Positions 1 to 64,000 are shown, numbered from the stretch's first letter. The stretch is DNA of 64,000 bases from Vicinamibacterales bacterium (GCA_035263125.1 DATFRP010000197.1:17229-81228); one strand, 5' to 3'. The notes: a model not told the origin generated them from the letters alone. A program made the numbers and translations.

Positions 1-420
1 CTCCATGTCGGCGCGCGCTTCGTCGAGCATCGTCTTGACAGCTTCTTGAGGCACTAAGGCGCCGGTCGGGCGATCGCCCGCGGCGAGCGACGGCATCCCA
101 GATCCGGCCTGCGACGCTCCGCGATTGAGAAGTGCCGAGGGATCGAGCCTGCCATTCTCGCCCAATGCCGCCTGCACTTGGGCAGACAGGACCAGAAGCT
201 CGCGCCGCGCTTCCATGATGACTTGACGCACATCGCGGCGCGCTGCGGTGACGATCTCCATCGCCTCGCGTTCCGCCGCTCCCCGCACTTCGTCACGCAA
301 TCGCGCCAGCTCATCGGCCTGCGCAATCCACGCATCGCGGCGAACACGATAGCGCTCAATCAAATCGGGGACTGGCGTAGCTCGCGTCCCCTTCGCTCGC
401 GGATCATTCTGGTCTGGCAT
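1..420 (-). CDS. hypothetical charged/coiled-coil-like protein, partial (3' end beyond window edge)
   Basis: The minus-strand frame is open from ATG at 420 to position 1. It is absent from the ORF track because there is no stop in the window. My translation is MPDQNDPRAKGTRATPVPDLIERYRVRRDAWIAQADELARLRDEVRGAAEREAMEIVTAARRDVRQVIMEARRELLVLSAQVQAAL... It is protein-like with G/C-rich third positions. The listed ORFs 54..359(-) and 178..489(+) look like Arg-rich off-frame products. Confidence 0.45.
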   Translation of the reverse strand, partial: MPDQNDPRAKGTRATPVPDLIERYRVRRDAWIAQADELARLRDEVRGAAEREAMEIVTAARRDVRQVIMEARRELLVLSAQVQAALGENGRLDPSALLNRGASQAGSGMPSLAAGDRPTGALVPQEAVKTMLDEARADME

Positions 421-541
421 TGCTCTTTGGTCGGACGCTCACCCACCTCTTTCAGACGTTCTGGTCATTCGGCCCAAGCCCAGCCGTAATTCTGCGCCGG
501 GGGGTAGCGAAAGTCGAGGAGGAATAAGGGTCCAGCCTATT

Positions 542-3241
542 CTACTCGCTGCGAAACGCCACGATCGGATCAACACGCATCGCGCGAATGGCGGGGGCTG
601 CGACGGCAACAGCGGCGGTCAGGGCCAACACGAGGGGCACCATCGTGAAGGTGACCGGGTCAAGGGGCGCGACCGGATAAACGATCGTCGCCAACCATCG
701 ACTGAGGCCCGCGGCGGAGGCAAGCCCGATCACGACTCCGATCCCGGTCAGACGCGCTGCATCCCCGAAAACCAAACGCAGTACGTCACGAGCACCGGCT
801 CCGATCGCGATTCGAATCCCGAATTCACGCACCCGCTGCTGCACCGAGTACGCAAGGACGCCAAATACTCCGACCATCGCGAGTCCAAGCGCGAGAGCCG
901 CGAACGTGCCGACGAGCACGGCACGGAAGCGCTGGCGCGACATCGCCTCCCACGCAACGACGTCGATCGTTCTGATGCGTCCGAGCGGGCGATCCTTGTC
1001 TACGCGAGCGACCGCGGCACGCACTGCTGATGTCAGCGCCTCCCCCGAACCGCTCGCTGGCCTGACGATGAGCGACGACAAGTACCAGGGGTTCTGCGCG
1101 CGCGGCACGTAAATCTGCGACATCGGCGTCGTCTCCGCCGGAAAGAGCTTGACCTGTCGCGCCACGCCAACGATCTCCCGCAGTACTGGTCGCGTTGATG
1201 AAAACGACATCGCATCCACAGCGATTCTCATCCCGATCGGATCGCGGTCTCCGAGATAGCGCTGCACGAATGCCTCATTGACGATGCACACCTGCAGGCC
1301 GTCGCGACCATCGGCGCCAGTGAAGCCGCGACCTCGCACGATTGGAATATCCAACGTGCGGAAGTACGTCGGGCTCACCATGTGATAGGCGGCGAGGTCG
1401 CGTGTCGCTGCAGGCTTTGGAGGATCTCCGTCGACTGCGAATGGCATGTAGTTCCATGCGCCATCGAGCGGCACGGCACCACCCCAGGCGACACTCGCGA
1501 CGCCGGGCAATTGACCGACCTCACGCTCGACCGCGTTATAGAACTGATCGACGAGATCGGGCGTCCCATAGCGGCTCGGCGCGTTTGGATTCGGCATCGG
1601 CAGATTGATCGTCGTCGTCAGCACGTTCCTCGCGTGGTACCCGGGATCCATGGACTGCAGCGCGACCCACGTGCGCAGCAGGAGCCCGGCGCCTGCCAGC
1701 ACGATCACGGCGGCGGCCACCTCCGCGACGACGAGGACGCCTCGGAACCGTCCGCCGCGTGTCGTTGTTCGGTGGTCGATCGCGATCGCGTGTGCGACCG
1801 TCGCTCCCGTCGGCTGCCATGCCGGAGCAAGCCCGAACAGAACCCCGATGACGAGCGACGTGATCGCGCAGAAACCGATCACACGACCATCGAACGTGAG
1901 CATGACCGCACTCGGCAACAAGCCCGGCGGAACGACGGACGGTGCGGCGCGCAGAATCGCATAGCCGACGCCAACGCCGAAGAGGCCGCCCATTGCCGCG
2001 AGCACGAGGCTCTCGGTGAGCAGTTGCCGCGCCACACGACGACGCGTCGCCCCGAGGGCCGAGCGCACGGCGATCTCACGAGCCCTGGCTGATGTGCGCG
2101 CGAGCAGCAGGTTCGCGACGTTGGCGCAGCACATCAACAGCACGAAGCCAACGACGCCGAGCAGCAGGATCGAGGTGAGGCGCATCTCCGATCCGACGAG
2201 CGCATCACGCAACGGCTGCAGCACTACGCCGTGTCCTTTGTTGGTCGACGGGTAGAGCTCCTCGTTCCGTGCGGCGATCGCAGCGACATCGCGCTGTGCG
2301 GTGTCCATGGAGACGGCGTCGCGGATTCGACCGACGACGAACAGGTAATGTGCGCCTCGAAGAAACGGGCCCTGCGCGCGTGTCGGGTTGAAGAGCGTCC
2401 ACACGCTCGGCGCCGAGATCGTGGAGTTCTGACTCATGCTGGCAGGGACGACCTGAAATCGACTTGGGACGATGCCGATCACGGTCTGCAACCGGCCGCC
2501 GAGTGTAATCGGGCGACCGATGAGTGTCGGGTCGGCACCAAACCGATCCCTCCAGAACGCTTCGCTGAGCACGACGACGCCCGTGCCGTCGTCCGATCGC
2601 CGGAACGTACGCCCCGCCACTGGCGTCACGCCGAGCACCTCGAAGAATCGCGCCGTCACCGATTGCGACGACACCAGCTCGGTCGTTCCATCGACGCCGG
2701 CCAGCCCCACCGGGCCGACATATGAGAAGGCTGCCATCGCGTCGAAGGTGCGATTCTGCTCGGCCCAATCCTTGAAATCGAGCGGCGTTGTCTGAATGAG
2801 AAGGCCGTTATTGGGCTCCCACAACATCACCAGTCGGCTGGCCGGTGACGTAAACGGCAGCGGACGCAGGAACGTCGCGTCGGCGAGCGCGAAGATGGCG
2901 CTGTTGCCGCCGATGCCGAGCGTGAGCGTCAACACCGCCACCCCGGTGAATGCCGGTGACACGCGCATCTGGCGGAACGCACCGGTCACATCGTCGCGAA
3001 CCTCTTCGAGCCATCGAGTGATACGCATCTCACGTTCTCGCTTTCTGCCAAGGTCGATGCACGTGCGTTTGAGGCGAGTGACATCGCCGACCCGCGCGAG
3101 GACGATCTCGCGAGCCGTTTGTGGATCGACGCCGCGCTCGATCAGTTCGCGTGTCCGCATCTCGATGTGGAAGCCGATCTCCTCGTCCACCTCTTGATCG
3201 AGCGGCACACTCCAGAGCCACGAACGCAAGGACCGTTTCAT
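542..3241 (-). CDS. ADOP-family duplicated MacB/FtsX-like permease, array copy 1
   Basis: ORF 542..3268. I place the start at ATG 3241 (MKRSLRSWLW), where all paralogues begin; the track start is a TTG inside the upstream hairpin. Architecture: about 77-aa conserved prefix (EVDEEIGFHIEMRTRELIERGVDP), TM helix, large extracytoplasmic domain, three TM helices (LLMCCANVANLLLARTSARAREIAVRSALGA), then the same module again. It ends VDPIVAFRSE. Confidence 0.9.
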   Translation of the reverse strand: MKRSLRSWLWSVPLDQEVDEEIGFHIEMRTRELIERGVDPQTAREIVLARVGDVTRLKRTCIDLGRKREREMRITRWLEEVRDDVTGAFRQMRVSPAFTGVAVLTLTLGIGGNSAIFALADATFLRPLPFTSPASRLVMLWEPNNGLLIQTTPLDFKDWAEQNRTFDAMAAFSYVGPVGLAGVDGTTELVSSQSVTARFFEVLGVTPVAGRTFRRSDDGTGVVVLSEAFWRDRFGADPTLIGRPITLGGRLQTVIGIVPSRFQVVPASMSQNSTISAPSVWTLFNPTRAQGPFLRGAHYLFVVGRIRDAVSMDTAQRDVAAIAARNEELYPSTNKGHGVVLQPLRDALVGSEMRLTSILLLGVVGFVLLMCCANVANLLLARTSARAREIAVRSALGATRRRVARQLLTESLVLAAMGGLFGVGVGYAILRAAPSVVPPGLLPSAVMLTFDGRVIGFCAITSLVIGVLFGLAPAWQPTGATVAHAIAIDHRTTTRGGRFRGVLVVAEVAAAVIVLAGAGLLLRTWVALQSMDPGYHARNVLTTTINLPMPNPNAPSRYGTPDLVDQFYNAVEREVGQLPGVASVAWGGAVPLDGAWNYMPFAVDGDPPKPAATRDLAAYHMVSPTYFRTLDIPIVRGRGFTGADGRDGLQVCIVNEAFVQRYLGDRDPIGMRIAVDAMSFSSTRPVLREIVGVARQVKLFPAETTPMSQIYVPRAQNPWYLSSLIVRPASGSGEALTSAVRAAVARVDKDRPLGRIRTIDVVAWEAMSRQRFRAVLVGTFAALALGLAMVGVFGVLAYSVQQRVREFGIRIAIGAGARDVLRLVFGDAARLTGIGVVIGLASAAGLSRWLATIVYPVAPLDPVTFTMVPLVLALTAAVAVAAPAIRAMRVDPIVAFRSE

Positions 3242-3257
3242 ATCGACCCACCACGAC

Positions 3258-3327
3258 GCCGGATCCAAGAGCAGGACCCGGCCTACACTGTCGCCCGTCG
3301 CAGGGCCGGCTGAAGCCGGCCCCTACG
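3258..3327. repeat. two REP-like hairpins in the copy1/copy2 spacer
   Basis: First: GCCGGATCC-aagagca-GGACCCGGC followed by CTACAC (3258..3290, one mismatch). Second: GGGCCGGC-tgaa-GCCGGCCC followed by CTACG (3303..3327, perfect 8-bp stem). Confidence 0.6.
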
Positions 3328-3332
3328 AGCGT

Positions 3333-6002
3333 CTATTCGCTCCGAAACGCCTCGACCGGATCGACGCGTGCGGCGCGTATTGCGGGCGCCGCCATCGCGA
3401 CGATCGCTGTCACGATCAGAACGAGGGTCACGGCTCCGAAGGTCACTGGATCGACCGGGCGGACGCCGAACAGAAACGCGCTGACGGTCTGACCAAGTGC
3501 GGCTGCGGACACGAGACCGATGAAGACGCCGGCGGCGATCACACGTGTGGCGCCGTTCAAGACCAGACTCAACACGTCGACTGGACGAGCACCCAGCGCG
3601 ATACGCACCCCAAACTCGCGGCTCCGCTGTTCGACCGTGTACGCCAGCACGCCAAACACCCCTACCATCGCCAACACCAGTGCGAGTACGGCAAACGTCA
3701 CCACCATCACGGCGCGGAATCGGGGGCGCGTCGTCGCCTCTCGGGCAACGTCATCGAGAGTCCTGACGAGCGTCGTGGGGACGCCTCGATTCACACGTGC
3801 CACTGCCGCCCTGATCGCCGGCACGAGCGCGTCGCCGCGTCCACCGGCCGGCCGCACTGCCAGTGCGGCGAAGCTCCACGGGTTCTGCGCCATCGGGACA
3901 TACACCTGCGGTGTCTCGACGACCTCGGTGGGCGTACCCTTCACCTGACGCACGACGCCGACGATCTCCCGCACGATCGGCGCCGCCGGCCCGAGTTGCA
4001 TCGGCTTGATCGCGATCCGTGTGCCGACGGGATTTCTCCCTTGCAGGTAGCGGTGGAGCAGGCCCTCACTGACCAGACACACTGGAACGCTCGCGGCGCT
4101 GTCCTGCGTCGTGAATCCGCGTCCTGCGATGACAGGCACGTCGATCGTCTGCAGATAGGTGGGCGTCACGAGCTGGTAGTCGGCGATCGGACGATCCGTC
4201 GGGTTTGCGTTCCCCTCTCCGACGATGTCGAAGCCGAATCCGCCGAGCGCGGGTCCCTCGAGCGGCAGCCCGCTCGACCAGCCGACACTTCTCACGCCCG
4301 GCACCGCGGCCACCTCCCGCTCGACGGCATCGAAGAATCGCCGCAGCGCGTCGGCGTCGGGAAACTGCGACGTCGGCAGTCCGTATCCCAGGTTGACGCG
4401 TATCGTGACCACGCTCTCGGCCCGGTATCCGGCATCGACGTTGTCGAGCGTGATGAGCGTACGAAGGAGCAGGCCTGCGCCGCACAACAGCAGTACGGCG
4501 GCCGCGATCTCGCCGATCACCAGAAGGCTGCGAAGTCGTCCTGCACCTCTGGTCGTCGTACGACTCTCGGCCGACGTCGCCTGAATGAGCGAGATCCCGC
4601 TCGCCTGCCACGCCGGAGCCAGACCGAAGAGAAGGCCGACGACGCCCGCGGTCACACCGCAGAACAGCGCGACGCGCGCATCGAACGCGAGGGTCACCGC
4701 CAACGGAAGCACGCCGGCGGGAATCACGCTGGGCGCGGTCTTCAGGATCGCCGCGCCGACCGCCAACCCGAGCACGCCTCCGATGGCAGCGAGAACGAGG
4801 CTCTCCGTGAGAATCTGCGCGACGATGCGGCGACGCCCGGCGCCGAGTGCGGCACGCACGGCGATCTCGCGTGCACGGCCGCTCGCACGAGCGAGCAGCA
4901 GATTGGCGACGTTCGCGCAGCACATCAGCAGTACGAATCCGACCACGGCGAGGAACAGCAACGAGGTGAGGCGCATCTCCCGTCCGATCACACTGCTCCG
5001 CATCGGCTCCACAGTGACGCCGCGGTCCTTGTTGGTCGCCGGGAACTCGCGCGCGAGCGACTCGGCGATCGTCGTCATGTCGTTCTGCGCCGCGTCGAGC
5101 GTGACGCCGGGTTTGAGTCGTCCGATGCCGCGAAAGAAGTGGAGACCTCTCGTGTCCATGCCTGGCAGATCCGCAAACAGCGTCCAGAGACGGGCGGCGC
5201 CGCCGGCACTCTGCGCCTCCGCGGGAACGATGCCGAGGATGGTGAACGGAAATTCGTCGAGTTGAACCGTTCGCCCGACCACGCCTGGATCGGCGCCGAA
5301 CCGCGTCCGCCAGAGTCCCTCGCTCATCACCGCCGCGTTCGGCGGCATCGCGACATCGCTCGGCCGAAACGTCCGCCCGAGGATCGGCTTGACGCCCAGC
5401 ACGTCGAAGTACTGAGTAGTGACCTGCATCGCAGGAATCATTTCGACAGTGCCGTCGCCGGCAGCCATTCGCCGTGGGAAGCCAAGACCTCCCGCGATCG
5501 ATTGGAACGTGCGATTGCGTTCGATCCAATCACGAAGATTCGCCGATGAGACGGCCACGTGCGGGAATGCCTTGAATCGCTCCCATACGACCGTCAGTCG
5601 ATCCTGATCGGGAAAGGGCAGCGGCCGCAGCAGCGCGGCGTCGACGAGCGCGAACATCGCGCTGTTGGCGCCGATACCGAGCGCCAGCGTGATCACTGCG
5701 ACCAGAGTGAAGCCCGGCGAGGCTTTCAACTGCCTGACCGCAAACTTCACGTCGTCTCTGAGCTCACTGAGCCACTGTGTGATGCGCATCTCACGATCCC
5801 GCTTTCTGCCAAGGTCGACGCACGTGCGTTTGAGGCGCGTGACGTCGCCGAGTCGCGCCAGCACGATGTCGCGCGCCGTTTTTGGATCGACGCCGTGCTC
5901 GATCAACTCGCGCGTCCGCATCTCGATGTGGAAGGTGATCTCTTCGTCCACCTCCTGGCGAATCGGCACGCGCCAGAGCCACGAACGGAGTGAGCGCTTC
6001 AT
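3333..6002 (-). CDS. ADOP-family duplicated MacB/FtsX-like permease, array copy 2
   Basis: 889-aa ORF starting MKRSLRSWLWRVPIRQEVDEEITFHIEMRTRELIEHGVDP. It has the same two-module FtsX architecture (LLMCCANVANLLLARASGRAREIAVRAALGA) and ends VDPVEAFRSE. It is closest by eye to copy 6. Confidence 0.92.
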   Translation of the reverse strand: MKRSLRSWLWRVPIRQEVDEEITFHIEMRTRELIEHGVDPKTARDIVLARLGDVTRLKRTCVDLGRKRDREMRITQWLSELRDDVKFAVRQLKASPGFTLVAVITLALGIGANSAMFALVDAALLRPLPFPDQDRLTVVWERFKAFPHVAVSSANLRDWIERNRTFQSIAGGLGFPRRMAAGDGTVEMIPAMQVTTQYFDVLGVKPILGRTFRPSDVAMPPNAAVMSEGLWRTRFGADPGVVGRTVQLDEFPFTILGIVPAEAQSAGGAARLWTLFADLPGMDTRGLHFFRGIGRLKPGVTLDAAQNDMTTIAESLAREFPATNKDRGVTVEPMRSSVIGREMRLTSLLFLAVVGFVLLMCCANVANLLLARASGRAREIAVRAALGAGRRRIVAQILTESLVLAAIGGVLGLAVGAAILKTAPSVIPAGVLPLAVTLAFDARVALFCGVTAGVVGLLFGLAPAWQASGISLIQATSAESRTTTRGAGRLRSLLVIGEIAAAVLLLCGAGLLLRTLITLDNVDAGYRAESVVTIRVNLGYGLPTSQFPDADALRRFFDAVEREVAAVPGVRSVGWSSGLPLEGPALGGFGFDIVGEGNANPTDRPIADYQLVTPTYLQTIDVPVIAGRGFTTQDSAASVPVCLVSEGLLHRYLQGRNPVGTRIAIKPMQLGPAAPIVREIVGVVRQVKGTPTEVVETPQVYVPMAQNPWSFAALAVRPAGGRGDALVPAIRAAVARVNRGVPTTLVRTLDDVAREATTRPRFRAVMVVTFAVLALVLAMVGVFGVLAYTVEQRSREFGVRIALGARPVDVLSLVLNGATRVIAAGVFIGLVSAAALGQTVSAFLFGVRPVDPVTFGAVTLVLIVTAIVAMAAPAIRAARVDPVEAFRSE

Positions 6003-6032
6003 TCGATTGCTCGCCTGCAGGAAACCGAGAGT

Positions 6033-6128
6033 ACGGAGGAAACCGATAAACAGGAGAAACGAAACGGAGCTCTTTTGAACAAAATGTTCTCCGCTGCTCC
6101 GTTTCTCCTGTTAATCCGTTTTCTCCGT
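6033..6128. repeat. long imperfect inverted repeat, AT-richer than its context, in the copy2/copy3 spacer
   Basis: The left arm is 6033..6070 (acggaggaaaccgataaacaggagaaacgaaacggagc). The right arm is 6096..6128; its reverse complement is acggagaaaacggattaacaggagaaacggagc. 30 of 33 positions match, with a 5-nt bulge. The loop contains the palindrome GAACAaaaTGTTC. ACGGAG/CTCCGT units are iterated. Confidence 0.6.
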
Positions 6129-6149
6129 CATCTCCGTTACCTGCTCAAC

Positions 6150-8858
6150 CTATTCGCTCCGAAACGCTTCCACGGGATCGGCACGCGCCGCGCGCCAGGC
6201 GGGCGCAGCAACCGCGATCGCGGCGGTGATGATCAGCACCAGCGGGACGGCCGCGAACGTCACCGGATCGAGCGGCGCAATCGGATACACGAGCGTGCTG
6301 ATCCACCGGGTGAGCACCGCCGCGGCGATCAATCCGATGGCGAGCCCGATCGCTGTCAGCCGCGCGGCACTGCCAAACACGAGGCGCGCGACGTCACGCG
6401 CGCCGGCCCCCAGTGCGATGCGAACGCCGAACTCGCGCATGCGCGCCTGCACCGAGTACGCCAGCATGCCGAACACCCCGACCATCGCGAGCATCAGCGC
6501 GAGCGCGGCAAACGTACCAACGAGTACTGCCCGGAATCGCGGGCGTGCCGTCGCCTCAGCGGCGACGACGTCGATCGTCCTCACTCGCGAGACCGCCTGC
6601 TCTTCGTCCACGCGGGCGATCGCCGCGCGCACCGACGGCAGCAGTGCGGCAGCAGGTCCGCTCGAGGGACGGACGATGATCGTCGCCATGTACCAGGCGT
6701 TCTGCGCGACTGGTACGTAGAGCTGCGGCACCGGGTCGGGCTCAGTTGGAGCCACCTTCACCTGCCGCGCCACCCCGACGATCTCCCGGACCGGTGGCGC
6801 CATCGCCGCGAGCGCGGGATTGCCGGCGAACAGGATGCGAGGAACCGCGAGCCGCATACCGATCGGGTCACGGCCACCGAGATACCGGCGCACGAACGCT
6901 TCGCTGACGATGCACACCTGCATGCCGTCGCTGATGTCGGTGTCGGCGAACGCGCGCCCTTTGACGATCGGAATGTCCAGCGTCTCGAAGTACGAGGGGC
7001 TCACCATCTGATACACGGCGGTGTCACGTGCCGCCGGAGGCTTGGGCTGGTCGCCGTCGATGTCGAATGCCTGACCGAACCAGGCGCCGTCGAGCGGCAG
7101 CGAGCTGCCGATGGCGACGCGGCGCACACCCGGCTCGCGGCTCACTTCTTCTTCGATCGCGTCGTAGAAGCGCTTCAGCGACTCGGGTGTCGCGTAACGA
7201 CTCAGGCCGCCCGGGCCCGGCATCGGCAGAGTAACCAGCATCGTCAGCACGGCCTGTGCGCGATAGCCGGCATCCATGTGCTGCAGGGCGATCAGCGTGC
7301 GCAGCAGCAGGACCGCTCCACTCAAAACGAGTACGGCCGCGGCCACTTCGGCGACGACGAGCGCGTGTCTGAACGTTCCACCGCGCGTTGTCGTCCGGCT
7401 GTCCCTTGCGATGGTCTGCATCATCGAACATCCGATGGACTGCCAGGCGGGAGCGAGGCCGAACACCAGGCCAACCGCGAACGCTGTGACGGCGCAGAAC
7501 GCAATCACGCGCGCATCGAACGACAGCGCAACTGCGCCAGGCAGTACGCCGGGCGGTACGAGAGACGGCGCGGAACGAAGAATCGCCCAGCCAACCGCCA
7601 GCGACAGGACTCCCCCGAGCGTGGAGAGCACGAGGCTTTCCGTCAGCAGTTGCGCGAAGATGCGGCGGCGCGTCGCGCCCAGTGCCGCACGCACGGCCAG
7701 CTCGCGAGTCCGCGCCGACGTGCGGGCCAGCAGCAGGTTCGCCACGTTGGCACAGCACATCAACAGCACGAAGCCGACGACGCCGAGCAGCAGCATCGAC
7801 GTCAGCCGCATTTCGGATCCGATGAGTGCTTCGCGCATCGGCTGCAGCGTAGGGTCGTGCCCCTTGTTGGTATCGGGGAACAGCTCCGCGTTACGGCTGC
7901 CGATCGCGGTCATGTCACGCTGCGCAGCGTCGAACGAGAGACCGGGCTTGATGCGACCGATCACACGAAGGATGTGCGAGCGCCGCATCGACACACCCTC
8001 ACGAGCAGGCTCGTTGAACAACCACAGGCCGGTTGGCGTGTTGGTCGAGTTGAGGGCGGGAAGAACCTGGAACTCGTTCGGCACGATACCGATCACTGTG
8101 GTGGCGCGTCCACCGATGACGATCGATCGCCCGACGATCGTCCGATCGGCGCCAAACCGTCGTCGCCACAAACCTTCGTTGAGGACGACGACGTTTGGAG
8201 TGGCGGCATCGGATGGCAGAAACGTACGACCCGCGATCGGCGTCACGCCGAGCACGTCGAAGAACCGTGCGGTCACCGCCTGCGCGCTGATCTGCTCGGG
8301 TGCACTGTCGGGAGCATTCAGCGTCACGAGCGCACCGCTGAGTGCGGCCATGGCGTCGAACGTTCGGTTCTGATCGGCCCAGTCGTTGAAGTCGAGCGGC
8401 GTGACCGGTGAGAGAAACCCGTTCGGGTATCGCTCCCAGATCATCACCAGCCGATCCTGTGGCTGCGTGAACGGCAGCGGCCGCAGGAACGTGGCATCCG
8501 CGAGCGCAAAGATCGCGCTGTTGGCGCCGATGCCGAGCGCAAGGGTCAGGGCCGCCACCATCGTGAACGCTGGCGACGCTTGCATCTGGCGCAACGCGCA
8601 GAGGACATCGTCACGGAATTCTTCACACCACTGCGTGATACGCATCTCACGATCTCGCTGTCTGCCAAGGTCGACACATGTCCGCTTCAACCGGCTGAGA
8701 TCGCCGAGCCGTGCCAGCACGATCTCGCGCGCGGTCGTTGGATCGACGCCGCGCTCGACCAACTCGCGCGTCCGCATCTCGATGTGGAACGCGATCTCGT
8801 CGTCCACCTCTTGATCGAGCGGCACACGCCACAGCCAGGAACGTAAGGACTGCTTCAT
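6150..8858 (-). CDS. ADOP-family duplicated MacB/FtsX-like permease, array copy 3
   Basis: 902-aa ORF starting MKQSLRSWLWRVPLDQEVDDEIAFHIEMRTRELVERGVDP, with the same architecture. It ends ADPVEAFRSE. It is closest by eye to copy 1. Confidence 0.92.
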   Translation of the reverse strand: MKQSLRSWLWRVPLDQEVDDEIAFHIEMRTRELVERGVDPTTAREIVLARLGDLSRLKRTCVDLGRQRDREMRITQWCEEFRDDVLCALRQMQASPAFTMVAALTLALGIGANSAIFALADATFLRPLPFTQPQDRLVMIWERYPNGFLSPVTPLDFNDWADQNRTFDAMAALSGALVTLNAPDSAPEQISAQAVTARFFDVLGVTPIAGRTFLPSDAATPNVVVLNEGLWRRRFGADRTIVGRSIVIGGRATTVIGIVPNEFQVLPALNSTNTPTGLWLFNEPAREGVSMRRSHILRVIGRIKPGLSFDAAQRDMTAIGSRNAELFPDTNKGHDPTLQPMREALIGSEMRLTSMLLLGVVGFVLLMCCANVANLLLARTSARTRELAVRAALGATRRRIFAQLLTESLVLSTLGGVLSLAVGWAILRSAPSLVPPGVLPGAVALSFDARVIAFCAVTAFAVGLVFGLAPAWQSIGCSMMQTIARDSRTTTRGGTFRHALVVAEVAAAVLVLSGAVLLLRTLIALQHMDAGYRAQAVLTMLVTLPMPGPGGLSRYATPESLKRFYDAIEEEVSREPGVRRVAIGSSLPLDGAWFGQAFDIDGDQPKPPAARDTAVYQMVSPSYFETLDIPIVKGRAFADTDISDGMQVCIVSEAFVRRYLGGRDPIGMRLAVPRILFAGNPALAAMAPPVREIVGVARQVKVAPTEPDPVPQLYVPVAQNAWYMATIIVRPSSGPAAALLPSVRAAIARVDEEQAVSRVRTIDVVAAEATARPRFRAVLVGTFAALALMLAMVGVFGMLAYSVQARMREFGVRIALGAGARDVARLVFGSAARLTAIGLAIGLIAAAVLTRWISTLVYPIAPLDPVTFAAVPLVLIITAAIAVAAPAWRAARADPVEAFRSE

Positions 8859-8875
8859 ATCGACCCGCCGCGAAC

Positions 8876-8909
8876 GCCGGGTCCAAAAGGCAGGACCCGG
8901 CCTACACTG
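8876..8909 (-). repeat. REP-like hairpin in the copy3/copy4 spacer
   Basis: GCCGGGTCC-aaaaggca-GGACCCGGC (perfect 9-bp stem) followed by CTACACTG. This is the same subtype as 3258..3290. Confidence 0.6.
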
Positions 8910-8915
8910 CCGCTG

Positions 8916-11597
8916 TCACTCACTCCGGAACGCTTCGATAGGATCGACGCGCGAAGCACGCAGCGCGGGGACCACCGCGGCGATGGCGGCCGTCACGCCC
9001 AGCACGAGGATGACGGTGCCGAACGTCAGCGGATCGATTGAGGGGACGCCAACGAGAAACGTCGCAATCGATTGACCGAGCACCGCAGCCAGCCCGAGAC
9101 CGATCAGCGCGCCGGTCCCGATCACGCGAGCGGCACTGGTCAAGACCATCTTCAACACGGTCGCGGCGGTGGCGCCGAGTGCGATGCGAACGCCGAACTC
9201 ACGCGTCCGCTGCTCGACGGCATACGCGAGCACACCGAAGACGCCGACCATCGCGAGCACAAGAGCGAGCCCGCCGAACACGACGACGAGCACCGCGCGG
9301 AAACGTTGCGGGGACGAGGACTGCCATGCGATGTCCTGCATCGTGCGGACGCGTGTCACCGGGACCGTCTTGTCCACGCGGGCGACCGCAGCGCGCACGA
9401 TCGGCGCGAGCGCGTCGGCATTCCCACGTGCCGGTCGAACGACGAGCGACGCACTGACGCTGACGTCCTGTCCAAGCGGCACGTAAATGTGTACGGGCTC
9501 TTCCAGTTCGACCGGTTGTCCCTTGACCTGCCGCACGACGCCGACGATTTCACGCACGATCGGCTCGCGTGATTCCAGTGCGCCTACCCTCCTGAGCGCG
9601 ACTCGCTTGCCCAAGGGGTCGCGTCCGTTCAGGACGGTCCGCACGAACGCCTCGTTCACCAGGCACACCGGCTGACTCTCCGGTGTGTCGCGATCGGTGA
9701 GCGCGCGTCCACGCACCATCGGAATCTCCAGTGTCGTGAAAAACGTCGGGCTGACGATCTGGATATCAGCGGTGGGCCGGCTATTGAGATCGCGCGGCGG
9801 GTCACCAACCACTTCGAACGTCATCTCGTGAATGAACTGGTGGTCGAGCGGAAGCGCCCGTCCCCAGCCGATGCCGCTGACCGCGGGCGACATCGCGAGC
9901 TGCTGTTCGACTGCGGTGTAGAACCGCTGCATCGACTCGCGCGTGGGATATCCCGAGCCGGGGACACCACCAGGCAGATTGAGCTGGACCGTCAGGACAT
10001 TCTCAGCGCCGTGCCCCGCATCGAGCCGCTCGACGGCCATCAACGTTCGCAGTAACAAGCCGGCACCACACAGGAGCAGCACCGCGGTCGCCACCTCCGC
10101 GGCGACGAGCAGGCTCCGGAATTTTCCGTCGCGGCCCGTCGCGCTGCGGCTTTCCGAGCCGATCACCTGCACGAGCGAACGGCCGGTCGCCTGGAATGCC
10201 GGGGCCAGCCCGAAGAGCACGCCGACGGCGAATGCGCTCACGGCACAGAACGCGATTACGCGTCCATCGAATGTGAACGCGATCGCCGGTGGCAGCAGTC
10301 CCTCGGGGATCACAGCCGGAGCCACCTCGAGGATCGCGGCGCCGACTGCCAGTCCGATCACGCCGCCAATGGCGGCGAGCACGATGCTCTCGGTCAGGAT
10401 CTGCGTCACGATTCGCACCCGTCCCGCACCCAGTGCCGATCGCACCGCGAGCTCGCGCGCGCGAACGGTCGTCCGCGCGAGCAGCAGATTCGCGATGTTG
10501 GCGCAGCACATCAGCAGCACCACGCCGACAACGCCGAGCAACAGCACGGAAGTTAGACGCACGTCCGAGCGGATCACCCACTCGCGTAGCGGATCGACCC
10601 TGACGCCGCGACCCTTGTTGGTGGCGGGATACTCTCGCGCGAGCGCGTCACCGATCGCCGTCATGTCGTCTCGCGCCGCCTGTTCGCTGACGCCAGGCTT
10701 CAGCCGACCGAACACGCGCATGAAGTGGAGCGCCCGTTCGTCGAGCCCCGGCACCGGCACATAGGGCGTCCAGAATCTGCTCGGCGCCAGTACCTGCGCG
10801 GCTTCTGGAACAACACCGATGACGGTGAACGGTCGCCCATCGATCTGGAAGGTGCGTCCAACGATTCCACGGTCCGCGCCGAATCGCGCGCGCCAGAACG
10901 TTTCGTTGAGCACCACCACGTCGAGATTCGATGCGACGTCATTCGGTACGAACACACGGCCCACGATCGGTGTCACCCCGAGGACCTGGAAGAATGGCGC
11001 CGTCACGCGCCAGCCGATCACCTGCTCGACCGTACCGTCGGCGCCGACAATCGTGCGAGTACCGCCCCCGTACGCCATGCCGGCCATGCCCTCGAACGTC
11101 CGGTTCCGCTCGTTCCAGTCGCGAAGGTTCAGGGGCGCGACGGCCGCGCAGCACCCCCGCAGCGCGGCGAACTGTTCGGACACCAGGAACACCCGATCGG
11201 GATCCCGAAGCGGCAGCGGACGAATCAGAATGCCATCGGCCAGCGCGAAGATCGCGCCGTTGGCGCCGATGCCGAGCGCGAGGGTGAGCGTGGCGATCAG
11301 CGTGAACGCCGGCGCCCGCCGCAACTGCCGCAGCGCGAATCGCACGTCGTCTCTCACCTCACCGAGCCATTGCGTCAGTCGCATCTCACGATCCCGCCTT
11401 CTGCCAAGGTCCACGCACGTGCGTTTCAGGCGAGTGACGTCGCCCACCCGCGCGAGGACGATCTCGCGCGCTGCCCTCGGGTCGACTCCACGCTCGACCA
11501 GTTCGCGCATCCGCATCTCGACGTGGAACGCGATTTCTTCGTCGACTTCACGATCGACGGGAACCCGCCAGAGCCACGATCGAAGTGAGCGCCTCAT
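8916..11597 (-). CDS. ADOP-family duplicated MacB/FtsX-like permease, array copy 4
   Basis: ORF 8916..11606. The track start is a GTG; I prefer ATG 11597 (MRRSLRSWLWRVPVDREVDEEIAFHVEMRMRELVERGVDP), which aligns with the other copies. It ends VDPIEAFRSE. Confidence 0.9.
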   Translation of the reverse strand: MRRSLRSWLWRVPVDREVDEEIAFHVEMRMRELVERGVDPRAAREIVLARVGDVTRLKRTCVDLGRRRDREMRLTQWLGEVRDDVRFALRQLRRAPAFTLIATLTLALGIGANGAIFALADGILIRPLPLRDPDRVFLVSEQFAALRGCCAAVAPLNLRDWNERNRTFEGMAGMAYGGGTRTIVGADGTVEQVIGWRVTAPFFQVLGVTPIVGRVFVPNDVASNLDVVVLNETFWRARFGADRGIVGRTFQIDGRPFTVIGVVPEAAQVLAPSRFWTPYVPVPGLDERALHFMRVFGRLKPGVSEQAARDDMTAIGDALAREYPATNKGRGVRVDPLREWVIRSDVRLTSVLLLGVVGVVLLMCCANIANLLLARTTVRARELAVRSALGAGRVRIVTQILTESIVLAAIGGVIGLAVGAAILEVAPAVIPEGLLPPAIAFTFDGRVIAFCAVSAFAVGVLFGLAPAFQATGRSLVQVIGSESRSATGRDGKFRSLLVAAEVATAVLLLCGAGLLLRTLMAVERLDAGHGAENVLTVQLNLPGGVPGSGYPTRESMQRFYTAVEQQLAMSPAVSGIGWGRALPLDHQFIHEMTFEVVGDPPRDLNSRPTADIQIVSPTFFTTLEIPMVRGRALTDRDTPESQPVCLVNEAFVRTVLNGRDPLGKRVALRRVGALESREPIVREIVGVVRQVKGQPVELEEPVHIYVPLGQDVSVSASLVVRPARGNADALAPIVRAAVARVDKTVPVTRVRTMQDIAWQSSSPQRFRAVLVVVFGGLALVLAMVGVFGVLAYAVEQRTREFGVRIALGATAATVLKMVLTSAARVIGTGALIGLGLAAVLGQSIATFLVGVPSIDPLTFGTVILVLGVTAAIAAVVPALRASRVDPIEAFRSE

Positions 11598-11644
11598 AGC
11601 GCACACTTGTCGGCCAGGCCCTGCTCTTTGGACCCGGCTGCCCC

Positions 11645-11677
11645 GGCGGGTCTACAAAACAAGACCCGCCCTACGAG
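11645..11677 (-). repeat. REP-like hairpin in the copy4/copy5 spacer
   Basis: GGCGGGTCT-acaaaaca-AGACCCGCC (perfect 9-bp stem) followed by CTACGAG. A degenerate partner lies just upstream, around 11621..11640. Confidence 0.6.
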
Positions 11678-11695
11678 TGTGTTGTTCGTCACACG

Positions 11696-14398
11696 TCACT
11701 CACTTCGGAAGGTTTCGACGGGATCCACTCGTGTCGCACGCCACGCCGGCGCCGCGGCCGCAACTGTCGCCGTCAGCACGAGCACGGCTGCCACCGTCGC
11801 GAACGTCGTGGGATCCAACGGCCGCACACCGAACAGGAAACTTGAAATCGTCTGCGCCAACGCCGCCGCGGCCCCGAGTCCGATCGCCCCGCCCACACCG
11901 ACCATGCGTGCGGCGCCACCGACGATCAATCGCAGGACGTCGGCGGTTCTCGCGCCCAGCGCGATTCGAACGCCGAGCTCACGCGTGCGCTGCTCTACCG
12001 AATACGCGAGCACGCCGAAAATCCCAACCATCGCCAGTGCAAGAGCGAGCGCGGCAAACGTGCCGACCATGACCGCACGGAAACGGTGCGGCGCAGTCGT
12101 CAGGTTGGCGAGATCGGTCAGCGTTCGTTCCCTGCGCACCGGCACGTCCCTGTCGATCCGCGCGATCGCATCGCGAATCGGGGTGATCAACGACTGCACC
12201 GGCCCCGACGTCGCTTGAACGACCAGGTAGGTGTCTGACAACGGAAGCTGCGTCAGAGGCACGTACACCACCAACGGCGAATAGGGCTCGTCCATCCGAT
12301 CTTTCAGCTGACGGACGACGCCGACGATTGCTCTCGGCATTGGCGCCATGACGCCTGGAATGTCGATGCCGATCACCACGCGAGCCCCGATCGGATCTCT
12401 GCCTGCCAGGTGCTGCCGGACGAACGCTTCGTTGACGATGCAGACGAGCGGGCTGTCACCAGCATCACGTTCGTCGAAAGGGCGGCCCGCGACGATCGGA
12501 AGGTCGAGCGTGGTGAAGTAGCCTGGGCTCGCCGCCTGCAAATCCGCCGAGGGCTGATTCGCTGCGGGCACCGGCGGATCACCGGCGATCTCGAATCGCA
12601 GGCGCCCTATCTCCGTCGTTCCCCACGGGAGGCCCGTCGACCATCCGAACCGGCGCACGCCCGGGATCGCGCTCACGTCGCGCGTCGCCGCATCGTAGAA
12701 CTGCGTGTACGACTGCATGGTCGGATAGCGCGTGCCCGCCCGCGGAGGAGGCAGGCTGAAGTCGAGCGTCAGCACGATGTCACCGTCGGCGCGATACCCG
12801 GGATCGAAGCCGCTGAACACCAGCATGGTGCGCAGCAATAGTCCAGCACCGCAGAGGAGCAGCACCGCTGCAGCCACTTCGCCGGCGACGACGATGCGGC
12901 GAAACCGTCCATCGCGGCCGGTGGTCGATCGGCTCTCGGATGTGATCGCCTGCAGGAGTGAAGGTCTCGTGGCCTGCCACGCCGGCATGAGGCCGAACAA
13001 CACGCCGACCGACATCGCTGCCAGCGCGCAGAAGATCACCACGCGTCCGTCGAATGCGACCGACAGTGCTGCCGGTAGCAGCCCCGGCGGTATCAAGAGG
13101 GGCGCACCTTTGAGAATCGCAGCGCCGACAGCGGCACCGAGGATGCCGCCGAGCGTCGCAAGCACGAGGCTCTCGGTCAGCAGCTGCACGACGATGCGCG
13201 ATCGGCCTGCGCCAAGCGCCGCACGGACGGCGAGTTCTCGCGAACGGGCGCTCCCGCGCGCGAGCAGCAAGTTGGCGATGTTCGCGCAGCACAAGAGCAG
13301 CACGAAGCCGACGACGCCGAGGAGGAGCAGCGACGTCATCCGCAGATCGCGACCCATGACCCCATTCCGCAGCGGCTCGACGAATACGCCCCAATCCACG
13401 TTCGTTTCCGGATACGCCCCTGCAAGTCGGTTGGCGACGACCGACAAATCCGCCTGCGCAGCCGCCATCGTGACGCCCGGCTTGAGACGGCCGATGACCT
13501 GCATGAACCTCGCGTTGCGAGGGATGTTCTGAGTCAGGCTGCCGGCTTCAGGCAGGTCGGGCAGGAGCGACCAGATGCTCGCGGGGCGCTGGAGTTGAAC
13601 ATCGTCGCGCACGATCCCGATCACTGCGAACGGCTGGCCGTTCAAACGGATCGTGCGTCCAATCAATGCGGGGTCGGCACCAAACCGTCTTCGCCACAAG
13701 CCCTCGCTCATCACGACCACCGGCGCGGCCCCTCGCTCCGCATCGGCCGGGCGGAATGTTCGACCTGCCACGGGCGTGATGCCCAGGACGTCGAAGAAGC
13801 GCGCGGTCACCGTTTGCCGATCCGCGCTCTGCAACGATCCGTCGGGGGCTTCGACCAGCGGCCCGCCGCCGGCGCCGAACATGATCGCCGCGAACGCTTC
13901 GAACGTCTGAGTCTGTTTCTCGAGATCGCCAAGATCGCTCGGCGAGACACCCGTCCGGGGAATCTTTGGTGTACGCCCCCAGACCATGGCCAAGCGATCG
14001 GCGTTGGCGTACGGCAGCGCTCGCAGCAGCGTCGCGTCAGCGAGCGCGAACATCGCGCTGTTCGCCCCGATGCCGAGCGCCAGCGTGATCGCCGCGACCG
14101 CGGTGAAAGCGGGCGCCGCTCTCAATTGCCTGATCGCAAACTTCACATCGTCCTTGAACTCACCGAGCCATTGTGTGAGACGCATCTCTCGATCTCTCCG
14201 TCGACCTAGATCCACACACGTCCGTTTGAGCCGCCTTACATCACCGAGCCGCGCGAGCACGACCTGGCGCGCGGCCTTCTGATCCATGCCGCGCTCGACG
14301 AGCTCGCGTGTGCGCATCTCGATATGGAAGGCGATTTCTTCGTCGACCTCCTGATCGATCGGCACGCGCCACAGCCACGATCGAAGAGAACGTTTCAT
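11696..14398 (-). CDS. ADOP-family duplicated MacB/FtsX-like permease, array copy 5
   Basis: 900-aa ORF starting MKRSLRSWLWRVPIDQEVDEEIAFHIEMRTRELVERGMDQ, with the same architecture. It ends VDPVETFRSE. Confidence 0.92.
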   Translation of the reverse strand: MKRSLRSWLWRVPIDQEVDEEIAFHIEMRTRELVERGMDQKAARQVVLARLGDVRRLKRTCVDLGRRRDREMRLTQWLGEFKDDVKFAIRQLRAAPAFTAVAAITLALGIGANSAMFALADATLLRALPYANADRLAMVWGRTPKIPRTGVSPSDLGDLEKQTQTFEAFAAIMFGAGGGPLVEAPDGSLQSADRQTVTARFFDVLGITPVAGRTFRPADAERGAAPVVVMSEGLWRRRFGADPALIGRTIRLNGQPFAVIGIVRDDVQLQRPASIWSLLPDLPEAGSLTQNIPRNARFMQVIGRLKPGVTMAAAQADLSVVANRLAGAYPETNVDWGVFVEPLRNGVMGRDLRMTSLLLLGVVGFVLLLCCANIANLLLARGSARSRELAVRAALGAGRSRIVVQLLTESLVLATLGGILGAAVGAAILKGAPLLIPPGLLPAALSVAFDGRVVIFCALAAMSVGVLFGLMPAWQATRPSLLQAITSESRSTTGRDGRFRRIVVAGEVAAAVLLLCGAGLLLRTMLVFSGFDPGYRADGDIVLTLDFSLPPPRAGTRYPTMQSYTQFYDAATRDVSAIPGVRRFGWSTGLPWGTTEIGRLRFEIAGDPPVPAANQPSADLQAASPGYFTTLDLPIVAGRPFDERDAGDSPLVCIVNEAFVRQHLAGRDPIGARVVIGIDIPGVMAPMPRAIVGVVRQLKDRMDEPYSPLVVYVPLTQLPLSDTYLVVQATSGPVQSLITPIRDAIARIDRDVPVRRERTLTDLANLTTAPHRFRAVMVGTFAALALALAMVGIFGVLAYSVEQRTRELGVRIALGARTADVLRLIVGGAARMVGVGGAIGLGAAAALAQTISSFLFGVRPLDPTTFATVAAVLVLTATVAAAAPAWRATRVDPVETFRSE

Positions 14399-14417
14399 TC
14401 CAACCGCCTCGACGCGC

Positions 14418-14487
14418 CGTAGGCCGGGTCCTGTTCTGTGGACCCGGCGTCAAAGGCAGGTCTACAAAGCAAGACCCGCCCTACGAG
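14418..14487. repeat. inverted pair of REP-like hairpins (BIME-like) in the copy5/copy6 spacer
   Basis: First: CGTAG + GCCGGGTCC-tgttctgt-GGACCCGGC (14418..14448). Second: GGCAGGTCT-acaaagca-AGACCCGCC + CTACGAG (14455..14487, one mismatch). The two GTAG heads face outwards. Confidence 0.65.
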
Positions 14488-14505
14488 TGTCTCGTTCGTC
14501 ACACG

Positions 14506-17169
14506 TCACTCGCTGCGGAACGCCACGACGGGATCGACGCGTACGGCACGCAGCGCGGGCACCGCTGTCGCGACCAGGGCAGTGATGATCGAGACGAGGG
14601 TCGCAGCACCAAACGTCAACGGATCAACCGGCGTGACGCCGAACAGGAACGAACCAATCGCCTGACCGAGTGCCGCCGCCACCACCAACCCGACAGCGAC
14701 TCCAACCGCGATGACACGCCCTGCTCCGTTCAAGACGAGACCGAGGACAGTCCATGGCGTCGCCCCAAGCGCGATGCGAACCCCGAACTCGCGGCTGCGC
14801 TGTTCGACGGTGTACGCCAGGACGCCGAAGACTCCCACCATGGCGAGCAGCAGCGCCAGCGCCGCGAACGTCACCACCATCACGGCGCGGAACCGCGGCC
14901 GCGCCGTCGCGTCTCTCGCCACCTCGTCGAGCGTTCTGATGCGCGTCAGCGGTACTCCACTATCCACGCGCGCGACTGCGACCCTCACCGCCGTGACGAG
15001 CGCATCGGCGCGGCCGCTGCGTGGCCGCACAGCGAGCGCGACAAAGCTCCACGCGTTCTGTGCGAACGGCACGTATACCTGCGCCGGGTCATCGACTTCT
15101 GTTGGTTGATTCTTCACCTGCCGCACGACACCGACGATCTCGCGCACGATCGGCTGCGAGGACCCGAGCTGGATTCGTCCGATCGCGATCCGCATCCCGA
15201 TCGGATTCGTGGTGTGCAGATACCGCCGCACGAGCCCTTCACTGACCAGACACACAGGCACGCTCATGGCCGAGTCCTGGTCAGAGAAACCACGGCCAGC
15301 GACCACCGGAATATCGAGTGTCTGCAAGTACGTTGGAGTGACGAGCTGGTAGTCGGCCAGCGGACGATCCGTCGATGCGGCCGCTTCGTTGCCGACGATG
15401 TCGAACGGCATCCTGGAGAAATTACCGTCGAGTGGCAGACCGGTCGTCCACCCGACGCTGCGCACACCGGGCACGCGTTGCACCTCGCGCTCGACGGCAT
15501 CGACGAAGCGACGCAGCGCGTCCTCATTGGGAAAACGCGACGTGGAGGCGCCGTACTCGAGATTGACGCGGAACGTGATCACGTTGTTCTCGCGGTAACC
15601 AGCGTCGACGTTGTCGAGCGACATCAAGGTGCGCAACAGCAGGCCCGCGCCGCACAGCAACAAGACCGCAGCGGCGACTTCGGCGATGACGAGGACGCTC
15701 CGAAGTCGTGCTCCTCCCTTCGTGCTGCCGCGGCTTTCAGAAGAGGTCGCCTGAACGAGCGACGTGCCGCTCGCCTGCCACGCCGGCGCGAGACCAAAAA
15801 TCAATCCGATCGCAAACGTCGTCGCCGCGCAAAACACGATGACCCGCGCATCGAAAGACAGCGTGACTGCAGGCGGCAACACACCCTGAGGAATCAGGCT
15901 GGGCGCGATCCTCAGGATGAGCGCGCCGACCCCGAGCCCAAGCGAGCCACCGATCAGCGCGAGCACCAGGCTCTCGGTGAGGATCTGGGTGACGATGCGC
16001 CTCCGCCCCGCACCGAGCGCCGCGCGGACAGCGATCTCACGGGTGCGCCCGCTCGCGCGCGCGAGCAGCAGATTCGCGACGTTCGCGCAGCACATCATCA
16101 ACACGAACCCGACGACGCCGACGAAGAGCAACGACGTCAGGCGCATTTCGGACGGAATCAATCCAGTGCGCAGCGGCTCGACGGTGATCCCGCGCCCCTT
16201 GTTCGTCCCCGGAAGCTCGCGCGCGAGCGTGTCGGCGAGCGTCGTCATCTCGCTTTGCGCCGCCTCGACGGTGATACCACGCTTCAGCCGTCCAATGACC
16301 GACATGAAACGCAGGCCTCGGGCGTCCATGCCCGGCAGCTCGGCCCACAGCGTCCATAGGCCAGCGCGCTGCACGACTTGCGCTTCGGCGGAGACGACCC
16401 CGAGAATCGCGACCGGACCGCCATCGACTTGAATCGTGCGGCCGACCACCGAAGGGTCCGCGCCGAACCGCGTGCGCCACAACCCTTCACTGATCACCAT
16501 CGTGTTCGGCGGAAACGCAACGTCGCTCGGCACGAACGTACGGCCAAGGATCGGTGTAATCCCAAGCACGTCGAAGTAGCGCGTCGTCACCTGCATCGCG
16601 GGGATCTCCTCGACCGTGCCATCAGGTGCCGCTATTCGACGCGGATAACCGAAAAACCCCGCCATTGACTCGAAGGTCTGGGACCGTTCGCTCCAATCGC
16701 GGAAATTCAGCCACGACGCGGTGATTCGAGGAAACGATTCGAATCGCTCCCAGACCCTGGTGAGTCGATCGGCGGCGGGAAATGGGAAAGGCCGCAGCAG
16801 CGTCGCGTCCGCAAGCGCAAACATCGCGCTGTTCGCACCGATGCCGAGCGCCAACGTGATCGCCGCGACCAGCGTGAACCCTGGCGCCCCTCGCAGTTGC
16901 CGCAGCGCAAACGTCACATCGTCTTTGAGCTCACCGAGCCATTGTGTGAGGCGCATCTCTCGATCTCTTCGCTGTCCAAGATCCACGCACGTGCGTTTGA
17001 GCCGGCTGACATCGCCCAGTCGTGCGAGCACCACTTCACGTGCGGCGTGCGGGTCCATGCCACGCTCGACCAACTCGCGCGCGCGCATCTCGATATGGAA
17101 GCCGATTTCTTCGTCGACCTCCTGATCGATCGGCACCCGCCACAGCCACGAGCGCAACGAACGCTTCAT
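14506..17169 (-). CDS. ADOP-family duplicated MacB/FtsX-like permease, array copy 6
   Basis: ORF 14506..17208. I prefer ATG 17169 (MKRSLRSWLWRVPIDQEVDEEIGFHIEMRARELVERGMDP), which aligns with the other copies. It ends VDPVVAFRSE. Confidence 0.9.
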   Translation of the reverse strand: MKRSLRSWLWRVPIDQEVDEEIGFHIEMRARELVERGMDPHAAREVVLARLGDVSRLKRTCVDLGQRRDREMRLTQWLGELKDDVTFALRQLRGAPGFTLVAAITLALGIGANSAMFALADATLLRPFPFPAADRLTRVWERFESFPRITASWLNFRDWSERSQTFESMAGFFGYPRRIAAPDGTVEEIPAMQVTTRYFDVLGITPILGRTFVPSDVAFPPNTMVISEGLWRTRFGADPSVVGRTIQVDGGPVAILGVVSAEAQVVQRAGLWTLWAELPGMDARGLRFMSVIGRLKRGITVEAAQSEMTTLADTLARELPGTNKGRGITVEPLRTGLIPSEMRLTSLLFVGVVGFVLMMCCANVANLLLARASGRTREIAVRAALGAGRRRIVTQILTESLVLALIGGSLGLGVGALILRIAPSLIPQGVLPPAVTLSFDARVIVFCAATTFAIGLIFGLAPAWQASGTSLVQATSSESRGSTKGGARLRSVLVIAEVAAAVLLLCGAGLLLRTLMSLDNVDAGYRENNVITFRVNLEYGASTSRFPNEDALRRFVDAVEREVQRVPGVRSVGWTTGLPLDGNFSRMPFDIVGNEAAASTDRPLADYQLVTPTYLQTLDIPVVAGRGFSDQDSAMSVPVCLVSEGLVRRYLHTTNPIGMRIAIGRIQLGSSQPIVREIVGVVRQVKNQPTEVDDPAQVYVPFAQNAWSFVALAVRPRSGRADALVTAVRVAVARVDSGVPLTRIRTLDEVARDATARPRFRAVMVVTFAALALLLAMVGVFGVLAYTVEQRSREFGVRIALGATPWTVLGLVLNGAGRVIAVGVAVGLVVAAALGQAIGSFLFGVTPVDPLTFGAATLVSIITALVATAVPALRAVRVDPVVAFRSE

Positions 17170-17179
17170 AGCGCCTCGT

Positions 17180-17250
17180 CGTAGGCCGGGTCCTGTTCTG
17201 TGGACCACCCGGCTCCCACGGCCGGTCTATACAGCAAGACCCGCCCTACG
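17180..17250. repeat. inverted pair of REP-like hairpins in the copy6/stub spacer
   Basis: The organisation matches 14418..14487. First: CGTAG + GCCGGGTCC-tgttctgt-GGACC(ac)CCGGC. Second: GGCCGGTCT-atacagca-AGACCCGCC + CTACG. Confidence 0.6.
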
Positions 17251-17271
17251 AATGTTCGTGATACGCGACCT

Positions 17272-17364
17272 TCACTCACTCCGAAACGCTTCGACCGGAT
17301 CGACCCGCGTCGCCCGCAGCGCCGGAGCTGCGATTGCCGCTGCCGCGGTGATTACCAACACCAA
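17272..17364 (-). pseudogene. 3'-terminal stub (30 codons plus stop) of a seventh ADOP permease
   Basis: The minus-strand translation is LVLVITAAAAIAAPALRATRVDPVEAFRSE*. It matches the conserved C-termini of the six full copies (for example VTLVLIVTAIVAMAAPAIRAARVDPVEAFRSE). The upstream roughly 870 codons are missing. The stub starts directly after the PadR stop codon. Confidence 0.85.
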
Positions 17365-17700
17365 TCATTGGGCGAGCAGAATCTTTGAAACCGCCGCGAC
17401 GAACTGAAGCCACGTCGCCGTCTCGGCGTTGAGTTGTGCTCGCCCCTGTCGCGTGAGGCGATAGAGTTTGGCGCGGCGGCCGAGCTCCGACTCTCCCCAC
17501 TCGGCTTCGAGCCAACCTCGTCGCTCCATCCGGTACAACGCGGGATAGAGCGACCCTTCTTCGACCACGACCGTTTCGCCGGAGGCATCCTCGATGAACT
17601 TCGCGATTGCGTATCCGTGGCGCGGACCTGAGGCGAGCGTCTTGAGAATCAGCGCGTCGAGCGTGCCGTGCAGCAGGGCGTTGGGCGTCTTCGAGGCCAT
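17365..17700 (-). CDS. PadR-family transcriptional regulator
   Basis: 111 aa with a winged-helix PadR pattern: LDALILKTLASGPRHGYAIAKFIEDASGETVVVEEGSLYPALYRMERRGWLEAEW...KLYRLTRQG. It sits at the 5' end of the permease array. Confidence 0.9.
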   Translation of the reverse strand: MASKTPNALLHGTLDALILKTLASGPRHGYAIAKFIEDASGETVVVEEGSLYPALYRMERRGWLEAEWGESELGRRAKLYRLTRQGRAQLNAETATWLQFVAAVSKILLAQ

Positions 17701-17713
17701 AGTCTCAGCGTCT

Positions 17714-17738
17714 CATTACCAAGACAATCTTGGTAATG
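17714..17738. promoter_or_regulatory. perfect palindrome, candidate PadR operator
   Basis: CATTACCAAGA-caa-TCTTGGTAATG has 11-bp perfect arms. It ends 14 nt upstream of the PadR ATG (17700). It is AT-richer than its surroundings. Confidence 0.55.
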
Positions 17739-17806
17739 GCTGCTTAGACGAGACCAGGCGCAGTTAGGTTGGCGTACGAATACCGTGAGTTTCTGGGTAT
17801 TGATGA

Positions 17807-17847
17807 GGCGATCGGATCCGATCGCCAGGCGGGTCTTTAGACCCGCC
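17807..17847. terminator. two adjacent GC-rich hairpins downstream of the 17853..18065 gene
   Basis: A perfect 20-bp palindrome GGCGATCGGATCCGATCGCC lies at 17807..17826. It is followed by GGCGGGTC-ttta-GACCCGCC at 17828..47. Both sit just 3' of the minus-strand stop at 17853 and upstream of the PadR promoter region. Confidence 0.45.
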
Positions 17848-17852
17848 GACGA

Positions 17853-18065
17853 CTAGCCGGGCGTTCCGTCGTCATCCGCGCCGAGGATGTGCTCGCTTCT
17901 GAGGATCTCTTCGGGATCGGCTCGTACGACGTCCTCGGTGATCGCGATGGCGTGCAGCACCTGGCCGTTGTCGGTCAGGCCGCGACTCCCCCACGCATCA
18001 AATTCCGATTCGACAGCGCCCTTTCCGAAATCCTCATCGAAGGAGCGATCGGCACGCCATGGCAT
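17853..18065 (-). CDS. small acidic hypothetical protein (70 aa)
   Basis: This lies within ORF 17853..18233. ATG 18065 is preceded by AAAGGA about 8 nt upstream. The sequence is MPWRADRSFDEDFGKGAVESEFDAWGSRGLTDNGQVLHAIAITEDVVRADPEEILRSEHILGADDDGTPG. It shows strong G/C third-position bias, and hairpins follow the stop. The longer N-terminal extension is Arg-rich and less protein-like. Confidence 0.4.
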   Translation of the reverse strand: MPWRADRSFDEDFGKGAVESEFDAWGSRGLTDNGQVLHAIAITEDVVRADPEEILRSEHILGADDDGTPG

Positions 18066-18292
18066 CGTTTCGGTCCTTTCACGCAGCCGAGCCGACGAGT
18101 GACGATTGAGGAGCGATGCCGCCGAGGATACACCCGCAAACGCTGCTGTCAATCGAAGAAATCGACGAAAAACGCCCGGCTCAGCCGTAGCCCTTCGCCG
18201 ATGCGTGGGAGTGCGCGAGCGAAGCGAGCCCAAGAATGATATTGTCCGCGGGTCACTGCAGCCTTTTTCACGCCATGACAGGGAGATCTGAG

Positions 18293-19192
18293 ATGGAGAG
18301 CACTCGACAGCAGATGCCCGCCGAGGCCATCGAGGCCTACAACCTGTACATCCACGGTGAAATCGACCGCCGCGCGTTCATGGATCGGGTCAACAAGATT
18401 GCGGCCTCCGCCGTGGCCGCCACGGGGATGGTCGAAGCGTTGATGCCCAACTACGCCGCGGCCCAGCAGGTGTCGCCGACCGATGCGCGACTGAAGACCG
18501 AATACGCGACCGTCCCCTCGCCACAGGGCAACGGGAGCATCAAAGGCTATCTGGCCCGCCCGGCCAAAGCCGGCACGAACAAGCTGCCCAGTATTCTGGT
18601 CGTCCACGAGAATCGTGGACTGAATCCGCACATCGAAGACATCGCGCGACGGCTGGCGGTCGAGAACTTCATGGCCTTCGCTCCGGATGGTCTCACCTCT
18701 GTCGGCGGCTATCCAGGCGACGATGACAAGGGTGGGCAGTTGTTCGGGAAGGTCGATCGCACGAAGATGGCCGAGGACCTCTATGCCGCAGCCGTCTGGC
18801 TCAAGTCGCGACCCGACAGCACCGGGAAACTCGGCGTGACCGGCTTCTGCTTCGGCGGTGGGATCGCCAATCAGCTCGCGGTGCGCATGGGAGCCGATCT
18901 CGCAGCCGCGGCTCCCTTCTACGGCGGCGCGCCGCCGGCGGCCGACGTACCGAAGATCAAAGCTGCCGTCCTCGTTCATCACGGCGGCGAGGACACGCGC
19001 CTCGTGATGGCGTGGCCCGAATACGAAGCAGCGCTGAAGGCGGCCGGCGTGAAATACGAGGGCCACATCTATCCTGGCGCCGTCCATGGGTTCAACAACG
19101 ACGCGACACCGCAGCGCTACAACAAAGCCGCGGCTGACGCGGCGTGGAAGCGCACGATCGAGTGGTTCAATCAGTACGTGCGGACAACGTAG
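18293..19192 (+). CDS. dienelactone hydrolase family protein (secreted)
   Basis: ORF 18236..19192. I prefer ATG 18293, with GGGAG 7 nt upstream. Family-typical pattern: VVHENRGLNPHIEDIARRLA, nucleophile elbow GVTGFCFGGG, and a late HGF. The N-terminal region looks like an export signal. Confidence 0.8.
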   Translation: MESTRQQMPAEAIEAYNLYIHGEIDRRAFMDRVNKIAASAVAATGMVEALMPNYAAAQQVSPTDARLKTEYATVPSPQGNGSIKGYLARPAKAGTNKLPSILVVHENRGLNPHIEDIARRLAVENFMAFAPDGLTSVGGYPGDDDKGGQLFGKVDRTKMAEDLYAAAVWLKSRPDSTGKLGVTGFCFGGGIANQLAVRMGADLAAAAPFYGGAPPAADVPKIKAAVLVHHGGEDTRLVMAWPEYEAALKAAGVKYEGHIYPGAVHGFNNDATPQRYNKAAADAAWKRTIEWFNQYVRTT

Positions 19193-19211
19193 CGGGGCGA
19201 TCGGAAAGGAC

Positions 19212-19236
19212 GCCGGGCCTCGAGAACAGGCCCGGC
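19212..19236. terminator. hairpin between convergent genes (REP-like subtype)
   Basis: GCCGGGCC-tcgagaaca-GGCCCGGC (perfect 8-bp stem) followed by CCACAC. It lies between the stops at 19192(+) and 19249(-). Confidence 0.5.
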
Positions 19237-19248
19237 CCACACCGTCGC

Positions 19249-19707
19249 TTACTTCACAGCACAGTCCCCAACGTACATCTCCGGTCGTGACGTAAACCCC
19301 GGCAGGCTGACCTGCGTGTATTCGTGCCGCGTGTGCACGGCCATCAGCCTTCCCTCTTTCGATTCCTTCGCGATCACGGTCGTCGTATAAAGGGGACCGT
19401 CACCCTGCGACTGCATCAGGTGCAGGTAGTCGTTCGAGTAACGAACGACGATGAGCGAGCTGCCACCGAGCTTGCCTTCGAGATCGGCTGTGCCTTCGTC
19501 GACGTTGATGTTCTTGAACGCGACGGTGAGCGTCGCCGGCGTCACATCCGCACTCGCCGTGCCGCTCTTCCAGTTGCCTCGTGCCACGACCGAGAACGCG
19601 CACTCGAGGCTGGTGGCTTTCGCGAGCCGCTGCTGCAGTCCGCTCTGACCTGAAGCGGATCCCGTGAAGACGGCAACAACGAGCACAGTCGCAATGGCCT
19701 CTCGCAC
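19249..19707 (-). CDS. secreted hypothetical protein (152 aa)
   Basis: This lies within ORF 19249..19998. GTG 19707 is preceded by GGAGG 4 nt upstream and gives a signal peptide (VREAIATVLVVAVFTGSASGQS). The longer upstream extension is Arg-rich. Confidence 0.55.
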   Translation of the reverse strand: MREAIATVLVVAVFTGSASGQSGLQQRLAKATSLECAFSVVARGNWKSGTASADVTPATLTVAFKNINVDEGTADLEGKLGGSSLIVVRYSNDYLHLMQSQGDGPLYTTTVIAKESKEGRLMAVHTRHEYTQVSLPGFTSRPEMYVGDCAVK

Positions 19708-19818
19708 AGGTCCTCCGCTTTTCTCCAATCCTGATTCCTGATTCCTGTCTTTAGTCTTTCGTGCGTAGAATACCCCGCGAGTTATCACCCTTGCGGTCAT
19801 TCTCGAGGAGACGCGACC

Positions 19819-20556
19819 ATGGTCAACGTCCATCGCCCGCTGCTCGCCCTGTCGTCGGCCGTGTTCCTCGTCGCGGCCGGCAACGCGTTCGTCAGCGCGC
19901 AGGCACCGAAGACCCCAACCGTCTGGGACGGCGTGTACACAGATGCGCAGGCCGAGCGCGCGACGGCGACGTTCAGTTCGAGTTGTGCTCGATGCCACAC
20001 GCTCGCAGCCGACGGCAGTGGCAACCGGCCACTGACCGGCGACAAATTCTGGGAGGGCTACACACAGAAGACCGTCGGTGACCTGCTCAAGTTCGTCAGC
20101 ACGAACATGCCGAATGGCGCCGCCGCGGGATCGCTCTCCGCGTCGGCCTACAACGATCTCGTCGCGCTCATCCTCAAGTCGAACGGCTTCCCCCCGGGCA
20201 CGACCGAGCTCGCGCCGGAGACGGTCGCCAACGTTCAGATCATTCCCAAAGGTGGTCCAGGCGAACTGCCGGCGAACACCCTGGTGCGGATGGTGGGCTG
20301 TCTCGGGCCCAAGGCCGGAAGCGACTGGACGCTGACCAACGCGACCGATCCGGTGCGCATCGACAAGACGGGTTCCGTCCCGGAAGACGCGACGCGTCCA
20401 CTCGGCACGCGTACGATCGCGCTGAAGTTCGTCTTGACGAAGCTGGACACGTTCGCAGGTCAGCGGATGTCGGTCACCGGCATTCTTCTCGGCGCGGGCG
20501 GCGCGAACGGGCTCAACGTCTCGACGGTGAACCGTGTAGCCGAGGCGTGCCCGTAA
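19819..20556 (+). CDS. secreted c-type cytochrome domain protein
   Basis: 245 aa with a signal peptide (LLALSSAVFLVAAGNAFVSAQA), a single CxxCH motif (CARCH), and a C-terminal domain of unknown function. Confidence 0.7.
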   Translation: MVNVHRPLLALSSAVFLVAAGNAFVSAQAPKTPTVWDGVYTDAQAERATATFSSSCARCHTLAADGSGNRPLTGDKFWEGYTQKTVGDLLKFVSTNMPNGAAAGSLSASAYNDLVALILKSNGFPPGTTELAPETVANVQIIPKGGPGELPANTLVRMVGCLGPKAGSDWTLTNATDPVRIDKTGSVPEDATRPLGTRTIALKFVLTKLDTFAGQRMSVTGILLGAGGANGLNVSTVNRVAEACP

Positions 20557-20807
20557 TCACGGAGCCGGCCTCGCCGTACCCTGGGCGCCATAGTGCTCGT
20601 CCGAAGGCGGTGCCCGAAGGCGGCTCAAATCTCGGGCAAATTCTCAGAAACGCCCGGCTGTGCCGGACGTTTCCGCACGTCCCGGTTATAGGCTTACAGC
20701 ATAGGTACGCTGGCTGCGACATGGGCGTCCCGGGTGTAAAATTGCACAACTCGTACCGGGTTCTTTCGTCGCCGTTCGTTGGCAACTTGTCAAAAGGCGG
20801 GGCCACG

Positions 20808-22568
20808 ATGCACACCGCACGGAATTCCGTACTGTTCCTCGCACTCCTGACCCTGGTTGCTGTTTTCCCTGGAGGACTCGGACGCGCCGCGGGCGACAAC
20901 GCGGTCGTCGACGCCGCGAGACGCCATGACCTCGCCGCAGTTCGCGCGTCGATCGCGAAGCACGAGAACGTCAACGAACCTTCGAGAGACGGATCGACGG
21001 CGCTGCTCTGGGCTGCGTACCACGCCGATGTCGCGATGACACGCGCGCTCATCGCCGCGGGCGCGAAGGTCAACACGCCAAACAAGTACGGTGTCACGCC
21101 GCTGCTGCAGGCGGGCCGCACGGGCGCAGACGAGGTCGTGCAGGCCCTGCTTCGCGCCGGCGCTGATCCTTCGCTGGCGCACTCGGATGGTGAGACACCG
21201 CTGATGGGCGCCGCGCACACCGGGAGTCTCGCCACCGTGCGCCTCCTGCTCGAAGCCGGCGCCGACGTCAACGCCGCGGATACGTTCCAGCAGCAGACCG
21301 CGCTGATGTGGGCGGCCAATGAAGGCCACACCGCGGTGGTGCAGGCGCTGCTCGACGCGAAGGCCGATCCGAATCGCAAGGCGCACGTCACCGGACTCGA
21401 AGAACGCAAGCACGCCGATCACGCAACCGGTGGTTTCACTGCGCTGATGTTCGCTGCGCGCAATGGACACGAAGAGGTCGTCAAGGCGCTCGTCAAGGGC
21501 GGCGCGGATCCAAAGCTGACCAACGGCGATGGCGTGACGGCAACGATGATCGCCATTGTCAACGATGAATTCGATGTCGCGAAGACGCTCGTCGAACTCG
21601 GCGCGGATCCCAATGACGGTTCGCTCTACTTCGCGGTCGACATGCACGATGCGACCACTGACATGCGCGCCAAGGATGGCTCGCGGCTGCGCGCCGATCA
21701 TTCCAACACGCTGACCGCGCTCGATCTCGTGAAGCTGCTGCTCGATCGCGGCGCCGATCCGAACAAGGCGTTTACCGGCACGCTGCACAGCACGACGCTC
21801 TGCTGTCCCGACGAGATCAACGCGTCGCCCTTCTACCGCGCATCGATCGCGGCCGACGTCGAGGCGCTCAAGCTGATGCTCGCGCACGGTGCGCAGGTCG
21901 AGTGGAGCCCGATTGAGGTGAAGAAGGAGGGCAAGGGCGCACGTGGCGGAGGTGGCGGTGGCGGGCGCGGCAACGGCAACGTCGGGAAGACACCGATGAT
22001 GGTCGCGATGACCGGCGGCCGCGGTGCCGCGTTCAGCGCCGGGCCCGGTTTCGATCGCCTTGGTCCGCCGCCTTTCCGGGAAGCGTCCAATCGCGAACCG
22101 CTCGACGCAATCAACGCCTTGCTCGGAGCCGGCGCCAATCCGAATGCCAAGGCCCCCGACGGCTCGTATCTGCTGCATCAGGCCGTGCAGGCGAGGCAGG
22201 TGCCGATCATCAAGGCGCTCGTCGCGGCCGGAGCCAAGCTCGATGTCGTCAACAAAGACAATCTGACCCCGCTGCTGCTGGCGGAGAAACCCGAGCCGCC
22301 GCCACCACCGGGCAACAACACCGACGCGCGCACCTATCGTCCGCATCGCGATTCACGCGAGGACGTGATCGCCGCGCTGCGCGGTCTGATGGGGCTGGGT
22401 CCGAACGATCCCGCGCCAGTGCCTCCACCGCTGCCCGCGTCTGCGAAGAAAGACGACAAGAAGGACGCTGACGACCCGGATGCCGAGCAGCCCAAGGTCG
22501 ACGAGAAGAAGACCGACGAGAAAAAGACTGAGAAGGTCGCAGAAGGTACGGCAGGGGCCACGAAATGA
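20808..22568 (+). CDS. secreted ankyrin-repeat protein
   Basis: ORF 20547..22568. ATG 20808 gives a signal peptide (MHTARNSVLFLALLTLVAVFPGGLG). There are many ankyrin repeats (G.TALLWAA..G...V.ALL.AGADPN pattern). It also has a Gly run (ARGGGGGGGRGNGN) and a K/D/E-rich C-terminal tail. Its stop overlaps the next start (ATGA). Confidence 0.85.
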   Translation: MHTARNSVLFLALLTLVAVFPGGLGRAAGDNAVVDAARRHDLAAVRASIAKHENVNEPSRDGSTALLWAAYHADVAMTRALIAAGAKVNTPNKYGVTPLLQAGRTGADEVVQALLRAGADPSLAHSDGETPLMGAAHTGSLATVRLLLEAGADVNAADTFQQQTALMWAANEGHTAVVQALLDAKADPNRKAHVTGLEERKHADHATGGFTALMFAARNGHEEVVKALVKGGADPKLTNGDGVTATMIAIVNDEFDVAKTLVELGADPNDGSLYFAVDMHDATTDMRAKDGSRLRADHSNTLTALDLVKLLLDRGADPNKAFTGTLHSTTLCCPDEINASPFYRASIAADVEALKLMLAHGAQVEWSPIEVKKEGKGARGGGGGGGRGNGNVGKTPMMVAMTGGRGAAFSAGPGFDRLGPPPFREASNREPLDAINALLGAGANPNAKAPDGSYLLHQAVQARQVPIIKALVAAGAKLDVVNKDNLTPLLLAEKPEPPPPPGNNTDARTYRPHRDSREDVIAALRGLMGLGPNDPAPVPPPLPASAKKDDKKDADDPDAEQPKVDEKKTDEKKTEKVAEGTAGATK

Positions 22569-25156
22569 AGCACGCGTTGGTGGTGAGTGCGGGTCTGATC
22601 TGGATTGGCGCGGCGGTGCTCGTTGCGCAAGCCCCTCGACTGAGCTCGGGGCAAGCCGCCACGGCCGCGCGTCCGCAATCCGCAGCACCGTCAGGTGCGC
22701 CAGCAACGAAATCAGGAACGCCGGCGCAGGTGCCCACGCAGCCGCAACCGGCGTCGCCGGCAGCGGCGGTCCGGCTCAAGCCGGACACGACGACTGCCGC
22801 GGATGCATCGAGATACCAGGCGTGGGTGAAGCAGTACTGCGTGGCCTGTCACAGCAGCCGCGCGGCCAATCCCGCCAACAATCCGGTCAATCTCGAAACC
22901 GCGAGCCTCACCGACCTGCTGCCACACGCCGCCACGTGGGAACGCGTGCTTCGCAAGCTGGCGGTGCGCGCAATGCCGCCGCAAGGCACGCCGCATCCAC
23001 CCGAGGCCGAGTACGCCGCGTTTACCAACTGGCTGTCCGCATCGCTCGATCACGCCTGGGCGGGCAAGGCGACGCCGGGACGGTACGTGGTGCATCGACT
23101 CAATCGTGCGGAATATCGCAATGCGATCCGTGATCTGCTCGCCCTCGACATCGATGTCTCGTCGCTGCTGCCCAACGACGGCGGCGACTTCGGGTTCGAC
23201 AACATCGCCACCGCGTTGACCACGTCGCCGTTGCTGCTCGACGGATACGTCACCGCGGCCCAGCGGATCAGCACGCTCGCGGTCGGCGACGCGAAGGCCA
23301 ACACCACCACCACCGAGTACGGCATCAATCGCGATTTCAGCCAGAACGCCTACATCGAGGGATTGCCCCTCGGCACGCGTGGCGGACGACTGGTGCGCCA
23401 CGTGTTCCCGGCCGACGGTGAATACAAGCTCTTTGGCCGACTGGTACGCGGCATCGAGGAAGGCTACGCCGGTGTCGAAGGGAACGAGTTTCCCTACACC
23501 TTCGTGATCACGCTCGACGGCGACGAGGTGTACTCCGCGCAGCTCGGCGGCCTCAAGGATCACGAGGTCCAGGTCAAGGACATGAACGAGGCGCGCGCCA
23601 TTGTCGACGCGCGCATGACCGCCAAGATCAAGGTCACGGCAGGACCGCACGACCTCGGCTTCACGTTCCGCGATCGACCCTCCAGGCTGCAGGACGTGTG
23701 GCAGCCGTCGCAGCGCGACAGCCAGGAGATTCACTTCATCGGTGGCCTTCCGAAGCTGAAGACCGTCGGCGTCGAGGGGCCGTACAACGCGACCGGCATC
23801 AGCGAGACACCGAGCCGCGATCGCCTCTTCGTGTGTCAGCCCAAGGCGGCCAGCGACGCGACTCCATGTGCGACGAGGATCTTCTCGTCCTTCGCGCAAC
23901 GCGCGTTTCGACGTCCAATCTCGGCGCAGGACATCGAGCCGGCGATGACGTTCTATAACCGCGCGCGCACCGACGGCGGCTCGTTCAACGAAGGCATTCG
24001 CGCCGGCGTGGCGCGCATTCTGGTCAGCCCGTCGTTCCTCTATCGCATGGAGCGTGATCCGGCTGGCGTTGCTCCAGGCGTGGCGCATTCAGTGAGCGAC
24101 GTCGAGCTGGCCTCGCGGCTGTCGTTCTTCCTGTGGAGCAGCATCCCGGACGATCAGCTCCTCGCGGTCGCGAAGGCTGGTGGGCTGCGCGAGCCTGCGG
24201 TGTTGTCGGCCCAGGTGAAACGCATGCTGACCGACAGCCGCTCCGACGCGTTCGTCAGCAACTTCGTCGGACAGTGGCTGCAGCTGCGGAATCTCGAATC
24301 GAAAGTCCGGCCCGACATCCTGCAGTTCCCTGATTTCGATGACAACGTCCGCGAAGCGTTCCGCCGCGAGACCGAGATGCTGTTCGCGTACATCCTGCGC
24401 CAGAACCACAGCATCCTCGAGCTGCTGAACGCCGACTACACGTTCGTCAACGAACGGCTCGCCCGGCACTACGGGATTCCGGGCGTGTACGGCACGCGCT
24501 TCCGTCAGGTGAAGATCACCGATCCGAACCGCCGCGGCCTGCTCGGTCAGGGAAGCATTCTGGCGCTCACATCGGTGGCCACCCGCACGTCGCCGGTGTT
24601 TCGAGGGAAGTACATCCTGACCACGTTCCTCAACACGCCGCCGCCGCCACCGCTGCCCAACGTCCCCGCACTCGAGGACGCCGGCAAGGGAACGGCGAAC
24701 GCACCCAAGACAGTGCGCGCCCAGCTCGATCTGCATCGCGCGAACGCCGTGTGTGCGTCATGCCATCGCGTGATCGATCCGGTCGGATTCGCGCTCGAGA
24801 ACTTCAACCCGGTTGGACAGTGGCGCATCAGCGATGTGGATGGAAAGCCGCTCGACACCGCCGGAGTGTTGGCGGATGGGTCCAAGGTCGACGGGCCGAC
24901 TGCATTGCGCAACGTGATTCTGAGCCGTCCGGACGCGTTCGCCACCACGCTCACGGAGCGCGTGATGACCTATGCGCTCGGCCGCGGTATGGAGCCGTCC
25001 GACATGCCGGTGATTCGCGGCATCGTCAGGAAAGCGGCCGTGAACAAGTATGCATTCGGCGCGATTATCATGGGCATCGTCGAAAGCGCGCCGTTCCAGA
25101 TGCGGACGAGACTCGAACAGGCCGACAGAACGAACAGAGTCGCAGACGCGAGGTAG
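22565..25156 (+). CDS. DUF1592-type multidomain protein with two CxxCH motifs
   Basis: 863 aa with a signal peptide. There is an N-terminal CVACHS and a C-terminal CASCHRVIDPVGFALENFNPVGQWR. Motifs FFLWSSIPD and RLARHYGIPG fit my recollection of the DUF1587/1592/1595/1588/1585 architecture, which normally pairs with DUF1552. Confidence 0.75.
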   Translation: MKHALVVSAGLIWIGAAVLVAQAPRLSSGQAATAARPQSAAPSGAPATKSGTPAQVPTQPQPASPAAAVRLKPDTTTAADASRYQAWVKQYCVACHSSRAANPANNPVNLETASLTDLLPHAATWERVLRKLAVRAMPPQGTPHPPEAEYAAFTNWLSASLDHAWAGKATPGRYVVHRLNRAEYRNAIRDLLALDIDVSSLLPNDGGDFGFDNIATALTTSPLLLDGYVTAAQRISTLAVGDAKANTTTTEYGINRDFSQNAYIEGLPLGTRGGRLVRHVFPADGEYKLFGRLVRGIEEGYAGVEGNEFPYTFVITLDGDEVYSAQLGGLKDHEVQVKDMNEARAIVDARMTAKIKVTAGPHDLGFTFRDRPSRLQDVWQPSQRDSQEIHFIGGLPKLKTVGVEGPYNATGISETPSRDRLFVCQPKAASDATPCATRIFSSFAQRAFRRPISAQDIEPAMTFYNRARTDGGSFNEGIRAGVARILVSPSFLYRMERDPAGVAPGVAHSVSDVELASRLSFFLWSSIPDDQLLAVAKAGGLREPAVLSAQVKRMLTDSRSDAFVSNFVGQWLQLRNLESKVRPDILQFPDFDDNVREAFRRETEMLFAYILRQNHSILELLNADYTFVNERLARHYGIPGVYGTRFRQVKITDPNRRGLLGQGSILALTSVATRTSPVFRGKYILTTFLNTPPPPPLPNVPALEDAGKGTANAPKTVRAQLDLHRANAVCASCHRVIDPVGFALENFNPVGQWRISDVDGKPLDTAGVLADGSKVDGPTALRNVILSRPDAFATTLTERVMTYALGRGMEPSDMPVIRGIVRKAAVNKYAFGAIIMGIVESAPFQMRTRLEQADRTNRVADAR

Positions 25157-25164
25157 AGGACGTA

Positions 25165-25189
25165 CGTAGGGGCCGCCTTCAGGCGGCCC
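25165..25189 (+). repeat. REP-like hairpin
   Basis: CGTAG + GGGCCGCC-ttca-GGCGGCCC. It lies between the DUF1592 stop and the DUF1552 start. Confidence 0.65.
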
Positions 25190-25204
25190 ACACATGGAGA
25201 CGCC

Positions 25205-26539
25205 ATGATCATCACCAAGAAGCACCTGTCCCGCCGGACGTTCCTGCGGGGAACCCTGGGCGCGACGGTCGCACTGCCCTTCCTCGACGCGATGGTGCCG
25301 GCGCTCACCGCACAGGCGCGGACCGCCGCGGGCGCACCATTCCGCTTCGGTGTGATCTACATGCCCTGCGGGGTCTACCCCGACACCTGGCATCCGACCC
25401 AGATCGGCAGCGACTTCGAGTTCAAACCGGTCATGCAGCCGCTCGAGCCGTTCCGGAATCAGCTGGTCACGATCAGCAAGATGAAGGCGCCCTGGGGCGA
25501 GTCGGTCCACGTCGGCGCAAGCTCCGCGTTTCTCAACGGGACCGGCCCGGTGGTCGCGCGCGGCGGCACCGGTGATGCCTTCGGTCAGATCGCGTCGAAG
25601 AAGACGGTCGACCAGTACATCGCCGATAAAGTGGCCGGCGATACCCCGCTCCACTCGATCGAGGTCGGCACCGAAGACATGGGCACGGCGGCCGGCGCCT
25701 GCGACGGCTTCCCCTGCACGATCTTCGACACACTGTCGTGGCGCGAAGACACGCGCCCGCTGCCCGTCTCGATCAATCCGCGCGTCACCTTCGAGCGGAT
25801 GTTCGGCGAGACCGGATCGCCTGAGCACCGGAAAGCGCGTCTCAAGGAGAAGCAGAGCCTGCTCGACTCGGTGACCGACGAGACCGCGAAACTGCAGCAC
25901 TCGCTCGGCTCGCAGGACCGCGCGATCCTCGACGAGTATCTGAGCAACATCCGACAGGTCGAACAGCAGCTCGATCGAATGGAGAAACGCCTCGGCACGC
26001 TGACCGAGAATCCCGAGTCGCCGATCGGCCTCCCGGAAGCGTTCGATGATCACATGACCGTGACCTACGATCTGATGCACCTCGCGCTGCAGGGCGACAT
26101 CAGCCGCGTGTTCACATTCATGATCGGCCACGAGCCGACCGATCGCAGCTACGCGCACATCGGCGTGCCGGAGACGCACCACAGCATCTCGCACCACGGC
26201 AACGACGCCGAGAAGCTCGCCAAGTACGCCAAGATCGGCACGTATCAGATCGTGAAGTTCTCGGAGTTCCTCGAGAAAGTCCGCAACACCAAGGACGGTG
26301 ACGGCAACCTGCTCGATCACTCGCTGTTCTATTGGGGCAGCGGCATGAGCAACGGCAACGCGCACGATCGCAGCAACCCGCCTGCGGTGCTCGTCGGCGG
26401 CGCGCACGGTCGGCTCAAGGGCAATCGTCACCTCGAGGCCAAGGAACAGCCGACGGCGAACCTGCTGCTGGCCCTCGCCCATATCGGCGGCGTCGAAGTC
26501 GAGAAGTTCGGCGCGAGCACAGGACGTATGGAGATCTGA
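25205..26539 (+). CDS. DUF1552-type protein with Tat signal
   Basis: 444 aa with a twin-arginine signal (SRRTFLRGTLGATVALPFL). It is the usual downstream partner of DUF1592-type genes. GGAGA lies 4 nt upstream of the start. Confidence 0.75.
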   Translation: MIITKKHLSRRTFLRGTLGATVALPFLDAMVPALTAQARTAAGAPFRFGVIYMPCGVYPDTWHPTQIGSDFEFKPVMQPLEPFRNQLVTISKMKAPWGESVHVGASSAFLNGTGPVVARGGTGDAFGQIASKKTVDQYIADKVAGDTPLHSIEVGTEDMGTAAGACDGFPCTIFDTLSWREDTRPLPVSINPRVTFERMFGETGSPEHRKARLKEKQSLLDSVTDETAKLQHSLGSQDRAILDEYLSNIRQVEQQLDRMEKRLGTLTENPESPIGLPEAFDDHMTVTYDLMHLALQGDISRVFTFMIGHEPTDRSYAHIGVPETHHSISHHGNDAEKLAKYAKIGTYQIVKFSEFLEKVRNTKDGDGNLLDHSLFYWGSGMSNGNAHDRSNPPAVLVGGAHGRLKGNRHLEAKEQPTANLLLALAHIGGVEVEKFGASTGRMEI

Positions 26540-26563
26540 CGCTCGCCACGAAGTCCGGGAGTA

Positions 26564-26588
26564 CGTAGGGGCCGCCTGAAGGCGGCCC
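26564..26588 (+). repeat. REP-like hairpin
   Basis: CGTAG + GGGCCGCC-tgaa-GGCGGCCC, immediately after the DUF1552 stop. Confidence 0.65.
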
Positions 26589-26606
26589 TTTCGTTTTGAG
26601 ACCACG

Positions 26607-27314
26607 ATGATCACTCTTCGCAAATCCAAGGACCGCGGCCACACCGACCTCGGGTGGCTGAACAGCTATCACACGTTTTCGTTCGGCGGCTACCACGACC
26701 CGAAGCACATGGGCTTCCGCGCGCTGCGCGTGCTCAACGACGACCGCGTGGCACCCGGCAAGGGATTCGGCGCGCACGGCCATCGCGACATGGAGATCCT
26801 CTCCTACGTGATGGAAGGCAAGCTCGCCCATCAGGACAGCCTCGGCCAGCCGCGTGTGATCGGACCGAACGAAGTACAAGCGATGAGCGCCGGCACTGGC
26901 GTCATTCACAGCGAGTTCAACGCGTCGGGCACCGAGCCGACACATTTCCTCCAGATCTGGATCATCCCGGACCGGGAGGACATCGACCCGTCGTATCAGC
27001 AGTTTGCCTATGCGCCCAACGAGAAGAGAGGAGTGCTGAGACTGCTGGCCGGGCCCGACACGACCAATACTGCGGCGGCGCGCATTCATCAGGACGCGAA
27101 GATGTATGCGTCCGTCCTCGAGCCGCACGACACGATCAAGTACGCCATCCCGCACGGACGTCACGTGTGGCTGCACTGCGCGTCGGGGCACCTCGACGTC
27201 AACGGCATCGCGCTCCAAGAGGGTGATGGCGCAGGTGTCAGCAACGAAGACGCGCTCGAGATGCGCGGCGGGGGCGAGCGTGGCGCCGAGCTCCTGCTCT
27301 TCGATCTCGCATGA
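26607..27314 (+). CDS. pirin family protein
   Basis: 235 aa. The N-terminus is RGHTDLGWLNSYHTFSFGGYHDPKHMGFRALRVLNDDRVAPGKGFGAHGHRDMEILSYVMEG, the typical pirin/YhhW cupin pattern. Confidence 0.88.
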   Translation: MITLRKSKDRGHTDLGWLNSYHTFSFGGYHDPKHMGFRALRVLNDDRVAPGKGFGAHGHRDMEILSYVMEGKLAHQDSLGQPRVIGPNEVQAMSAGTGVIHSEFNASGTEPTHFLQIWIIPDREDIDPSYQQFAYAPNEKRGVLRLLAGPDTTNTAAARIHQDAKMYASVLEPHDTIKYAIPHGRHVWLHCASGHLDVNGIALQEGDGAGVSNEDALEMRGGGERGAELLLFDLA

Positions 27315-27332
27315 ACGGGCACACCGCGAAGA

Positions 27333-27352
27333 GCGGAGGCTTCAGCCTCCGC
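27333..27352. terminator. GC hairpin between the pirin and flavodoxin-like genes
   Basis: GCGGAGGC-ttca-GCCTCCGC is a perfect 8-bp stem with a 4-nt loop, as in the REP family, but it lacks the CTACG flank. Confidence 0.4.
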
Positions 27353-27366
27353 GCACCAGGAGTCGC

Positions 27367-27876
27367 ATGTCCGATGTGAATGTGCTCGTTGTCTTCTACT
27401 CACGCCACGGCGTCACGGAGAAGCTGGCACTGGCGGCCGGTCTCGGTGCCATTCAGGCGAAAGCCAACATCCGTCTACGCCGCGCCGCCGATCTCGCGGA
27501 TCGACACACCATCGACGCGAACGCGTCGTGGAAAGAGCATCTCGATCGCATGAATCGTGACTACGTGGCGCCGCGCCCTGCCGATCCGGTGTGGGCCGAC
27601 GTCATCGTGCTGGCGACGTCCCACCAGTCGTCCGGGGAAATCGAGCAGTACTGCGCGCTGCTCGGGTCCGATCGCGCGCATGCCGGCAAAATCGCGGCGC
27701 CGCTTGCGTCCGGCAACGATGACACCGTGCTCAAGCCCATTTACGCTGCAGCGGCGTGCGCCGGCCTCATCGTCGCCCCGCCTGCAACCGACTCGCCCGA
27801 TCCGATCGCCGCCGCCCGCACGTTCGGCCAGCGCGTCACTCAAATGGCCAGGGCACTGAAGCAGCACGCAGGTTAG
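27367..27876 (+). CDS. flavodoxin-like fold protein (WrbA/NAD(P)H-quinone reductase-like)
   Basis: This lies within ORF 27106..27876. ATG 27367 is preceded by AGGAG. The N-terminus VLVVFYSRHGVTEKLALAAG is typical of a flavodoxin-like fold. The upstream part of the ORF overlaps pirin out of frame. Confidence 0.6.
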   Translation: MSDVNVLVVFYSRHGVTEKLALAAGLGAIQAKANIRLRRAADLADRHTIDANASWKEHLDRMNRDYVAPRPADPVWADVIVLATSHQSSGEIEQYCALLGSDRAHAGKIAAPLASGNDDTVLKPIYAAAACAGLIVAPPATDSPDPIAAARTFGQRVTQMARALKQHAG

Positions 27877-27926
27877 GTCTGGGGAGCGCTGAACGCGGAT
27901 ATGATCACGCCCCGAGGGACTTGAAG

Positions 27927-28994
27927 ATGAAGTGGACGCCAGTCGGACTCGCACTCGCCTGCGCCGTAATAGCGGGCTCGCTCTCAACCCAGGCGGCACA
28001 ACCCGCCTCGTGCTCTCCATCTGGCGGACTCAATTTCATCTGCGGCGTACAGAATCCCGAGGACCTGGTGCTCGTCCCCAACACGCGCTGGATGATCGCG
28101 AGCGGCATGGCACCAGGCAGCGGCCTGCACCTCGTCGACACGCGGGCGAAGAAGGTGTCGAGTCTGTACTCCGTCGGCACCGCCGCCGTCCGCGCAGACA
28201 AGACGAAGTACCCCAATTGTCCCGGTCCTCTCGACCCGAAGCTCGCTGTGCTCCACGGCCTGAACCTCCGGACCGCATCGAACGCCCGTCATACCGTCTA
28301 TGCCACCAACCACGGCGGCCGCGAGTCGGTCGAAGTGTTCGAGTTCGACGCAGCCCTCCCGATGCCGACGGCCACATGGGTGGGATGCGTGCTGCTACCC
28401 AAGGGCATGGCGGCCAACAGCGTCGCCTCGTTCAGCGATGGCTCCCTGCTCGCGACCGTGCTCATTCTTCCGGGCAAGACGTTCGCCGACGCCTTCGCGC
28501 AGAAGAACACGGGCATCGTGCTGCAGTGGAAACCCGGGGCTGCGATGTTCTCCCCCATCCCCGGCACCGAGCTCTCGGCGAACAACGGGATCGAGACCTC
28601 GCCCGACGATCGTGAGTTCTTCGTCGCCTCGACGACAACCAAGCGCATCATCGCCTACTCGCGCGCCAAGCCCGGCGTACCCCTTCGAACCGCGCAGCTC
28701 AAGGAGTTTGGCCCGGACAATGTTCGATGGACGGCCGACAATCGGTTGATCACGGCGGGTTTGATCGACAACGAGCCGGCATGCGGTGGCGCGCCGAAAA
28801 CCGAAGAAGGGATCCGCTGTCCACGCGGCTATGTGGCGGTCACGATCGATCCCAAGACGATGGCGGTGACAGAAATCGCACGGGGACCGGCGACGCCGTC
28901 GTTCACCGGTACAGCGATCGCGATGCGCGTGGGCGACGACCTGTGGCTGGGTTCGTTCTTCGCCGATCGGATCGCGTATCGCTCGCTGAAGTAG
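27927..28994 (+). CDS. secreted hypothetical protein, possibly beta-propeller (SMP-30/strictosidine-synthase-like)
   Basis: This lies within ORF 27756..28994. ATG 27927 is preceded by GAGGGA and gives a signal peptide (MKWTPVGLALACAVIAGSLSTQAA). The fold assignment is only a guess from repeated strand-like segments. Confidence 0.55.
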   Translation: MKWTPVGLALACAVIAGSLSTQAAQPASCSPSGGLNFICGVQNPEDLVLVPNTRWMIASGMAPGSGLHLVDTRAKKVSSLYSVGTAAVRADKTKYPNCPGPLDPKLAVLHGLNLRTASNARHTVYATNHGGRESVEVFEFDAALPMPTATWVGCVLLPKGMAANSVASFSDGSLLATVLILPGKTFADAFAQKNTGIVLQWKPGAAMFSPIPGTELSANNGIETSPDDREFFVASTTTKRIIAYSRAKPGVPLRTAQLKEFGPDNVRWTADNRLITAGLIDNEPACGGAPKTEEGIRCPRGYVAVTIDPKTMAVTEIARGPATPSFTGTAIAMRVGDDLWLGSFFADRIAYRSLK

Positions 28995-29068
28995 GGGCCG
29001 CGAGCGGTTCTTTTCGGTCGGATCTCTTACGTTCGGGCTTGCGACATCACAACAGTGTTGCTAGTCTC

Positions 29069-30037
29069 ATGCATTCCCCAACAAGCTCGCCCATGAACTC
29101 GACTTTCGGTGCTCGCCTCAAGGCTCAGCGTGAGCAGCAGCAGATCTCTCTGTCCACGATCTCGGAGCGTACCAAGATCAAGCAGTCGCTCCTCGAGGCG
29201 CTGGAACGTGACGATGTCCGGCACTGGCCCCAGGGACTCTTCGGTCGCTCCTACGTGCGCACCTACGCGGAGGCGATCGGGCTTGATCCGGACGCCACGC
29301 TCCGTGAATTCATGGAGTTCCACCCGGTAGAGCCGCAGGTGCCGCTCACCGAGTTGCGAGAGAAGACCGCCGAGCGATCGAACCGGTGGCCTCCGACCCG
29401 GCTGCAATTTCTGATCGATTCGGCCATCGATGCGTTCCACACACGTCGTGCGGAGCAGAGCCAGAAAGCCGGACCTGATCTCTCACCGCCAGCCGGCAGC
29501 CCGCGCCTGGAACAGCCGGACCCGGCCGTCGTTCGCCCGGCCGACACGCAATCGGCCGATCAGTCGGCGGCGTCCATCGATTTCCTCGTCCTGGCGAAGT
29601 TGTGCACGAAACTGGCGTGTGCAGAAGACGCGCCGGAACTGACTTCAGTTCTCGAAGACGCGGCTGGTGTGCTGGGCGGCGTCGGCCTGATTCTGTGGAT
29701 CCCCGATACGATGGGCGTCTTTTTGACGACGGCTTTTGCATATGGCTACCCGGCGGAGATGATCGCGCAGCTGCCGAGCGTGCCTGCCGAGGCCACCAAC
29801 GCAATCGCCGAAGCGTTTCGTACCCGCACCACCTGCGTCGTCAAAGGCACCGCTGCCGACAATGGTGCCATCGTTGCACCACTGCTGACGCCGTCCGGAT
29901 GCAGCGGTGTGATCTCGCTGGAGATGCGCGGCGGTGAGGAGCAGCGCGACGAGGTGCGGGCGGCCGTGATGATCCTCGCCGCCCAGGTGTCGACGCTGAT
30001 GGGATTCTCGGTGCTCGCACACACGCGCAGCGCTTGA
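29069..30037 (+). CDS. helix-turn-helix protein with C-terminal GAF-like domain
   Basis: This lies within ORF 28727..30037. The N-terminus FGARLKAQREQQQISLSTISERTKIKQSLLEALERDD is an XRE/RodZ-type HTH. The C-terminal roughly 150 aa (LILWIPD...IVAPLL...GVISLE) resemble a GAF domain. The start is ATG 29069 or 29093; neither has a clear RBS. Confidence 0.6.
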   Translation: MHSPTSSPMNSTFGARLKAQREQQQISLSTISERTKIKQSLLEALERDDVRHWPQGLFGRSYVRTYAEAIGLDPDATLREFMEFHPVEPQVPLTELREKTAERSNRWPPTRLQFLIDSAIDAFHTRRAEQSQKAGPDLSPPAGSPRLEQPDPAVVRPADTQSADQSAASIDFLVLAKLCTKLACAEDAPELTSVLEDAAGVLGGVGLILWIPDTMGVFLTTAFAYGYPAEMIAQLPSVPAEATNAIAEAFRTRTTCVVKGTAADNGAIVAPLLTPSGCSGVISLEMRGGEEQRDEVRAAVMILAAQVSTLMGFSVLAHTRSA

Positions 30038-30042
30038 ACGCG

Positions 30043-30834
30043 CTAGCCGTCTTTCTGGGCGCGGCTCTGTCGCAGATAGTGGGGGCTGAAACTGAGGCCG
30101 TATGACGTTTTCTGGGTCGCCTCCGCCTTGCGTCTGTTGAACTCCTGCCGTGACTCCTCGATCGCCTTCAGTTCCGATTCCGTGCACTGCCGGAAGGTGA
30201 TCGGCTCGCGCGGCACGAAGAACACCTGACCGATCGGAAGACTCTGCTCCATCGTGATTCCCTCGCCGGGCTGCAGCACATAACGGAACTCCGTTTCGTG
30301 CGCATACCAGTCCGTCTCCACGCGGACGGCAAGCATCGGCGCGACCGGCCGCTCGATCATGTTCAGAATCGGCGAATAAACCGTGTCCCAGCCTGATGGC
30401 GTCTGAAAGTTGGTGGCGCCGCGCAGGGCGAGCGCGCCCGCCGGCGTGCCCATGTCCTCGGGAACGATAAAGGCCCGCATCACCGCCAGTGCCGCTTCAC
30501 GCGTCAGCATCGGCGCACCGATGAAGGTCACCTCTTCCTTCATCATGCCCACTGCCCCGACCGACATGCTCATCGTCACTTGGAAAATCGGCGTGCGCTT
30601 GCCGTCCTGTGTCAGCAGGTAATAGACGAATCGATAGCGGCCATCGCCCTCGAACTCGACGTACACCGATTCCTTCGGCTCGAGCGCGGCAAAGACCATG
30701 AAGCCCAGCGAGCTGCCGGCCTCGAGGACGGGACAGTGACGCGCGTGCTGCGGCAGCAGCGGCCTGGACCCCTCGCGCCGAGGAGCCTGACCGACGCCGG
30801 GGCGGCGGAGGTTTGGAAAGAGACGGACTTCCAT
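30043..30834 (-). CDS. hypothetical protein (263 aa)
   Basis: This lies within ORF 30043..31002. ATG 30834 lies 25 nt downstream of the methyltransferase stop. The longer form would overlap that gene. I cannot name a domain. Confidence 0.5.
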   Translation of the reverse strand: MEVRLFPNLRRPGVGQAPRREGSRPLLPQHARHCPVLEAGSSLGFMVFAALEPKESVYVEFEGDGRYRFVYYLLTQDGKRTPIFQVTMSMSVGAVGMMKEEVTFIGAPMLTREAALAVMRAFIVPEDMGTPAGALALRGATNFQTPSGWDTVYSPILNMIERPVAPMLAVRVETDWYAHETEFRYVLQPGEGITMEQSLPIGQVFFVPREPITFRQCTESELKAIEESRQEFNRRKAEATQKTSYGLSFSPHYLRQSRAQKDG

Positions 30835-30859
30835 TCCTCCGTATCGTATGCGAAACCGA

Positions 30860-31603
30860 TCAGCGCTGTTCCTTGCTGGCGTGAAAGACCGCGCGATCCT
30901 GTCTGAATGCGGCCGCGAGTCTGCTCTTGCCGCGAAGACGATGAACCACGGCTCGCGCCGCTCGATAGGGCGCCGAGCGTTGCGGCGTGACCGTCCGGAC
31001 ATCGGAGAAACCGGACGTCTTGAGCATGCCTTCGACGGCGGGCACGTTCGGACCCCACCAGTTCGTCGGATCGCCGTTCAGTTCACGCCCTGGATAGAAG
31101 GCAGCCGCGGGACGAGCGAATCCGATCATGTCGACGACGGTTTCGAGAACCAGCAGACGTCGAGTCACCGACGCAACACGTTCGATCGCGAGATACGGAT
31201 GTGGGAGGTGATACAGCACACCCAGGAACAGCACCACATCGAACATCCCGACACGTTCTGGTGTGAGCTCCATGACATCGATCTCGAGATCCTCGACTCG
31301 TGAGCCCAGTGCCGCGCGCGCCAGCTCGAATCCCGCCTTCGTGCTCCACGTCGGCCCGCGCCACGCGAACAAGTCGGTGGCGAGCACCCGCGCGGCGCCC
31401 CGGCGCTCGGCTTCGAACGAGAAGAACCCGTCCCACGCGCCGATATCGAGAACCGTGAGGCCTGCAAATGAAGCGGGCAGTCCGAGGCGAGCGAGGCGTA
31501 TCGGCGTGTCGTCGACGCCGGGAGTCACGAGGCCGTGTCCGAGATCGATCGAGTGATACCAGCGGATGGCACCGACGCGTGAGCGGAGGTCCGCAACGCT
31601 CAT
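30860..31603 (-). CDS. class I SAM-dependent methyltransferase
   Basis: 247 aa. The N-terminal motif is WYHSIDLGHGLVTPG. The SAM-binding motif is VLDIGAWDGFFSFEAERRGA. The acidic loop is VLATD. It also has VLFLGVLYHLPHP. Confidence 0.8.
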   Translation of the reverse strand: MSVADLRSRVGAIRWYHSIDLGHGLVTPGVDDTPIRLARLGLPASFAGLTVLDIGAWDGFFSFEAERRGAARVLATDLFAWRGPTWSTKAGFELARAALGSRVEDLEIDVMELTPERVGMFDVVLFLGVLYHLPHPYLAIERVASVTRRLLVLETVVDMIGFARPAAAFYPGRELNGDPTNWWGPNVPAVEGMLKTSGFSDVRTVTPQRSAPYRAARAVVHRLRGKSRLAAAFRQDRAVFHASKEQR

Positions 31604-31630
31604 GCCGCCATTCTAGTTACTAACGGTCGT

Positions 31631-31656
31631 CGGTGCGACGGATCGCACCGACTACG
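31631..31656 (-). repeat. REP-like hairpin
   Basis: CGGTGCGA-cgga-TCGCACCG (perfect 8-bp stem) followed by aCTACG. The stem sequence is unrelated to other copies, but the geometry and flank are the same. Confidence 0.55.
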
Positions 31657-31681
31657 TCAGAAGGATCGCACCGACAACAGG

Positions 31682-32095
31682 TCAGGCGTACATCGGCCGA
31701 CCATCGCTGAGTGCAAGCCAGCCGCGTGCGACGCGATAGATGAACCAGATGGCGACGATCCCCAGCGGCAGCCACGCAATCAAGAGTCCGACACCGAACG
31801 TGAGCACGACGAAGGCCATGCACAGGCCAGCCCACGCGGCACCAAACCAGAACGTGCGGATCTGCCACCTGAAGTGCGATTCCAGCCACGTGCCGCGCAC
31901 ATCGCCTCGCTTCACGTAGTTCAGGATGACCGCGACGATCGACGGCCAGCCGAGGAGAAAGGCCCCAACGACTGTCGCGACGGTGACGATGCCGATCACG
32001 AGACTCAGCGCGTGCAGCGCGTAGATGAGATGTGTCCAGGTCACCTGAGAGTCAAGCGACGCCGATACGGGCTGTCCCGAATAGGATTGGTTCAC
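31682..32095 (-). CDS. integral membrane protein (about 4 TM)
   Basis: 137 aa with hydrophobic helices (LIYALHALSLVIGIVTVATVVGAFLLGWPSIVAVIL; FWFGAAWAGLCMAFVVLTFGVGLLIAWLPLGIVAIWFIY). Confidence 0.65.
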   Translation of the reverse strand: MNQSYSGQPVSASLDSQVTWTHLIYALHALSLVIGIVTVATVVGAFLLGWPSIVAVILNYVKRGDVRGTWLESHFRWQIRTFWFGAAWAGLCMAFVVLTFGVGLLIAWLPLGIVAIWFIYRVARGWLALSDGRPMYA

Positions 32096-32138
32096 GGTCT
32101 GTCTCCACCATGATTGACGGAGGTGGATGGTTCTGTGT

Positions 32139-32765
32139 TCAGAGCTCCGGTGCCGTTTCCTGTTCCCGAGCCGTTCGATCGGCCCGCGAATGTTCTCCTT
32201 TGCTCACCTGTTGGGCAATGACGATGAATCGCTTGGGCGCGGGACCGATGTACCTGAATGGATAGCACGTGATCAGTGTCAGCGTCGCCCTCTTCGTTGG
32301 CTTGAGCACCTCGACGTCGGTCGGCATCACGATCTTCGTTCCGCGCACGTGGTATTCGAGCTCACGGTCGCCGGAGCGGAATCGAATGACGTCCTTCGGC
32401 CGAATCCCGGCGAGACCGCGGAAGAACGTATCGCGGTGGGCGGCGAGGACGCTGTTTCCGCCGCGCCAGGGCAACGGCGTGTCCGAAAGGTGTCCCACAC
32501 CGAAGAGCAACGCAGCGCTCTCATCGCCCTCGAGCACGACCGACGAGAGGCCGAGGCGCGGGATCTCGATCACGCCAATCGGCTTGCCCTCCGCGATCGG
32601 GGATGACGTCTCCTGCGGGGATCGTGCTGGCGACTCGATGCGTGGAAGCGCAACGCTGTAGAACGGCTGCACCCATTCCGGTGAAATCAGTGCAACACCG
32701 GTCACCAGTGCTGAGGCGAGCCCCAGCACCAGTAGCACGAGGCCGATCAAGCGCATGAAGATCAT
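32139..32765 (-). CDS. sortase family transpeptidase
   Basis: 208 aa with an N-terminal membrane anchor. The catalytic triad context is present: His in VLAAHRD, Cys in TLTLITCYPF (TLxTC), and a downstream Arg (KRFIVIA). Its start overlaps the upstream VWA gene stop (ATGA). Confidence 0.85.
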   Translation of the reverse strand: MIFMRLIGLVLLVLGLASALVTGVALISPEWVQPFYSVALPRIESPARSPQETSSPIAEGKPIGVIEIPRLGLSSVVLEGDESAALLFGVGHLSDTPLPWRGGNSVLAAHRDTFFRGLAGIRPKDVIRFRSGDRELEYHVRGTKIVMPTDVEVLKPTKRATLTLITCYPFRYIGPAPKRFIVIAQQVSKGEHSRADRTAREQETAPEL

Positions 32766-33730
32766 CTGCGATCCTCAGATCCGTCTTCCGCGCGCTGCGC
32801 AGCCGTAGCAATGTAGCCGGTCCGCGTTCTGACCTTCAGCCTGCTGCGATCCAGCGCCTGCGCGGTCACACGGATATGATGCAGACGGCCATCCGCCTTG
32901 TCGCCGCCATCTGGCGGTGCATATGCCAGCGTATAGCGGCTGCGGATGTCGGCCGCGATCGAGCCGAGCACCGCTCCAATCGCCGAGATTCGACGCGGCT
33001 CGAACGAGAGACCACCGGTCGCCTCCGCGAGTCGGCGAAGCGCCTTGGGATTCTGATCGCGATTGAGCGGGTCGAGAAGCGCGATCGAATAGATCAGCAC
33101 GTTGGACGCCTGAACCTTCTCGAGGACCTGGTCGAATGTGGCGCGACTGGCGTTGTCGCCGCCATCGCTCAAGACGATCAGCGCTCTCCGCTCGTGGCGA
33201 CCCTCTCCGAGACCATCGATCGTCTCCGACAGCGCATCATGAAAAGCCGTCCGGCCGTGCGCGTTGAAGTTCTGCGTCAACGCAGTGCGCAACTCCTCGA
33301 CGTCATCGGTGAAGCGCCGATCGGTCGGCAGCACCGGCGTGAGGCGTTCGTTGAAGACGAGCGGCAGGTACTGATCTTCGGGATGGCTCGCCAGGGCGAA
33401 GCCGGTAATCGCAGCGATGACACGGGCCTTGTTTTCGATCATGCTGCCGCTGCCGTCGATCAGCAGGGCAATCGTCGCGGGTGCATCCTGCTCGGCGAAG
33501 AAGCTCAGTTCCTGGAGTCGTCCTTCGTCGAAGACCTGAAAGGCTGGACGAGGCAGGCCACCGACGAACTCTCCCCGCCCGTCGGTCACGGAGACATCGA
33601 GCACGACGAGATCAGAGCGCGCTCGAAAGTGCGCATCACGCTGGGCCGAGGCCGGGGCCAGACCAAGCGCCGCGAGCACCGTTGTGAGCAGAATGTGGCG
33701 TCGCATGTGTGATCTCGCTGATTGAACCAC
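32762..33730 (-). CDS. secreted von Willebrand factor A domain protein (acidobacterial VWFA-related type)
   Basis: 322 aa with a signal peptide (LLTTVLAALGLAPASAQ) and the MIDAS motif LLIDGSGSM. The overall pattern matches what I recall of the acidobacterial VWFA-related domain family. Confidence 0.8.
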   Translation of the reverse strand: MVQSARSHMRRHILLTTVLAALGLAPASAQRDAHFRARSDLVVLDVSVTDGRGEFVGGLPRPAFQVFDEGRLQELSFFAEQDAPATIALLIDGSGSMIENKARVIAAITGFALASHPEDQYLPLVFNERLTPVLPTDRRFTDDVEELRTALTQNFNAHGRTAFHDALSETIDGLGEGRHERRALIVLSDGGDNASRATFDQVLEKVQASNVLIYSIALLDPLNRDQNPKALRRLAEATGGLSFEPRRISAIGAVLGSIAADIRSRYTLAYAPPDGGDKADGRLHHIRVTAQALDRSRLKVRTRTGYIATAAQRAEDGSEDRR

Positions 33731-33746
33731 ACTCGAGCGAGACGGA

Positions 33747-33799
33747 GAGGCGGGTCCGGAGACCCGCCTCTACGGTCCGGCTGAAGCCGGTCACCTACG
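33747..33799 (-). repeat. two tandem REP-like hairpins
   Basis: First: GAGGCGGGTC-cgga-GACCCGCCTC (perfect 10-bp stem) running into CTACG. Second: GTCCGGC-tgaa-GCCGGTC (one mismatch) followed by aCCTACG. Confidence 0.6.
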
Positions 33800-33804
33800 T
33801 ACGA

Positions 33805-34494
33805 CTACGACTTGCGAAGCAGCTTCACGCCGAGCCCCGCCGCTGCGACGCCGCCCAGCAACAGTAGCGCAAGCGGGCTTGCAGTCTTCGGCAGCTGATC
33901 ACGAGTCGCTCCTGCCGCCGGCTGCTCCGGTTGAGCCGGCTGCGCAGGCTGCTGCGCTTGCGCGATCTGCGATTCGGCCGGCGATGCTAACGCGGACGCG
34001 CCAGCACCCTCGACCACATCAGTCGACTTCTCGGTGTCTGCGATCGGCGGTACTACCGGCTCGTTCTGCGCCGCGGGGGCAGGCTGCGCTGTCCTGTTCA
34101 GAGCGGCCAGCTGCTCCTTCGAGTAGATGAACTCGTATCCGGTTCGCTCACCCACGTACCAATAGGTGCCAACCGCGGGCGGCGCGCCTGAGGCTGTCTC
34201 GAGGAATCGGATCTCTGAATCCCTTGGCACATCGGGCCGCTGAGCCTGAATCGTGCCCAGAAGCGCGTAGCTTTCGGTTCCCTGCTTGTTCGAGACTTGA
34301 ATGACGTTCCGGCTCGACTCGGTGTTCGCAATGCGGAACATATACGTGCCGGCCGGCAGAGTCATTCCTGGCAGCGCCACTGGCCGATTGAACGTGAAAT
34401 ATGTTCGCTTGTCAGATGTGAAGGCGTTGGCGCCACTTGCCAGTGCACAGACAAGCACCACCAACACGGCAGCGGATACATACCTCTTAACCAT
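33805..34494 (-). CDS. secreted protein with C-terminal sortase sorting signal (LPKTAS, hydrophobic helix, basic tail)
   Basis: 229 aa with a signal peptide (AAVLVVLVCALASGANA) and a globular N-domain of about 130 aa. A Q/A/P-rich linker follows, then LPKTASPLALLLLGGVAAAGLGVKLLRKS at the extreme C-terminus. Confidence 0.75.
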   Translation of the reverse strand: MVKRYVSAAVLVVLVCALASGANAFTSDKRTYFTFNRPVALPGMTLPAGTYMFRIANTESSRNVIQVSNKQGTESYALLGTIQAQRPDVPRDSEIRFLETASGAPPAVGTYWYVGERTGYEFIYSKEQLAALNRTAQPAPAAQNEPVVPPIADTEKSTDVVEGAGASALASPAESQIAQAQQPAQPAQPEQPAAGATRDQLPKTASPLALLLLGGVAAAGLGVKLLRKS

Positions 34495-34882
34495 GCTGGT
34501 CCTCCTGCCTCCACCTTCTTCAAGATGCCTGCCGATTCCAGCTCGGCCGTGAAAGCGACTGCGGGTGGGTGGCTTACGCCGAACAAGCCCAGCAGCACCT
34601 GTGTAGTCCAGGTAGAATGGCTGGGTAAGAAGGGCGAGTTGAAGCTTTTCTTACACTACTCAGACGTTCGCAGCGCCTTTCACTCAAGGGGCCACCGCAA
34701 CGATGGGCGTAGGAGCCGTCACCAGACCGGTGAGCGCAGCGTCATCGCGTGCTCCAATCCTCGAAACCGTAACCAGCCCCGACGGAAACGTATTTGCGCC
34801 TACTTTGCCGCGGTGGGCAACCTATTGCCAGGGTCGCACCGTGCTAGGCTTCCGAGCGCATCGAGTCGGGGACCTCAACTCC

Positions 34883-36676
34883 ATGGAGATCAGGCGGGTG
34901 ACGAAGCGGGCTGCGGTGGCTCTAATCCTCTTGGCGGTGGTCCTCTGGAGCGTGCCTGCCCTGGCGCAGGTCTCACTGGCAGGAAACTGGAACCCGTTTC
35001 GGAACCACGAAGACGAACAGGATCGCGGACCGGGACCGGATCTCGGCGACTACCTGGGGATTCCGATCAACAACGCTGCACGATTCTTCGCCGAGAGCTG
35101 GGATGCGTCGCGCCTCACCCTGCAGGAACACCAGTGTCGCGTGCACGTGGCGCCCTACATCTACCATGGCCCTCTTGCCCTGCGCATCTGGGAGGAGAAG
35201 GATCCTGAAACACAGCGCGTGATCGCCATCAGGAACTACATCAGCACCTACGAACAGACGCGCACGATCTGGATGGACGGCCGGCCTCATCCTTCTGAGT
35301 TCGCGCCCCACACGTTCATGGGATTCTCAACCGGCCGCTGGGAGGGCCGACAGCTCGTCGTCACGACCACGCATCTCAAACAGGGATGGCTGCGGCGCAA
35401 CGGTGTGCCGGAGAGCGACCAGACGACGCTCGTCGAGCGATTCATCAGACACGACAGGTACATGACGCACGTCGTCATCATCACTGATCCGGTGTACCTC
35501 GCCGAGCCGATGATCCGTACGACCGATTTCCAGATCGCGACCGACGAGAACACCAACTGGACGTGGCCGTGCGAGTACGTCGAAGAGATCTCGGGCCGCG
35601 CCAAAGGTGAGGTGCCGCACTACCTGCCCGGAGAAAATCCGTTTCTCAAAGAGTTCGTCGATCGGACGCACGTCCCGCCGGTCGCCGCCAAGGGCGGACC
35701 GGAGTCGATCTATCCGGAGTACGCCGAACAGCTGAAGAAGGCTCCTGCCGTGAGCAAAGCGGAGGCGCCCCGCGCGAGTCAGGCGAAAAACCCCGACACC
35801 GGTGGGCTGGAAGTGCTGCCGGTCTCAGGGAACGTCTATCTGCTGGCGGGCGGCGGCAGCAACGTCACCGTGCAGGTCGGTTCGTCGGGCACGATCATGG
35901 TCGATTCGAAGACCGGCGCGCTGACCGACAAGATGCTGGCCGAGATCAAGAAGCTCAATACGTTCACGAACAAGCCGGTGCGCTACGTGCTGAACACGAG
36001 CGCGGATGCCGATCACGTGGGCGGCAACGAGAGCCTCGCGACGGTGCTCGGATCAGCGGCGAGCTGGACGATCATCAACACGCCGGGCGCGACGCAGACC
36101 GCGGTCAACATCTACGCCCACGACAACGTGTCGGCACGCATGAATCAGCTGCCCTCGAGCGCACAGCCGACCGAAACGTTCGTCGGCGATCAGAAGGAGT
36201 TCTATTTCAACGGCGAGCCGGTCTTCATGTATCACATTCCCGCGGCCCACACGGATGGCGACAGCATCGTGTTCTTCCGCCACTCCGATGTCGTCGCCAC
36301 CGGCGACATCATGAGAACCGACAGCTATCCGGTCATCGACCTGCAGAAGGGCGGCAACGTGCAGGGTGTGATCGACGGGCTCAACATGGTGCTCGACCTG
36401 GCGGTACCCGCGCACCACGAAGAAGGTGGCACCTACATCGTGCCGGGGCACGGGCGAATCTGCGACGAGTTCGACGTCGTCGAATATCGCGACATGGTAA
36501 CCATCATCCGCGACCGCATTCAGGCGATGATCGCGAAAAAGATGACCCTCGAGCAGGTAAAGGCCGCGCGGCCTACCCTCGATTACGACTCACGCTACGG
36601 CGCAACAACGGGCGCGTGGACGACCGATATGTTCGTCGAAGCTGTCTATCGGAGTCTGAGCAAGAGCGGCCGTTGA
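34883..36676 (+). CDS. secreted two-domain protein: unknown N-domain plus metallo-beta-lactamase fold with variant metal motif
   Basis: This lies within ORF 34703..36676. ATG 34883 gives a signal peptide ([20 protein letters not shown]). The C-terminal half has MBL landmarks ([25 protein letters not shown]). The canonical HxHxDH motif reads SADADH ([12 protein letters not shown]). Confidence 0.7.
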
Positions 36677-36777
36677 AGGGGCAGAGAGCGCGGAGACGAC
36701 GATCAACGCAGAGGTCGCCGAAGCGCAGAGAACGCGGAGGCCTCAGCCACCTCCGCGAGCCGCAGCAGGAGATCAGC

Positions 36778-38421
36778 GTGGCCCTCGCGTATTCGCACGG
36801 CACCTCTTCACGTCCGCTCCTCGGGCAGACGATCGGGGAGAACCTGCGCGAGACCGCCCGGCGTTTTCCGGACGCCGATGCTCTGATCGCCCCGCATCAG
36901 AACGTTCGACTGACGTATTCCCAGTTCGACGCCAGCGTCGATCGGCTCGCCCGCAGCCTCCTGGCGATCGGGATCGAGAAGGGTGATCGGATCGGACTCT
37001 GGAGTCCGAACTGCGCCGAGTGGGTACTGACGGAATACGCGGCGGCGCGCATCGGTGCGATCCTCGTCAACCTCAATCCCGCCTATCGCACGCACGAAAT
37101 CGAATACACGCTGAAACAGTCGCAGTGCCGGCTTCTGCTGGCTGCCACCAGCTACAAGACGAGCAACTACGCGGCGATGATCCATGAGGTTCGAGGCCGC
37201 ATTCCGACGCTCGAACTGGCCGTGTTCTTTGGAACCAAATACTGGACCGACCTGCTGGACTGCGCGGCCGTCGTCAGACGCGAGGCGTTATCGGAGCGCG
37301 AGGCGACGCTCCAGTTCGACGACCCGATCAACATCCAGTACACCAGCGGCACGACAGGATTCCCGAAGGGCGCCACGCTGAGCCATCACAATCTGCTGAA
37401 CAACGGATACTTCATCGGTGAGGGATGCCGTTATACCGAGTCCGATCGCGTCTGCATTCCCGTGCCGTTCTATCACTGCTTCGGCATGGTGCTCGGCAAC
37501 CTCGCCTGTACTTCGCATGGATCGGCGATCGTCATCCCTGCCCCGACGTTCGACCCGACCGCGACACTGCGGACCGTCGAGGCCGAGCGCTGCACGAGCC
37601 TGTATGGCGTGCCGACGATGTTCATCGCCGAACTGGCGCTGCCGGACTTCAATCGCTACGACCTCTCGTCGCTGCGCACCGGCATCATGGCGGGGTCGCC
37701 CTGCCCGATCGAGGTGATGAAGCAATGCGTCTCCGTGATGCACATGAACGAAGTGACGATCTGTTACGGCATGACCGAGACGTCGCCGGTGTCGACGCAG
37801 ACAAGCGTGGACGATCCACTCGACAAGCGAGTCGGCAGCGTCGGCCGCGTGCATCCTCATGTCGAGGTGAAGATCATCGATCCCGATTCCGGACGCACTT
37901 TGCAGCGGAGTGAACCTGGTGAGCTCTGCACTCGCGGCTACTCCGTGATGCTCGGCTACTGGCGTGAGCCGGAGAAGAGCGCGGAGGCGATCGACGCCGG
38001 AGGCTGGATGCATACCGGCGACATGGCGACCATGGACGATCACGGCTACGTCAACATCGTCGGCCGCATCAAGGACATGATCATTCGCGGCGGCGAGAAC
38101 GTGTATCCGCGCGAGATCGAAGAATTTCTCTACACGCACCCCGACATCGTCGACGTGCAGGTGATCGGCGTTCCCGATCTGAAGTACGGCGAAGAGGTCA
38201 TGGCGTGGGTGAAACTGCGCGCCGGCGCGGCGCCGCTCGACGCAGCGGCACTACGGCAGTTCTGTTGCGATCGGATTGCGCATTACAAGATCCCACGCTA
38301 CGTCCACCTCGTCGACGAGTTCCCGATGACGGTCACCGGCAAGGTGCAGAAGTACGTGATGCGCGCAAAAGCGGTGGAACTGCTCGGGCTGCAACAGGCG
38401 GCGAGCGTCGAGACCGCGTAG
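36778..38421 (+). CDS. AMP-binding acyl-CoA synthetase (medium/long-chain fatty-acid-CoA ligase-like)
   Basis: This lies within ORF 36616..38421. GTG 36778 is preceded by AGGAGA 5 nt upstream. Motifs: [47 protein letters not shown], and [10 protein letters not shown]. Confidence 0.85.
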
Positions 38422-38434
38422 GCGGTCGGAACCT

Positions 38435-38465
38435 GTCTCGCCGTCGCCTTGGCGAAGGCGGAGAC
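38435..38465. terminator. hairpin between convergent genes
   Basis: GTCTC...CGCCTT-ggcg-AAGGCG-GAGAC is a bulged stem. It lies between the stops at 38421(+) and 38470(-). Confidence 0.4.
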
Positions 38466-38469
38466 CCGC

Positions 38470-41121
38470 TTATTCCTGGCGCAACGCGACCAACGGCTCG
38501 ACTTGCGCCGCCCGGCGCGCGGGCACGTATGAGGCGAGCGCGGCCACGGCAGCGAGCAGGCCCAGAACGGCCGCGTACGTCGAGACGTCCCCCGGAGTCA
38601 CACCAAACAGCAGCGTCCCCATCGAGCGCAGCACCAGCCACGCGGCCCCGACACCGATCGCCGCGCCTATCGCCACGAGGCGCAGCCCGCCGCCCACCAC
38701 GGATCCCTTCAACCATCCGAGCGGTGCACCGAGGGCGATGCGAATGCCGATCTCCTTGGTGCGCTCCGCGACCACGAACGTGAGCAGCCCGTAGAGCCCG
38801 AGCGACGCCAGGATCAGCCCGCTCAATGCGAACGCGCCCGAGACCAGCGCGTTGAGCCGTTCGCGCGCGACGCTTTCCGCCAGCGCTCCTTCGAGTGTAC
38901 GGATCTTCGTGACGGCAAGGTTCGAGTCGATGCGCCGGATCGCGGCGACCGAAGCGGCAGCGGTCGCACCTGGCTGACTGGTGCGGACGAAGAGCGTCAT
39001 CCCAAACTCCGGCATCTGGCGATGACTGTAGAAGACGGTCGGCTGGGCGTTGTCCCTGACCGAGCCTTCGCTGACATCGCCGACGACGCCGATGATCGGC
39101 AGATATGGATTGGTGTACTGCATCCACACCTTGACCGAAGCCGCCAGCGGATCGATGTCCTTCAGAAACTGCCTCGCAAACGCCTCGTTCACGATGAAGC
39201 TCTGATTCGGGCTGGCCTCGTCAGCGTCAGTGAACTCCCGCCCTCGAAGAACAGGAATTCGAAGCGTCCGGAAGTAGCCGGGCGTCACCACTCGGATGAG
39301 TGTCACCGGTCGCTCGGGCGGGGGCAGCTCCGGCGTGCCGAGACGATGCCACCAGCTGCCGCCGCGTGGTGGTCCGACGACCGCGAGACTGTTGGCGGCG
39401 GCGGCCGACTCCACACCGGGCAGCGCCCGAATGGCAGCCAGCGTCTGTGCGTAGAACGATGTGCGCTGTTCGGCCTTGTACCGCGCACCGGGGAGCACGA
39501 GTTCCATCGTAAGGACATTCTGCTTGTCGAACCCGCTGTTGGCTCCGTTCAACGCGATGATCGTTCGTACGAGCAGACCGGCGCCGCACAAGAGGATCAC
39601 GGTCATCGCGACCTGGCAGATGACCAGCGCCTGACGGATCCGCGGTGAATGGGTCACAGTGAGGCCGCCGGCACGGATCGACGCGACCATCGACTGACCC
39701 GCAACCAGAATCGCCGGGACAATCCCTACGACAAGGCCGGTCATGACTGACAGACCGAGCGCGTACATCAGCACTCGACGATCGACGTACAGCTCGGGAA
39801 CCCGCAGGAGATCTGCGGGTGCAAATGCCACCAGCGCATCGAGGCTGAGACGCGCCAGCGCCACACCCAGCGCGCCGCCGACGACCGCAAGCAGCAGGCT
39901 CTCGACCAATAGCTGACGAATGATCGCGAGGCGGCCGGCGCCGAGTGCCGTCCGGATCGCAATCTCCCGCCGGCGCGACGCCGAGCGCGCCAGGAGCAGA
40001 TTGGCCACATTGAAGCAGGCGATCGACAGGAGCACACCTACCGCCGCATAGAGCACGATCAGCGATGTCTGCACCTCACCCGTGAGCTCTTCACGAAGCG
40101 GGACGATCGTGACGCTGGAGTTCTTGTTGAATTCGTATGTCGCCGCCAGCCGCGCGCCGATCGCTTCCATTTCGGTTCGCGCCTCGCCAATGGCCACGCC
40201 CGGTTTCAGACGTGCGACCACGTTGACGAATCGCCCCGCCGTCTGCCGCCACGCCTCGTTGCGATCGAGCTGGATCGCACCCCACATGTCGACGTCCTGA
40301 TACAGGAACCGGAAGCCGGGCGGCATGACGCCGACGATTTCGACCGGCACGTCGTTCACGCGGATGATCCGGCCGACCGCCTTCGGGTCGCTGCCGAAGC
40401 GACTCTCCCACAGCCGGTGGCTCAAGACGCTCACAAGGGGCGCTTTCGGCCGATCGTCCTCTGGTGTCAGCGTGCGGCCAAGCAGTGGCTTGACGCCGAG
40501 CGTCGGAAAGAACTCCGCCGACACGACCTGCGAGTTCACCTGCAGCGGATCGCCAACCCCGGTCAGCGTTCCAGAAAACGCGCGGTAGACGGCAAATCCC
40601 CGGAGGGTTCGACTCTCCCGCTGCCAATCGAGCCAGTTGGCCGGCGACACCACATTGCGCATGCGGCGCGCACTGGTGCCGAAGGTGCTGCGTGGGAACG
40701 ATTCGTAGACGGTCACGAGCTGCTCGCCATTCGGGTACGGCAGCGGCCGCAGCAGCAGCTGATCGATGACTGAGAAGATCGCCGTGTTCCCGCCGATACC
40801 GAGCATCAGTGTGAGCACGACGGCAGTCGTGAAGCCAAGGCTCTTCCTGAGCCCGCGGGCCATGTGCCGAATGTCGCGCATGATGTCCTCGACGAGCGGC
40901 ACGCCTTTCACATCGTGGCCGCGTTCCTTCTGGCGGAGCACGCTGCCGAACCGGCGGCGCGCCTCGCGCTGCGCCTCGTCATCGCTCATGCCGGCGCGCA
41001 CGGATTCCCGAGCGAGCGCGTCGATGTGGAACGCCATCTCCCGCGCCATATCGTCATCGCGCCGGCGCCACGTGAAGAGGGCCATGACCCGTCGGATGAA
41101 GCGAGGCATACGAAGGGCCAT
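38470..41121 (-). CDS. ADOP-family duplicated MacB/FtsX-like permease, solitary copy with a divergent prefix
   Basis: 883 aa with two FtsX-type modules (FNVANLLLARSASRRREIAIRTALGAG; ERTKEIGIRIALGA). The prefix (DMAREMAFHIDALARESVRAGMSDDEAQREARRRFGS) has the same helical pattern as the array copies but a different sequence. The start lies 1 nt after the PadR stop. Confidence 0.9.
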   Translation of the reverse strand: MALRMPRFIRRVMALFTWRRRDDDMAREMAFHIDALARESVRAGMSDDEAQREARRRFGSVLRQKERGHDVKGVPLVEDIMRDIRHMARGLRKSLGFTTAVVLTLMLGIGGNTAIFSVIDQLLLRPLPYPNGEQLVTVYESFPRSTFGTSARRMRNVVSPANWLDWQRESRTLRGFAVYRAFSGTLTGVGDPLQVNSQVVSAEFFPTLGVKPLLGRTLTPEDDRPKAPLVSVLSHRLWESRFGSDPKAVGRIIRVNDVPVEIVGVMPPGFRFLYQDVDMWGAIQLDRNEAWRQTAGRFVNVVARLKPGVAIGEARTEMEAIGARLAATYEFNKNSSVTIVPLREELTGEVQTSLIVLYAAVGVLLSIACFNVANLLLARSASRRREIAIRTALGAGRLAIIRQLLVESLLLAVVGGALGVALARLSLDALVAFAPADLLRVPELYVDRRVLMYALGLSVMTGLVVGIVPAILVAGQSMVASIRAGGLTVTHSPRIRQALVICQVAMTVILLCGAGLLVRTIIALNGANSGFDKQNVLTMELVLPGARYKAEQRTSFYAQTLAAIRALPGVESAAAANSLAVVGPPRGGSWWHRLGTPELPPPERPVTLIRVVTPGYFRTLRIPVLRGREFTDADEASPNQSFIVNEAFARQFLKDIDPLAASVKVWMQYTNPYLPIIGVVGDVSEGSVRDNAQPTVFYSHRQMPEFGMTLFVRTSQPGATAAASVAAIRRIDSNLAVTKIRTLEGALAESVARERLNALVSGAFALSGLILASLGLYGLLTFVVAERTKEIGIRIALGAPLGWLKGSVVGGGLRLVAIGAAIGVGAAWLVLRSMGTLLFGVTPGDVSTYAAVLGLLAAVAALASYVPARRAAQVEPLVALRQE

Positions 41122-41122
41122 G

Positions 41123-41467
41123 TCACGCTCCTTGCTCGAGTGCCTTCAGCACCCGGGTCACCGCTTTCGAGAGGCGCAGCCACGCCTCGTGTTCAGCCTG
41201 TGCGGCGGCGCGCCCTTTGCGAGTCAGCGAGTAGAACTTGGCCTTGCGGTTGTTTTCAGTGGCGCGCCACTCGGATTCGATCAGGCCCTGCTCCTCCAGC
41301 CGATACAGCGCCGGATACAACGAGCCCTCCTCAACCTTCAGCACATCGTCCGAGAGTTGATGGAGTCGCGTGGCAATGCCGTAGCCGTGATTGGCGCCCG
41401 TATTCAGGCTCTTCAGGATCAGCAGGTCGAGCGTGCCCTGCAGCAGGTCGAATTGTCGGACCGCCAT
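41123..41467 (-). CDS. PadR-family transcriptional regulator (second copy)
   Basis: 114 aa: LDLLILKSLNTGANHGYGIATRLHQLSDDVLKVEEGSLYPALYRLEEQGLIESEW...KFYSLTRKG. Confidence 0.9.
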   Translation of the reverse strand: MAVRQFDLLQGTLDLLILKSLNTGANHGYGIATRLHQLSDDVLKVEEGSLYPALYRLEEQGLIESEWRATENNRKAKFYSLTRKGRAAAQAEHEAWLRLSKAVTRVLKALEQGA

Positions 41468-41470
41468 TGT

Positions 41471-41493
41471 CTACCCTAGACGATCTAAGGGAG
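41471..41493. promoter_or_regulatory. imperfect palindrome, candidate operator of the second PadR
   Basis: CTACCCTAGA-cga-TCTAAGGGAG lies 4 nt upstream of the ATG at 41467. Its core TAGAcgaTCTA parallels the core AAGAcaaTCTT of the 17714..17738 palindrome. Confidence 0.4.
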
Positions 41494-41511
41494 CAAATGG
41501 TTGGCTAGGGT

Positions 41512-41536
41512 GGGCCGCCTGAAGGCGGCCCCTACG
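41512..41536 (-). repeat. REP-like hairpin
   Basis: GGGCCGCC-tgaa-GGCGGCCC + CTACG. The stem is identical to the copies at 25165 and 26564. Confidence 0.65.
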
Positions 41537-41557
41537 TGGACGGCGGCCGCTACGAAG

Positions 41558-42001
41558 TCAACGCTTCGGCCAGCCGGCTGGCGGGACCCAGGGTCCCCTG
41601 TTCGGCCCGACCTCGTCGGGCCGGCCCGGCGGGAGCACCTTGTCGGTGCGCGCTCGGACGTAGAGATGGATCTGGCCGATCTGCTTGTCGTCGAGCAGCT
41701 TGTCCCACGCCTGCATGCCCTTGTCGGCACGGCCCTCGCGAACGATCTTGAGGAATTGCGCGGAGGTGAGCTTTCCGTTTTGATCGGTGAGGTTGGGCGC
41801 GTTCGGCGTGCCGACGGCGTCGACACCGTGACAGCGATAACAGTACACGTGCCACCACTTCCACCCGTCGTAGATGTCCCTGTAGGTCGACGATCCGTTG
41901 CCCTGCGCGACCAGGACGGTTGGACCTGCGTCTCTGATGACATCGACCGCCGTTGAGAGGAAGACCGTCATGGCCGTCGCGATCATCACGCGGAGGGTCA
42001 C
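41558..42001 (-). CDS. xoxG: c-type cytochrome, XoxG/cytochrome cL-like
   Basis: 147 aa with a signal/anchor sequence and a single CxxCH (CYRCHG). It is the last gene of the PQQ dehydrogenase operon. Its GTG start overlaps the upstream stop (GTGA). Confidence 0.65.
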   Translation of the reverse strand: MTLRVMIATAMTVFLSTAVDVIRDAGPTVLVAQGNGSSTYRDIYDGWKWWHVYCYRCHGVDAVGTPNAPNLTDQNGKLTSAQFLKIVREGRADKGMQAWDKLLDDKQIGQIHLYVRARTDKVLPPGRPDEVGPNRGPWVPPAGWPKR

Positions 42002-42822
42002 TTCGACACTCCCTTTCGCTCGATCAAGGGCACGTTGTACTCCTTCAGGATTTTCATGATGTCTGCACGGCGCGAATCGAGCACTTTCTCCAGTGTCGTC
42101 AGGAGTGCCGTGTTCCCGGGCTTCACGCCCATCGACATGTCGAACGCGAACGGCAAATCACCGGGGGCGGACGGCACCGGTACCATCACTAGCGGCAATT
42201 TCTGGCGCTGCACGTAGTACCCGGCTGCCGGCCCCCATACGATCGCCACATCGACTTTCCCACTCGCCACGGCGTCGATGATCGCGCTCGGCGGGTTCTC
42301 CGCCGAGTAGAACGTGGGGAAGCCGACCAGGTTCCCCACGACTCCCCTCTTCGACAACTCGTGGACGGGCGGAGGGTTCTCGTAGTCGTTGCCCAGGAGG
42401 TGGACGCCGATCTTCACTTTCTTGAGAACCGGATCGTCCAGCGACGTGATCTTCAGCCCCTTGTCTCTTGGATAGACGAAGACGTACGTCGATCTGAAGT
42501 ACGGCTTGGTCGTGCGCACGAGATCGTATTCCTTCGGGACGGCAATGACGACGTCGCATCGCCCTTCCTCGAGCGTGGCGTTCATCGTGTTCCTGATGAA
42601 CCCGCGCCGCTGGCCCCACCAGATGTAGCGCGTGGGCTCGCCGAGCTCCTTCGCCACGAGATCAGCGATCTTGTTTTCGAACCCTTCCTGCTTCTGGTTC
42701 GAGAACGGCATGTTCTCGGGATCGGCGCACACGCGGAATGCAGGCTTGCTAGACGTCTGCGCGAACGCGACGTTCGCGCAGACGATACACGCGACGACCA
42801 GGATCGGACGCGATACGGTCAC
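41998..42822 (-). CDS. xoxJ: periplasmic substrate-binding-fold protein, MxaJ/XoxJ-like
   Basis: This is the in-frame C-terminal 274 codons of track ORF 41998..43725. GTG 42822 overlaps the dehydrogenase stop (GTGA) and gives a signal peptide ([22 protein letters not shown]). The sequence [14 protein letters not shown]...[10 protein letters not shown] is typical of the quinoprotein-dehydrogenase-associated binding protein. Confidence 0.7.
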
Positions 42823-44597
42823 GGAAGCGCGAACACCGTGAGCACGCCGCCCTGGTTGCTGAAGTTCGCCAGATCCTTGAACGCGCCGATCGCGCCCAGG
42901 CCGGCCGTCGGATCCTCGAGACTCATGTCGGCAGCCACACCAATTCCCGACCATCCACCGACACCAGAGAGCACCGCCACGTACTGCTTCCCATCGGGAC
43001 CGACATACGTCATCGGGTTGCCGATGATCCCCGACGGCGTCTTGAACTTCCACAACAGCTCTCCCGTCTTCGCGTTCAGGGCCTTGAGCCAGCCTTCCAT
43101 CGTCCCGTAGAAGACGACGTCCCCGGCGGTCGAGAGCGCGCCGCCCCAGGCCGAGAGTTCTTCCTTGATGCCCCACACTTTCTTGCCAGCCGTCGGATCC
43201 CACGCGATGAACTCGCCACGGTTGCCACCGGGGCCCGGCTTGCTCACCACGATCGCGCCGACATACGGCTGCCCTGCCTGATACTTCACCTGCACGCCCT
43301 CGTAATCCATGCAGAGGTTGTTCGTGGGCACATAGAAGTAGCCGGTGCGCGGCGAGTAGGACACGGGCTGCTGATTCTTGCCTCCCATCGCCGACGGACA
43401 GATGTCCTTCGTGTTCATCTTCGATGAGGTGCGCTTCTCGGGATTCTCGACCGGCTTGCCGGTCGTGAGGTCGACGCTCTTCGCCCAGTTGACGGCGACG
43501 AACGGGTCGGCCAGCAGCAGCTGACCATTCGTGCGATCGAGCACGTAGGCGAACCCGTTGCGATCGAAGTTCACCAGCGTCTTGCGCATCTGACCCTTGA
43601 TGTTCAGATCGACGAGGACGTTCTCGTTGATGCCGTCGTAGTCCCATGCGTCGTGCGGGGTCTTCTGATACGCCCACGCCGCCTTCCCCGTGTCCGGATT
43701 GCGCGCGAAGATCGTCATCGACCACTTGTTGTCACCGGGGCGCTGATCCGGGTTCCACGAACCCGGGTTGCCGGTGCCGTAGTAGAAGAGATTCAGCTCA
43801 GGGTCGTAGCTGTACCAGCCCCACGTCGTTCCGCCGCCGCGTTTCCATTCCTCGCCCTGCCACGTGTCGACGGACCCCCCGAAGCCGACTTCCGCCTCGG
43901 GGCCGGTGCTGTACATGCGCCAGATCTGTTTGCCGGTGTTGACGTCATTGGCGGTCACGAATCCACGCACGCCGAACTCGCCGCCGGAGATTCCGGATAT
44001 GACCTTGTCTTTGATCACAATCGGTGCGGCGGTCACGGTCTGTCCGACCTTGTAGTCGCCCTGCTTGACCTTCCACAGCTCCTTGCCGGTTGCGGCATCG
44101 AGCGCGACGGTCGTCGTATCGAGCTGGTTCATGAAGATCTTCCCGTCGGCGAACGCCAGTCCGCGATTCACCGTATCGCAGCACGCAATCGGAATGACCT
44201 TCGGGTCCTGCTTCGGCACGTACTTCCACTTCACGGGCGCGCCTTCCTTCGTCAGGTCGAGCGCATACACGATGTTGGGGAACGGTGTGTGCACGTACAT
44301 CGTGCTGCCCACGACGAGCGGTCCACCTTCGTGGCCGCGGAGGACGCCGGTCGAGAACGACCATGCGACCTTGAGATTCTTCACATTGCTCGTGTTGATC
44401 TCGCTCACCGCGCTGTAGCGCGTCGACGCCGGGTTCTTGTTCTGCGATGTCCACTGTTTGTCGGCGTCCGTTGCGGGCGCCGCGGTCGCGGGTGCGGCAC
44501 CGCCCGCGGTAGGCGCCTCGGCGACAGGCGTCGTGTTGCAGGCTCCGACCAATGCCGCAGATGCGACAACCATGAACAGCCGCGAGGGTCTCTTCAT
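42819..44597 (-). CDS. xoxF: PQQ-dependent methanol/ethanol-family dehydrogenase, lanthanide-type (XoxF-like), lipoprotein
   Basis: 592 aa. It aligns well by eye with MxaF/XoxF: [22 protein letters not shown], vicinal Cys [37 protein letters not shown], and [16 protein letters not shown] (not WDYAG/WDFAG) carries the extra Asp that marks lanthanide enzymes. The lipobox is ALVGAC. Confidence 0.85.
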
Positions 44598-44613
44598 ATG
44601 ACGCTCCTGTGTA

Positions 44614-44638
44614 CGTAGTGTCCGGCTTCAGCCGGACG
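44614..44638 (+). repeat. REP-like hairpin
   Basis: CGTAG + (T)GTCCGGC-ttca-GCCGGAC(G). It lies between the hydrolase stop and the xoxF start. A degenerate second copy follows, around 44641..44670. Confidence 0.55.
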
Positions 44639-44707
44639 AGGTCCTAGTGTCCGGCTTGCTTGGCCGCCGTCGCGCACACACGCGAAGGCGGCAGCCGGAC
44701 CGTGTAG

Positions 44708-46009
44708 TCAGCGGTGCTTCCCTCCGCGCACATTCTTCTCAGTCCAATTGAGCAGGATGTCCGCGATCTCGAGATTCTTCTTGTCGAGCATCATCATGTG
44801 CGTCACACCGAGGATGCCCATGTCATCGAGCTTCAAGTACTCCGCCTTGGCTGTGCCCTGCTTCGACGCGCGTCGCGCGTTGATGGTGTTGACCGTCTCC
44901 TGGCAGACGGGGCTCGTCGCCGTGTAGTCGCCCTTCACCGCCAGGTACGGGATGTTGTCGAAGTCGGCCGCGGTGAGCCCGCTGTTCGGCAGCGAGCACG
45001 ACCCCTCGAGCGTGACCAGCCCTTTCAGCAAATCGAGGTGACCACGCTCCTTCAGGATGCGCGTCATGTGATGTCCCATGATTCCCGATTGTGAGTGGGT
45101 CACCACGATGGCGCCGCCCAGCCGCTCGACCAGCGTGGCCAGGTTCTGCGGCGTCCAGGTGTTTGCCGGCGACAGCGTCTTCGGATCGCACGACTCGCAG
45201 GTCGATCCGGGCAGCGTCGACTCCGCATTCGGTACCAGCTGCTTGTAGTACTCGAGGGCGAGGGTCTGATTCGACGTCGCGGGCGCTGGGCCGATCGCAC
45301 CGGCACGCGACACGAGCCGTTGATCGACCGCGTCGAGCGGGAAGAGGGGTGCGACGTGTTGATACGCGTCGGGCTTGGGGTTCGGGTCGCGAGCATCCGC
45401 GTGCGGCACCAACGTGCCGGTCAGCACCGTCGACCCATCGGGCACCAGGTGACCGAACCACGCCGTCCATGCGCCGTTGTCGGTGATGCGGGCGAAGCTC
45501 GGAAGGATCTCCGCCGCCCCTTTCACGTTGCCGCTCGCAAGCCGCGCTTCGCCTTCGTGGATCACCGATTCGTCGAAGCCCGAGCGCCCTCGCCCAGCTT
45601 GATCGACAACATAGCTGGGCACACCGTGCCGGACGAAGTACGGATACCAGCCTTCCCGACCATCCGGCGTCGCCTCGAGACACGCACCCGTGTGCGTCGA
45701 GCCGTGCACCATGATCACCGGCCAGCCCGCTCCGTACTTCTTGGCGGGAATCTGAAACTGCACGTACATCTGTCCGATCGTGATCTGCTGCGGCGTCGGT
45801 GGAGCCGCAGGTGCGGGCGCTGCGCCCGGGGCGGGCGGCGGTGCGACGGTGGCGTAGTCGGTAATCTTCTGGACGCCGCCAACGAAGAAGCTTCCCTGGT
45901 CCTCGATCACCAATGGTCCCCCCAGGAACTTCTTCGGAGCCTGAGCCTGTCCAGAGACACCGGTGAACATCACGGTCACCAGCATCGCGACCAGTCGCGT
46001 GCATCTCAT
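44708..46009 (-). CDS. secreted alpha/beta hydrolase
   Basis: This lies within ORF 44708..46135. ATG 46009 is preceded by AGGAGG and gives a signal peptide (LVAMLVTVMFTGVSGQAQA). It has a Pro/Ala linker and the nucleophile elbow VVTHSQSGIMG. Confidence 0.7.
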   Translation of the reverse strand: MRCTRLVAMLVTVMFTGVSGQAQAPKKFLGGPLVIEDQGSFFVGGVQKITDYATVAPPPAPGAAPAPAAPPTPQQITIGQMYVQFQIPAKKYGAGWPVIMVHGSTHTGACLEATPDGREGWYPYFVRHGVPSYVVDQAGRGRSGFDESVIHEGEARLASGNVKGAAEILPSFARITDNGAWTAWFGHLVPDGSTVLTGTLVPHADARDPNPKPDAYQHVAPLFPLDAVDQRLVSRAGAIGPAPATSNQTLALEYYKQLVPNAESTLPGSTCESCDPKTLSPANTWTPQNLATLVERLGGAIVVTHSQSGIMGHHMTRILKERGHLDLLKGLVTLEGSCSLPNSGLTAADFDNIPYLAVKGDYTATSPVCQETVNTINARRASKQGTAKAEYLKLDDMGILGVTHMMMLDKKNLEIADILLNWTEKNVRGGKHR

Positions 46010-46031
46010 CGCCGCCTCCTTCAGAAGCGCT

Positions 46032-46436
46032 TCAGTTGAAGGGCACTTCGCGTTTGTGCGTTTTGCCGGTGTTGTCAACCGCGACCACTCTGACCGATCG
46101 GATCCGAGTACCGCCGCGAACAAAACGCGCCCCACCGGCGCCGGAGAACAGGTCGTAGCGGATCTCGCGACTCGAGCCGGACTCGACGCGCGGAAGCGAC
46201 GTTCGGTACGGCGCCAGGACGCCGGCCGGCACGAGCTCGATGGTGCCGTCCACGAGCGCCGAGCCCGCCTTGTTGCCGATGGTCAAATACGTCTGTTCGA
46301 CCGTCACCGAGACGGGCGAATTCGGATCGTCATCGAGCGATCGACCGCAGCCTGCGACAAATCCTGCGGCCAGCAGAAGGGTCAGTGCAATACCTCGACC
46401 AGGGGACAGAGCTCGCGACAGCCGATTCATGGGCAA
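46032..46436 (-). CDS. hypothetical lipoprotein
   Basis: 134 aa with the lipobox LLLAAGFVAGC. Its stop is 22 nt upstream of the hydrolase start, so the two are probably co-transcribed. Confidence 0.6.
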   Translation of the reverse strand: MPMNRLSRALSPGRGIALTLLLAAGFVAGCGRSLDDDPNSPVSVTVEQTYLTIGNKAGSALVDGTIELVPAGVLAPYRTSLPRVESGSSREIRYDLFSGAGGARFVRGGTRIRSVRVVAVDNTGKTHKREVPFN

Positions 46437-46671
46437 CTCCTTCGTGAAACGAGTGGCCGAAGAGTGCCGATCGCTACCGGGATGAGGGGTCCGCCTTCGC
46501 CCTTCGGGCTACGGCGAGACAGGCTCGCCGCCGTCGTCTTAATGGCTTCGGCGAGGCAGGCACTTAATACTGCTGATCGCCTGCCGCGTCAACTCGTGAT
46601 GACGGGTATGCGGGCGAACTCACGGGCATGCCCGATGCATAACGCACGGCCCATCATCAAGGGGCTCTGAC

Positions 46672-47292
46672 ATGACGGCCCGCCCATCCCGCGTCGTCGG
46701 CCTGATTACCTGCGTCGCGTGCGTGATTGCCCCCGCCAATCTCCTTGCGCAAGGCGTGGAGGTCACGCCATTTGGTGGGTACCGGTTCGGCAACGACTTC
46801 TTCGAGCTCGTCACTGGCCGGCCGGTCGATGTCGATGGGGCTCCCGCCGTTGGCCTGATCGTGGACGTGCCGCTTCACGACGGCCTTCAGTTCGAGGCGC
46901 TGTTCACGCATCAGAACGCCGCCATCAGCGTGCCGAGCCTTCTTGGACCTCCCTCGCGCTGGCACGTCAGCGTCGACCACCTGCAGGCAGGCGGACTTCA
47001 GGAGTACGCGGACGGACGTGTGCGCCCGTTTGCAACCGGGATGCTCGGTCTGACTCGCTACGCAGGCGTAGGAGACAGCGAGGTCCGCTTCACGGTCGGT
47101 GCCGGCGGAGGAGTCAAACTGTTCCCCGCATCGAAGGTGGGCGTGCGTGTCGGCAGTCAGGTGTTTGCGACGTTTGTCTACGCCAACGCCAACGTACTGG
47201 CCTGCTCAACAGGCATCTGTTTTCTGCGTCTCAACGTCGACGTCGTCTGGCAGATCGAGTTCACCGCAGCCCTGATCCTGAGAGTGCCCTGA
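46672..47292 (+). CDS. outer-membrane beta-barrel protein (OmpW/porin-like small barrel)
   Basis: 206 aa with a signal peptide (CVACVIAPANLLAQG). It has alternating hydrophobic beta-strand patterns (VTPFGGYRFG, GLIVDVPL, QFEALFTHQ, RFTVGAGGGVKLF). Confidence 0.6.
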   Translation: MTARPSRVVGLITCVACVIAPANLLAQGVEVTPFGGYRFGNDFFELVTGRPVDVDGAPAVGLIVDVPLHDGLQFEALFTHQNAAISVPSLLGPPSRWHVSVDHLQAGGLQEYADGRVRPFATGMLGLTRYAGVGDSEVRFTVGAGGGVKLFPASKVGVRVGSQVFATFVYANANVLACSTGICFLRLNVDVVWQIEFTAALILRVP

Positions 47293-47318
47293 CAGCAGAA
47301 CCGGGCATCCACGACACC

Positions 47319-49151
47319 TCAGACCGCAGCGCCCGACGCGATCCCGGTTACAACCTCCAATGGAACGATGGCCGTCAACGTCGTGCCGGCGCCACGCGCA
47401 GAATGGATTTCGAACGACGCGCCGATCGAGTCGAGCCGTTCTCTCATGCTCATGAGGCCGAGTCCTTTGCCCACCGCGGCATCGACATCGAATCCGACGC
47501 CGTTGTCGACGATGCTGAGCGTGAGCGCACCCGGGCCACCGTTCAAATGGACCGACACAAAGCGCGCGCCACTGTGCTTGAGAGCGTTCTGCAACCCTTC
47601 CTGAACGAGTCGGAAGAGACACAACTTCAGATCGGCAGTAAGCGTCGCCGGCACCTTGTCGTGCGTAAAGGAGATCTCTACCCCCTGTCGTGACATCTCG
47701 CGCCGCAGGGCATCCAGGGCGTCGACCAGGCGTAGAACCCGCAGGTTGGCCGGATGCAGACGATGAGACAACTCATGGAGGCTCATGGCGATCTGTCCGG
47801 CGCGTTTGAGCGCTTCATTGGCGATCTTCTTTGCCTCGAGGGCATCGGACCGGCTCAGCATCGCCAGGTCCATCGTCAGCACCGCAATCTGCTGACTGAT
47901 GTCGTCGTGCAATTCAAGGGCGATGCGGGACCGTTCGCCTTCTTGCGCATGCAACAGCCGCGATCCCAGGTCGCGGATCTGCTCATAGCTGTGGAGCAAC
48001 TCCGACTGCTTCCCGCGAAGTTGCGCTTCGGCCTGATGTCGCCGCCTGCGTTGGACCAGAAGCGCCGCGATCAGCGCCGTCTGCGCGAACAGGATGGCAA
48101 CCGCACCGACAATATAGGCTCGATACCGCTGCCAGATTGACGGCTCCTTGAACCTGACGAGCGTTCCCGCCGGAATGTACGCCTCGGACATACCCCATCT
48201 TTGAAGCGCCCGCCAGTCGACTTGCCTGACGTTCAAATCGGTCGTCTGGATCGGAATGCTGTCGGCTCGCTCACCACGAAGTACCCTCAGCGCTGACGCC
48301 GCAACTGCGCGCATCTCTGCCATCTGATCCTTCAGGCTGCCGCCGACAATGCCGTGATCCATGGCTGAATCCAGCCAGCTATAGACAGGTGCCTGCGCCA
48401 TCGCCGCAACTTTCTCCAAGTACTCCAAGGGATGGAACGTTTCGTTCGCGCCATCACGACTGACGATCAGAAAGTAAACGATGGAATGCTTCGGCAAGGA
48501 TCCGAGACGCCCTTCGAGTTCGGCCGTCGTGAGACCTGACAAATAAGTGATCGCGAACCGAGGCTCGAATGACCGGAGTTGTTCCCGAGCGGCCCGTTCG
48601 TACCACTTGTCGGTCTCGTCCGCTCCCGTGACGACGAACACCTTTCGGACATCGGGCTGCAGATCGCTGACGAAGGCAAGCGTGCCCTTGAGATTCAATT
48701 CGGCGACAATGCCCGTCGAGTTGAGGGGCCGATGAGGCGAACGCCGGCTCGAGAAAAAGACGACAGGGACATCCGGGAACAATATGCCCCGATTGTTGTC
48801 GATGAACTCGAGTGGAATGTCTCCGATTGCGATGATGAGATCGAACGATTTTTCCTGATACTTCAAGCGGAGAAAGTCGCGGAAGCCAGTCTGATACTCA
48901 GGGTTCGAAAACCGCCCCTGATCGATGAATTCCGAATAGTAGTCCACTCCCTCCGGGACGCCGTTTTCGATCACCTTCGGTATCTCGCGGTCACCGACAA
49001 TCACGATCTGCGCATCTCGCCTCGTGGAGTACAGGACGAGTACCTGCTTCTGTCGTTGTGCCCACGCGGAAGTCGCCACGCAGAGTTCCAGAAGAGCGAC
49101 CATCGTCAACAGACATCGTGCGTGACGCGGCCGCGTCTTCAGAACTCGCAT
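47319..49151 (-). CDS. sensor histidine kinase (HisKA_3 type) with periplasmic binding-protein-like sensor domain
   Basis: 610 aa with a signal/TM segment, an extracytoplasmic domain of about 300 aa, and a second TM helix (IVGAVAILFAQTALIAALLV). The H-box is ELHDDISQQIAVL. The ATPase boxes are DNGVGFD and GLGLMSMRERL. There is no response regulator gene nearby. Confidence 0.85.
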   Translation of the reverse strand: MRVLKTRPRHARCLLTMVALLELCVATSAWAQRQKQVLVLYSTRRDAQIVIVGDREIPKVIENGVPEGVDYYSEFIDQGRFSNPEYQTGFRDFLRLKYQEKSFDLIIAIGDIPLEFIDNNRGILFPDVPVVFFSSRRSPHRPLNSTGIVAELNLKGTLAFVSDLQPDVRKVFVVTGADETDKWYERAAREQLRSFEPRFAITYLSGLTTAELEGRLGSLPKHSIVYFLIVSRDGANETFHPLEYLEKVAAMAQAPVYSWLDSAMDHGIVGGSLKDQMAEMRAVAASALRVLRGERADSIPIQTTDLNVRQVDWRALQRWGMSEAYIPAGTLVRFKEPSIWQRYRAYIVGAVAILFAQTALIAALLVQRRRRHQAEAQLRGKQSELLHSYEQIRDLGSRLLHAQEGERSRIALELHDDISQQIAVLTMDLAMLSRSDALEAKKIANEALKRAGQIAMSLHELSHRLHPANLRVLRLVDALDALRREMSRQGVEISFTHDKVPATLTADLKLCLFRLVQEGLQNALKHSGARFVSVHLNGGPGALTLSIVDNGVGFDVDAAVGKGLGLMSMRERLDSIGASFEIHSARGAGTTLTAIVPLEVVTGIASGAAV

Positions 49152-49154
49152 GGA

Positions 49155-52100
49155 TCAGAATTCGAGTTCCGCGGCGATTTTGAGAAACCGTGGAGTCAGG
49201 ATCGTCTGTGGCTGCAGCCAGGGCCCTCCCGGAACGAAGGTGTTGTCGTACGTCAACACCGCACTCGAGTTCAGTGCGTTATACATGTCCAGTGAGACCA
49301 GCGTGCGCGAGCGGCGATAGCGCAGTGTCTTTGCGATTCGAAAGTCGAGTTGATTGATGCGGTCGCCGTACAGCGTCCCCGGTCGCACAAGATTAATCGT
49401 CACGTTGGGGGCGTTGCCAGACAGATTTCTTCCCAGCGATGCCGCCACGATCGAGTTCGGCGCCGCATAGTTCGCGGCCAGCATCGGACCGGGCTTGTTT
49501 TGAAATGTCGCCGACAGCTGGATGTTCAGTGCCGGCACCACGTACGACGATAACCCTCTGAGCTGCGTGAGAAGCCCGAAGCCGACGTGGCAGTACGGAC
49601 TCGAGGGGGTCACCGCCGACCCGGCCAGGCCCGGACCGAACGCGCTCGTTCCCGTGATGGTGGTGGCCAGCTCCGGCAGATGTGCGCGCACGTCGCAGCT
49701 GTCGGCAATGGTCTGACCGGTGCTCGTGCCACCGACGAGGGCGAAATCGCGGCCGATTCGAAGGTTCGCCGTGACGTCCAGGCCGTTGAAGTACTGCGAC
49801 CACGACCCGTAGTTGCCGGAGTCGGCAATGAGATTGTTGACCTGTCCGGACTTGTCCGGAACGACGTCATAGAGGCCCGAGACGACGTAGCCGCCTCCAC
49901 CTGGTAATCGCGGGTCCGAGGGAGCGGTGACGCTGAACGCGTTGAAGTCGGACGGCTGGAGCGACAGATTGTCGGCCACGAAGAATCCGCGATACCAGCG
50001 GCGCGTGTAGGTCACGTCCACCGACGATCGGGCTCCGACCTGATGTTGAAGTGAAACGGTAAGCGTCCAATCAGACGGACGGACGCCCCACCCTGAGAGC
50101 ACATCGGGAGCGAAGTTGTTGGTCAGGACATTACGGCCGAAGCTCGTGTTCGACTGCACGCCGCACGCATCACCACCGCTGGCCCGGAGATCCTGAGCCG
50201 CGGGATTGAGCAGATCGCAATCCGCGATGAAATTCTGATTGGCGTCGGTCCACGACCGCGTCACGCCGGCGGTACCGAACACCATGGTCGTCTGTGGCAG
50301 ACGCAGCGTCGGATTACTGTTGGCGTAGGTACTCATCGTTCCCGCGCCTTCCAGGTACTTCCCGACGCTCATCTTGATCGCCGTCTTTCCGGTTCCGAAG
50401 ACGTTGTAGGCGAGGCCCGCTCGGAGCGTCAGATCCTTGTAGCTGTCGACGCCACGGGTCTCCGGGATGACGATCGGCGTCGTCAGGAATCTCGACGGTC
50501 CTTCCTGCTGTTCGGGGAACCAGCTCACCGCGCGGTCGAACCGCAGCGCGCCGTGCAGCGTGACGCGATCGTGCGTCCACCGCTCCTGGAGGAACAGACC
50601 GTCCCAGCCTGCACGTGCGTCGTTCACCCACGGCGAGATCGACTGGGTCAACTGATTCGGCACGCCATTGTCGACGCGGTAGGTCAAGTTCTGATCGTTG
50701 GTGAACCATGTCCGATCGTCGGTCATCAGCGTGTGCTGATACCCGAATTTCAGACTGTGCGCGCCGGCAACGTGTGAGACCGACCCCTTCCAGAGATACG
50801 AGCCGGTGTCGGCAATGCTGAAGTCCTGCGATCGATACGCCAATCCAGGAATGTTGCCGTTCGCGGCGCAGCCACTCGCACATTGTTCGACAACGCGAAT
50901 CAGCTCGCGGGTGGGGTTCGGCGTGCGTTCGAAGTTGCCGACGCCAAAGAAGGTACCGCCGTATCCCGCTTCGAGAAGCCACCGATCCGTGAGCGGCGAC
51001 GACCACGTCGCCTGCGTCACATGGAGCGGCCGTCCGAGGACGCCAACCGCCTCAGGGGACACGCGTGGAGGTTCAGACAGGCCTGGAGTCGCCCCCGTGC
51101 ACGTCCGGCATAACGCCTGCGCGTCCCAGAAGCCGGTGACTTTATTGCGAGCGGTGGTCTGCCAGGTCACGCGTCCACTGGCGTTTTCGAACGTGCGATC
51201 GGAGTATTCGCGGCGACTGGGATCCGGCGCATACAGCCACGTCGACGGATCGCCGGCGTTCAGGTTGTAGTAAACGTTCGCGCTCTCTTTGGTGCTACCG
51301 CTGACATGTCCGTTGACGAAGTACCACGCACGATCCTTTTTGATCGGACCGCCGATTGTGCCTGACAAATCGTAGACCTTCGTGAGTGGGGTCGCGGCGC
51401 TGACCCCCTGTCTCATCAAAGACGGTGTCAGGTTGTCGCCCTGCAGCTTCGTACTCGTGCCGCCGACGAACACCGATCCGTTGAGCGTGTTGCCGCCGCT
51501 CTTCGGTACGATATTCATGACCAGCCCGCCGGTTTCGATCTCGCCAAGCGCACCTGGTGTGGTGAACGTGACCTCCTGGGCAGTGCCGACATCGACGACG
51601 TAGCTGGCCGCAGAATTGCCCGCAGGCGGACTGCCGATCGTCAAGCCATCGAGCGACAGCCGTCCTTCATTCGAGCGCCCTCCGTGGATCGGGAAGGAAG
51701 TCGTCGCCGTACTCGTGACGGTGTCGTTGACGGTCGTGACCACGCCGGGGATGAGCGGGAGCAACGCGTTGTAGCTGCGAACCGTCGGAATCGACCTCAC
51801 GAGGGCTCCGCTCAGCGTGACCTCGCGTTGCGTGCCGTTGACGTCGAGAATTGGGAAATCGCGGGTGACGATAATCGTCTCAGTGAGCCCGCCGACGCTC
51901 AGTTCCGCATCGACGGTTGCGGTAAGCGCCCCGGTGAGTTCAACGCTGTCTTGTTGGTGTGGCGTCCACCCTTCGCGCGTGAACTTCACCTGATATGTAC
52001 CTGGACGCAACCCTTCGATACGGTACCGTCCGGCATCATCAGTCAGGGTCGTACGGACTTTTTCGATGAGTGCGTCGCTGCTGGCTTCAACAACGACGCC

Positions 52101-52208
52101 GGAGATCGGCGCGCCTGAAGGATCCTTCACCGTGCCGGACAGGGCTGCTTGAGCGAAAGCACTCGTGGGAACGCCTACGAGGCAGGCCAGCATCAAGAGC
52201 GTCTTCAT
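49155..52208 (-). CDS. TonB-dependent-receptor-like outer-membrane protein with carboxypeptidase-regulatory-like N-domain
   Basis: 1017 aa with a signal peptide. The N-domain is SGTVKDPSGAPISGVVVEA...DAGRYRIEGLRPGTYQV. A long strand-rich barrel follows, and the protein ends in an aromatic residue (AAELEF). Confidence 0.8.
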   Translation of the reverse strand: MKTLLMLACLVGVPTSAFAQAALSGTVKDPSGAPISGVVVEASSDALIEKVRTTLTDDAGRYRIEGLRPGTYQVKFTREGWTPHQQDSVELTGALTATVDAELSVGGLTETIIVTRDFPILDVNGTQREVTLSGALVRSIPTVRSYNALLPLIPGVVTTVNDTVTSTATTSFPIHGGRSNEGRLSLDGLTIGSPPAGNSAASYVVDVGTAQEVTFTTPGALGEIETGGLVMNIVPKSGGNTLNGSVFVGGTSTKLQGDNLTPSLMRQGVSAATPLTKVYDLSGTIGGPIKKDRAWYFVNGHVSGSTKESANVYYNLNAGDPSTWLYAPDPSRREYSDRTFENASGRVTWQTTARNKVTGFWDAQALCRTCTGATPGLSEPPRVSPEAVGVLGRPLHVTQATWSSPLTDRWLLEAGYGGTFFGVGNFERTPNPTRELIRVVEQCASGCAANGNIPGLAYRSQDFSIADTGSYLWKGSVSHVAGAHSLKFGYQHTLMTDDRTWFTNDQNLTYRVDNGVPNQLTQSISPWVNDARAGWDGLFLQERWTHDRVTLHGALRFDRAVSWFPEQQEGPSRFLTTPIVIPETRGVDSYKDLTLRAGLAYNVFGTGKTAIKMSVGKYLEGAGTMSTYANSNPTLRLPQTTMVFGTAGVTRSWTDANQNFIADCDLLNPAAQDLRASGGDACGVQSNTSFGRNVLTNNFAPDVLSGWGVRPSDWTLTVSLQHQVGARSSVDVTYTRRWYRGFFVADNLSLQPSDFNAFSVTAPSDPRLPGGGGYVVSGLYDVVPDKSGQVNNLIADSGNYGSWSQYFNGLDVTANLRIGRDFALVGGTSTGQTIADSCDVRAHLPELATTITGTSAFGPGLAGSAVTPSSPYCHVGFGLLTQLRGLSSYVVPALNIQLSATFQNKPGPMLAANYAAPNSIVAASLGRNLSGNAPNVTINLVRPGTLYGDRINQLDFRIAKTLRYRRSRTLVSLDMYNALNSSAVLTYDNTFVPGGPWLQPQTILTPRFLKIAAELEF

Positions 52209-52564
52209 CGTCGTCGATGGAGCCGAGCATCGTACGACGCGTCGCCGGACCGCGATCCTCGATGTCGGGGGCGAAATGATCTCAGATCAGGTGACGGTCG
52301 TAAAGCGTGTAACTCGGTCACGACATGTCGTGGGTGGACAAACGCGAAGGGCTGTTGACTGGACGCTGTCCGCCATTCGGTTAGAGAATCGTCCGCTCCA
52401 GGCAAGTCGATCGTGATCCTAGCCAGTTGTCGCCGGCACTTTGACAGCAACCAGCTGTTCGACGATCTCCAGTACCGGAACTATCCCAATCTCTCGGACG
52501 TGAGCTCGTTCACGGACATGTCGGAGGGTGAGGTCGCAGACGCAGTCAAGGAACGCATGTCGTC

Positions 52565-52933
52565 GTGCTCGTGCACGGCTACCGCAATCCGCTCAAACAC
52601 GTCGCGGCCGCGTACAAGAAACTCGAGCCCAAGAAGGAATTCAACGCGTCGCTCGCCTCGTGCCGACGATGCTTCGTCTACCATTCGTCGAGGGATCCGG
52701 TGCTGAAGGTTGCATACCGAATCGGCACGCTCGACAAGGCCCTCGGATACAAGGGGCCTCAGGATCCCAAGATCATCGCGGCACGGTGCCCGGACGTGTT
52801 CGTCGTCGACTGCTCGGCGGTCGTCGCATCGCACGGCGGCTACCGCAATTCCTCCGAAGTGTACGACCACTGGAGCGACGTGCTCGCGGAGACGCCGCTG
52901 CCGCGGTTTGACGTGTTGAAGAAACAGAGATGA
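52565..52933 (+). CDS. hypothetical protein, possibly the 3' part of a frameshifted gene starting near 52413
   Basis: 122-aa ORF with a GTG start (VLVHGYRNPLKHVAAAYKK...). Its stop overlaps the next start (ATGA). The upstream ORF 52413..52706 is protein-like only up to about 52555 (DSNQLFDDLQYRNYPNLSDVSSFTDMSEGEVADAVKER) and then turns Arg/Ser-rich, just where this frame becomes protein-like. Confidence 0.4.
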   Translation: MLVHGYRNPLKHVAAAYKKLEPKKEFNASLASCRRCFVYHSSRDPVLKVAYRIGTLDKALGYKGPQDPKIIAARCPDVFVVDCSAVVASHGGYRNSSEVYDHWSDVLAETPLPRFDVLKKQR

Positions 52934-53298
52934 AGGCATTCGACAACGAGTGGATTCTCGAGGCGTTCGCCGGGCGGCCAACCTTCTTCACGAAGAGGAT
53001 GTTTGGAGGGCTGGCCGCGTATCTGCACGAGCGTCAGATGCTGGTGCTCGCGGAGCCGTCGAAGACCGGCCGGTGGAAGTGGCACGGCGTGCTGGTCTGC
53101 ACCGGCCATGAGCATCACGCCTCGATTCGCGCCGACTTCCCCGCCCTGATGCCGCATCGCGTCCTGCGGAAGTGGCTCTACATCGACTCGTCGCACGACG
53201 ACTTCGAGTCCACCATGGAGTCGGTCGCGAAATGCATCGCCCGGAACGATCAGCGTTTCGGGATCGTGCCCCAGGGACGAGGCCGGAAGACGCAGTAA
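52930..53298 (+). CDS. TfoX N-terminal-domain-like protein
   Basis: 122 aa. KRMFGGLAAYLHERQMLVL resembles the MFGG core of the TfoX/Sxy N-terminal domain. Confidence 0.5.
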   Translation: MKAFDNEWILEAFAGRPTFFTKRMFGGLAAYLHERQMLVLAEPSKTGRWKWHGVLVCTGHEHHASIRADFPALMPHRVLRKWLYIDSSHDDFESTMESVAKCIARNDQRFGIVPQGRGRKTQ

Positions 53299-53449
53299 GC
53301 GAGATCGGGCCATGGGCAGTAAGTGAGAGAAGGCAATAATTTGAGCCGGGGGGCCTGCGGTGTTACCCTCTGTCAGCAGTAAATTCCTTTTTTCTGAGTC
53401 GTTTCGTGACGGCACCTCGTGCCGGCACCCCTTTCACGGAGGCGAGGCA

Positions 53450-53854
53450 ATGATTCGGCGAATTCTGGGATGTGTCGTCGTAGGCGCGTGGCTGGTGGCA
53501 GGTGCCTCGTTGCAGGCTCATCATTCCCTCGCAGGCGTCTACGACATGAAGGCGGAAAAGGAGCTGAAGGGCGCCGTCGAAAGCATCAAATTCTCCAATC
53601 CGCACGGGTCGTTGACGATCAAGGTCAAGGGCGCTGATGGCTCGGACACCTCGTGGGTCTTCACGCTCGGCTCCGCAACCGGTCTCGCTCAGCGCGGCGT
53701 CGGCCCGACCGGACCGAATGCGCTCCGTGCCGGAGACGAAATCAGCGTGAAGTTCATCCCCGCGAGGAACGGCAGTCCGCTGGGCTTTCTCAAGTCGGTG
53801 ACATATCCGGACGGACATACGATCCAGATCTCGGCCGGCAACGCCAACGACTAG
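53450..53854 (+). CDS. small secreted protein whose mature N-terminus starts His-His
   Basis: This lies within ORF 53360..53854. ATG 53450 is preceded by GGAGGCGAGG. Signal peptide: MIRRILGCVVVGAWLVAGASLQA, followed by HHSLAGVYD. It reminds me of the DUF6152 family, but this is unverified. Confidence 0.6.
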   Translation: MIRRILGCVVVGAWLVAGASLQAHHSLAGVYDMKAEKELKGAVESIKFSNPHGSLTIKVKGADGSDTSWVFTLGSATGLAQRGVGPTGPNALRAGDEISVKFIPARNGSPLGFLKSVTYPDGHTIQISAGNAND

Positions 53855-53867
53855 GCAGCAGAGCACT

Positions 53868-55664
53868 GTGACGGCCCTTTCGCGAGGCATGCGACGAAGC
53901 ACGATCGTGACGCACGTTGCGATCGGCCTCGCGCTCGCGGTGGGTGCCATGGCGGCCGCCAGTGCACAGGCACCGGCTGGCGCTCCAGCGCCGGCTGGTG
54001 CGCAGGCGCCCGGCGGTGGGCAGGGCGGTCAGTTCCGCGAGCCGCCTGCACCATACAGACCCGCGAAGGACGCCAAGGACCTGCGCTCCGTACTCTTCAA
54101 CTGGACGTGGTATCTGGGCATGCTCCGGGGCGTCGACGAGCACGAGCTGATCGTCTCGCTCGAGTATCAGGGCAAAGGCACCATCCAGGTGAACGGCCAG
54201 CCGTGCACGCTGACCAAGTATCGCGTCAGCACCAACTACCAGCTGCCAGGCCAGCGCATTCAGTACACCTGCACGAGAGGCAACGGACAACCGTACTCGG
54301 CCATCGAGGTACTCAGCGAAGGGTACGCGTGGAACGAGGATATTCCCGGCGCGGAGATCATCTCCGGCAAGGGGAAGGCCACGCCGATGCCAACCGCGGT
54401 GCAGGAGCGGATCATCCGCTTCTGGGCCAGCCCGCAGGGCGCGCCAAAGGCCGCGATCATGGCGGCCGCGGACGTCAACAAGGAGATGGGTCCGAATCCA
54501 GGCACGCTGCTCAAGGACGGTGAGACGACCGTCGGCAAGACGTCGCTCACGTGGGAAGGCAGCAAGCCGGTTGTGACGTTCCCGATTCCCGGTCTTGCTG
54601 ATGCGACGGCCACGGCAACGCTCGATGCGAAGTGGATGGCAGAACGCGTCGTGGTCAAGCAGGGAACGACGACCACCGAGTTCACCTACAGTAACTACGC
54701 CGACTGGAACAACCCGCTGAACAAAGTCGAGGCCTGGTACGCCGGCAAGATGGTCGAGAAGAAGAACGGCGTCGTCACCCGCGACCTGACAACGACCGAG
54801 ACGGAAACCGGCAGCGTGTATGTGGTGATGCCTGTGCCGGCCAGCGTGAAGAAGGCGATGATGCCGACGACGCAGCCAGCCATCAAGGAGCTGCCATTTC
54901 CTGCCGCGGGTACGGAACCAACACCACGAACGGCGGACGGGAAGCCTGACTTGACGGGCAACTGGAATGCCGCCGGTATGAACTGGCGCTACGGCAATCG
55001 CCGCTGCGGTCCGACGCAGGTCGAATGCACCCGCGCGATCAATCAGACGATGGACTTCGAGTTCGAAGCGCCGTCGCGATTCGGGCCCAATCGGCCGCTC
55101 TACAAGCCCGAGCACTGGGACAAGGTGCAGCAGCTCGACATGTGGACCAACAAGGAAGATCCGGTCATGACGTGTCAGCCGCTGGGGATTCCGCGTCACG
55201 GCGCGCCGCGGCGCATCATCCAGACAGCGACCGACGTCGTCATGTTCTACGGCCAGTATGCCGATGGCGGCGGCGGAGCGGGTGAATACCGTATCGTCCC
55301 GACTGACAACCGCAAGCACGATCCGCGGCAAGCCGTCGAGGCCCGGTACTTCGGCTACACAGTCGGTCGCTGGGAGGGCGACACGCTGGTGCTCGACTCG
55401 ATCTCCTTCGTCGATTCAACGTGGCTTGCGCGCGGCGGGTTCTTCCACTCCGCCGACATGCACGTGATCGAGAAGTTCACGCGTCAGGCGAATCAGATCA
55501 AATACGAAGTCACCGTCGAGGATCCGCAAGTCCTCGTGGAGCCGTGGGTGATGACACCGCGCGTGATGCGGCTCAACCCGAATCCCGCGGCGGGACTTCT
55601 GCCTGAGCGCGGCAACTGCGAAGTGTACGAGCTGAAGGACATCAGCTCGCAGATCCGCCATTAA
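53868..55664 (+). CDS. large secreted hypothetical protein
   Basis: 598 aa with a signal peptide (VAIGLALAVGAMAAASAQA) and an Ala/Pro/Gly linker. The C-terminal roughly 240 aa share motifs with the N-domain of 34883..36676 (LTGNWN, GRWEGDTLVL, DPQVLVEPW). The start could also be ATG 53889. Confidence 0.6.
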   Translation: MTALSRGMRRSTIVTHVAIGLALAVGAMAAASAQAPAGAPAPAGAQAPGGGQGGQFREPPAPYRPAKDAKDLRSVLFNWTWYLGMLRGVDEHELIVSLEYQGKGTIQVNGQPCTLTKYRVSTNYQLPGQRIQYTCTRGNGQPYSAIEVLSEGYAWNEDIPGAEIISGKGKATPMPTAVQERIIRFWASPQGAPKAAIMAAADVNKEMGPNPGTLLKDGETTVGKTSLTWEGSKPVVTFPIPGLADATATATLDAKWMAERVVVKQGTTTTEFTYSNYADWNNPLNKVEAWYAGKMVEKKNGVVTRDLTTTETETGSVYVVMPVPASVKKAMMPTTQPAIKELPFPAAGTEPTPRTADGKPDLTGNWNAAGMNWRYGNRRCGPTQVECTRAINQTMDFEFEAPSRFGPNRPLYKPEHWDKVQQLDMWTNKEDPVMTCQPLGIPRHGAPRRIIQTATDVVMFYGQYADGGGGAGEYRIVPTDNRKHDPRQAVEARYFGYTVGRWEGDTLVLDSISFVDSTWLARGGFFHSADMHVIEKFTRQANQIKYEVTVEDPQVLVEPWVMTPRVMRLNPNPAAGLLPERGNCEVYELKDISSQIRH

Positions 55665-55688
55665 TCAGCGCGTCCTGGTTCACAGTCA

Positions 55689-56123
55689 CTATTTCGCGAC
55701 CAGCAAGCCGCCCGGCGGTGGACGTCGTTCGCGTGCCAGCGCGCTCCGCATCGATCGCATCACTTCGTTGTACAACGGCGTCCCCACGCCCGAACCGAGC
55801 CAGTTGAGTGTGGTGAGCTGCGCTGCGTAGGCTTGCGCTTCGTCGCCGCGATTCGTCGCGTGCACCTCTTCGTGGACCAATACGCTCGCCAGCTTGCGCA
55901 ACGCCTCGAAGTCGCCGCAGCGATCCGGTGCGCGCTGCAGTCGCTGAAACGTCAGGGTCGTCGTGAGCACGTAAATCTGCGGGGCAGGGGTGCGCACGAA
56001 CGCTTCGGCGTGGGGCGATACGTCGGCGGGCCGCGAGCTGACGAACGTCACAGGTGGAAACTCGTCGGGCTTGCGTCCAAGCAACTCGAGCGCGCACACG
56101 AGCACCGCTTCGGCACTCCACAT
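55689..56123 (-). CDS. hypothetical protein with HExxH motif
   Basis: This lies within ORF 55689..56186. ATG 56123 is preceded by AGGAGG 6 nt upstream. It contains LVHEEVHAT. I recognise nothing else. Confidence 0.45.
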   Translation of the reverse strand: MWSAEAVLVCALELLGRKPDEFPPVTFVSSRPADVSPHAEAFVRTPAPQIYVLTTTLTFQRLQRAPDRCGDFEALRKLASVLVHEEVHATNRGDEAQAYAAQLTTLNWLGSGVGTPLYNEVMRSMRSALARERRPPPGGLLVAK

Positions 56124-56527
56124 GGCCGACCTCCTGTACGCAAGGCCGGCCTCTCCTCTACTGGATGAAGTCCAGCCCGCACTCACTTGCGGGTTGCGAT
56201 CAGGGGCGTCGGGTCGTTGCAGCGCGCCGGCGTCCCACTCTTCATTCCGGAATCGGTATCCTCACCTCACTGAGGATGTGTGCTCCGTCTTATCCCCTTG
56301 ACGCGTTGTAGTATCGGCGGTTCAAGCGCAACGCTCCATCCCGCGATACGTCTGGGAAGGAAATCGCCCGCTGTCTCTCATAAACGTCAACCAAGGCTCA
56401 ACCGCACAACATGCCACGCTTCTTGCCACGCGACGTCGCTACCATCCAACGACACGCAAACGTTACTTGACCCGTGACTTTCGCGGCCCGCACCATCGGC
56501 GCTACTCTTTCAGTTCTGGAGGGCACG

Positions 56528-57586
56528 ATGTCGCGAATGCTCTGCCCGGCTCTCGTGGTGACGGCTCTCTTCGTCGCCGCGTGCGGCAGCCCGCAGCCAC
56601 AAAGCGGCCAGCAGGCTGAGGCACCCGCTGGGTCAAGCGCCACGCTCATCAACGGCGCCGGTGCGACCTTTCCCAATCCGATCTACTCGAAGTGGTTCTC
56701 CGAGTACGCCGTGCTCCATCCCGGTGTCCGCATCAACTATCAGCCGATCGGATCCGGCGGCGGAATCCGACAGCTGACGAGCCGCACCGTATTCTTCGGT
56801 GCGTCCGATATGCCGATGACCGACGAGCAGCTGAAAGCCGCCCCCGGTGCGATCCTGCATTTTCCGACCGTGCTCGGCGCGGTGGTTCCTGTCTACAACC
56901 TCGAAGGGTCGCCCGACCTGAAGTTCACGGGACAAGTGCTCGCGAACATCTATCTCGGGAAGATCAAGAAGTGGAACGACTCTGCGATCGCGAAGCTGAA
57001 TCCCGGCGTGAAGCTGCCGGCGACCGACATCACGGTGGTGCATCGCTCTGAATCCTCAGGAACAACGTTCATCTTCGTCGACTATCTCGCGAAAGTCCTG
57101 CCGGAGTTTCAGAAGACGGTCGGCGTGAATTCCGCGGTCAATTGGCCCGTCGGGATTGGCGGCAAGGGCAACGAAGGCGTCTCGGGTCTCGTCACTCAGA
57201 CACCCGGCTCGATCGGCTACGTGGAGTTGATCTACGCGCTGCAGAACAGGATCAGTTTCGGCGCCGTGCAGAACGCTGCTGGCGAGTTCGTCAAAGGATC
57301 CCCGGCGTCAGTAACCAAGGCAGCCGAAGGCGCGATGGTGCCGGACGATTTCCGCGTCTCGATTACGAATGCTCCCGGCGCCGGCGCCTATCCGCTCTCG
57401 TCGTTCACATGGATCCTGCTGTACCAGGAACCGGCAGACAAGACGCAGGCAAAGGCGATGAACGAGTTCATGAAGTGGGCGCTCACCGAAGGTCAGAAGT
57501 ACGCGACCGATCTCGGCTATGCGCCGCTGCCGCAGAACCTGGTCATGCGGGAACTGATGGCGCTCGACAAGATCAAGGTGTCCTGA
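56528..57586 (+). CDS. pstS: phosphate ABC transporter substrate-binding lipoprotein PstS
   Basis: This lies within ORF 56474..57586. ATG 56528 is preceded by GGAGGG. The lipobox is LFVAAC. PstS motifs: NGAGATFPNPIYSKWF, IGSGGGIRQ, ASDMPMTDEQL, and GSIGYVELIYA. No pstCAB genes follow. Confidence 0.85.
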   Translation: MSRMLCPALVVTALFVAACGSPQPQSGQQAEAPAGSSATLINGAGATFPNPIYSKWFSEYAVLHPGVRINYQPIGSGGGIRQLTSRTVFFGASDMPMTDEQLKAAPGAILHFPTVLGAVVPVYNLEGSPDLKFTGQVLANIYLGKIKKWNDSAIAKLNPGVKLPATDITVVHRSESSGTTFIFVDYLAKVLPEFQKTVGVNSAVNWPVGIGGKGNEGVSGLVTQTPGSIGYVELIYALQNRISFGAVQNAAGEFVKGSPASVTKAAEGAMVPDDFRVSITNAPGAGAYPLSSFTWILLYQEPADKTQAKAMNEFMKWALTEGQKYATDLGYAPLPQNLVMRELMALDKIKVS

Positions 57587-58048
57587 CCAAGCGGAGCCCG
57601 CGCGCAGTCTGTGACAACTGCCACATTTCATAGCGATGTGAGGTGGGAGCGAGGCAGGGATGCGCCCTCATGACAAGGTTGCCTCAGTGATGTGACGCGC
57701 CGGCCCGTGACGACACGGCTGGCCCGCCGAAATCACGCCAACACTCGCACTACCACGCACACCAAGGTCTGGCACGTCGCCTGCTCTCACTAGACCCGCC
57801 AGATGTTCGCGGCGGAGTTCTGATGACGTGACGCGCGAGCTCAAGCCCGCGCTCTACGAGAGAGGCGTCGGACGACAGACTGCGCTCCACCGATCAGCAC
57901 TATCTGACTGGACTGCTGGCGGCGTTGCTCAGTCCGGTGACTCTTCCGGATTGACGACAGCAGCACATCACTCCCGCTGCAACGGTGTCGAGGTTCGTCT
58001 GTCACCGATCGCAGTAGGCTGGGAGCGACGTCCGGAAGATCGTGAATC

Positions 58049-59227
58049 ATGGAAGAGGACGAGTTGCGTGGCCAGGATTTGCGTCGTCACAGCGGGGGCG
58101 CGATCGCACGACGCAGGTGGATGACAGCGGTCACGATCGCGAGCGCCCTGATTGTGATCATTGCGAGCATCGTGATCCGTCAGCACCGCGATGAACTCGA
58201 CGCGGCCACCACCGTGCCGCGGACACAGGGGGCGGTCAGTCTCATGACCGCAACCGCCCGCACCGGAGATATCGGCGTCTACGTGGACGCCATCGGCACC
58301 GTCACTCCCGTCTACACGAGCACCATCACGAGTCAGGTCACGGGGATGATCACCGCCGTCCACTATCGCGAATCCCAGTACGTGCGCAAAGGCGACCCGC
58401 TGGTCGATATCGATCCCCGGCCGTATCAGGCACAACTCGAGCAGGCAAAGGGCCTACTCGAGCGCGACACCCACATCCTCGAACAATCCCGGATGAACCT
58501 CGAGCGCTATCGAGACGCCTGGGCTCGCGATGCGATTGCGAGACAGCAGCTCGACGATCAGGAAAAGCTGGTCCTGCAGAACGAAGGGACTGTCAGAAAC
58601 GATCAGGGCACGGTCGACTTCAACACCACACAGCTCGCGTACTGCTACATCACGGCACCCTTCGACGGCCGCGTCGGGCTGCGCCTGGTCGATCCCGGCA
58701 ACGTCGTTCAGGCGGGCAGCGCGACGCCGCTCGTCGTGTTGACACAGATGCAGCCGATTACGGTGATCTTCACGGTGTCGGAGGAACACCTCGGAGAGAT
58801 TCATACCGCACAGGACCGCGGTCCGCTCCGGGTCGAGGCGCTCGATCGCGCACAATCGAACACGATCGCAACCGGAATGCTCATCGCCATCGATAACCAG
58901 ATCGACACGACCACCGGCACGGTACGGCTTCGGGCACAGTTCGACAACACGCACAACGACCTCTTCCCCAATCAGTTCGTCAACGCGCGCCTGCTCGTGC
59001 GGACCGTGCACGACGCGGTGTTGATTCCCACCTCCGCCATTCAACACAACGGCACGATGTCGTTCGTGTACGTCATCGCCGGTGATACCGCGCACATGCG
59101 GACCGTCGCGCCCGGCGTCACGGAAGGCGGCGTGACGGCTGTCGAGGGTCTCGAGCCTGGCGTCGTGGTGGCCAACAGCAGCTTCGAACGGCTCAAGGAT
59201 CGCGCACAGGTCGAGGTCACGCGGTGA
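58049..59227 (+). CDS. mdtA: RND efflux periplasmic adaptor subunit (MdtA-like)
   Basis: 392 aa with an N-terminal TM helix ([16 protein letters not shown]). It has a lipoyl/hairpin/beta-barrel pattern ([37 protein letters not shown]). Its stop overlaps the next start. Confidence 0.8.
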
Positions 59228-62200
59228 GCCCCTCACGGGTCTTCATCGAGCGCCCCGTCGCGACATCGTTGCTGATGGCAGCGGTGATGCTCACCGGTGC
59301 CGTCGCGTTCACGCAGTTGCCGGTGTCGGCGTTGCCCCAGGTCGACTATCCGACGATACAGGTGCTCACGTTCTATCCGGGCGCAAGTCCGGACGTCATG
59401 GCCACCACCGTCACCGCGCCGCTCGAACGTCAGTTCGGCCAGATGCCGGGACTGAACCAGATGACGTCGACGAGCGCCGGCGGCACGTCCGTGATCGTGC
59501 TCCAGTTCGCACTCAGTCTGAATCTCGACGTCGCGGAACAGGAGGTCCAGGAGGCGATCAACGCGGCTCAGAATCTTCTGCCGTCCGACCTGCCGACTCC
59601 GCCGGTCTACAGCAAGACGAACCCCGCCGATGCCCCGATTCTGACGTTCGCGATTACCTCTCCCTCACTGCCGCTCTCGCAGGTCCAGGATCTCGTCGAT
59701 ACGCGTCTGGCGCCGAAGCTGTCGCAGTTGAGCGGTGTCGGGCTGGTCAGCATCAGCGGGGGTCAGAAGCCCGCTGTGCGGATTCAAGTCAACCCGGTTG
59801 CGTTGTCGTCGTACGGGATCACGCTCGAAGCCCTTCGCTCCGCGCTCACGCAGACCAGTGTCAACGGCGCGAAAGGGACGCTCGATGGCCCGCGTCAGAC
59901 GTACCAAATCAACGCGAACGATCAGCTCTCCACGAGCGATGAATACCGCACCGTCGTCGTCGCCTACCGCAACGGCTCACCGGTCCTCCTGAAGGATGTC
60001 GCCACCGTCGTCGACGGTGTGGAGAACACGCGACAGGCCGCGTGGATGAATGACGTTCCCGCGATCATCGTCAACATCCAGCGGCAGCCCGGCGCGAACA
60101 CCATCAGCGTGGTCGACAGCATCAAGCGGCTGCTGCCACAGCTCGAGACCACTCTTCCCGCGTCGGTTCACGTCACCACGCTGACGGATCTCACGACCAA
60201 CATCGGGGCATCCGTGCGCGACGTCGAGTTCGAGCTGATGCTGACCATCGCCCTCGTCGTGATGGTCATCTTCCTGTTTCTACGGAGTGTCTCGGCCACG
60301 GTGATCCCGAGCGTCGCCGTGCCGCTGTCGCTCGTCGGCACCTTCGGCGCGATGTATCTGCTCGGCTACAGCCTCGACAACCTCTCGCTGATGGCCTTGA
60401 CGATCTCGACCGGCTTCGTGGTCGACGATGCGATCGTGATGATCGAGAACATCTCGCGATTTCTGGAGCAAGGGGCGAGGCCGATGCAAGCCGCGCTCGA
60501 GGGCGCGCAGCAGATCGGCTTCACGATTCTCTCGCTGACGGTGTCGCTCGTCGCCGTCCTCATCCCACTGCTCTTCATGGGCGACGTGGTCGGCCGGCTG
60601 TTCCGCGAGTTCGCCGTGACGCTCGCCGTCACGATCGTCATCTCGGCCGTCGTGTCGCTGACGCTTACGCCGATGATGTGCTCGCGCATTCTCCGCACGC
60701 GCCCCGAGCACCAGCAGGGACGACTGTTCCGTGCGTCCGAACGCGTCTTCGACCGGACGATTGCGTTCTACGGCAGAACGTTGAAGACCGTCCTCGATCA
60801 CCAGACGCTGACGCTGATCGTCGCGGTCGCGACGCTCGCTGCGACGATTGCCATCTATATCTGGATCCCCAAGGGATTCTTTCCCGTGCAGGACACCGGC
60901 GTCATTCAAGGGATCTCTCAGGCCCCCGAACCGATCTCCTTCGACGCGATGGTCGAGAAGCAGCAGGAACTGGCGAAGGTGATCCTCCAGGATCCGGCCG
61001 TCGAGAGCCTTTCCACCTTCATTGGCGCCGACGGTGTCAACACGACGCTGAACAGCGGCCGCATGTCGATCAACCTGAAAGACCTGTCCGAGCGCGACCT
61101 CAGGGCGCCCGACGTGATTCGCCGGCTGCAATCGAAGCTGGCCGACGTGCCGGGCATCAGGCTCTACATGCAGCCCGTGCAGAACATCACGGTCGACGAT
61201 CGCGTCAGCCGGACGCAATACCAGTACACACTCGAGGATCCGGACGCGGGAGAACTGACGGTCTGGGCACGAAGGGTCGTCGACTCACTGAAGCAGCTGC
61301 CGGGACTCGAAGACGTCGCCACCGACCAACAGACTGGCGGCCGTGCGGTCTCGCTCACGATCGATCGCGTCACCGCGTCGCGTCTCGGCATCGCCCCCGC
61401 CACGATCGACGACACGTTGTACGACGCGTTCGGCCAGCGCCAGATCAACACGATGTACACGCAGCTGAACCAGTACCACGTGGTGCTGGAGGCGCAGGAC
61501 CAGTTCCGGACCGATCCCTCGAGCCTCTCCAATATCTACATTCAGGCCAACGCGTCGACCAACACGGCGGGGACGCCGGCCGCGCCTGCCGCGACGGGAT
61601 CGGCGTCAGCCGGCTCGGGTGCATCGACCGCGTCGACGCTCTACGCGCCGTCTGCCAACGTGCTCGCCGCACAAGCGAGCACCCTTCGTCCTTCGTCAGG
61701 CACAGCGCCGACGTCGCCGTTGACCTCGGCGCCGAGTTCGGCGAGCGGCAACGCCGTCCCGCTGAGCACCTTCACACACATCGAGCGCACGACGGCGCCG
61801 CTCTCGATCACCCGGCAGGGCCAGTTCCCCGCCGTCACGGTCTCGTTCAATCTCGCCCCGTCAACCGCACTTGGCGACGCCATCACGCAAATCGAGCGTG
61901 CGGTCGGCGAGCTCCACTTGCCGCCGACCATGCAGAGTGATTTTCAGGGCACCGCCGCGGCATTCAAGAACTCGCTCACCAACGAAGTGTTCTTGATCCT
62001 GGCCGCGCTGGTCACCGTGTACATCGTGCTGGGCGTCCTCTACGAAAGCTTCATCCACCCGATCACGATCCTCTCCACGCTGCCGTCGGCCGGGGTCGGA
62101 GCGCTGCTCGCGCTGATGCTCTTTGGTGAGGACCTGAACGTGGTCGCCATCATCGGCATCATTCTGCTCATCGGCATCGTGAAGAAGAACGGGATCATGA

Positions 62201-62496
62201 TGGTCGATTTCGCGCTCGAGGCGGAGCGCCGCCGCGGCATGAGCCCGCGTGAGGCGATCTACGAGGCGAGTCTGCTCCGCTTCCGCCCCATCATGATGAC
62301 GACGATGGCGGCGCTGCTGGGCGGTCTTCCGCTCGCGCTCGGCTCCGGATTCGGTTCCGAGCTGCGCCGTCCGCTCGGCATCGCGATCGTCGGCGGACTG
62401 CTCGTGAGTCAGGTGCTCACGCTGTACACCACGCCGGTCATCTACGTGTTCTTCGATCGGCTCGGCCGCCGCGTCGGCCCTCGTCCTGTGACATGA
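59224..62496 (+). CDS. mdtB: RND multidrug efflux permease (MdtB-like)
   Basis: 1090 aa. By eye it is nearly colinear with E. coli MdtB ([60 protein letters not shown]; [15 protein letters not shown]; [20 protein letters not shown]). It carries an extra Ala/Ser/Thr/Pro-rich insert of about 65-70 aa. Confidence 0.88.
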
Positions 62497-64000
62497 ATCC
62501 CTCGTCCATCTTCATCCATCGCCCGGTCGCGACGACATTGCTCACCATCGCCATCGCACTGGCGGGTGCGGTGGCGTATACCGGCCTGCCGGTATCGCCG
62601 CTTCCGCAGGTGGACTTCCCGACCATCTCGGTCAATGCCAGCCTGCCCGGCGCGACGCCGGAGATCGTGGCGTCGTCGATCGCCACGCCGCTCGAGCGTC
62701 AGTTCAGCCGCATTGCCGGCGTCTCGGAGATGACGTCGGCGAGCGCCGTCGGCGCGACGACGATCACCCTGCAATTCGATCTCAGTCGGGACATCGAGGG
62801 AGCGGCGCGTGACGTCGAAGCGGCAATCAATGCCGCGCGCACATATCTTCCAGCCAACCTGCCCACCAAGCCGACGTACCGCAAGGTCAATCCCGCCGAC
62901 GCGCCGATCATGATCATCGGCCTCACGTCGGATCAGTACGGTCCGCGGACGCTCTACGACCTTGCGTCTACGGTCATTCAGCAGAGGCTGTCGCAGATTC
63001 GGGGCGTCGGACAGGTGAACGTCGGCGGCGGCGCCCTGCCATCGGTGCGCGTCAACGTCAATCCGACACAGCTCAATAGCTTCGGGCTGACGCTGGGCGA
63101 CATCCGGACCGCCCTGGGGGCTCAGAACTCCGACCGTCCTCGCGGCCAGCTCGCCAACGACACTGTTGCCGCTGACATCCTCGCCAACGGGCAGATCTCG
63201 CGCGCCGAGGAGTACAAACCGCTCATCATCGGCTACCACGCCGGAGCAGCAGTGCGGCTCGACGACGTCGCCGAGGTGACCGACGATGTCGAGAACATTC
63301 GCGCCGCCGGTTATCTCAACGGGCAGCGAGCGGTGCTGCTCATCATCTTCCGCCAACCCGGCGCGAACATCATCGAGACCGTCGATCGCATCCGTACGAC
63401 GCTGCCGTACATCGCCGCCACCATTCCCCGCGGCATCAATTCGACCATCGTGCTCGATCGCACCACGACCATCCGGGCCTCGGTGAGGGAAGTCGAGCGC
63501 TCACTTTCCTTCTCGGTGGTCCTGGTCATCGTGGTGGTGTTCGTGTTTCTGCGAAGGGCACGCGCCACTCTGATTCCGGGCATCGCGGTGCCGGTGTCAC
63601 TCATCGGCACGTTCGCCGCCATGCATCTCTTCGGCTACAGCCTCGACAACCTGTCGCTGATGGCGCTGACGATCTCGACTGGTTTCGTGGTCGACGACGC
63701 GATCGTGGTCATGGAGAACATCACCCGCCATCTGGAGGCCGGGATGGCGCCGCTCGCCGCTGCCCTTCAGGGCGCCAGAGAGATCGGCTTCACCGTGCTC
63801 TCAATCAGCATTTCGCTGATTGCCGTCTTCATCCCGATCCTGCTGATGGGCGGCATCGTCGGCCGACTGTTTCGCGAGTTCGCGGTCACGTTGTCGACCG
63901 CCATCGTGATCTCGATGGTCGTGTCATTGACCACCACGCCCATGATGTGCGCCTATCTTCTACGACACGACGATGGGCATCGTCGCAGCCGAATCTCCAA
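62493..64000 (+). CDS. mdtC: RND multidrug efflux permease (MdtC-like), partial, continues beyond the window
   Basis: This frame is not in the ORF track because there is no stop in the window. ATG 62493 overlaps the mdtB-like stop (ATGA). My translation is [71 protein letters not shown]...[16 protein letters not shown]...[19 protein letters not shown]. Confidence 0.85.

What the first reader, a model, noticed from the sequence alone, without database searches (positions are those of the whole stretch)
542..17700. PadR-headed tandem array of six ATPase-less duplicated MacB/FtsX-type permeases: possibly a sensor bank rather than a transporter
Six co-oriented 888-900 aa paralogues follow one PadR gene, with spacers of only 57-147 nt. 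Each copy has two FtsX-type modules with large extracytoplasmic domains. I recognised no ABC ATPase-like protein (NBD-type Walker A/signature pattern) among the ORFs of the 64-kb window by eye, which fits the ADOP definition of 'orphan' permeases.

The best-conserved segment between copies is not a transmembrane or extracytoplasmic region. It is the cytoplasmic N-terminal prefix of about 77 aa (MKRSLRSWLWRVPIDQEVDEEIAFHIEMRTRELVERGVDP..AREIVLARLGDV.RLKRTCVDLGR.RDREMR.TQW). I count 12 differences in 77 residues between copies 2 and 5. The extracytoplasmic domains are far more diverged.

The helical pattern of this prefix (acidic stretch, H, R.EL...G.....A....LGD) resembles the DUF1700/HAAS-type N-terminal domains that comparative-genomic work has linked to PadR regulators as membrane sensor partners.

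Inference: the prefix may bind or sequester PadR. If so, a bank of six receptors with diversified outer domains would converge on one repressor, or would be autoregulated by it.
Basis: partly seen in the sequence, partly recalled or inferred. Interest (0 to 1): 0.75.

Follow-up and report, generated by a model that had tools for sequence, protein, structure and literature searches.

The report
PadR-controlled bank of MacB-type permease paralogues
One small repressor gene heads six diverged copies of a double MacB/FtsX-type membrane permease that share a nearly identical cytoplasmic "handle"; this is a known but untested regulator-plus-permease pairing, and the copies look like pump subunits that borrow their ATPase motor from elsewhere, not motor-less sensors.

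Summary
A PadR gene (17365-17700, minus strand) heads six co-oriented ADOP-family duplicated permeases (542-17169). Spacers are 57-147 nt. No ABC ATPase lies in the 64-kb window or in the 4.4 kb beyond its left edge.

The ~77-aa N-terminal prefix is the best-conserved segment: 83% identity against 47% in the outer domains. Synonymous sites are saturated, so this is purifying selection and not gene conversion.

The prefix is NCBIfam perm_prefix_1. It is a weak but unique match to Pfam HAAS. In 128 related loci it occurs almost only in PadR-headed gene chains (112 of 114 genes, against 10 of 136 prefix-less ADOPs). Its sequence tracks the PadR sequence and not the permease body (partial r 0.82-0.89). 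A conserved 10-N3-10 palindrome sits 15 nt upstream of PadR.

The prefix-PadR idea is therefore supported, but it is already published as the "HAAS-PadR dyad", including FtsX/MacB fusions (mSystems 2024).

The "sensor, not transporter" reading is not supported:
- ADOPs with the same prefix sit in complete PadR-ADOP-MacA-like adaptor-MacB-type ATPase operons, for example in Terriglobus roseus.
- Vicinamibacterales genomes carry permease-less PadR-adaptor-ATPase operons.
- The ATPase-docking motifs are as conserved here as in ATPase-linked relatives.

Verdict: a new member of a known kind, of moderate interest.

The parts
17743..17772 (-). Promoter-like conserved block AACCTA-N16-CGTCTAAG just upstream of the operator
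   Evidence: The block AAC(C/T)T-N16-CGTC(A/T)AAG keeps a fixed distance from the palindrome in about 20 Vicinamibacterales loci (sequences). Its likeness to ECF-sigma promoters is from memory and was not tested.
17715..17737 (.). Candidate PadR operator: perfect palindrome ATTACCAAGA-N3-TCTTGGTAAT, 15 nt upstream of the PadR ATG
   Evidence: Unique in the window at up to 3 mismatches, with 0 expected. The outer half-sites are exact in 9 loci. The consensus rTTACCmAGA-N3-TCTkGGTAAy lies upstream of PadR in about 25 loci.
17365..17700 (-). PadR-family repressor, 111 aa, short single-domain type
   Evidence: Pfam PadR 80.2 bits. NCBIfam TIGR03433 padR_acidobact 134.7 bits, cut-off 101.8.
17272..17364 (-). 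Relic of an ADOP 3' end (LVLVITAAAAIAAPALRATRVDPVEAFRSE*), in frame directly after the PadR stop codon
   Evidence: Read from the sequence. It aligns with the 3' ends of A1-A6.
17170..17271 (-). Spacer with a nested GC-rich hairpin, homologous to the A1-A2 and A2-A3 spacers
   Evidence: Alignment. RNA fold of 17170-17274: -52 kcal/mol, z -4.5.
14506..17169 (-). ADOP copy A1 (887 aa); HAAS-type prefix is codons 1-77 (16939-17169)
   Evidence: TIGR03434 809 bits, perm_prefix_1 46 bits. Two MacB_PCD and two FtsX modules.
11696..14398 (-). ADOP copy A2 (900 aa); prefix 14168-14398
   Evidence: TIGR03434 825 bits. AlphaFold2 model pLDDT 82.5, helices 14-35, 40-51 and 54-94 leading into TM1. Best structural match is E. 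coli YbbP, E 2.6e-20.
8916..11597 (-). ADOP copy A3 (893 aa); prefix 11367-11597
   Evidence: TIGR03434 814 bits. Has a 92% identical orthologue in locus L003.
6150..8858 (-). ADOP copy A4 (902 aa); prefix 8628-8858
   Evidence: TIGR03434 813 bits. Has an 86% identical orthologue in L003.
3333..6002 (-). ADOP copy A5 (889 aa); prefix 5772-6002
   Evidence: TIGR03434 815 bits. Has a 96% identical orthologue in L003.
542..3241 (-). ADOP copy A6 (899 aa); prefix 3011-3241
   Evidence: TIGR03434 796 bits.
6003..6149 (-). A4-A5 spacer holding a long inverted repeat (45-nt arms, 6017-6061 and 6100-6144)
   Evidence: Inverted repeat. RNA fold -71.5 kcal/mol, z -8.6.
41123..41467 (-). Second PadR (114 aa), heading the solitary pair
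   Evidence: phmmer E 7e-32 to PadR1; 53% identical to it. It has its own imperfect palindrome CCCTTAGA-TCG-TCTAGGG at 41474-41491.
38470..41121 (-). Solitary ADOP (883 aa) with a diverged prefix; its start lies 1 nt after the PadR2 stop
   Evidence: TIGR03434 854 bits, perm_prefix_1 47 bits. Prefix 30% and body 34% identical to the array copies.

Best explanation
The locus is one operon, probably autoregulated by PadR, in a Vicinamibacterales (Acidobacteriota) genome. PadR most likely binds the palindrome that overlaps the promoter.

The six genes encode old, diverged paralogues of the ADOP family. Each is a single polypeptide with two MacB/FtsX-type modules, most like E. coli YbbP. Each carries a cytoplasmic three-helix HAAS-type prefix in front of TM1.

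Proposed mechanism. The prefix is the docking site that links the state of the permease to the PadR dimer. When a permease engages its substrate in the envelope, the prefix captures or reconfigures PadR and the operon is derepressed. All six prefixes must fit the same PadR, so they stay nearly identical while the outer domains diversify. The array would then act as an OR gate of six specificities on one switch.

The permeases are most likely still working subunits of type VII ABC machines. The MacB-type ATPase, and probably a MacA-like adaptor, would be supplied in trans from another operon.

Shown here: gene content, family membership, selection on the prefix, prefix-PadR co-occurrence and co-variation, the conserved palindrome, and the existence of complete and of complementary operons in relatives.

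Inferred: physical prefix-PadR binding, the direction of regulation, use of an ATPase in trans, co-transcription of the six genes, and the substrates.
For: Family membership: TIGR03434, TIGR03433 and perm_prefix_1 all score above their cut-offs.

Fold: the model's best match is YbbP of YbbAP (E 2.6e-20), then MacB, LolCDE and BceAB-S.

Selection on the prefix: dN/dS is 0.08 at dS 1.24, against dN/dS 0.18-0.44 elsewhere in the protein.

Co-occurrence: 112 of 114 prefix-ADOP genes lie in PadR chains, against 10 of 136 prefix-less ones (Fisher 3e-56).

Co-variation:
- Prefix identity tracks PadR identity (r 0.93; partial r given body 0.82). Prefix against body given PadR is only 0.15.
- Copies not adjacent to PadR give partial r 0.89, reached by 0 of 500 permutations.
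- In 15 of 15 multi-copy chains, from several lineages, prefix identity exceeds body identity.

Gene junctions: the PadR stop and ADOP start overlap by 4 nt in 27 of 64 pairs.

Operator: the palindrome is unique in the window and conserved in relatives.

ATPase partners in relatives:
- Complete PadR-hA-MFP-ABC operons in L152, L166, L181, L187 (Terriglobus roseus DSM 18391) and L191; L176 shows hA-MFP-ABC with its upstream end cut off, so no PadR is seen there.
- Permease-less PadR-MFP-ABC operons in L142, L153 and L173, and PadR-ABC in L186, all Vicinamibacterales.
- Prefix-less ADOP arrays headed by a single MacB/LolD/YbbA-class ATPase.
- Coupling-helix motifs equally conserved in all classes.

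Precedent: the Listeria PadR-type repressor LftR needs LftS, a DUF1048 protein of the HAAS superfamily, for derepression. Its operator also has an N3 spacer.
Against: - No prefix-PadR contact was predicted or measured; the tools could not fold a complex.
- The HAAS assignment is below Pfam's threshold, and fold and PDB searches with the prefix alone found nothing.
- Co-variation can partly reflect shared descent of a PadR-plus-prefix module, and the loci form only a few clades.
- No ATPase or adaptor lies within the window or the 4.4 kb beyond it (64 kb plus 4.4 kb in all; 46 kb upstream of PadR).
- 41 of 43 PadR-hA operons sampled without regard to ATPases also lack one nearby.
- The rest of the source genome could not be searched, so the in-trans partner is unproven.
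- Six prefixes per PadR gives a stoichiometry whose regulatory effect is unclear.
Confidence: 0.6

Rival explanations
1. One reading: the six proteins are ATPase-independent receptors. Their outer domains bind ligands, the signal passes through the prefix to PadR, and nothing is transported.
For: No ATPase lies in the window or the 4.4 kb beyond it (64 kb plus 4.4 kb in all). 41 of 43 PadR-hA operons lack a nearby ATPase or adaptor. The prefix-PadR coupling is strong.
Against: ADOPs of the same family and with the same prefix occur in tight operons with a MacA-like adaptor and a MacB-type ATPase. Permease-less adaptor-ATPase operons exist in the same order. The coupling-helix motifs R..R.rE.AvR.ALGA and QRT.E.GvR.ALGA are as conserved as in ATPase-linked relatives. 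Known sensing relatives such as BceAB still hydrolyse ATP (established knowledge).
Confidence: 0.15
2. PadR senses a small ligand directly, as classical PadR or LmrR-type repressors do. The prefix has another role, such as assembly, adaptor or ATPase docking, or membrane insertion. It tracks PadR only because the two are inherited together as one cassette.
For: Direct ligand binding is the textbook PadR mechanism (established knowledge). PadR and the first prefix lie within 400 bp, so linkage alone gives some correlation. The loci form a limited number of clades.
Against: Prefix-less ADOPs assemble with ATPases without the prefix, so it is not needed for docking. Prefixes of copies 2-6, up to 14 kb from PadR, are still held at about 80% identity with saturated synonymous sites. 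The prefix is absent wherever PadR is absent. In Listeria, LftS is genetically required for derepression.
Confidence: 0.2
3. The prefix is conserved because of recent duplication or gene conversion at the 5' ends, not because of function.
For: Conserved gene ends and repeated spacers could promote recombination. The relic after PadR and the shuffled copy order in relatives show that rearrangements do occur.
Against: Synonymous divergence in the prefix (pS 0.57, dS 1.24) matches the rest of the gene, while dN is 3-5 times lower than in every other block except the TM1 block (about 1.5 times). Each paralogue has closer orthologues in other genomes (86-96%) than paralogues in its own array (53-74%).
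Confidence: 0.03

Closest known systems
ADOP family (NCBIfam/TIGRFAMs TIGR03434, 'Acidobacterial duplicated orphan permease') with its companion PadR family TIGR03433
   Same: All seven permeases and both PadRs in the window score well above the curated cut-offs. They share the duplicated MacB_PCD plus FtsX architecture, the acidobacterial host and the lack of an adjacent ATPase.
   Different: Nothing differs structurally. My survey shows that 'orphan' is not a family property: members occur with a dedicated adaptor and ATPase, or in arrays headed by one ATPase.
HAAS-PadR-like wHTH dyad (Ravi et al., mSystems 2024, PMC11237479), proposed as an alternative to two-component systems; the authors list HAAS fused to FtsX-like TM plus MacB/PCD domains
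   Same: An N-terminal helical prefix on a multi-TM protein, always next to a standalone PadR. The same mechanism, a conformational change passed to PadR, is proposed.
   Different: Here six HAAS-bearing proteins share one PadR. The third-helix motif is G-D/x-V rather than GxP. The Pfam HAAS match is below threshold.
E. coli YbbAP-TesA (PDB 9ge6; PMC12646458) and MacAB-TolC, both type VII ABC machines
   Same: The best structural match is YbbP, also one polypeptide with two FtsX/PCD halves. Relatives have MacA-like adaptor, MacB-type ATPase and, in L194, a TolC-like gene.
   Different: There is no ATPase, adaptor or hydrolase partner in this operon. The extra HAAS prefix and the PadR control are not features of YbbAP or MacAB.
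BceAB-BceRS flux-sensing modules of Firmicutes
   Same: An FtsX-type permease with a large outer domain doubles as the sensor that switches on its own expression. BceAB-S structures are among the fold matches.
   Different: BceB signals to a histidine kinase and has its ATPase BceA in the same operon. Here a PadR repressor and a HAAS prefix take the place of the kinase and regulator. This is a likeness in how it works, not membership.
Listeria LftR-LftS (PadR-type repressor plus DUF1048 co-regulator)
   Same: PadR plus a HAAS-superfamily partner in one operon. The partner is required for derepression by an antimicrobial. The operator has an N3 spacer.
   Different: No transmembrane or permease domain is reported for LftS in the papers read (it is annotated only as a DUF1048 protein), and the regulated transporter LieAB is encoded elsewhere.

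Membership tests
ADOP (TIGR03434) | Full-length match above the curated cut-off (622.3 bits) | tested here: met
   796-825 bits for A1-A6 and 854 bits for the solitary copy.
ADOP (TIGR03434) | Duplicated architecture: two MacB_PCD and two FtsX modules in one polypeptide | tested here: met
   Pfam finds two stretches of each domain in all seven proteins. The AlphaFold2 model shows two halves.
ADOP (TIGR03434) | 'Orphan': no ABC ATPase gene adjacent | tested here: met
   None in the window or the 4.4 kb beyond it. This is not a family-wide rule.
padR_acidobact (TIGR03433) | Match above the curated cut-off (101.8 bits) | tested here: met
   134.7 bits for PadR at 17365-17700.
HAAS-PadR dyad | HAAS domain recognised by sequence | tested here: inconclusive
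   NCBIfam perm_prefix_1 is above its cut-off. Pfam HAAS PF22564 is the only recurrent hit (8 of 38 diverse prefixes, best E 6.8e-5), but every hit is below the 27-bit cut-off.
HAAS-PadR dyad | Three consecutive helices, the third starting at a conserved G(xP) kink | tested here: inconclusive
   Predicted helices 14-35, 40-51 and 54-94, with a nearly invariant G at 52. The P is mostly absent. Foldseek with the prefix alone found nothing, best E 5.6.
HAAS-PadR dyad | Always encoded next to a standalone PadR-like wHTH | tested here: met
   112 of 114 prefix-bearing ADOP genes lie in PadR-containing chains.
HAAS-PadR dyad | Physical or functional coupling of HAAS to PadR | not testable with these tools
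   Only indirect support: co-variation with partial r 0.82-0.89 and start/stop overlap. Complex prediction was not possible.
Type VII ABC transporter (MacB/YbbP/LolCE class) | FtsX four-helix TM fold with a periplasmic core domain between TM1 and TM2 | tested here: met
   Foldseek matches YbbP at 2.6e-20 and MacB at 5e-15. Pfam domains agree.
Type VII ABC transporter (MacB/YbbP/LolCE class) | Cytoplasmic coupling-helix motif for ATPase docking is retained | tested here: met
   R..R.rE.AvR.ALGA and QRT.E.GvR.ALGA are invariant in the seven window copies. They are as conserved as in ATPase-linked ADOPs.
Type VII ABC transporter (MacB/YbbP/LolCE class) | A cognate MacB/LolD/FtsE-class ATPase | tested here: not met
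   Absent from the window and its 4.4-kb extension. Present next to same-family ADOPs in other genomes, and as permease-less operons in Vicinamibacterales. The source genome as a whole could not be searched.
BceAB-BceRS type sensing transporter | Histidine kinase and response regulator partner | tested here: not met
   The main ORFs of the window scanned against Pfam gave no kinase or response-regulator match; several smaller ORFs were not scanned. The comparison concerns only how it may work.

The most novel reading that the evidence does not exclude
The six permeases have lost transport. They would form a true receptor bank: six diversified outer domains, no ATP hydrolysis, all converging through near-identical HAAS prefixes on one PadR dimer. 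That would be a many-to-one, kinase-free signalling array built from a transporter scaffold.
Probability: 0.12. Interest if true: 0.7.

Novelty: new member of a known kind. Interest (0 to 1): 0.4.

Why it matters
ADOP permeases are among the largest paralogous families in soil Acidobacteriota: at least 7,987 homologues of one copy, and 13,426 50%-identity clusters carry the prefix. None has a known function.

This analysis turns two loose database notes into a testable model. The notes are 'orphan permease' and 'HAAS-PadR dyad'. In the model, one PadR switch reads out several permeases through a shared prefix. The permeases are interchangeable specificity subunits of MacAB-like machines whose ATPase and adaptor are encoded separately.

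If that is right, it would explain how these bacteria expand envelope defence or extraction capacity by duplicating only the substrate-facing part. It would also give the HAAS-PadR idea a tractable system: Terriglobus roseus DSM 18391 has a complete PadR-ADOP-adaptor-ATPase operon.

Tried and rejected
- Gene conversion as the cause of prefix conservation: rejected, because synonymous sites are saturated.
- Sequence search of PDB with the prefix alone and with a 38-sequence profile: only chance-level hits.
- Foldseek with a prefix-only model: nothing, best E 5.6. The published link to DUF1048 (PDB 2O3L) could not be reproduced.
- Rfam scan of the whole window for the structured spacers: no family.
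- The ABC ATPase next to a PadR-ADOP pair in L023/L049: it belongs to a different transporter, with a 585-aa multi-TM partner and a YSKGMRQR signature, so it is not an ADOP partner.
- My first chain statistic (ATPase in 1 of 68 prefix chains) understated the link, because a 1.3-kb adaptor gene separates ADOP from ATPase. It was corrected with an adaptor HMM.
- Exact-sequence look-up of copy A5: not on record. A4 worked and gave the 4.4-kb extension.
- The prefix homologue search returned only short fragments, so it said little about architecture.

Full report
**1. The observation**

The minus strand of 542-17700 carries a 111-aa PadR gene (17365-17700) followed by six large co-oriented ORFs. 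All six align from a shared MKRSLRSW start. With that start the coordinates are:
- A1 14506-17169
- A2 11696-14398
- A3 8916-11597
- A4 6150-8858
- A5 3333-6002
- A6 542-3241

Lengths are 887-902 aa and the spacers are 107, 98, 57, 147 and 91 nt. Each protein has two MacB_PCD and two FtsX Pfam domains.

A second pair lies at 38470-41467: PadR2 followed by one ADOP, with the ADOP start 1 nt after the PadR2 stop.

No ABC ATPase is encoded anywhere in the window:
- No reading frame combines Walker A with an ABC signature.
- An HMM built from 31 ABC ATPases found in related loci gives nothing better than E = 0.23.
- The other main genes scanned against Pfam are unrelated: dienelactone hydrolase, cytochromes c, ankyrin, PSD/DUF1552, pirin, sortase, VWA, a metallo-beta-lactamase, a PQQ dehydrogenase, a CarboxypepD_reg-domain protein of 1017 aa, a phosphate-binding-type protein and an RND pump; four further genes had no Pfam match.

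The array sits at the window's left edge, so I fetched the same metagenome contig. It runs 4.4 kb further and encodes a RodZ_C protein, an unknown protein and an SLT/TPR protein, with no ATPase or adaptor.

**2. Conservation of the prefix**

Mean pairwise identity among the six copies, by region:
- first 77 residues: 0.83
- main transmembrane blocks (TM1, TM2-4, TM6-8): 0.66-0.77; the TM5 block: 0.48
- the two outer domains: 0.47-0.48

This is not gene conversion. Synonymous divergence in the prefix (pS 0.57, dS 1.24) equals that of the rest of the gene. dN/dS is 0.08 in the prefix and 0.18-0.44 elsewhere.

The paralogues are old. A2 has homologues at 76-81% identity in other samples, while its array-mates are 53-57% identical to it. 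A3, A5 and A4 have orthologues of 92, 96 and 86% in another Vicinamibacterales genome, where they stand in a different order.

**3. What the parts are**

All seven permeases pass NCBIfam TIGR03434 (ADOP) at 796-854 bits, against a cut-off of 622. Both... the array PadR passes TIGR03433 (padR_acidobact). All seven prefixes pass NF038403 (perm_prefix_1).

Against Pfam, the prefix hits only HAAS (PF22564), at E 0.03-0.06. Among 38 diverse prefixes taken from related loci, HAAS is the only family hit more than twice: 8 members, best E 6.8e-5, all below the gathering score.

An AlphaFold2 model of A2 (75-sequence alignment, pLDDT 82.5, pTM 0.70) shows three helices at 14-35, 40-51 and 54-94. The third runs into TM1 at 96-125. 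The best PDB match of the whole model is YbbP of E. coli YbbAP (E 2.6e-20), followed by MacB, LolCDE and BceAB-S.

The prefix alone finds nothing in PDB, by sequence or by fold.

The nearest loci place the organism in Vicinamibacterales, Acidobacteriota.

**4. Link between prefix and PadR**

I collected 127 public loci, sampled either by prefix similarity or by ADOP-body similarity. With HMMs built here I mapped PadR, prefix, ADOP body and ABC ATPase on them.

- Co-occurrence. Prefix-bearing ADOP genes lie in PadR-containing same-strand chains in 112 of 114 cases. Prefix-less ADOPs do so in 10 of 136 (Fisher 3e-56). Five of those ten carry a different long N-terminal extension.
- Arrays. Arrays of two to at least five prefix-ADOPs behind one PadR are common in Vicinamibacterales.
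- Gene junctions. The PadR stop and ADOP start overlap by 4 nt in 27 of 64 pairs and lie within 10 nt in 43.
- Co-variation. Across 86 PadR/ADOP pairs, prefix identity follows PadR identity (r 0.93; partial r given body identity 0.82). Prefix against body given PadR is 0.15.
- Co-variation away from PadR. Restricting to copies not adjacent to PadR gives partial r 0.89, reached by 0 of 500 label permutations.
- Within chains. In all 15 multi-copy chains, from several lineages, within-chain prefix identity (0.61-0.96) exceeds body identity (0.35-0.62).
- Within this window. The two PadRs are 53% identical, while the two prefix types are 30% and the bodies 34% identical. This fits two insulated pairs.

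**5. Regulatory DNA**

A perfect palindrome, ATTACCAAGA-TTG-TCTTGGTAAT, lies at 17715-17737, 15 nt upstream of the PadR ATG. It is unique in the window even at three mismatches.

The consensus rTTACCmAGA-N3-TCTkGGTAAy, with a variable centre, occupies the same place in about 25 related loci. PadR2 has its own imperfect palindrome with the same N3 geometry. The Listeria PadR-type repressor LftR also uses an N3-spaced operator.

No second copy of the palindrome lies inside the array, so a single PadR-controlled promoter is the simplest reading. Co-transcription itself was not tested.

**6. The ATPase question**

Prefix-less ADOPs often form arrays headed or tailed by a single ATPase, for example 'ABC A A A A A'. 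Those ATPases belong to the DarD/MacB/LolD/FtsE/YbbA class.

I then searched public genomes with one such ATPase. This found complete, tightly packed operons of the form PadR, prefix-ADOP, HlyD/MacA-like adaptor, ATPase:
- a Verrucomicrobia MAG (L152)
- an Acidobacteria MAG (L166)
- a Terriglobales MAG (L181: 4674-5027, 5028-7682, 7687-8958, 8959-9660)
- Terriglobus roseus DSM 18391 (L187)
- a Vicinamibacterales MAG (L191)

In an Opitutia MAG (L176) the locus starts inside the prefix-ADOP gene, so only prefix-ADOP, adaptor and ATPase are seen.

The permeases in three of these operons checked against NCBIfam (L181, L187, L191) pass TIGR03434 (703-867 bits) and perm_prefix_1, and the L181 PadR passes TIGR03433.

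Four Vicinamibacterales genomes carry the complementary arrangement. L142, L153 and L173 have PadR-adaptor-ATPase and L186 has PadR-ATPase, with no ADOP-type permease detected in any of them; for L153, L173 and L186 the next gene was checked and lies on the other strand. L194 reads adaptor, ATPase, TolC-like gene, prefix-ADOP, prefix-ADOP. These adaptors have no HAAS prefix.

The cytoplasmic coupling-helix motifs are invariant in the window copies. They are as conserved in PadR-linked ADOPs (n = 85) as in ATPase-linked ones (n = 37).

Even so, in loci not chosen through the ATPase, 41 of 43 PadR-prefix-ADOP operons with at least 2.5 kb of downstream sequence lack a nearby adaptor or ATPase. 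Local 'orphanhood' is therefore the rule, but it is not a property of the protein.

**7. Interpretation**

The best-supported model is a PadR-autoregulated operon of six alternative permease subunits of type VII ABC machines. The prefix reports permease state to PadR. The ATPase, and probably an adaptor, are supplied in trans.

The shared PadR explains why six old paralogues keep one prefix while their outer domains drift.

Genetic precedent exists in Listeria. Derepression of LftR targets by aurantimycin requires LftS, a DUF1048 protein that the HAAS authors place in the same superfamily.

Physical binding, the sign of regulation, the in-trans ATPase and the substrates are all inferences.

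**8. Comparison with the literature**

The PadR-ADOP association is built into the NCBIfam/TIGRFAMs models; that these two families were defined as companions is my recollection.

The HAAS-PadR dyad is proposed in Ravi et al. 2024 (PMC11237479). [quoted passage not shown]

In the held library, the only two papers that use the term 'HAAS domain' together with PadR are comparative-genomic; neither tests the idea experimentally. 'Duplicated orphan permease' appears only in passing in two genome papers.

- quantitative co-occurrence and co-variation of prefix and PadR
- the many-prefixes-to-one-PadR rule
- the conserved operator
- evidence that prefix-ADOPs are pump subunits with separable ATPase/adaptor modules

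**9. Verdict**

The locus is a new member of a known kind. Interest is moderate (0.4).

Noticed in passing
window 17272-17364 (minus strand): Directly after the PadR stop codon, and in frame with it, lie 30 codons plus a stop that encode a typical ADOP C-terminus (LVLVITAAAAIAAPALRATRVDPVEAFRSE*). A normal inter-ADOP spacer follows. An ADOP copy between PadR and A1 seems to have been almost wholly deleted. This would explain why this PadR is 195 nt from its first ADOP, whereas 4-nt overlap is the usual arrangement.
   Followed up: partly
window 17170-17271, 14399-14505, 11598-11695, 8859-8915, 3242-3332: The spacers share GC-rich hairpins (CGGGTCY-N8-RGACCYG). There are 11 matches, all inside the array, against 0.28 expected. 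They fold far better than shuffled sequence (z -2.7 to -4.5). No Rfam family matches. They could be mRNA-stabilising or attenuating stem-loops, or recombination sites for shuffling copies.
   Followed up: partly
window 6003-6149 (arms 6017-6061 and 6100-6144): The A4-A5 spacer differs from the others. It is a relatively AT-rich inverted repeat with 45-nt arms (RNA fold -71.5 kcal/mol, z -8.6) and looks like a small inserted palindromic element.
   Followed up: no
window 17743-17772 and upstream regions of PadR in L003-L031: A conserved block AAC(C/T)T-N16-CGTC(A/T)AAG sits 5-6 nt upstream of the palindrome. From memory it resembles ECF (sigma-E type) promoters more than sigma-70 ones. In contrast, several Gemmatimonadota, Verrucomicrobia and other PadR operons (e.g. 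L040, L043, L047) show TTGACA, followed in some by a TAnnnT-like box.
   Followed up: no
L142, L153, L173, L186 (Vicinamibacterales chromosomes and contigs): These loci carry PadR-headed operons that encode a MacA-like adaptor and a MacB-type ATPase (only the ATPase in L186) but no permease. They mirror the ATPase-less ADOP arrays. Their PadRs have no HAAS partner in the operon.
   Followed up: partly
L053, L069, L110, L083, L030 (ADOPs directly after a PadR): Five PadR-adjacent ADOPs lack perm_prefix_1 but carry a different long N-terminal extension, with a motif like LL..FP...R..YG.EM..F. This may be a second prefix type paired with PadR.
   Followed up: no
window 41558-44597 and L186 9748-12342: A PQQ-dependent dehydrogenase and a cytochrome c lie just upstream of the solitary PadR-ADOP pair on the same strand. 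A PQQ dehydrogenase also neighbours the PadR-ATPase operon in L186. This may be coincidence.
   Followed up: no
window 18236-19192 (plus strand): A dienelactone-hydrolase-family gene lies upstream of the PadR array on the opposite strand (about 0.5 kb from the PadR start, with a small called ORF between). The closest solved relative, YbbAP, works with a hydrolase partner (TesA). I did not check whether this neighbourhood is conserved.
   Followed up: no
L206 7343-9943 (= window A3): The public gene call for copy A3 is 866 aa. It starts 27 codons inside the conserved prefix. Homology puts the start at the ATG at 11597.
   Followed up: yes
window 58049-64000: An unrelated HlyD-type adaptor and an AcrB-type RND pump are followed by a third co-oriented gene that runs off the window's right end. 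This is a separate efflux system.
   Followed up: no
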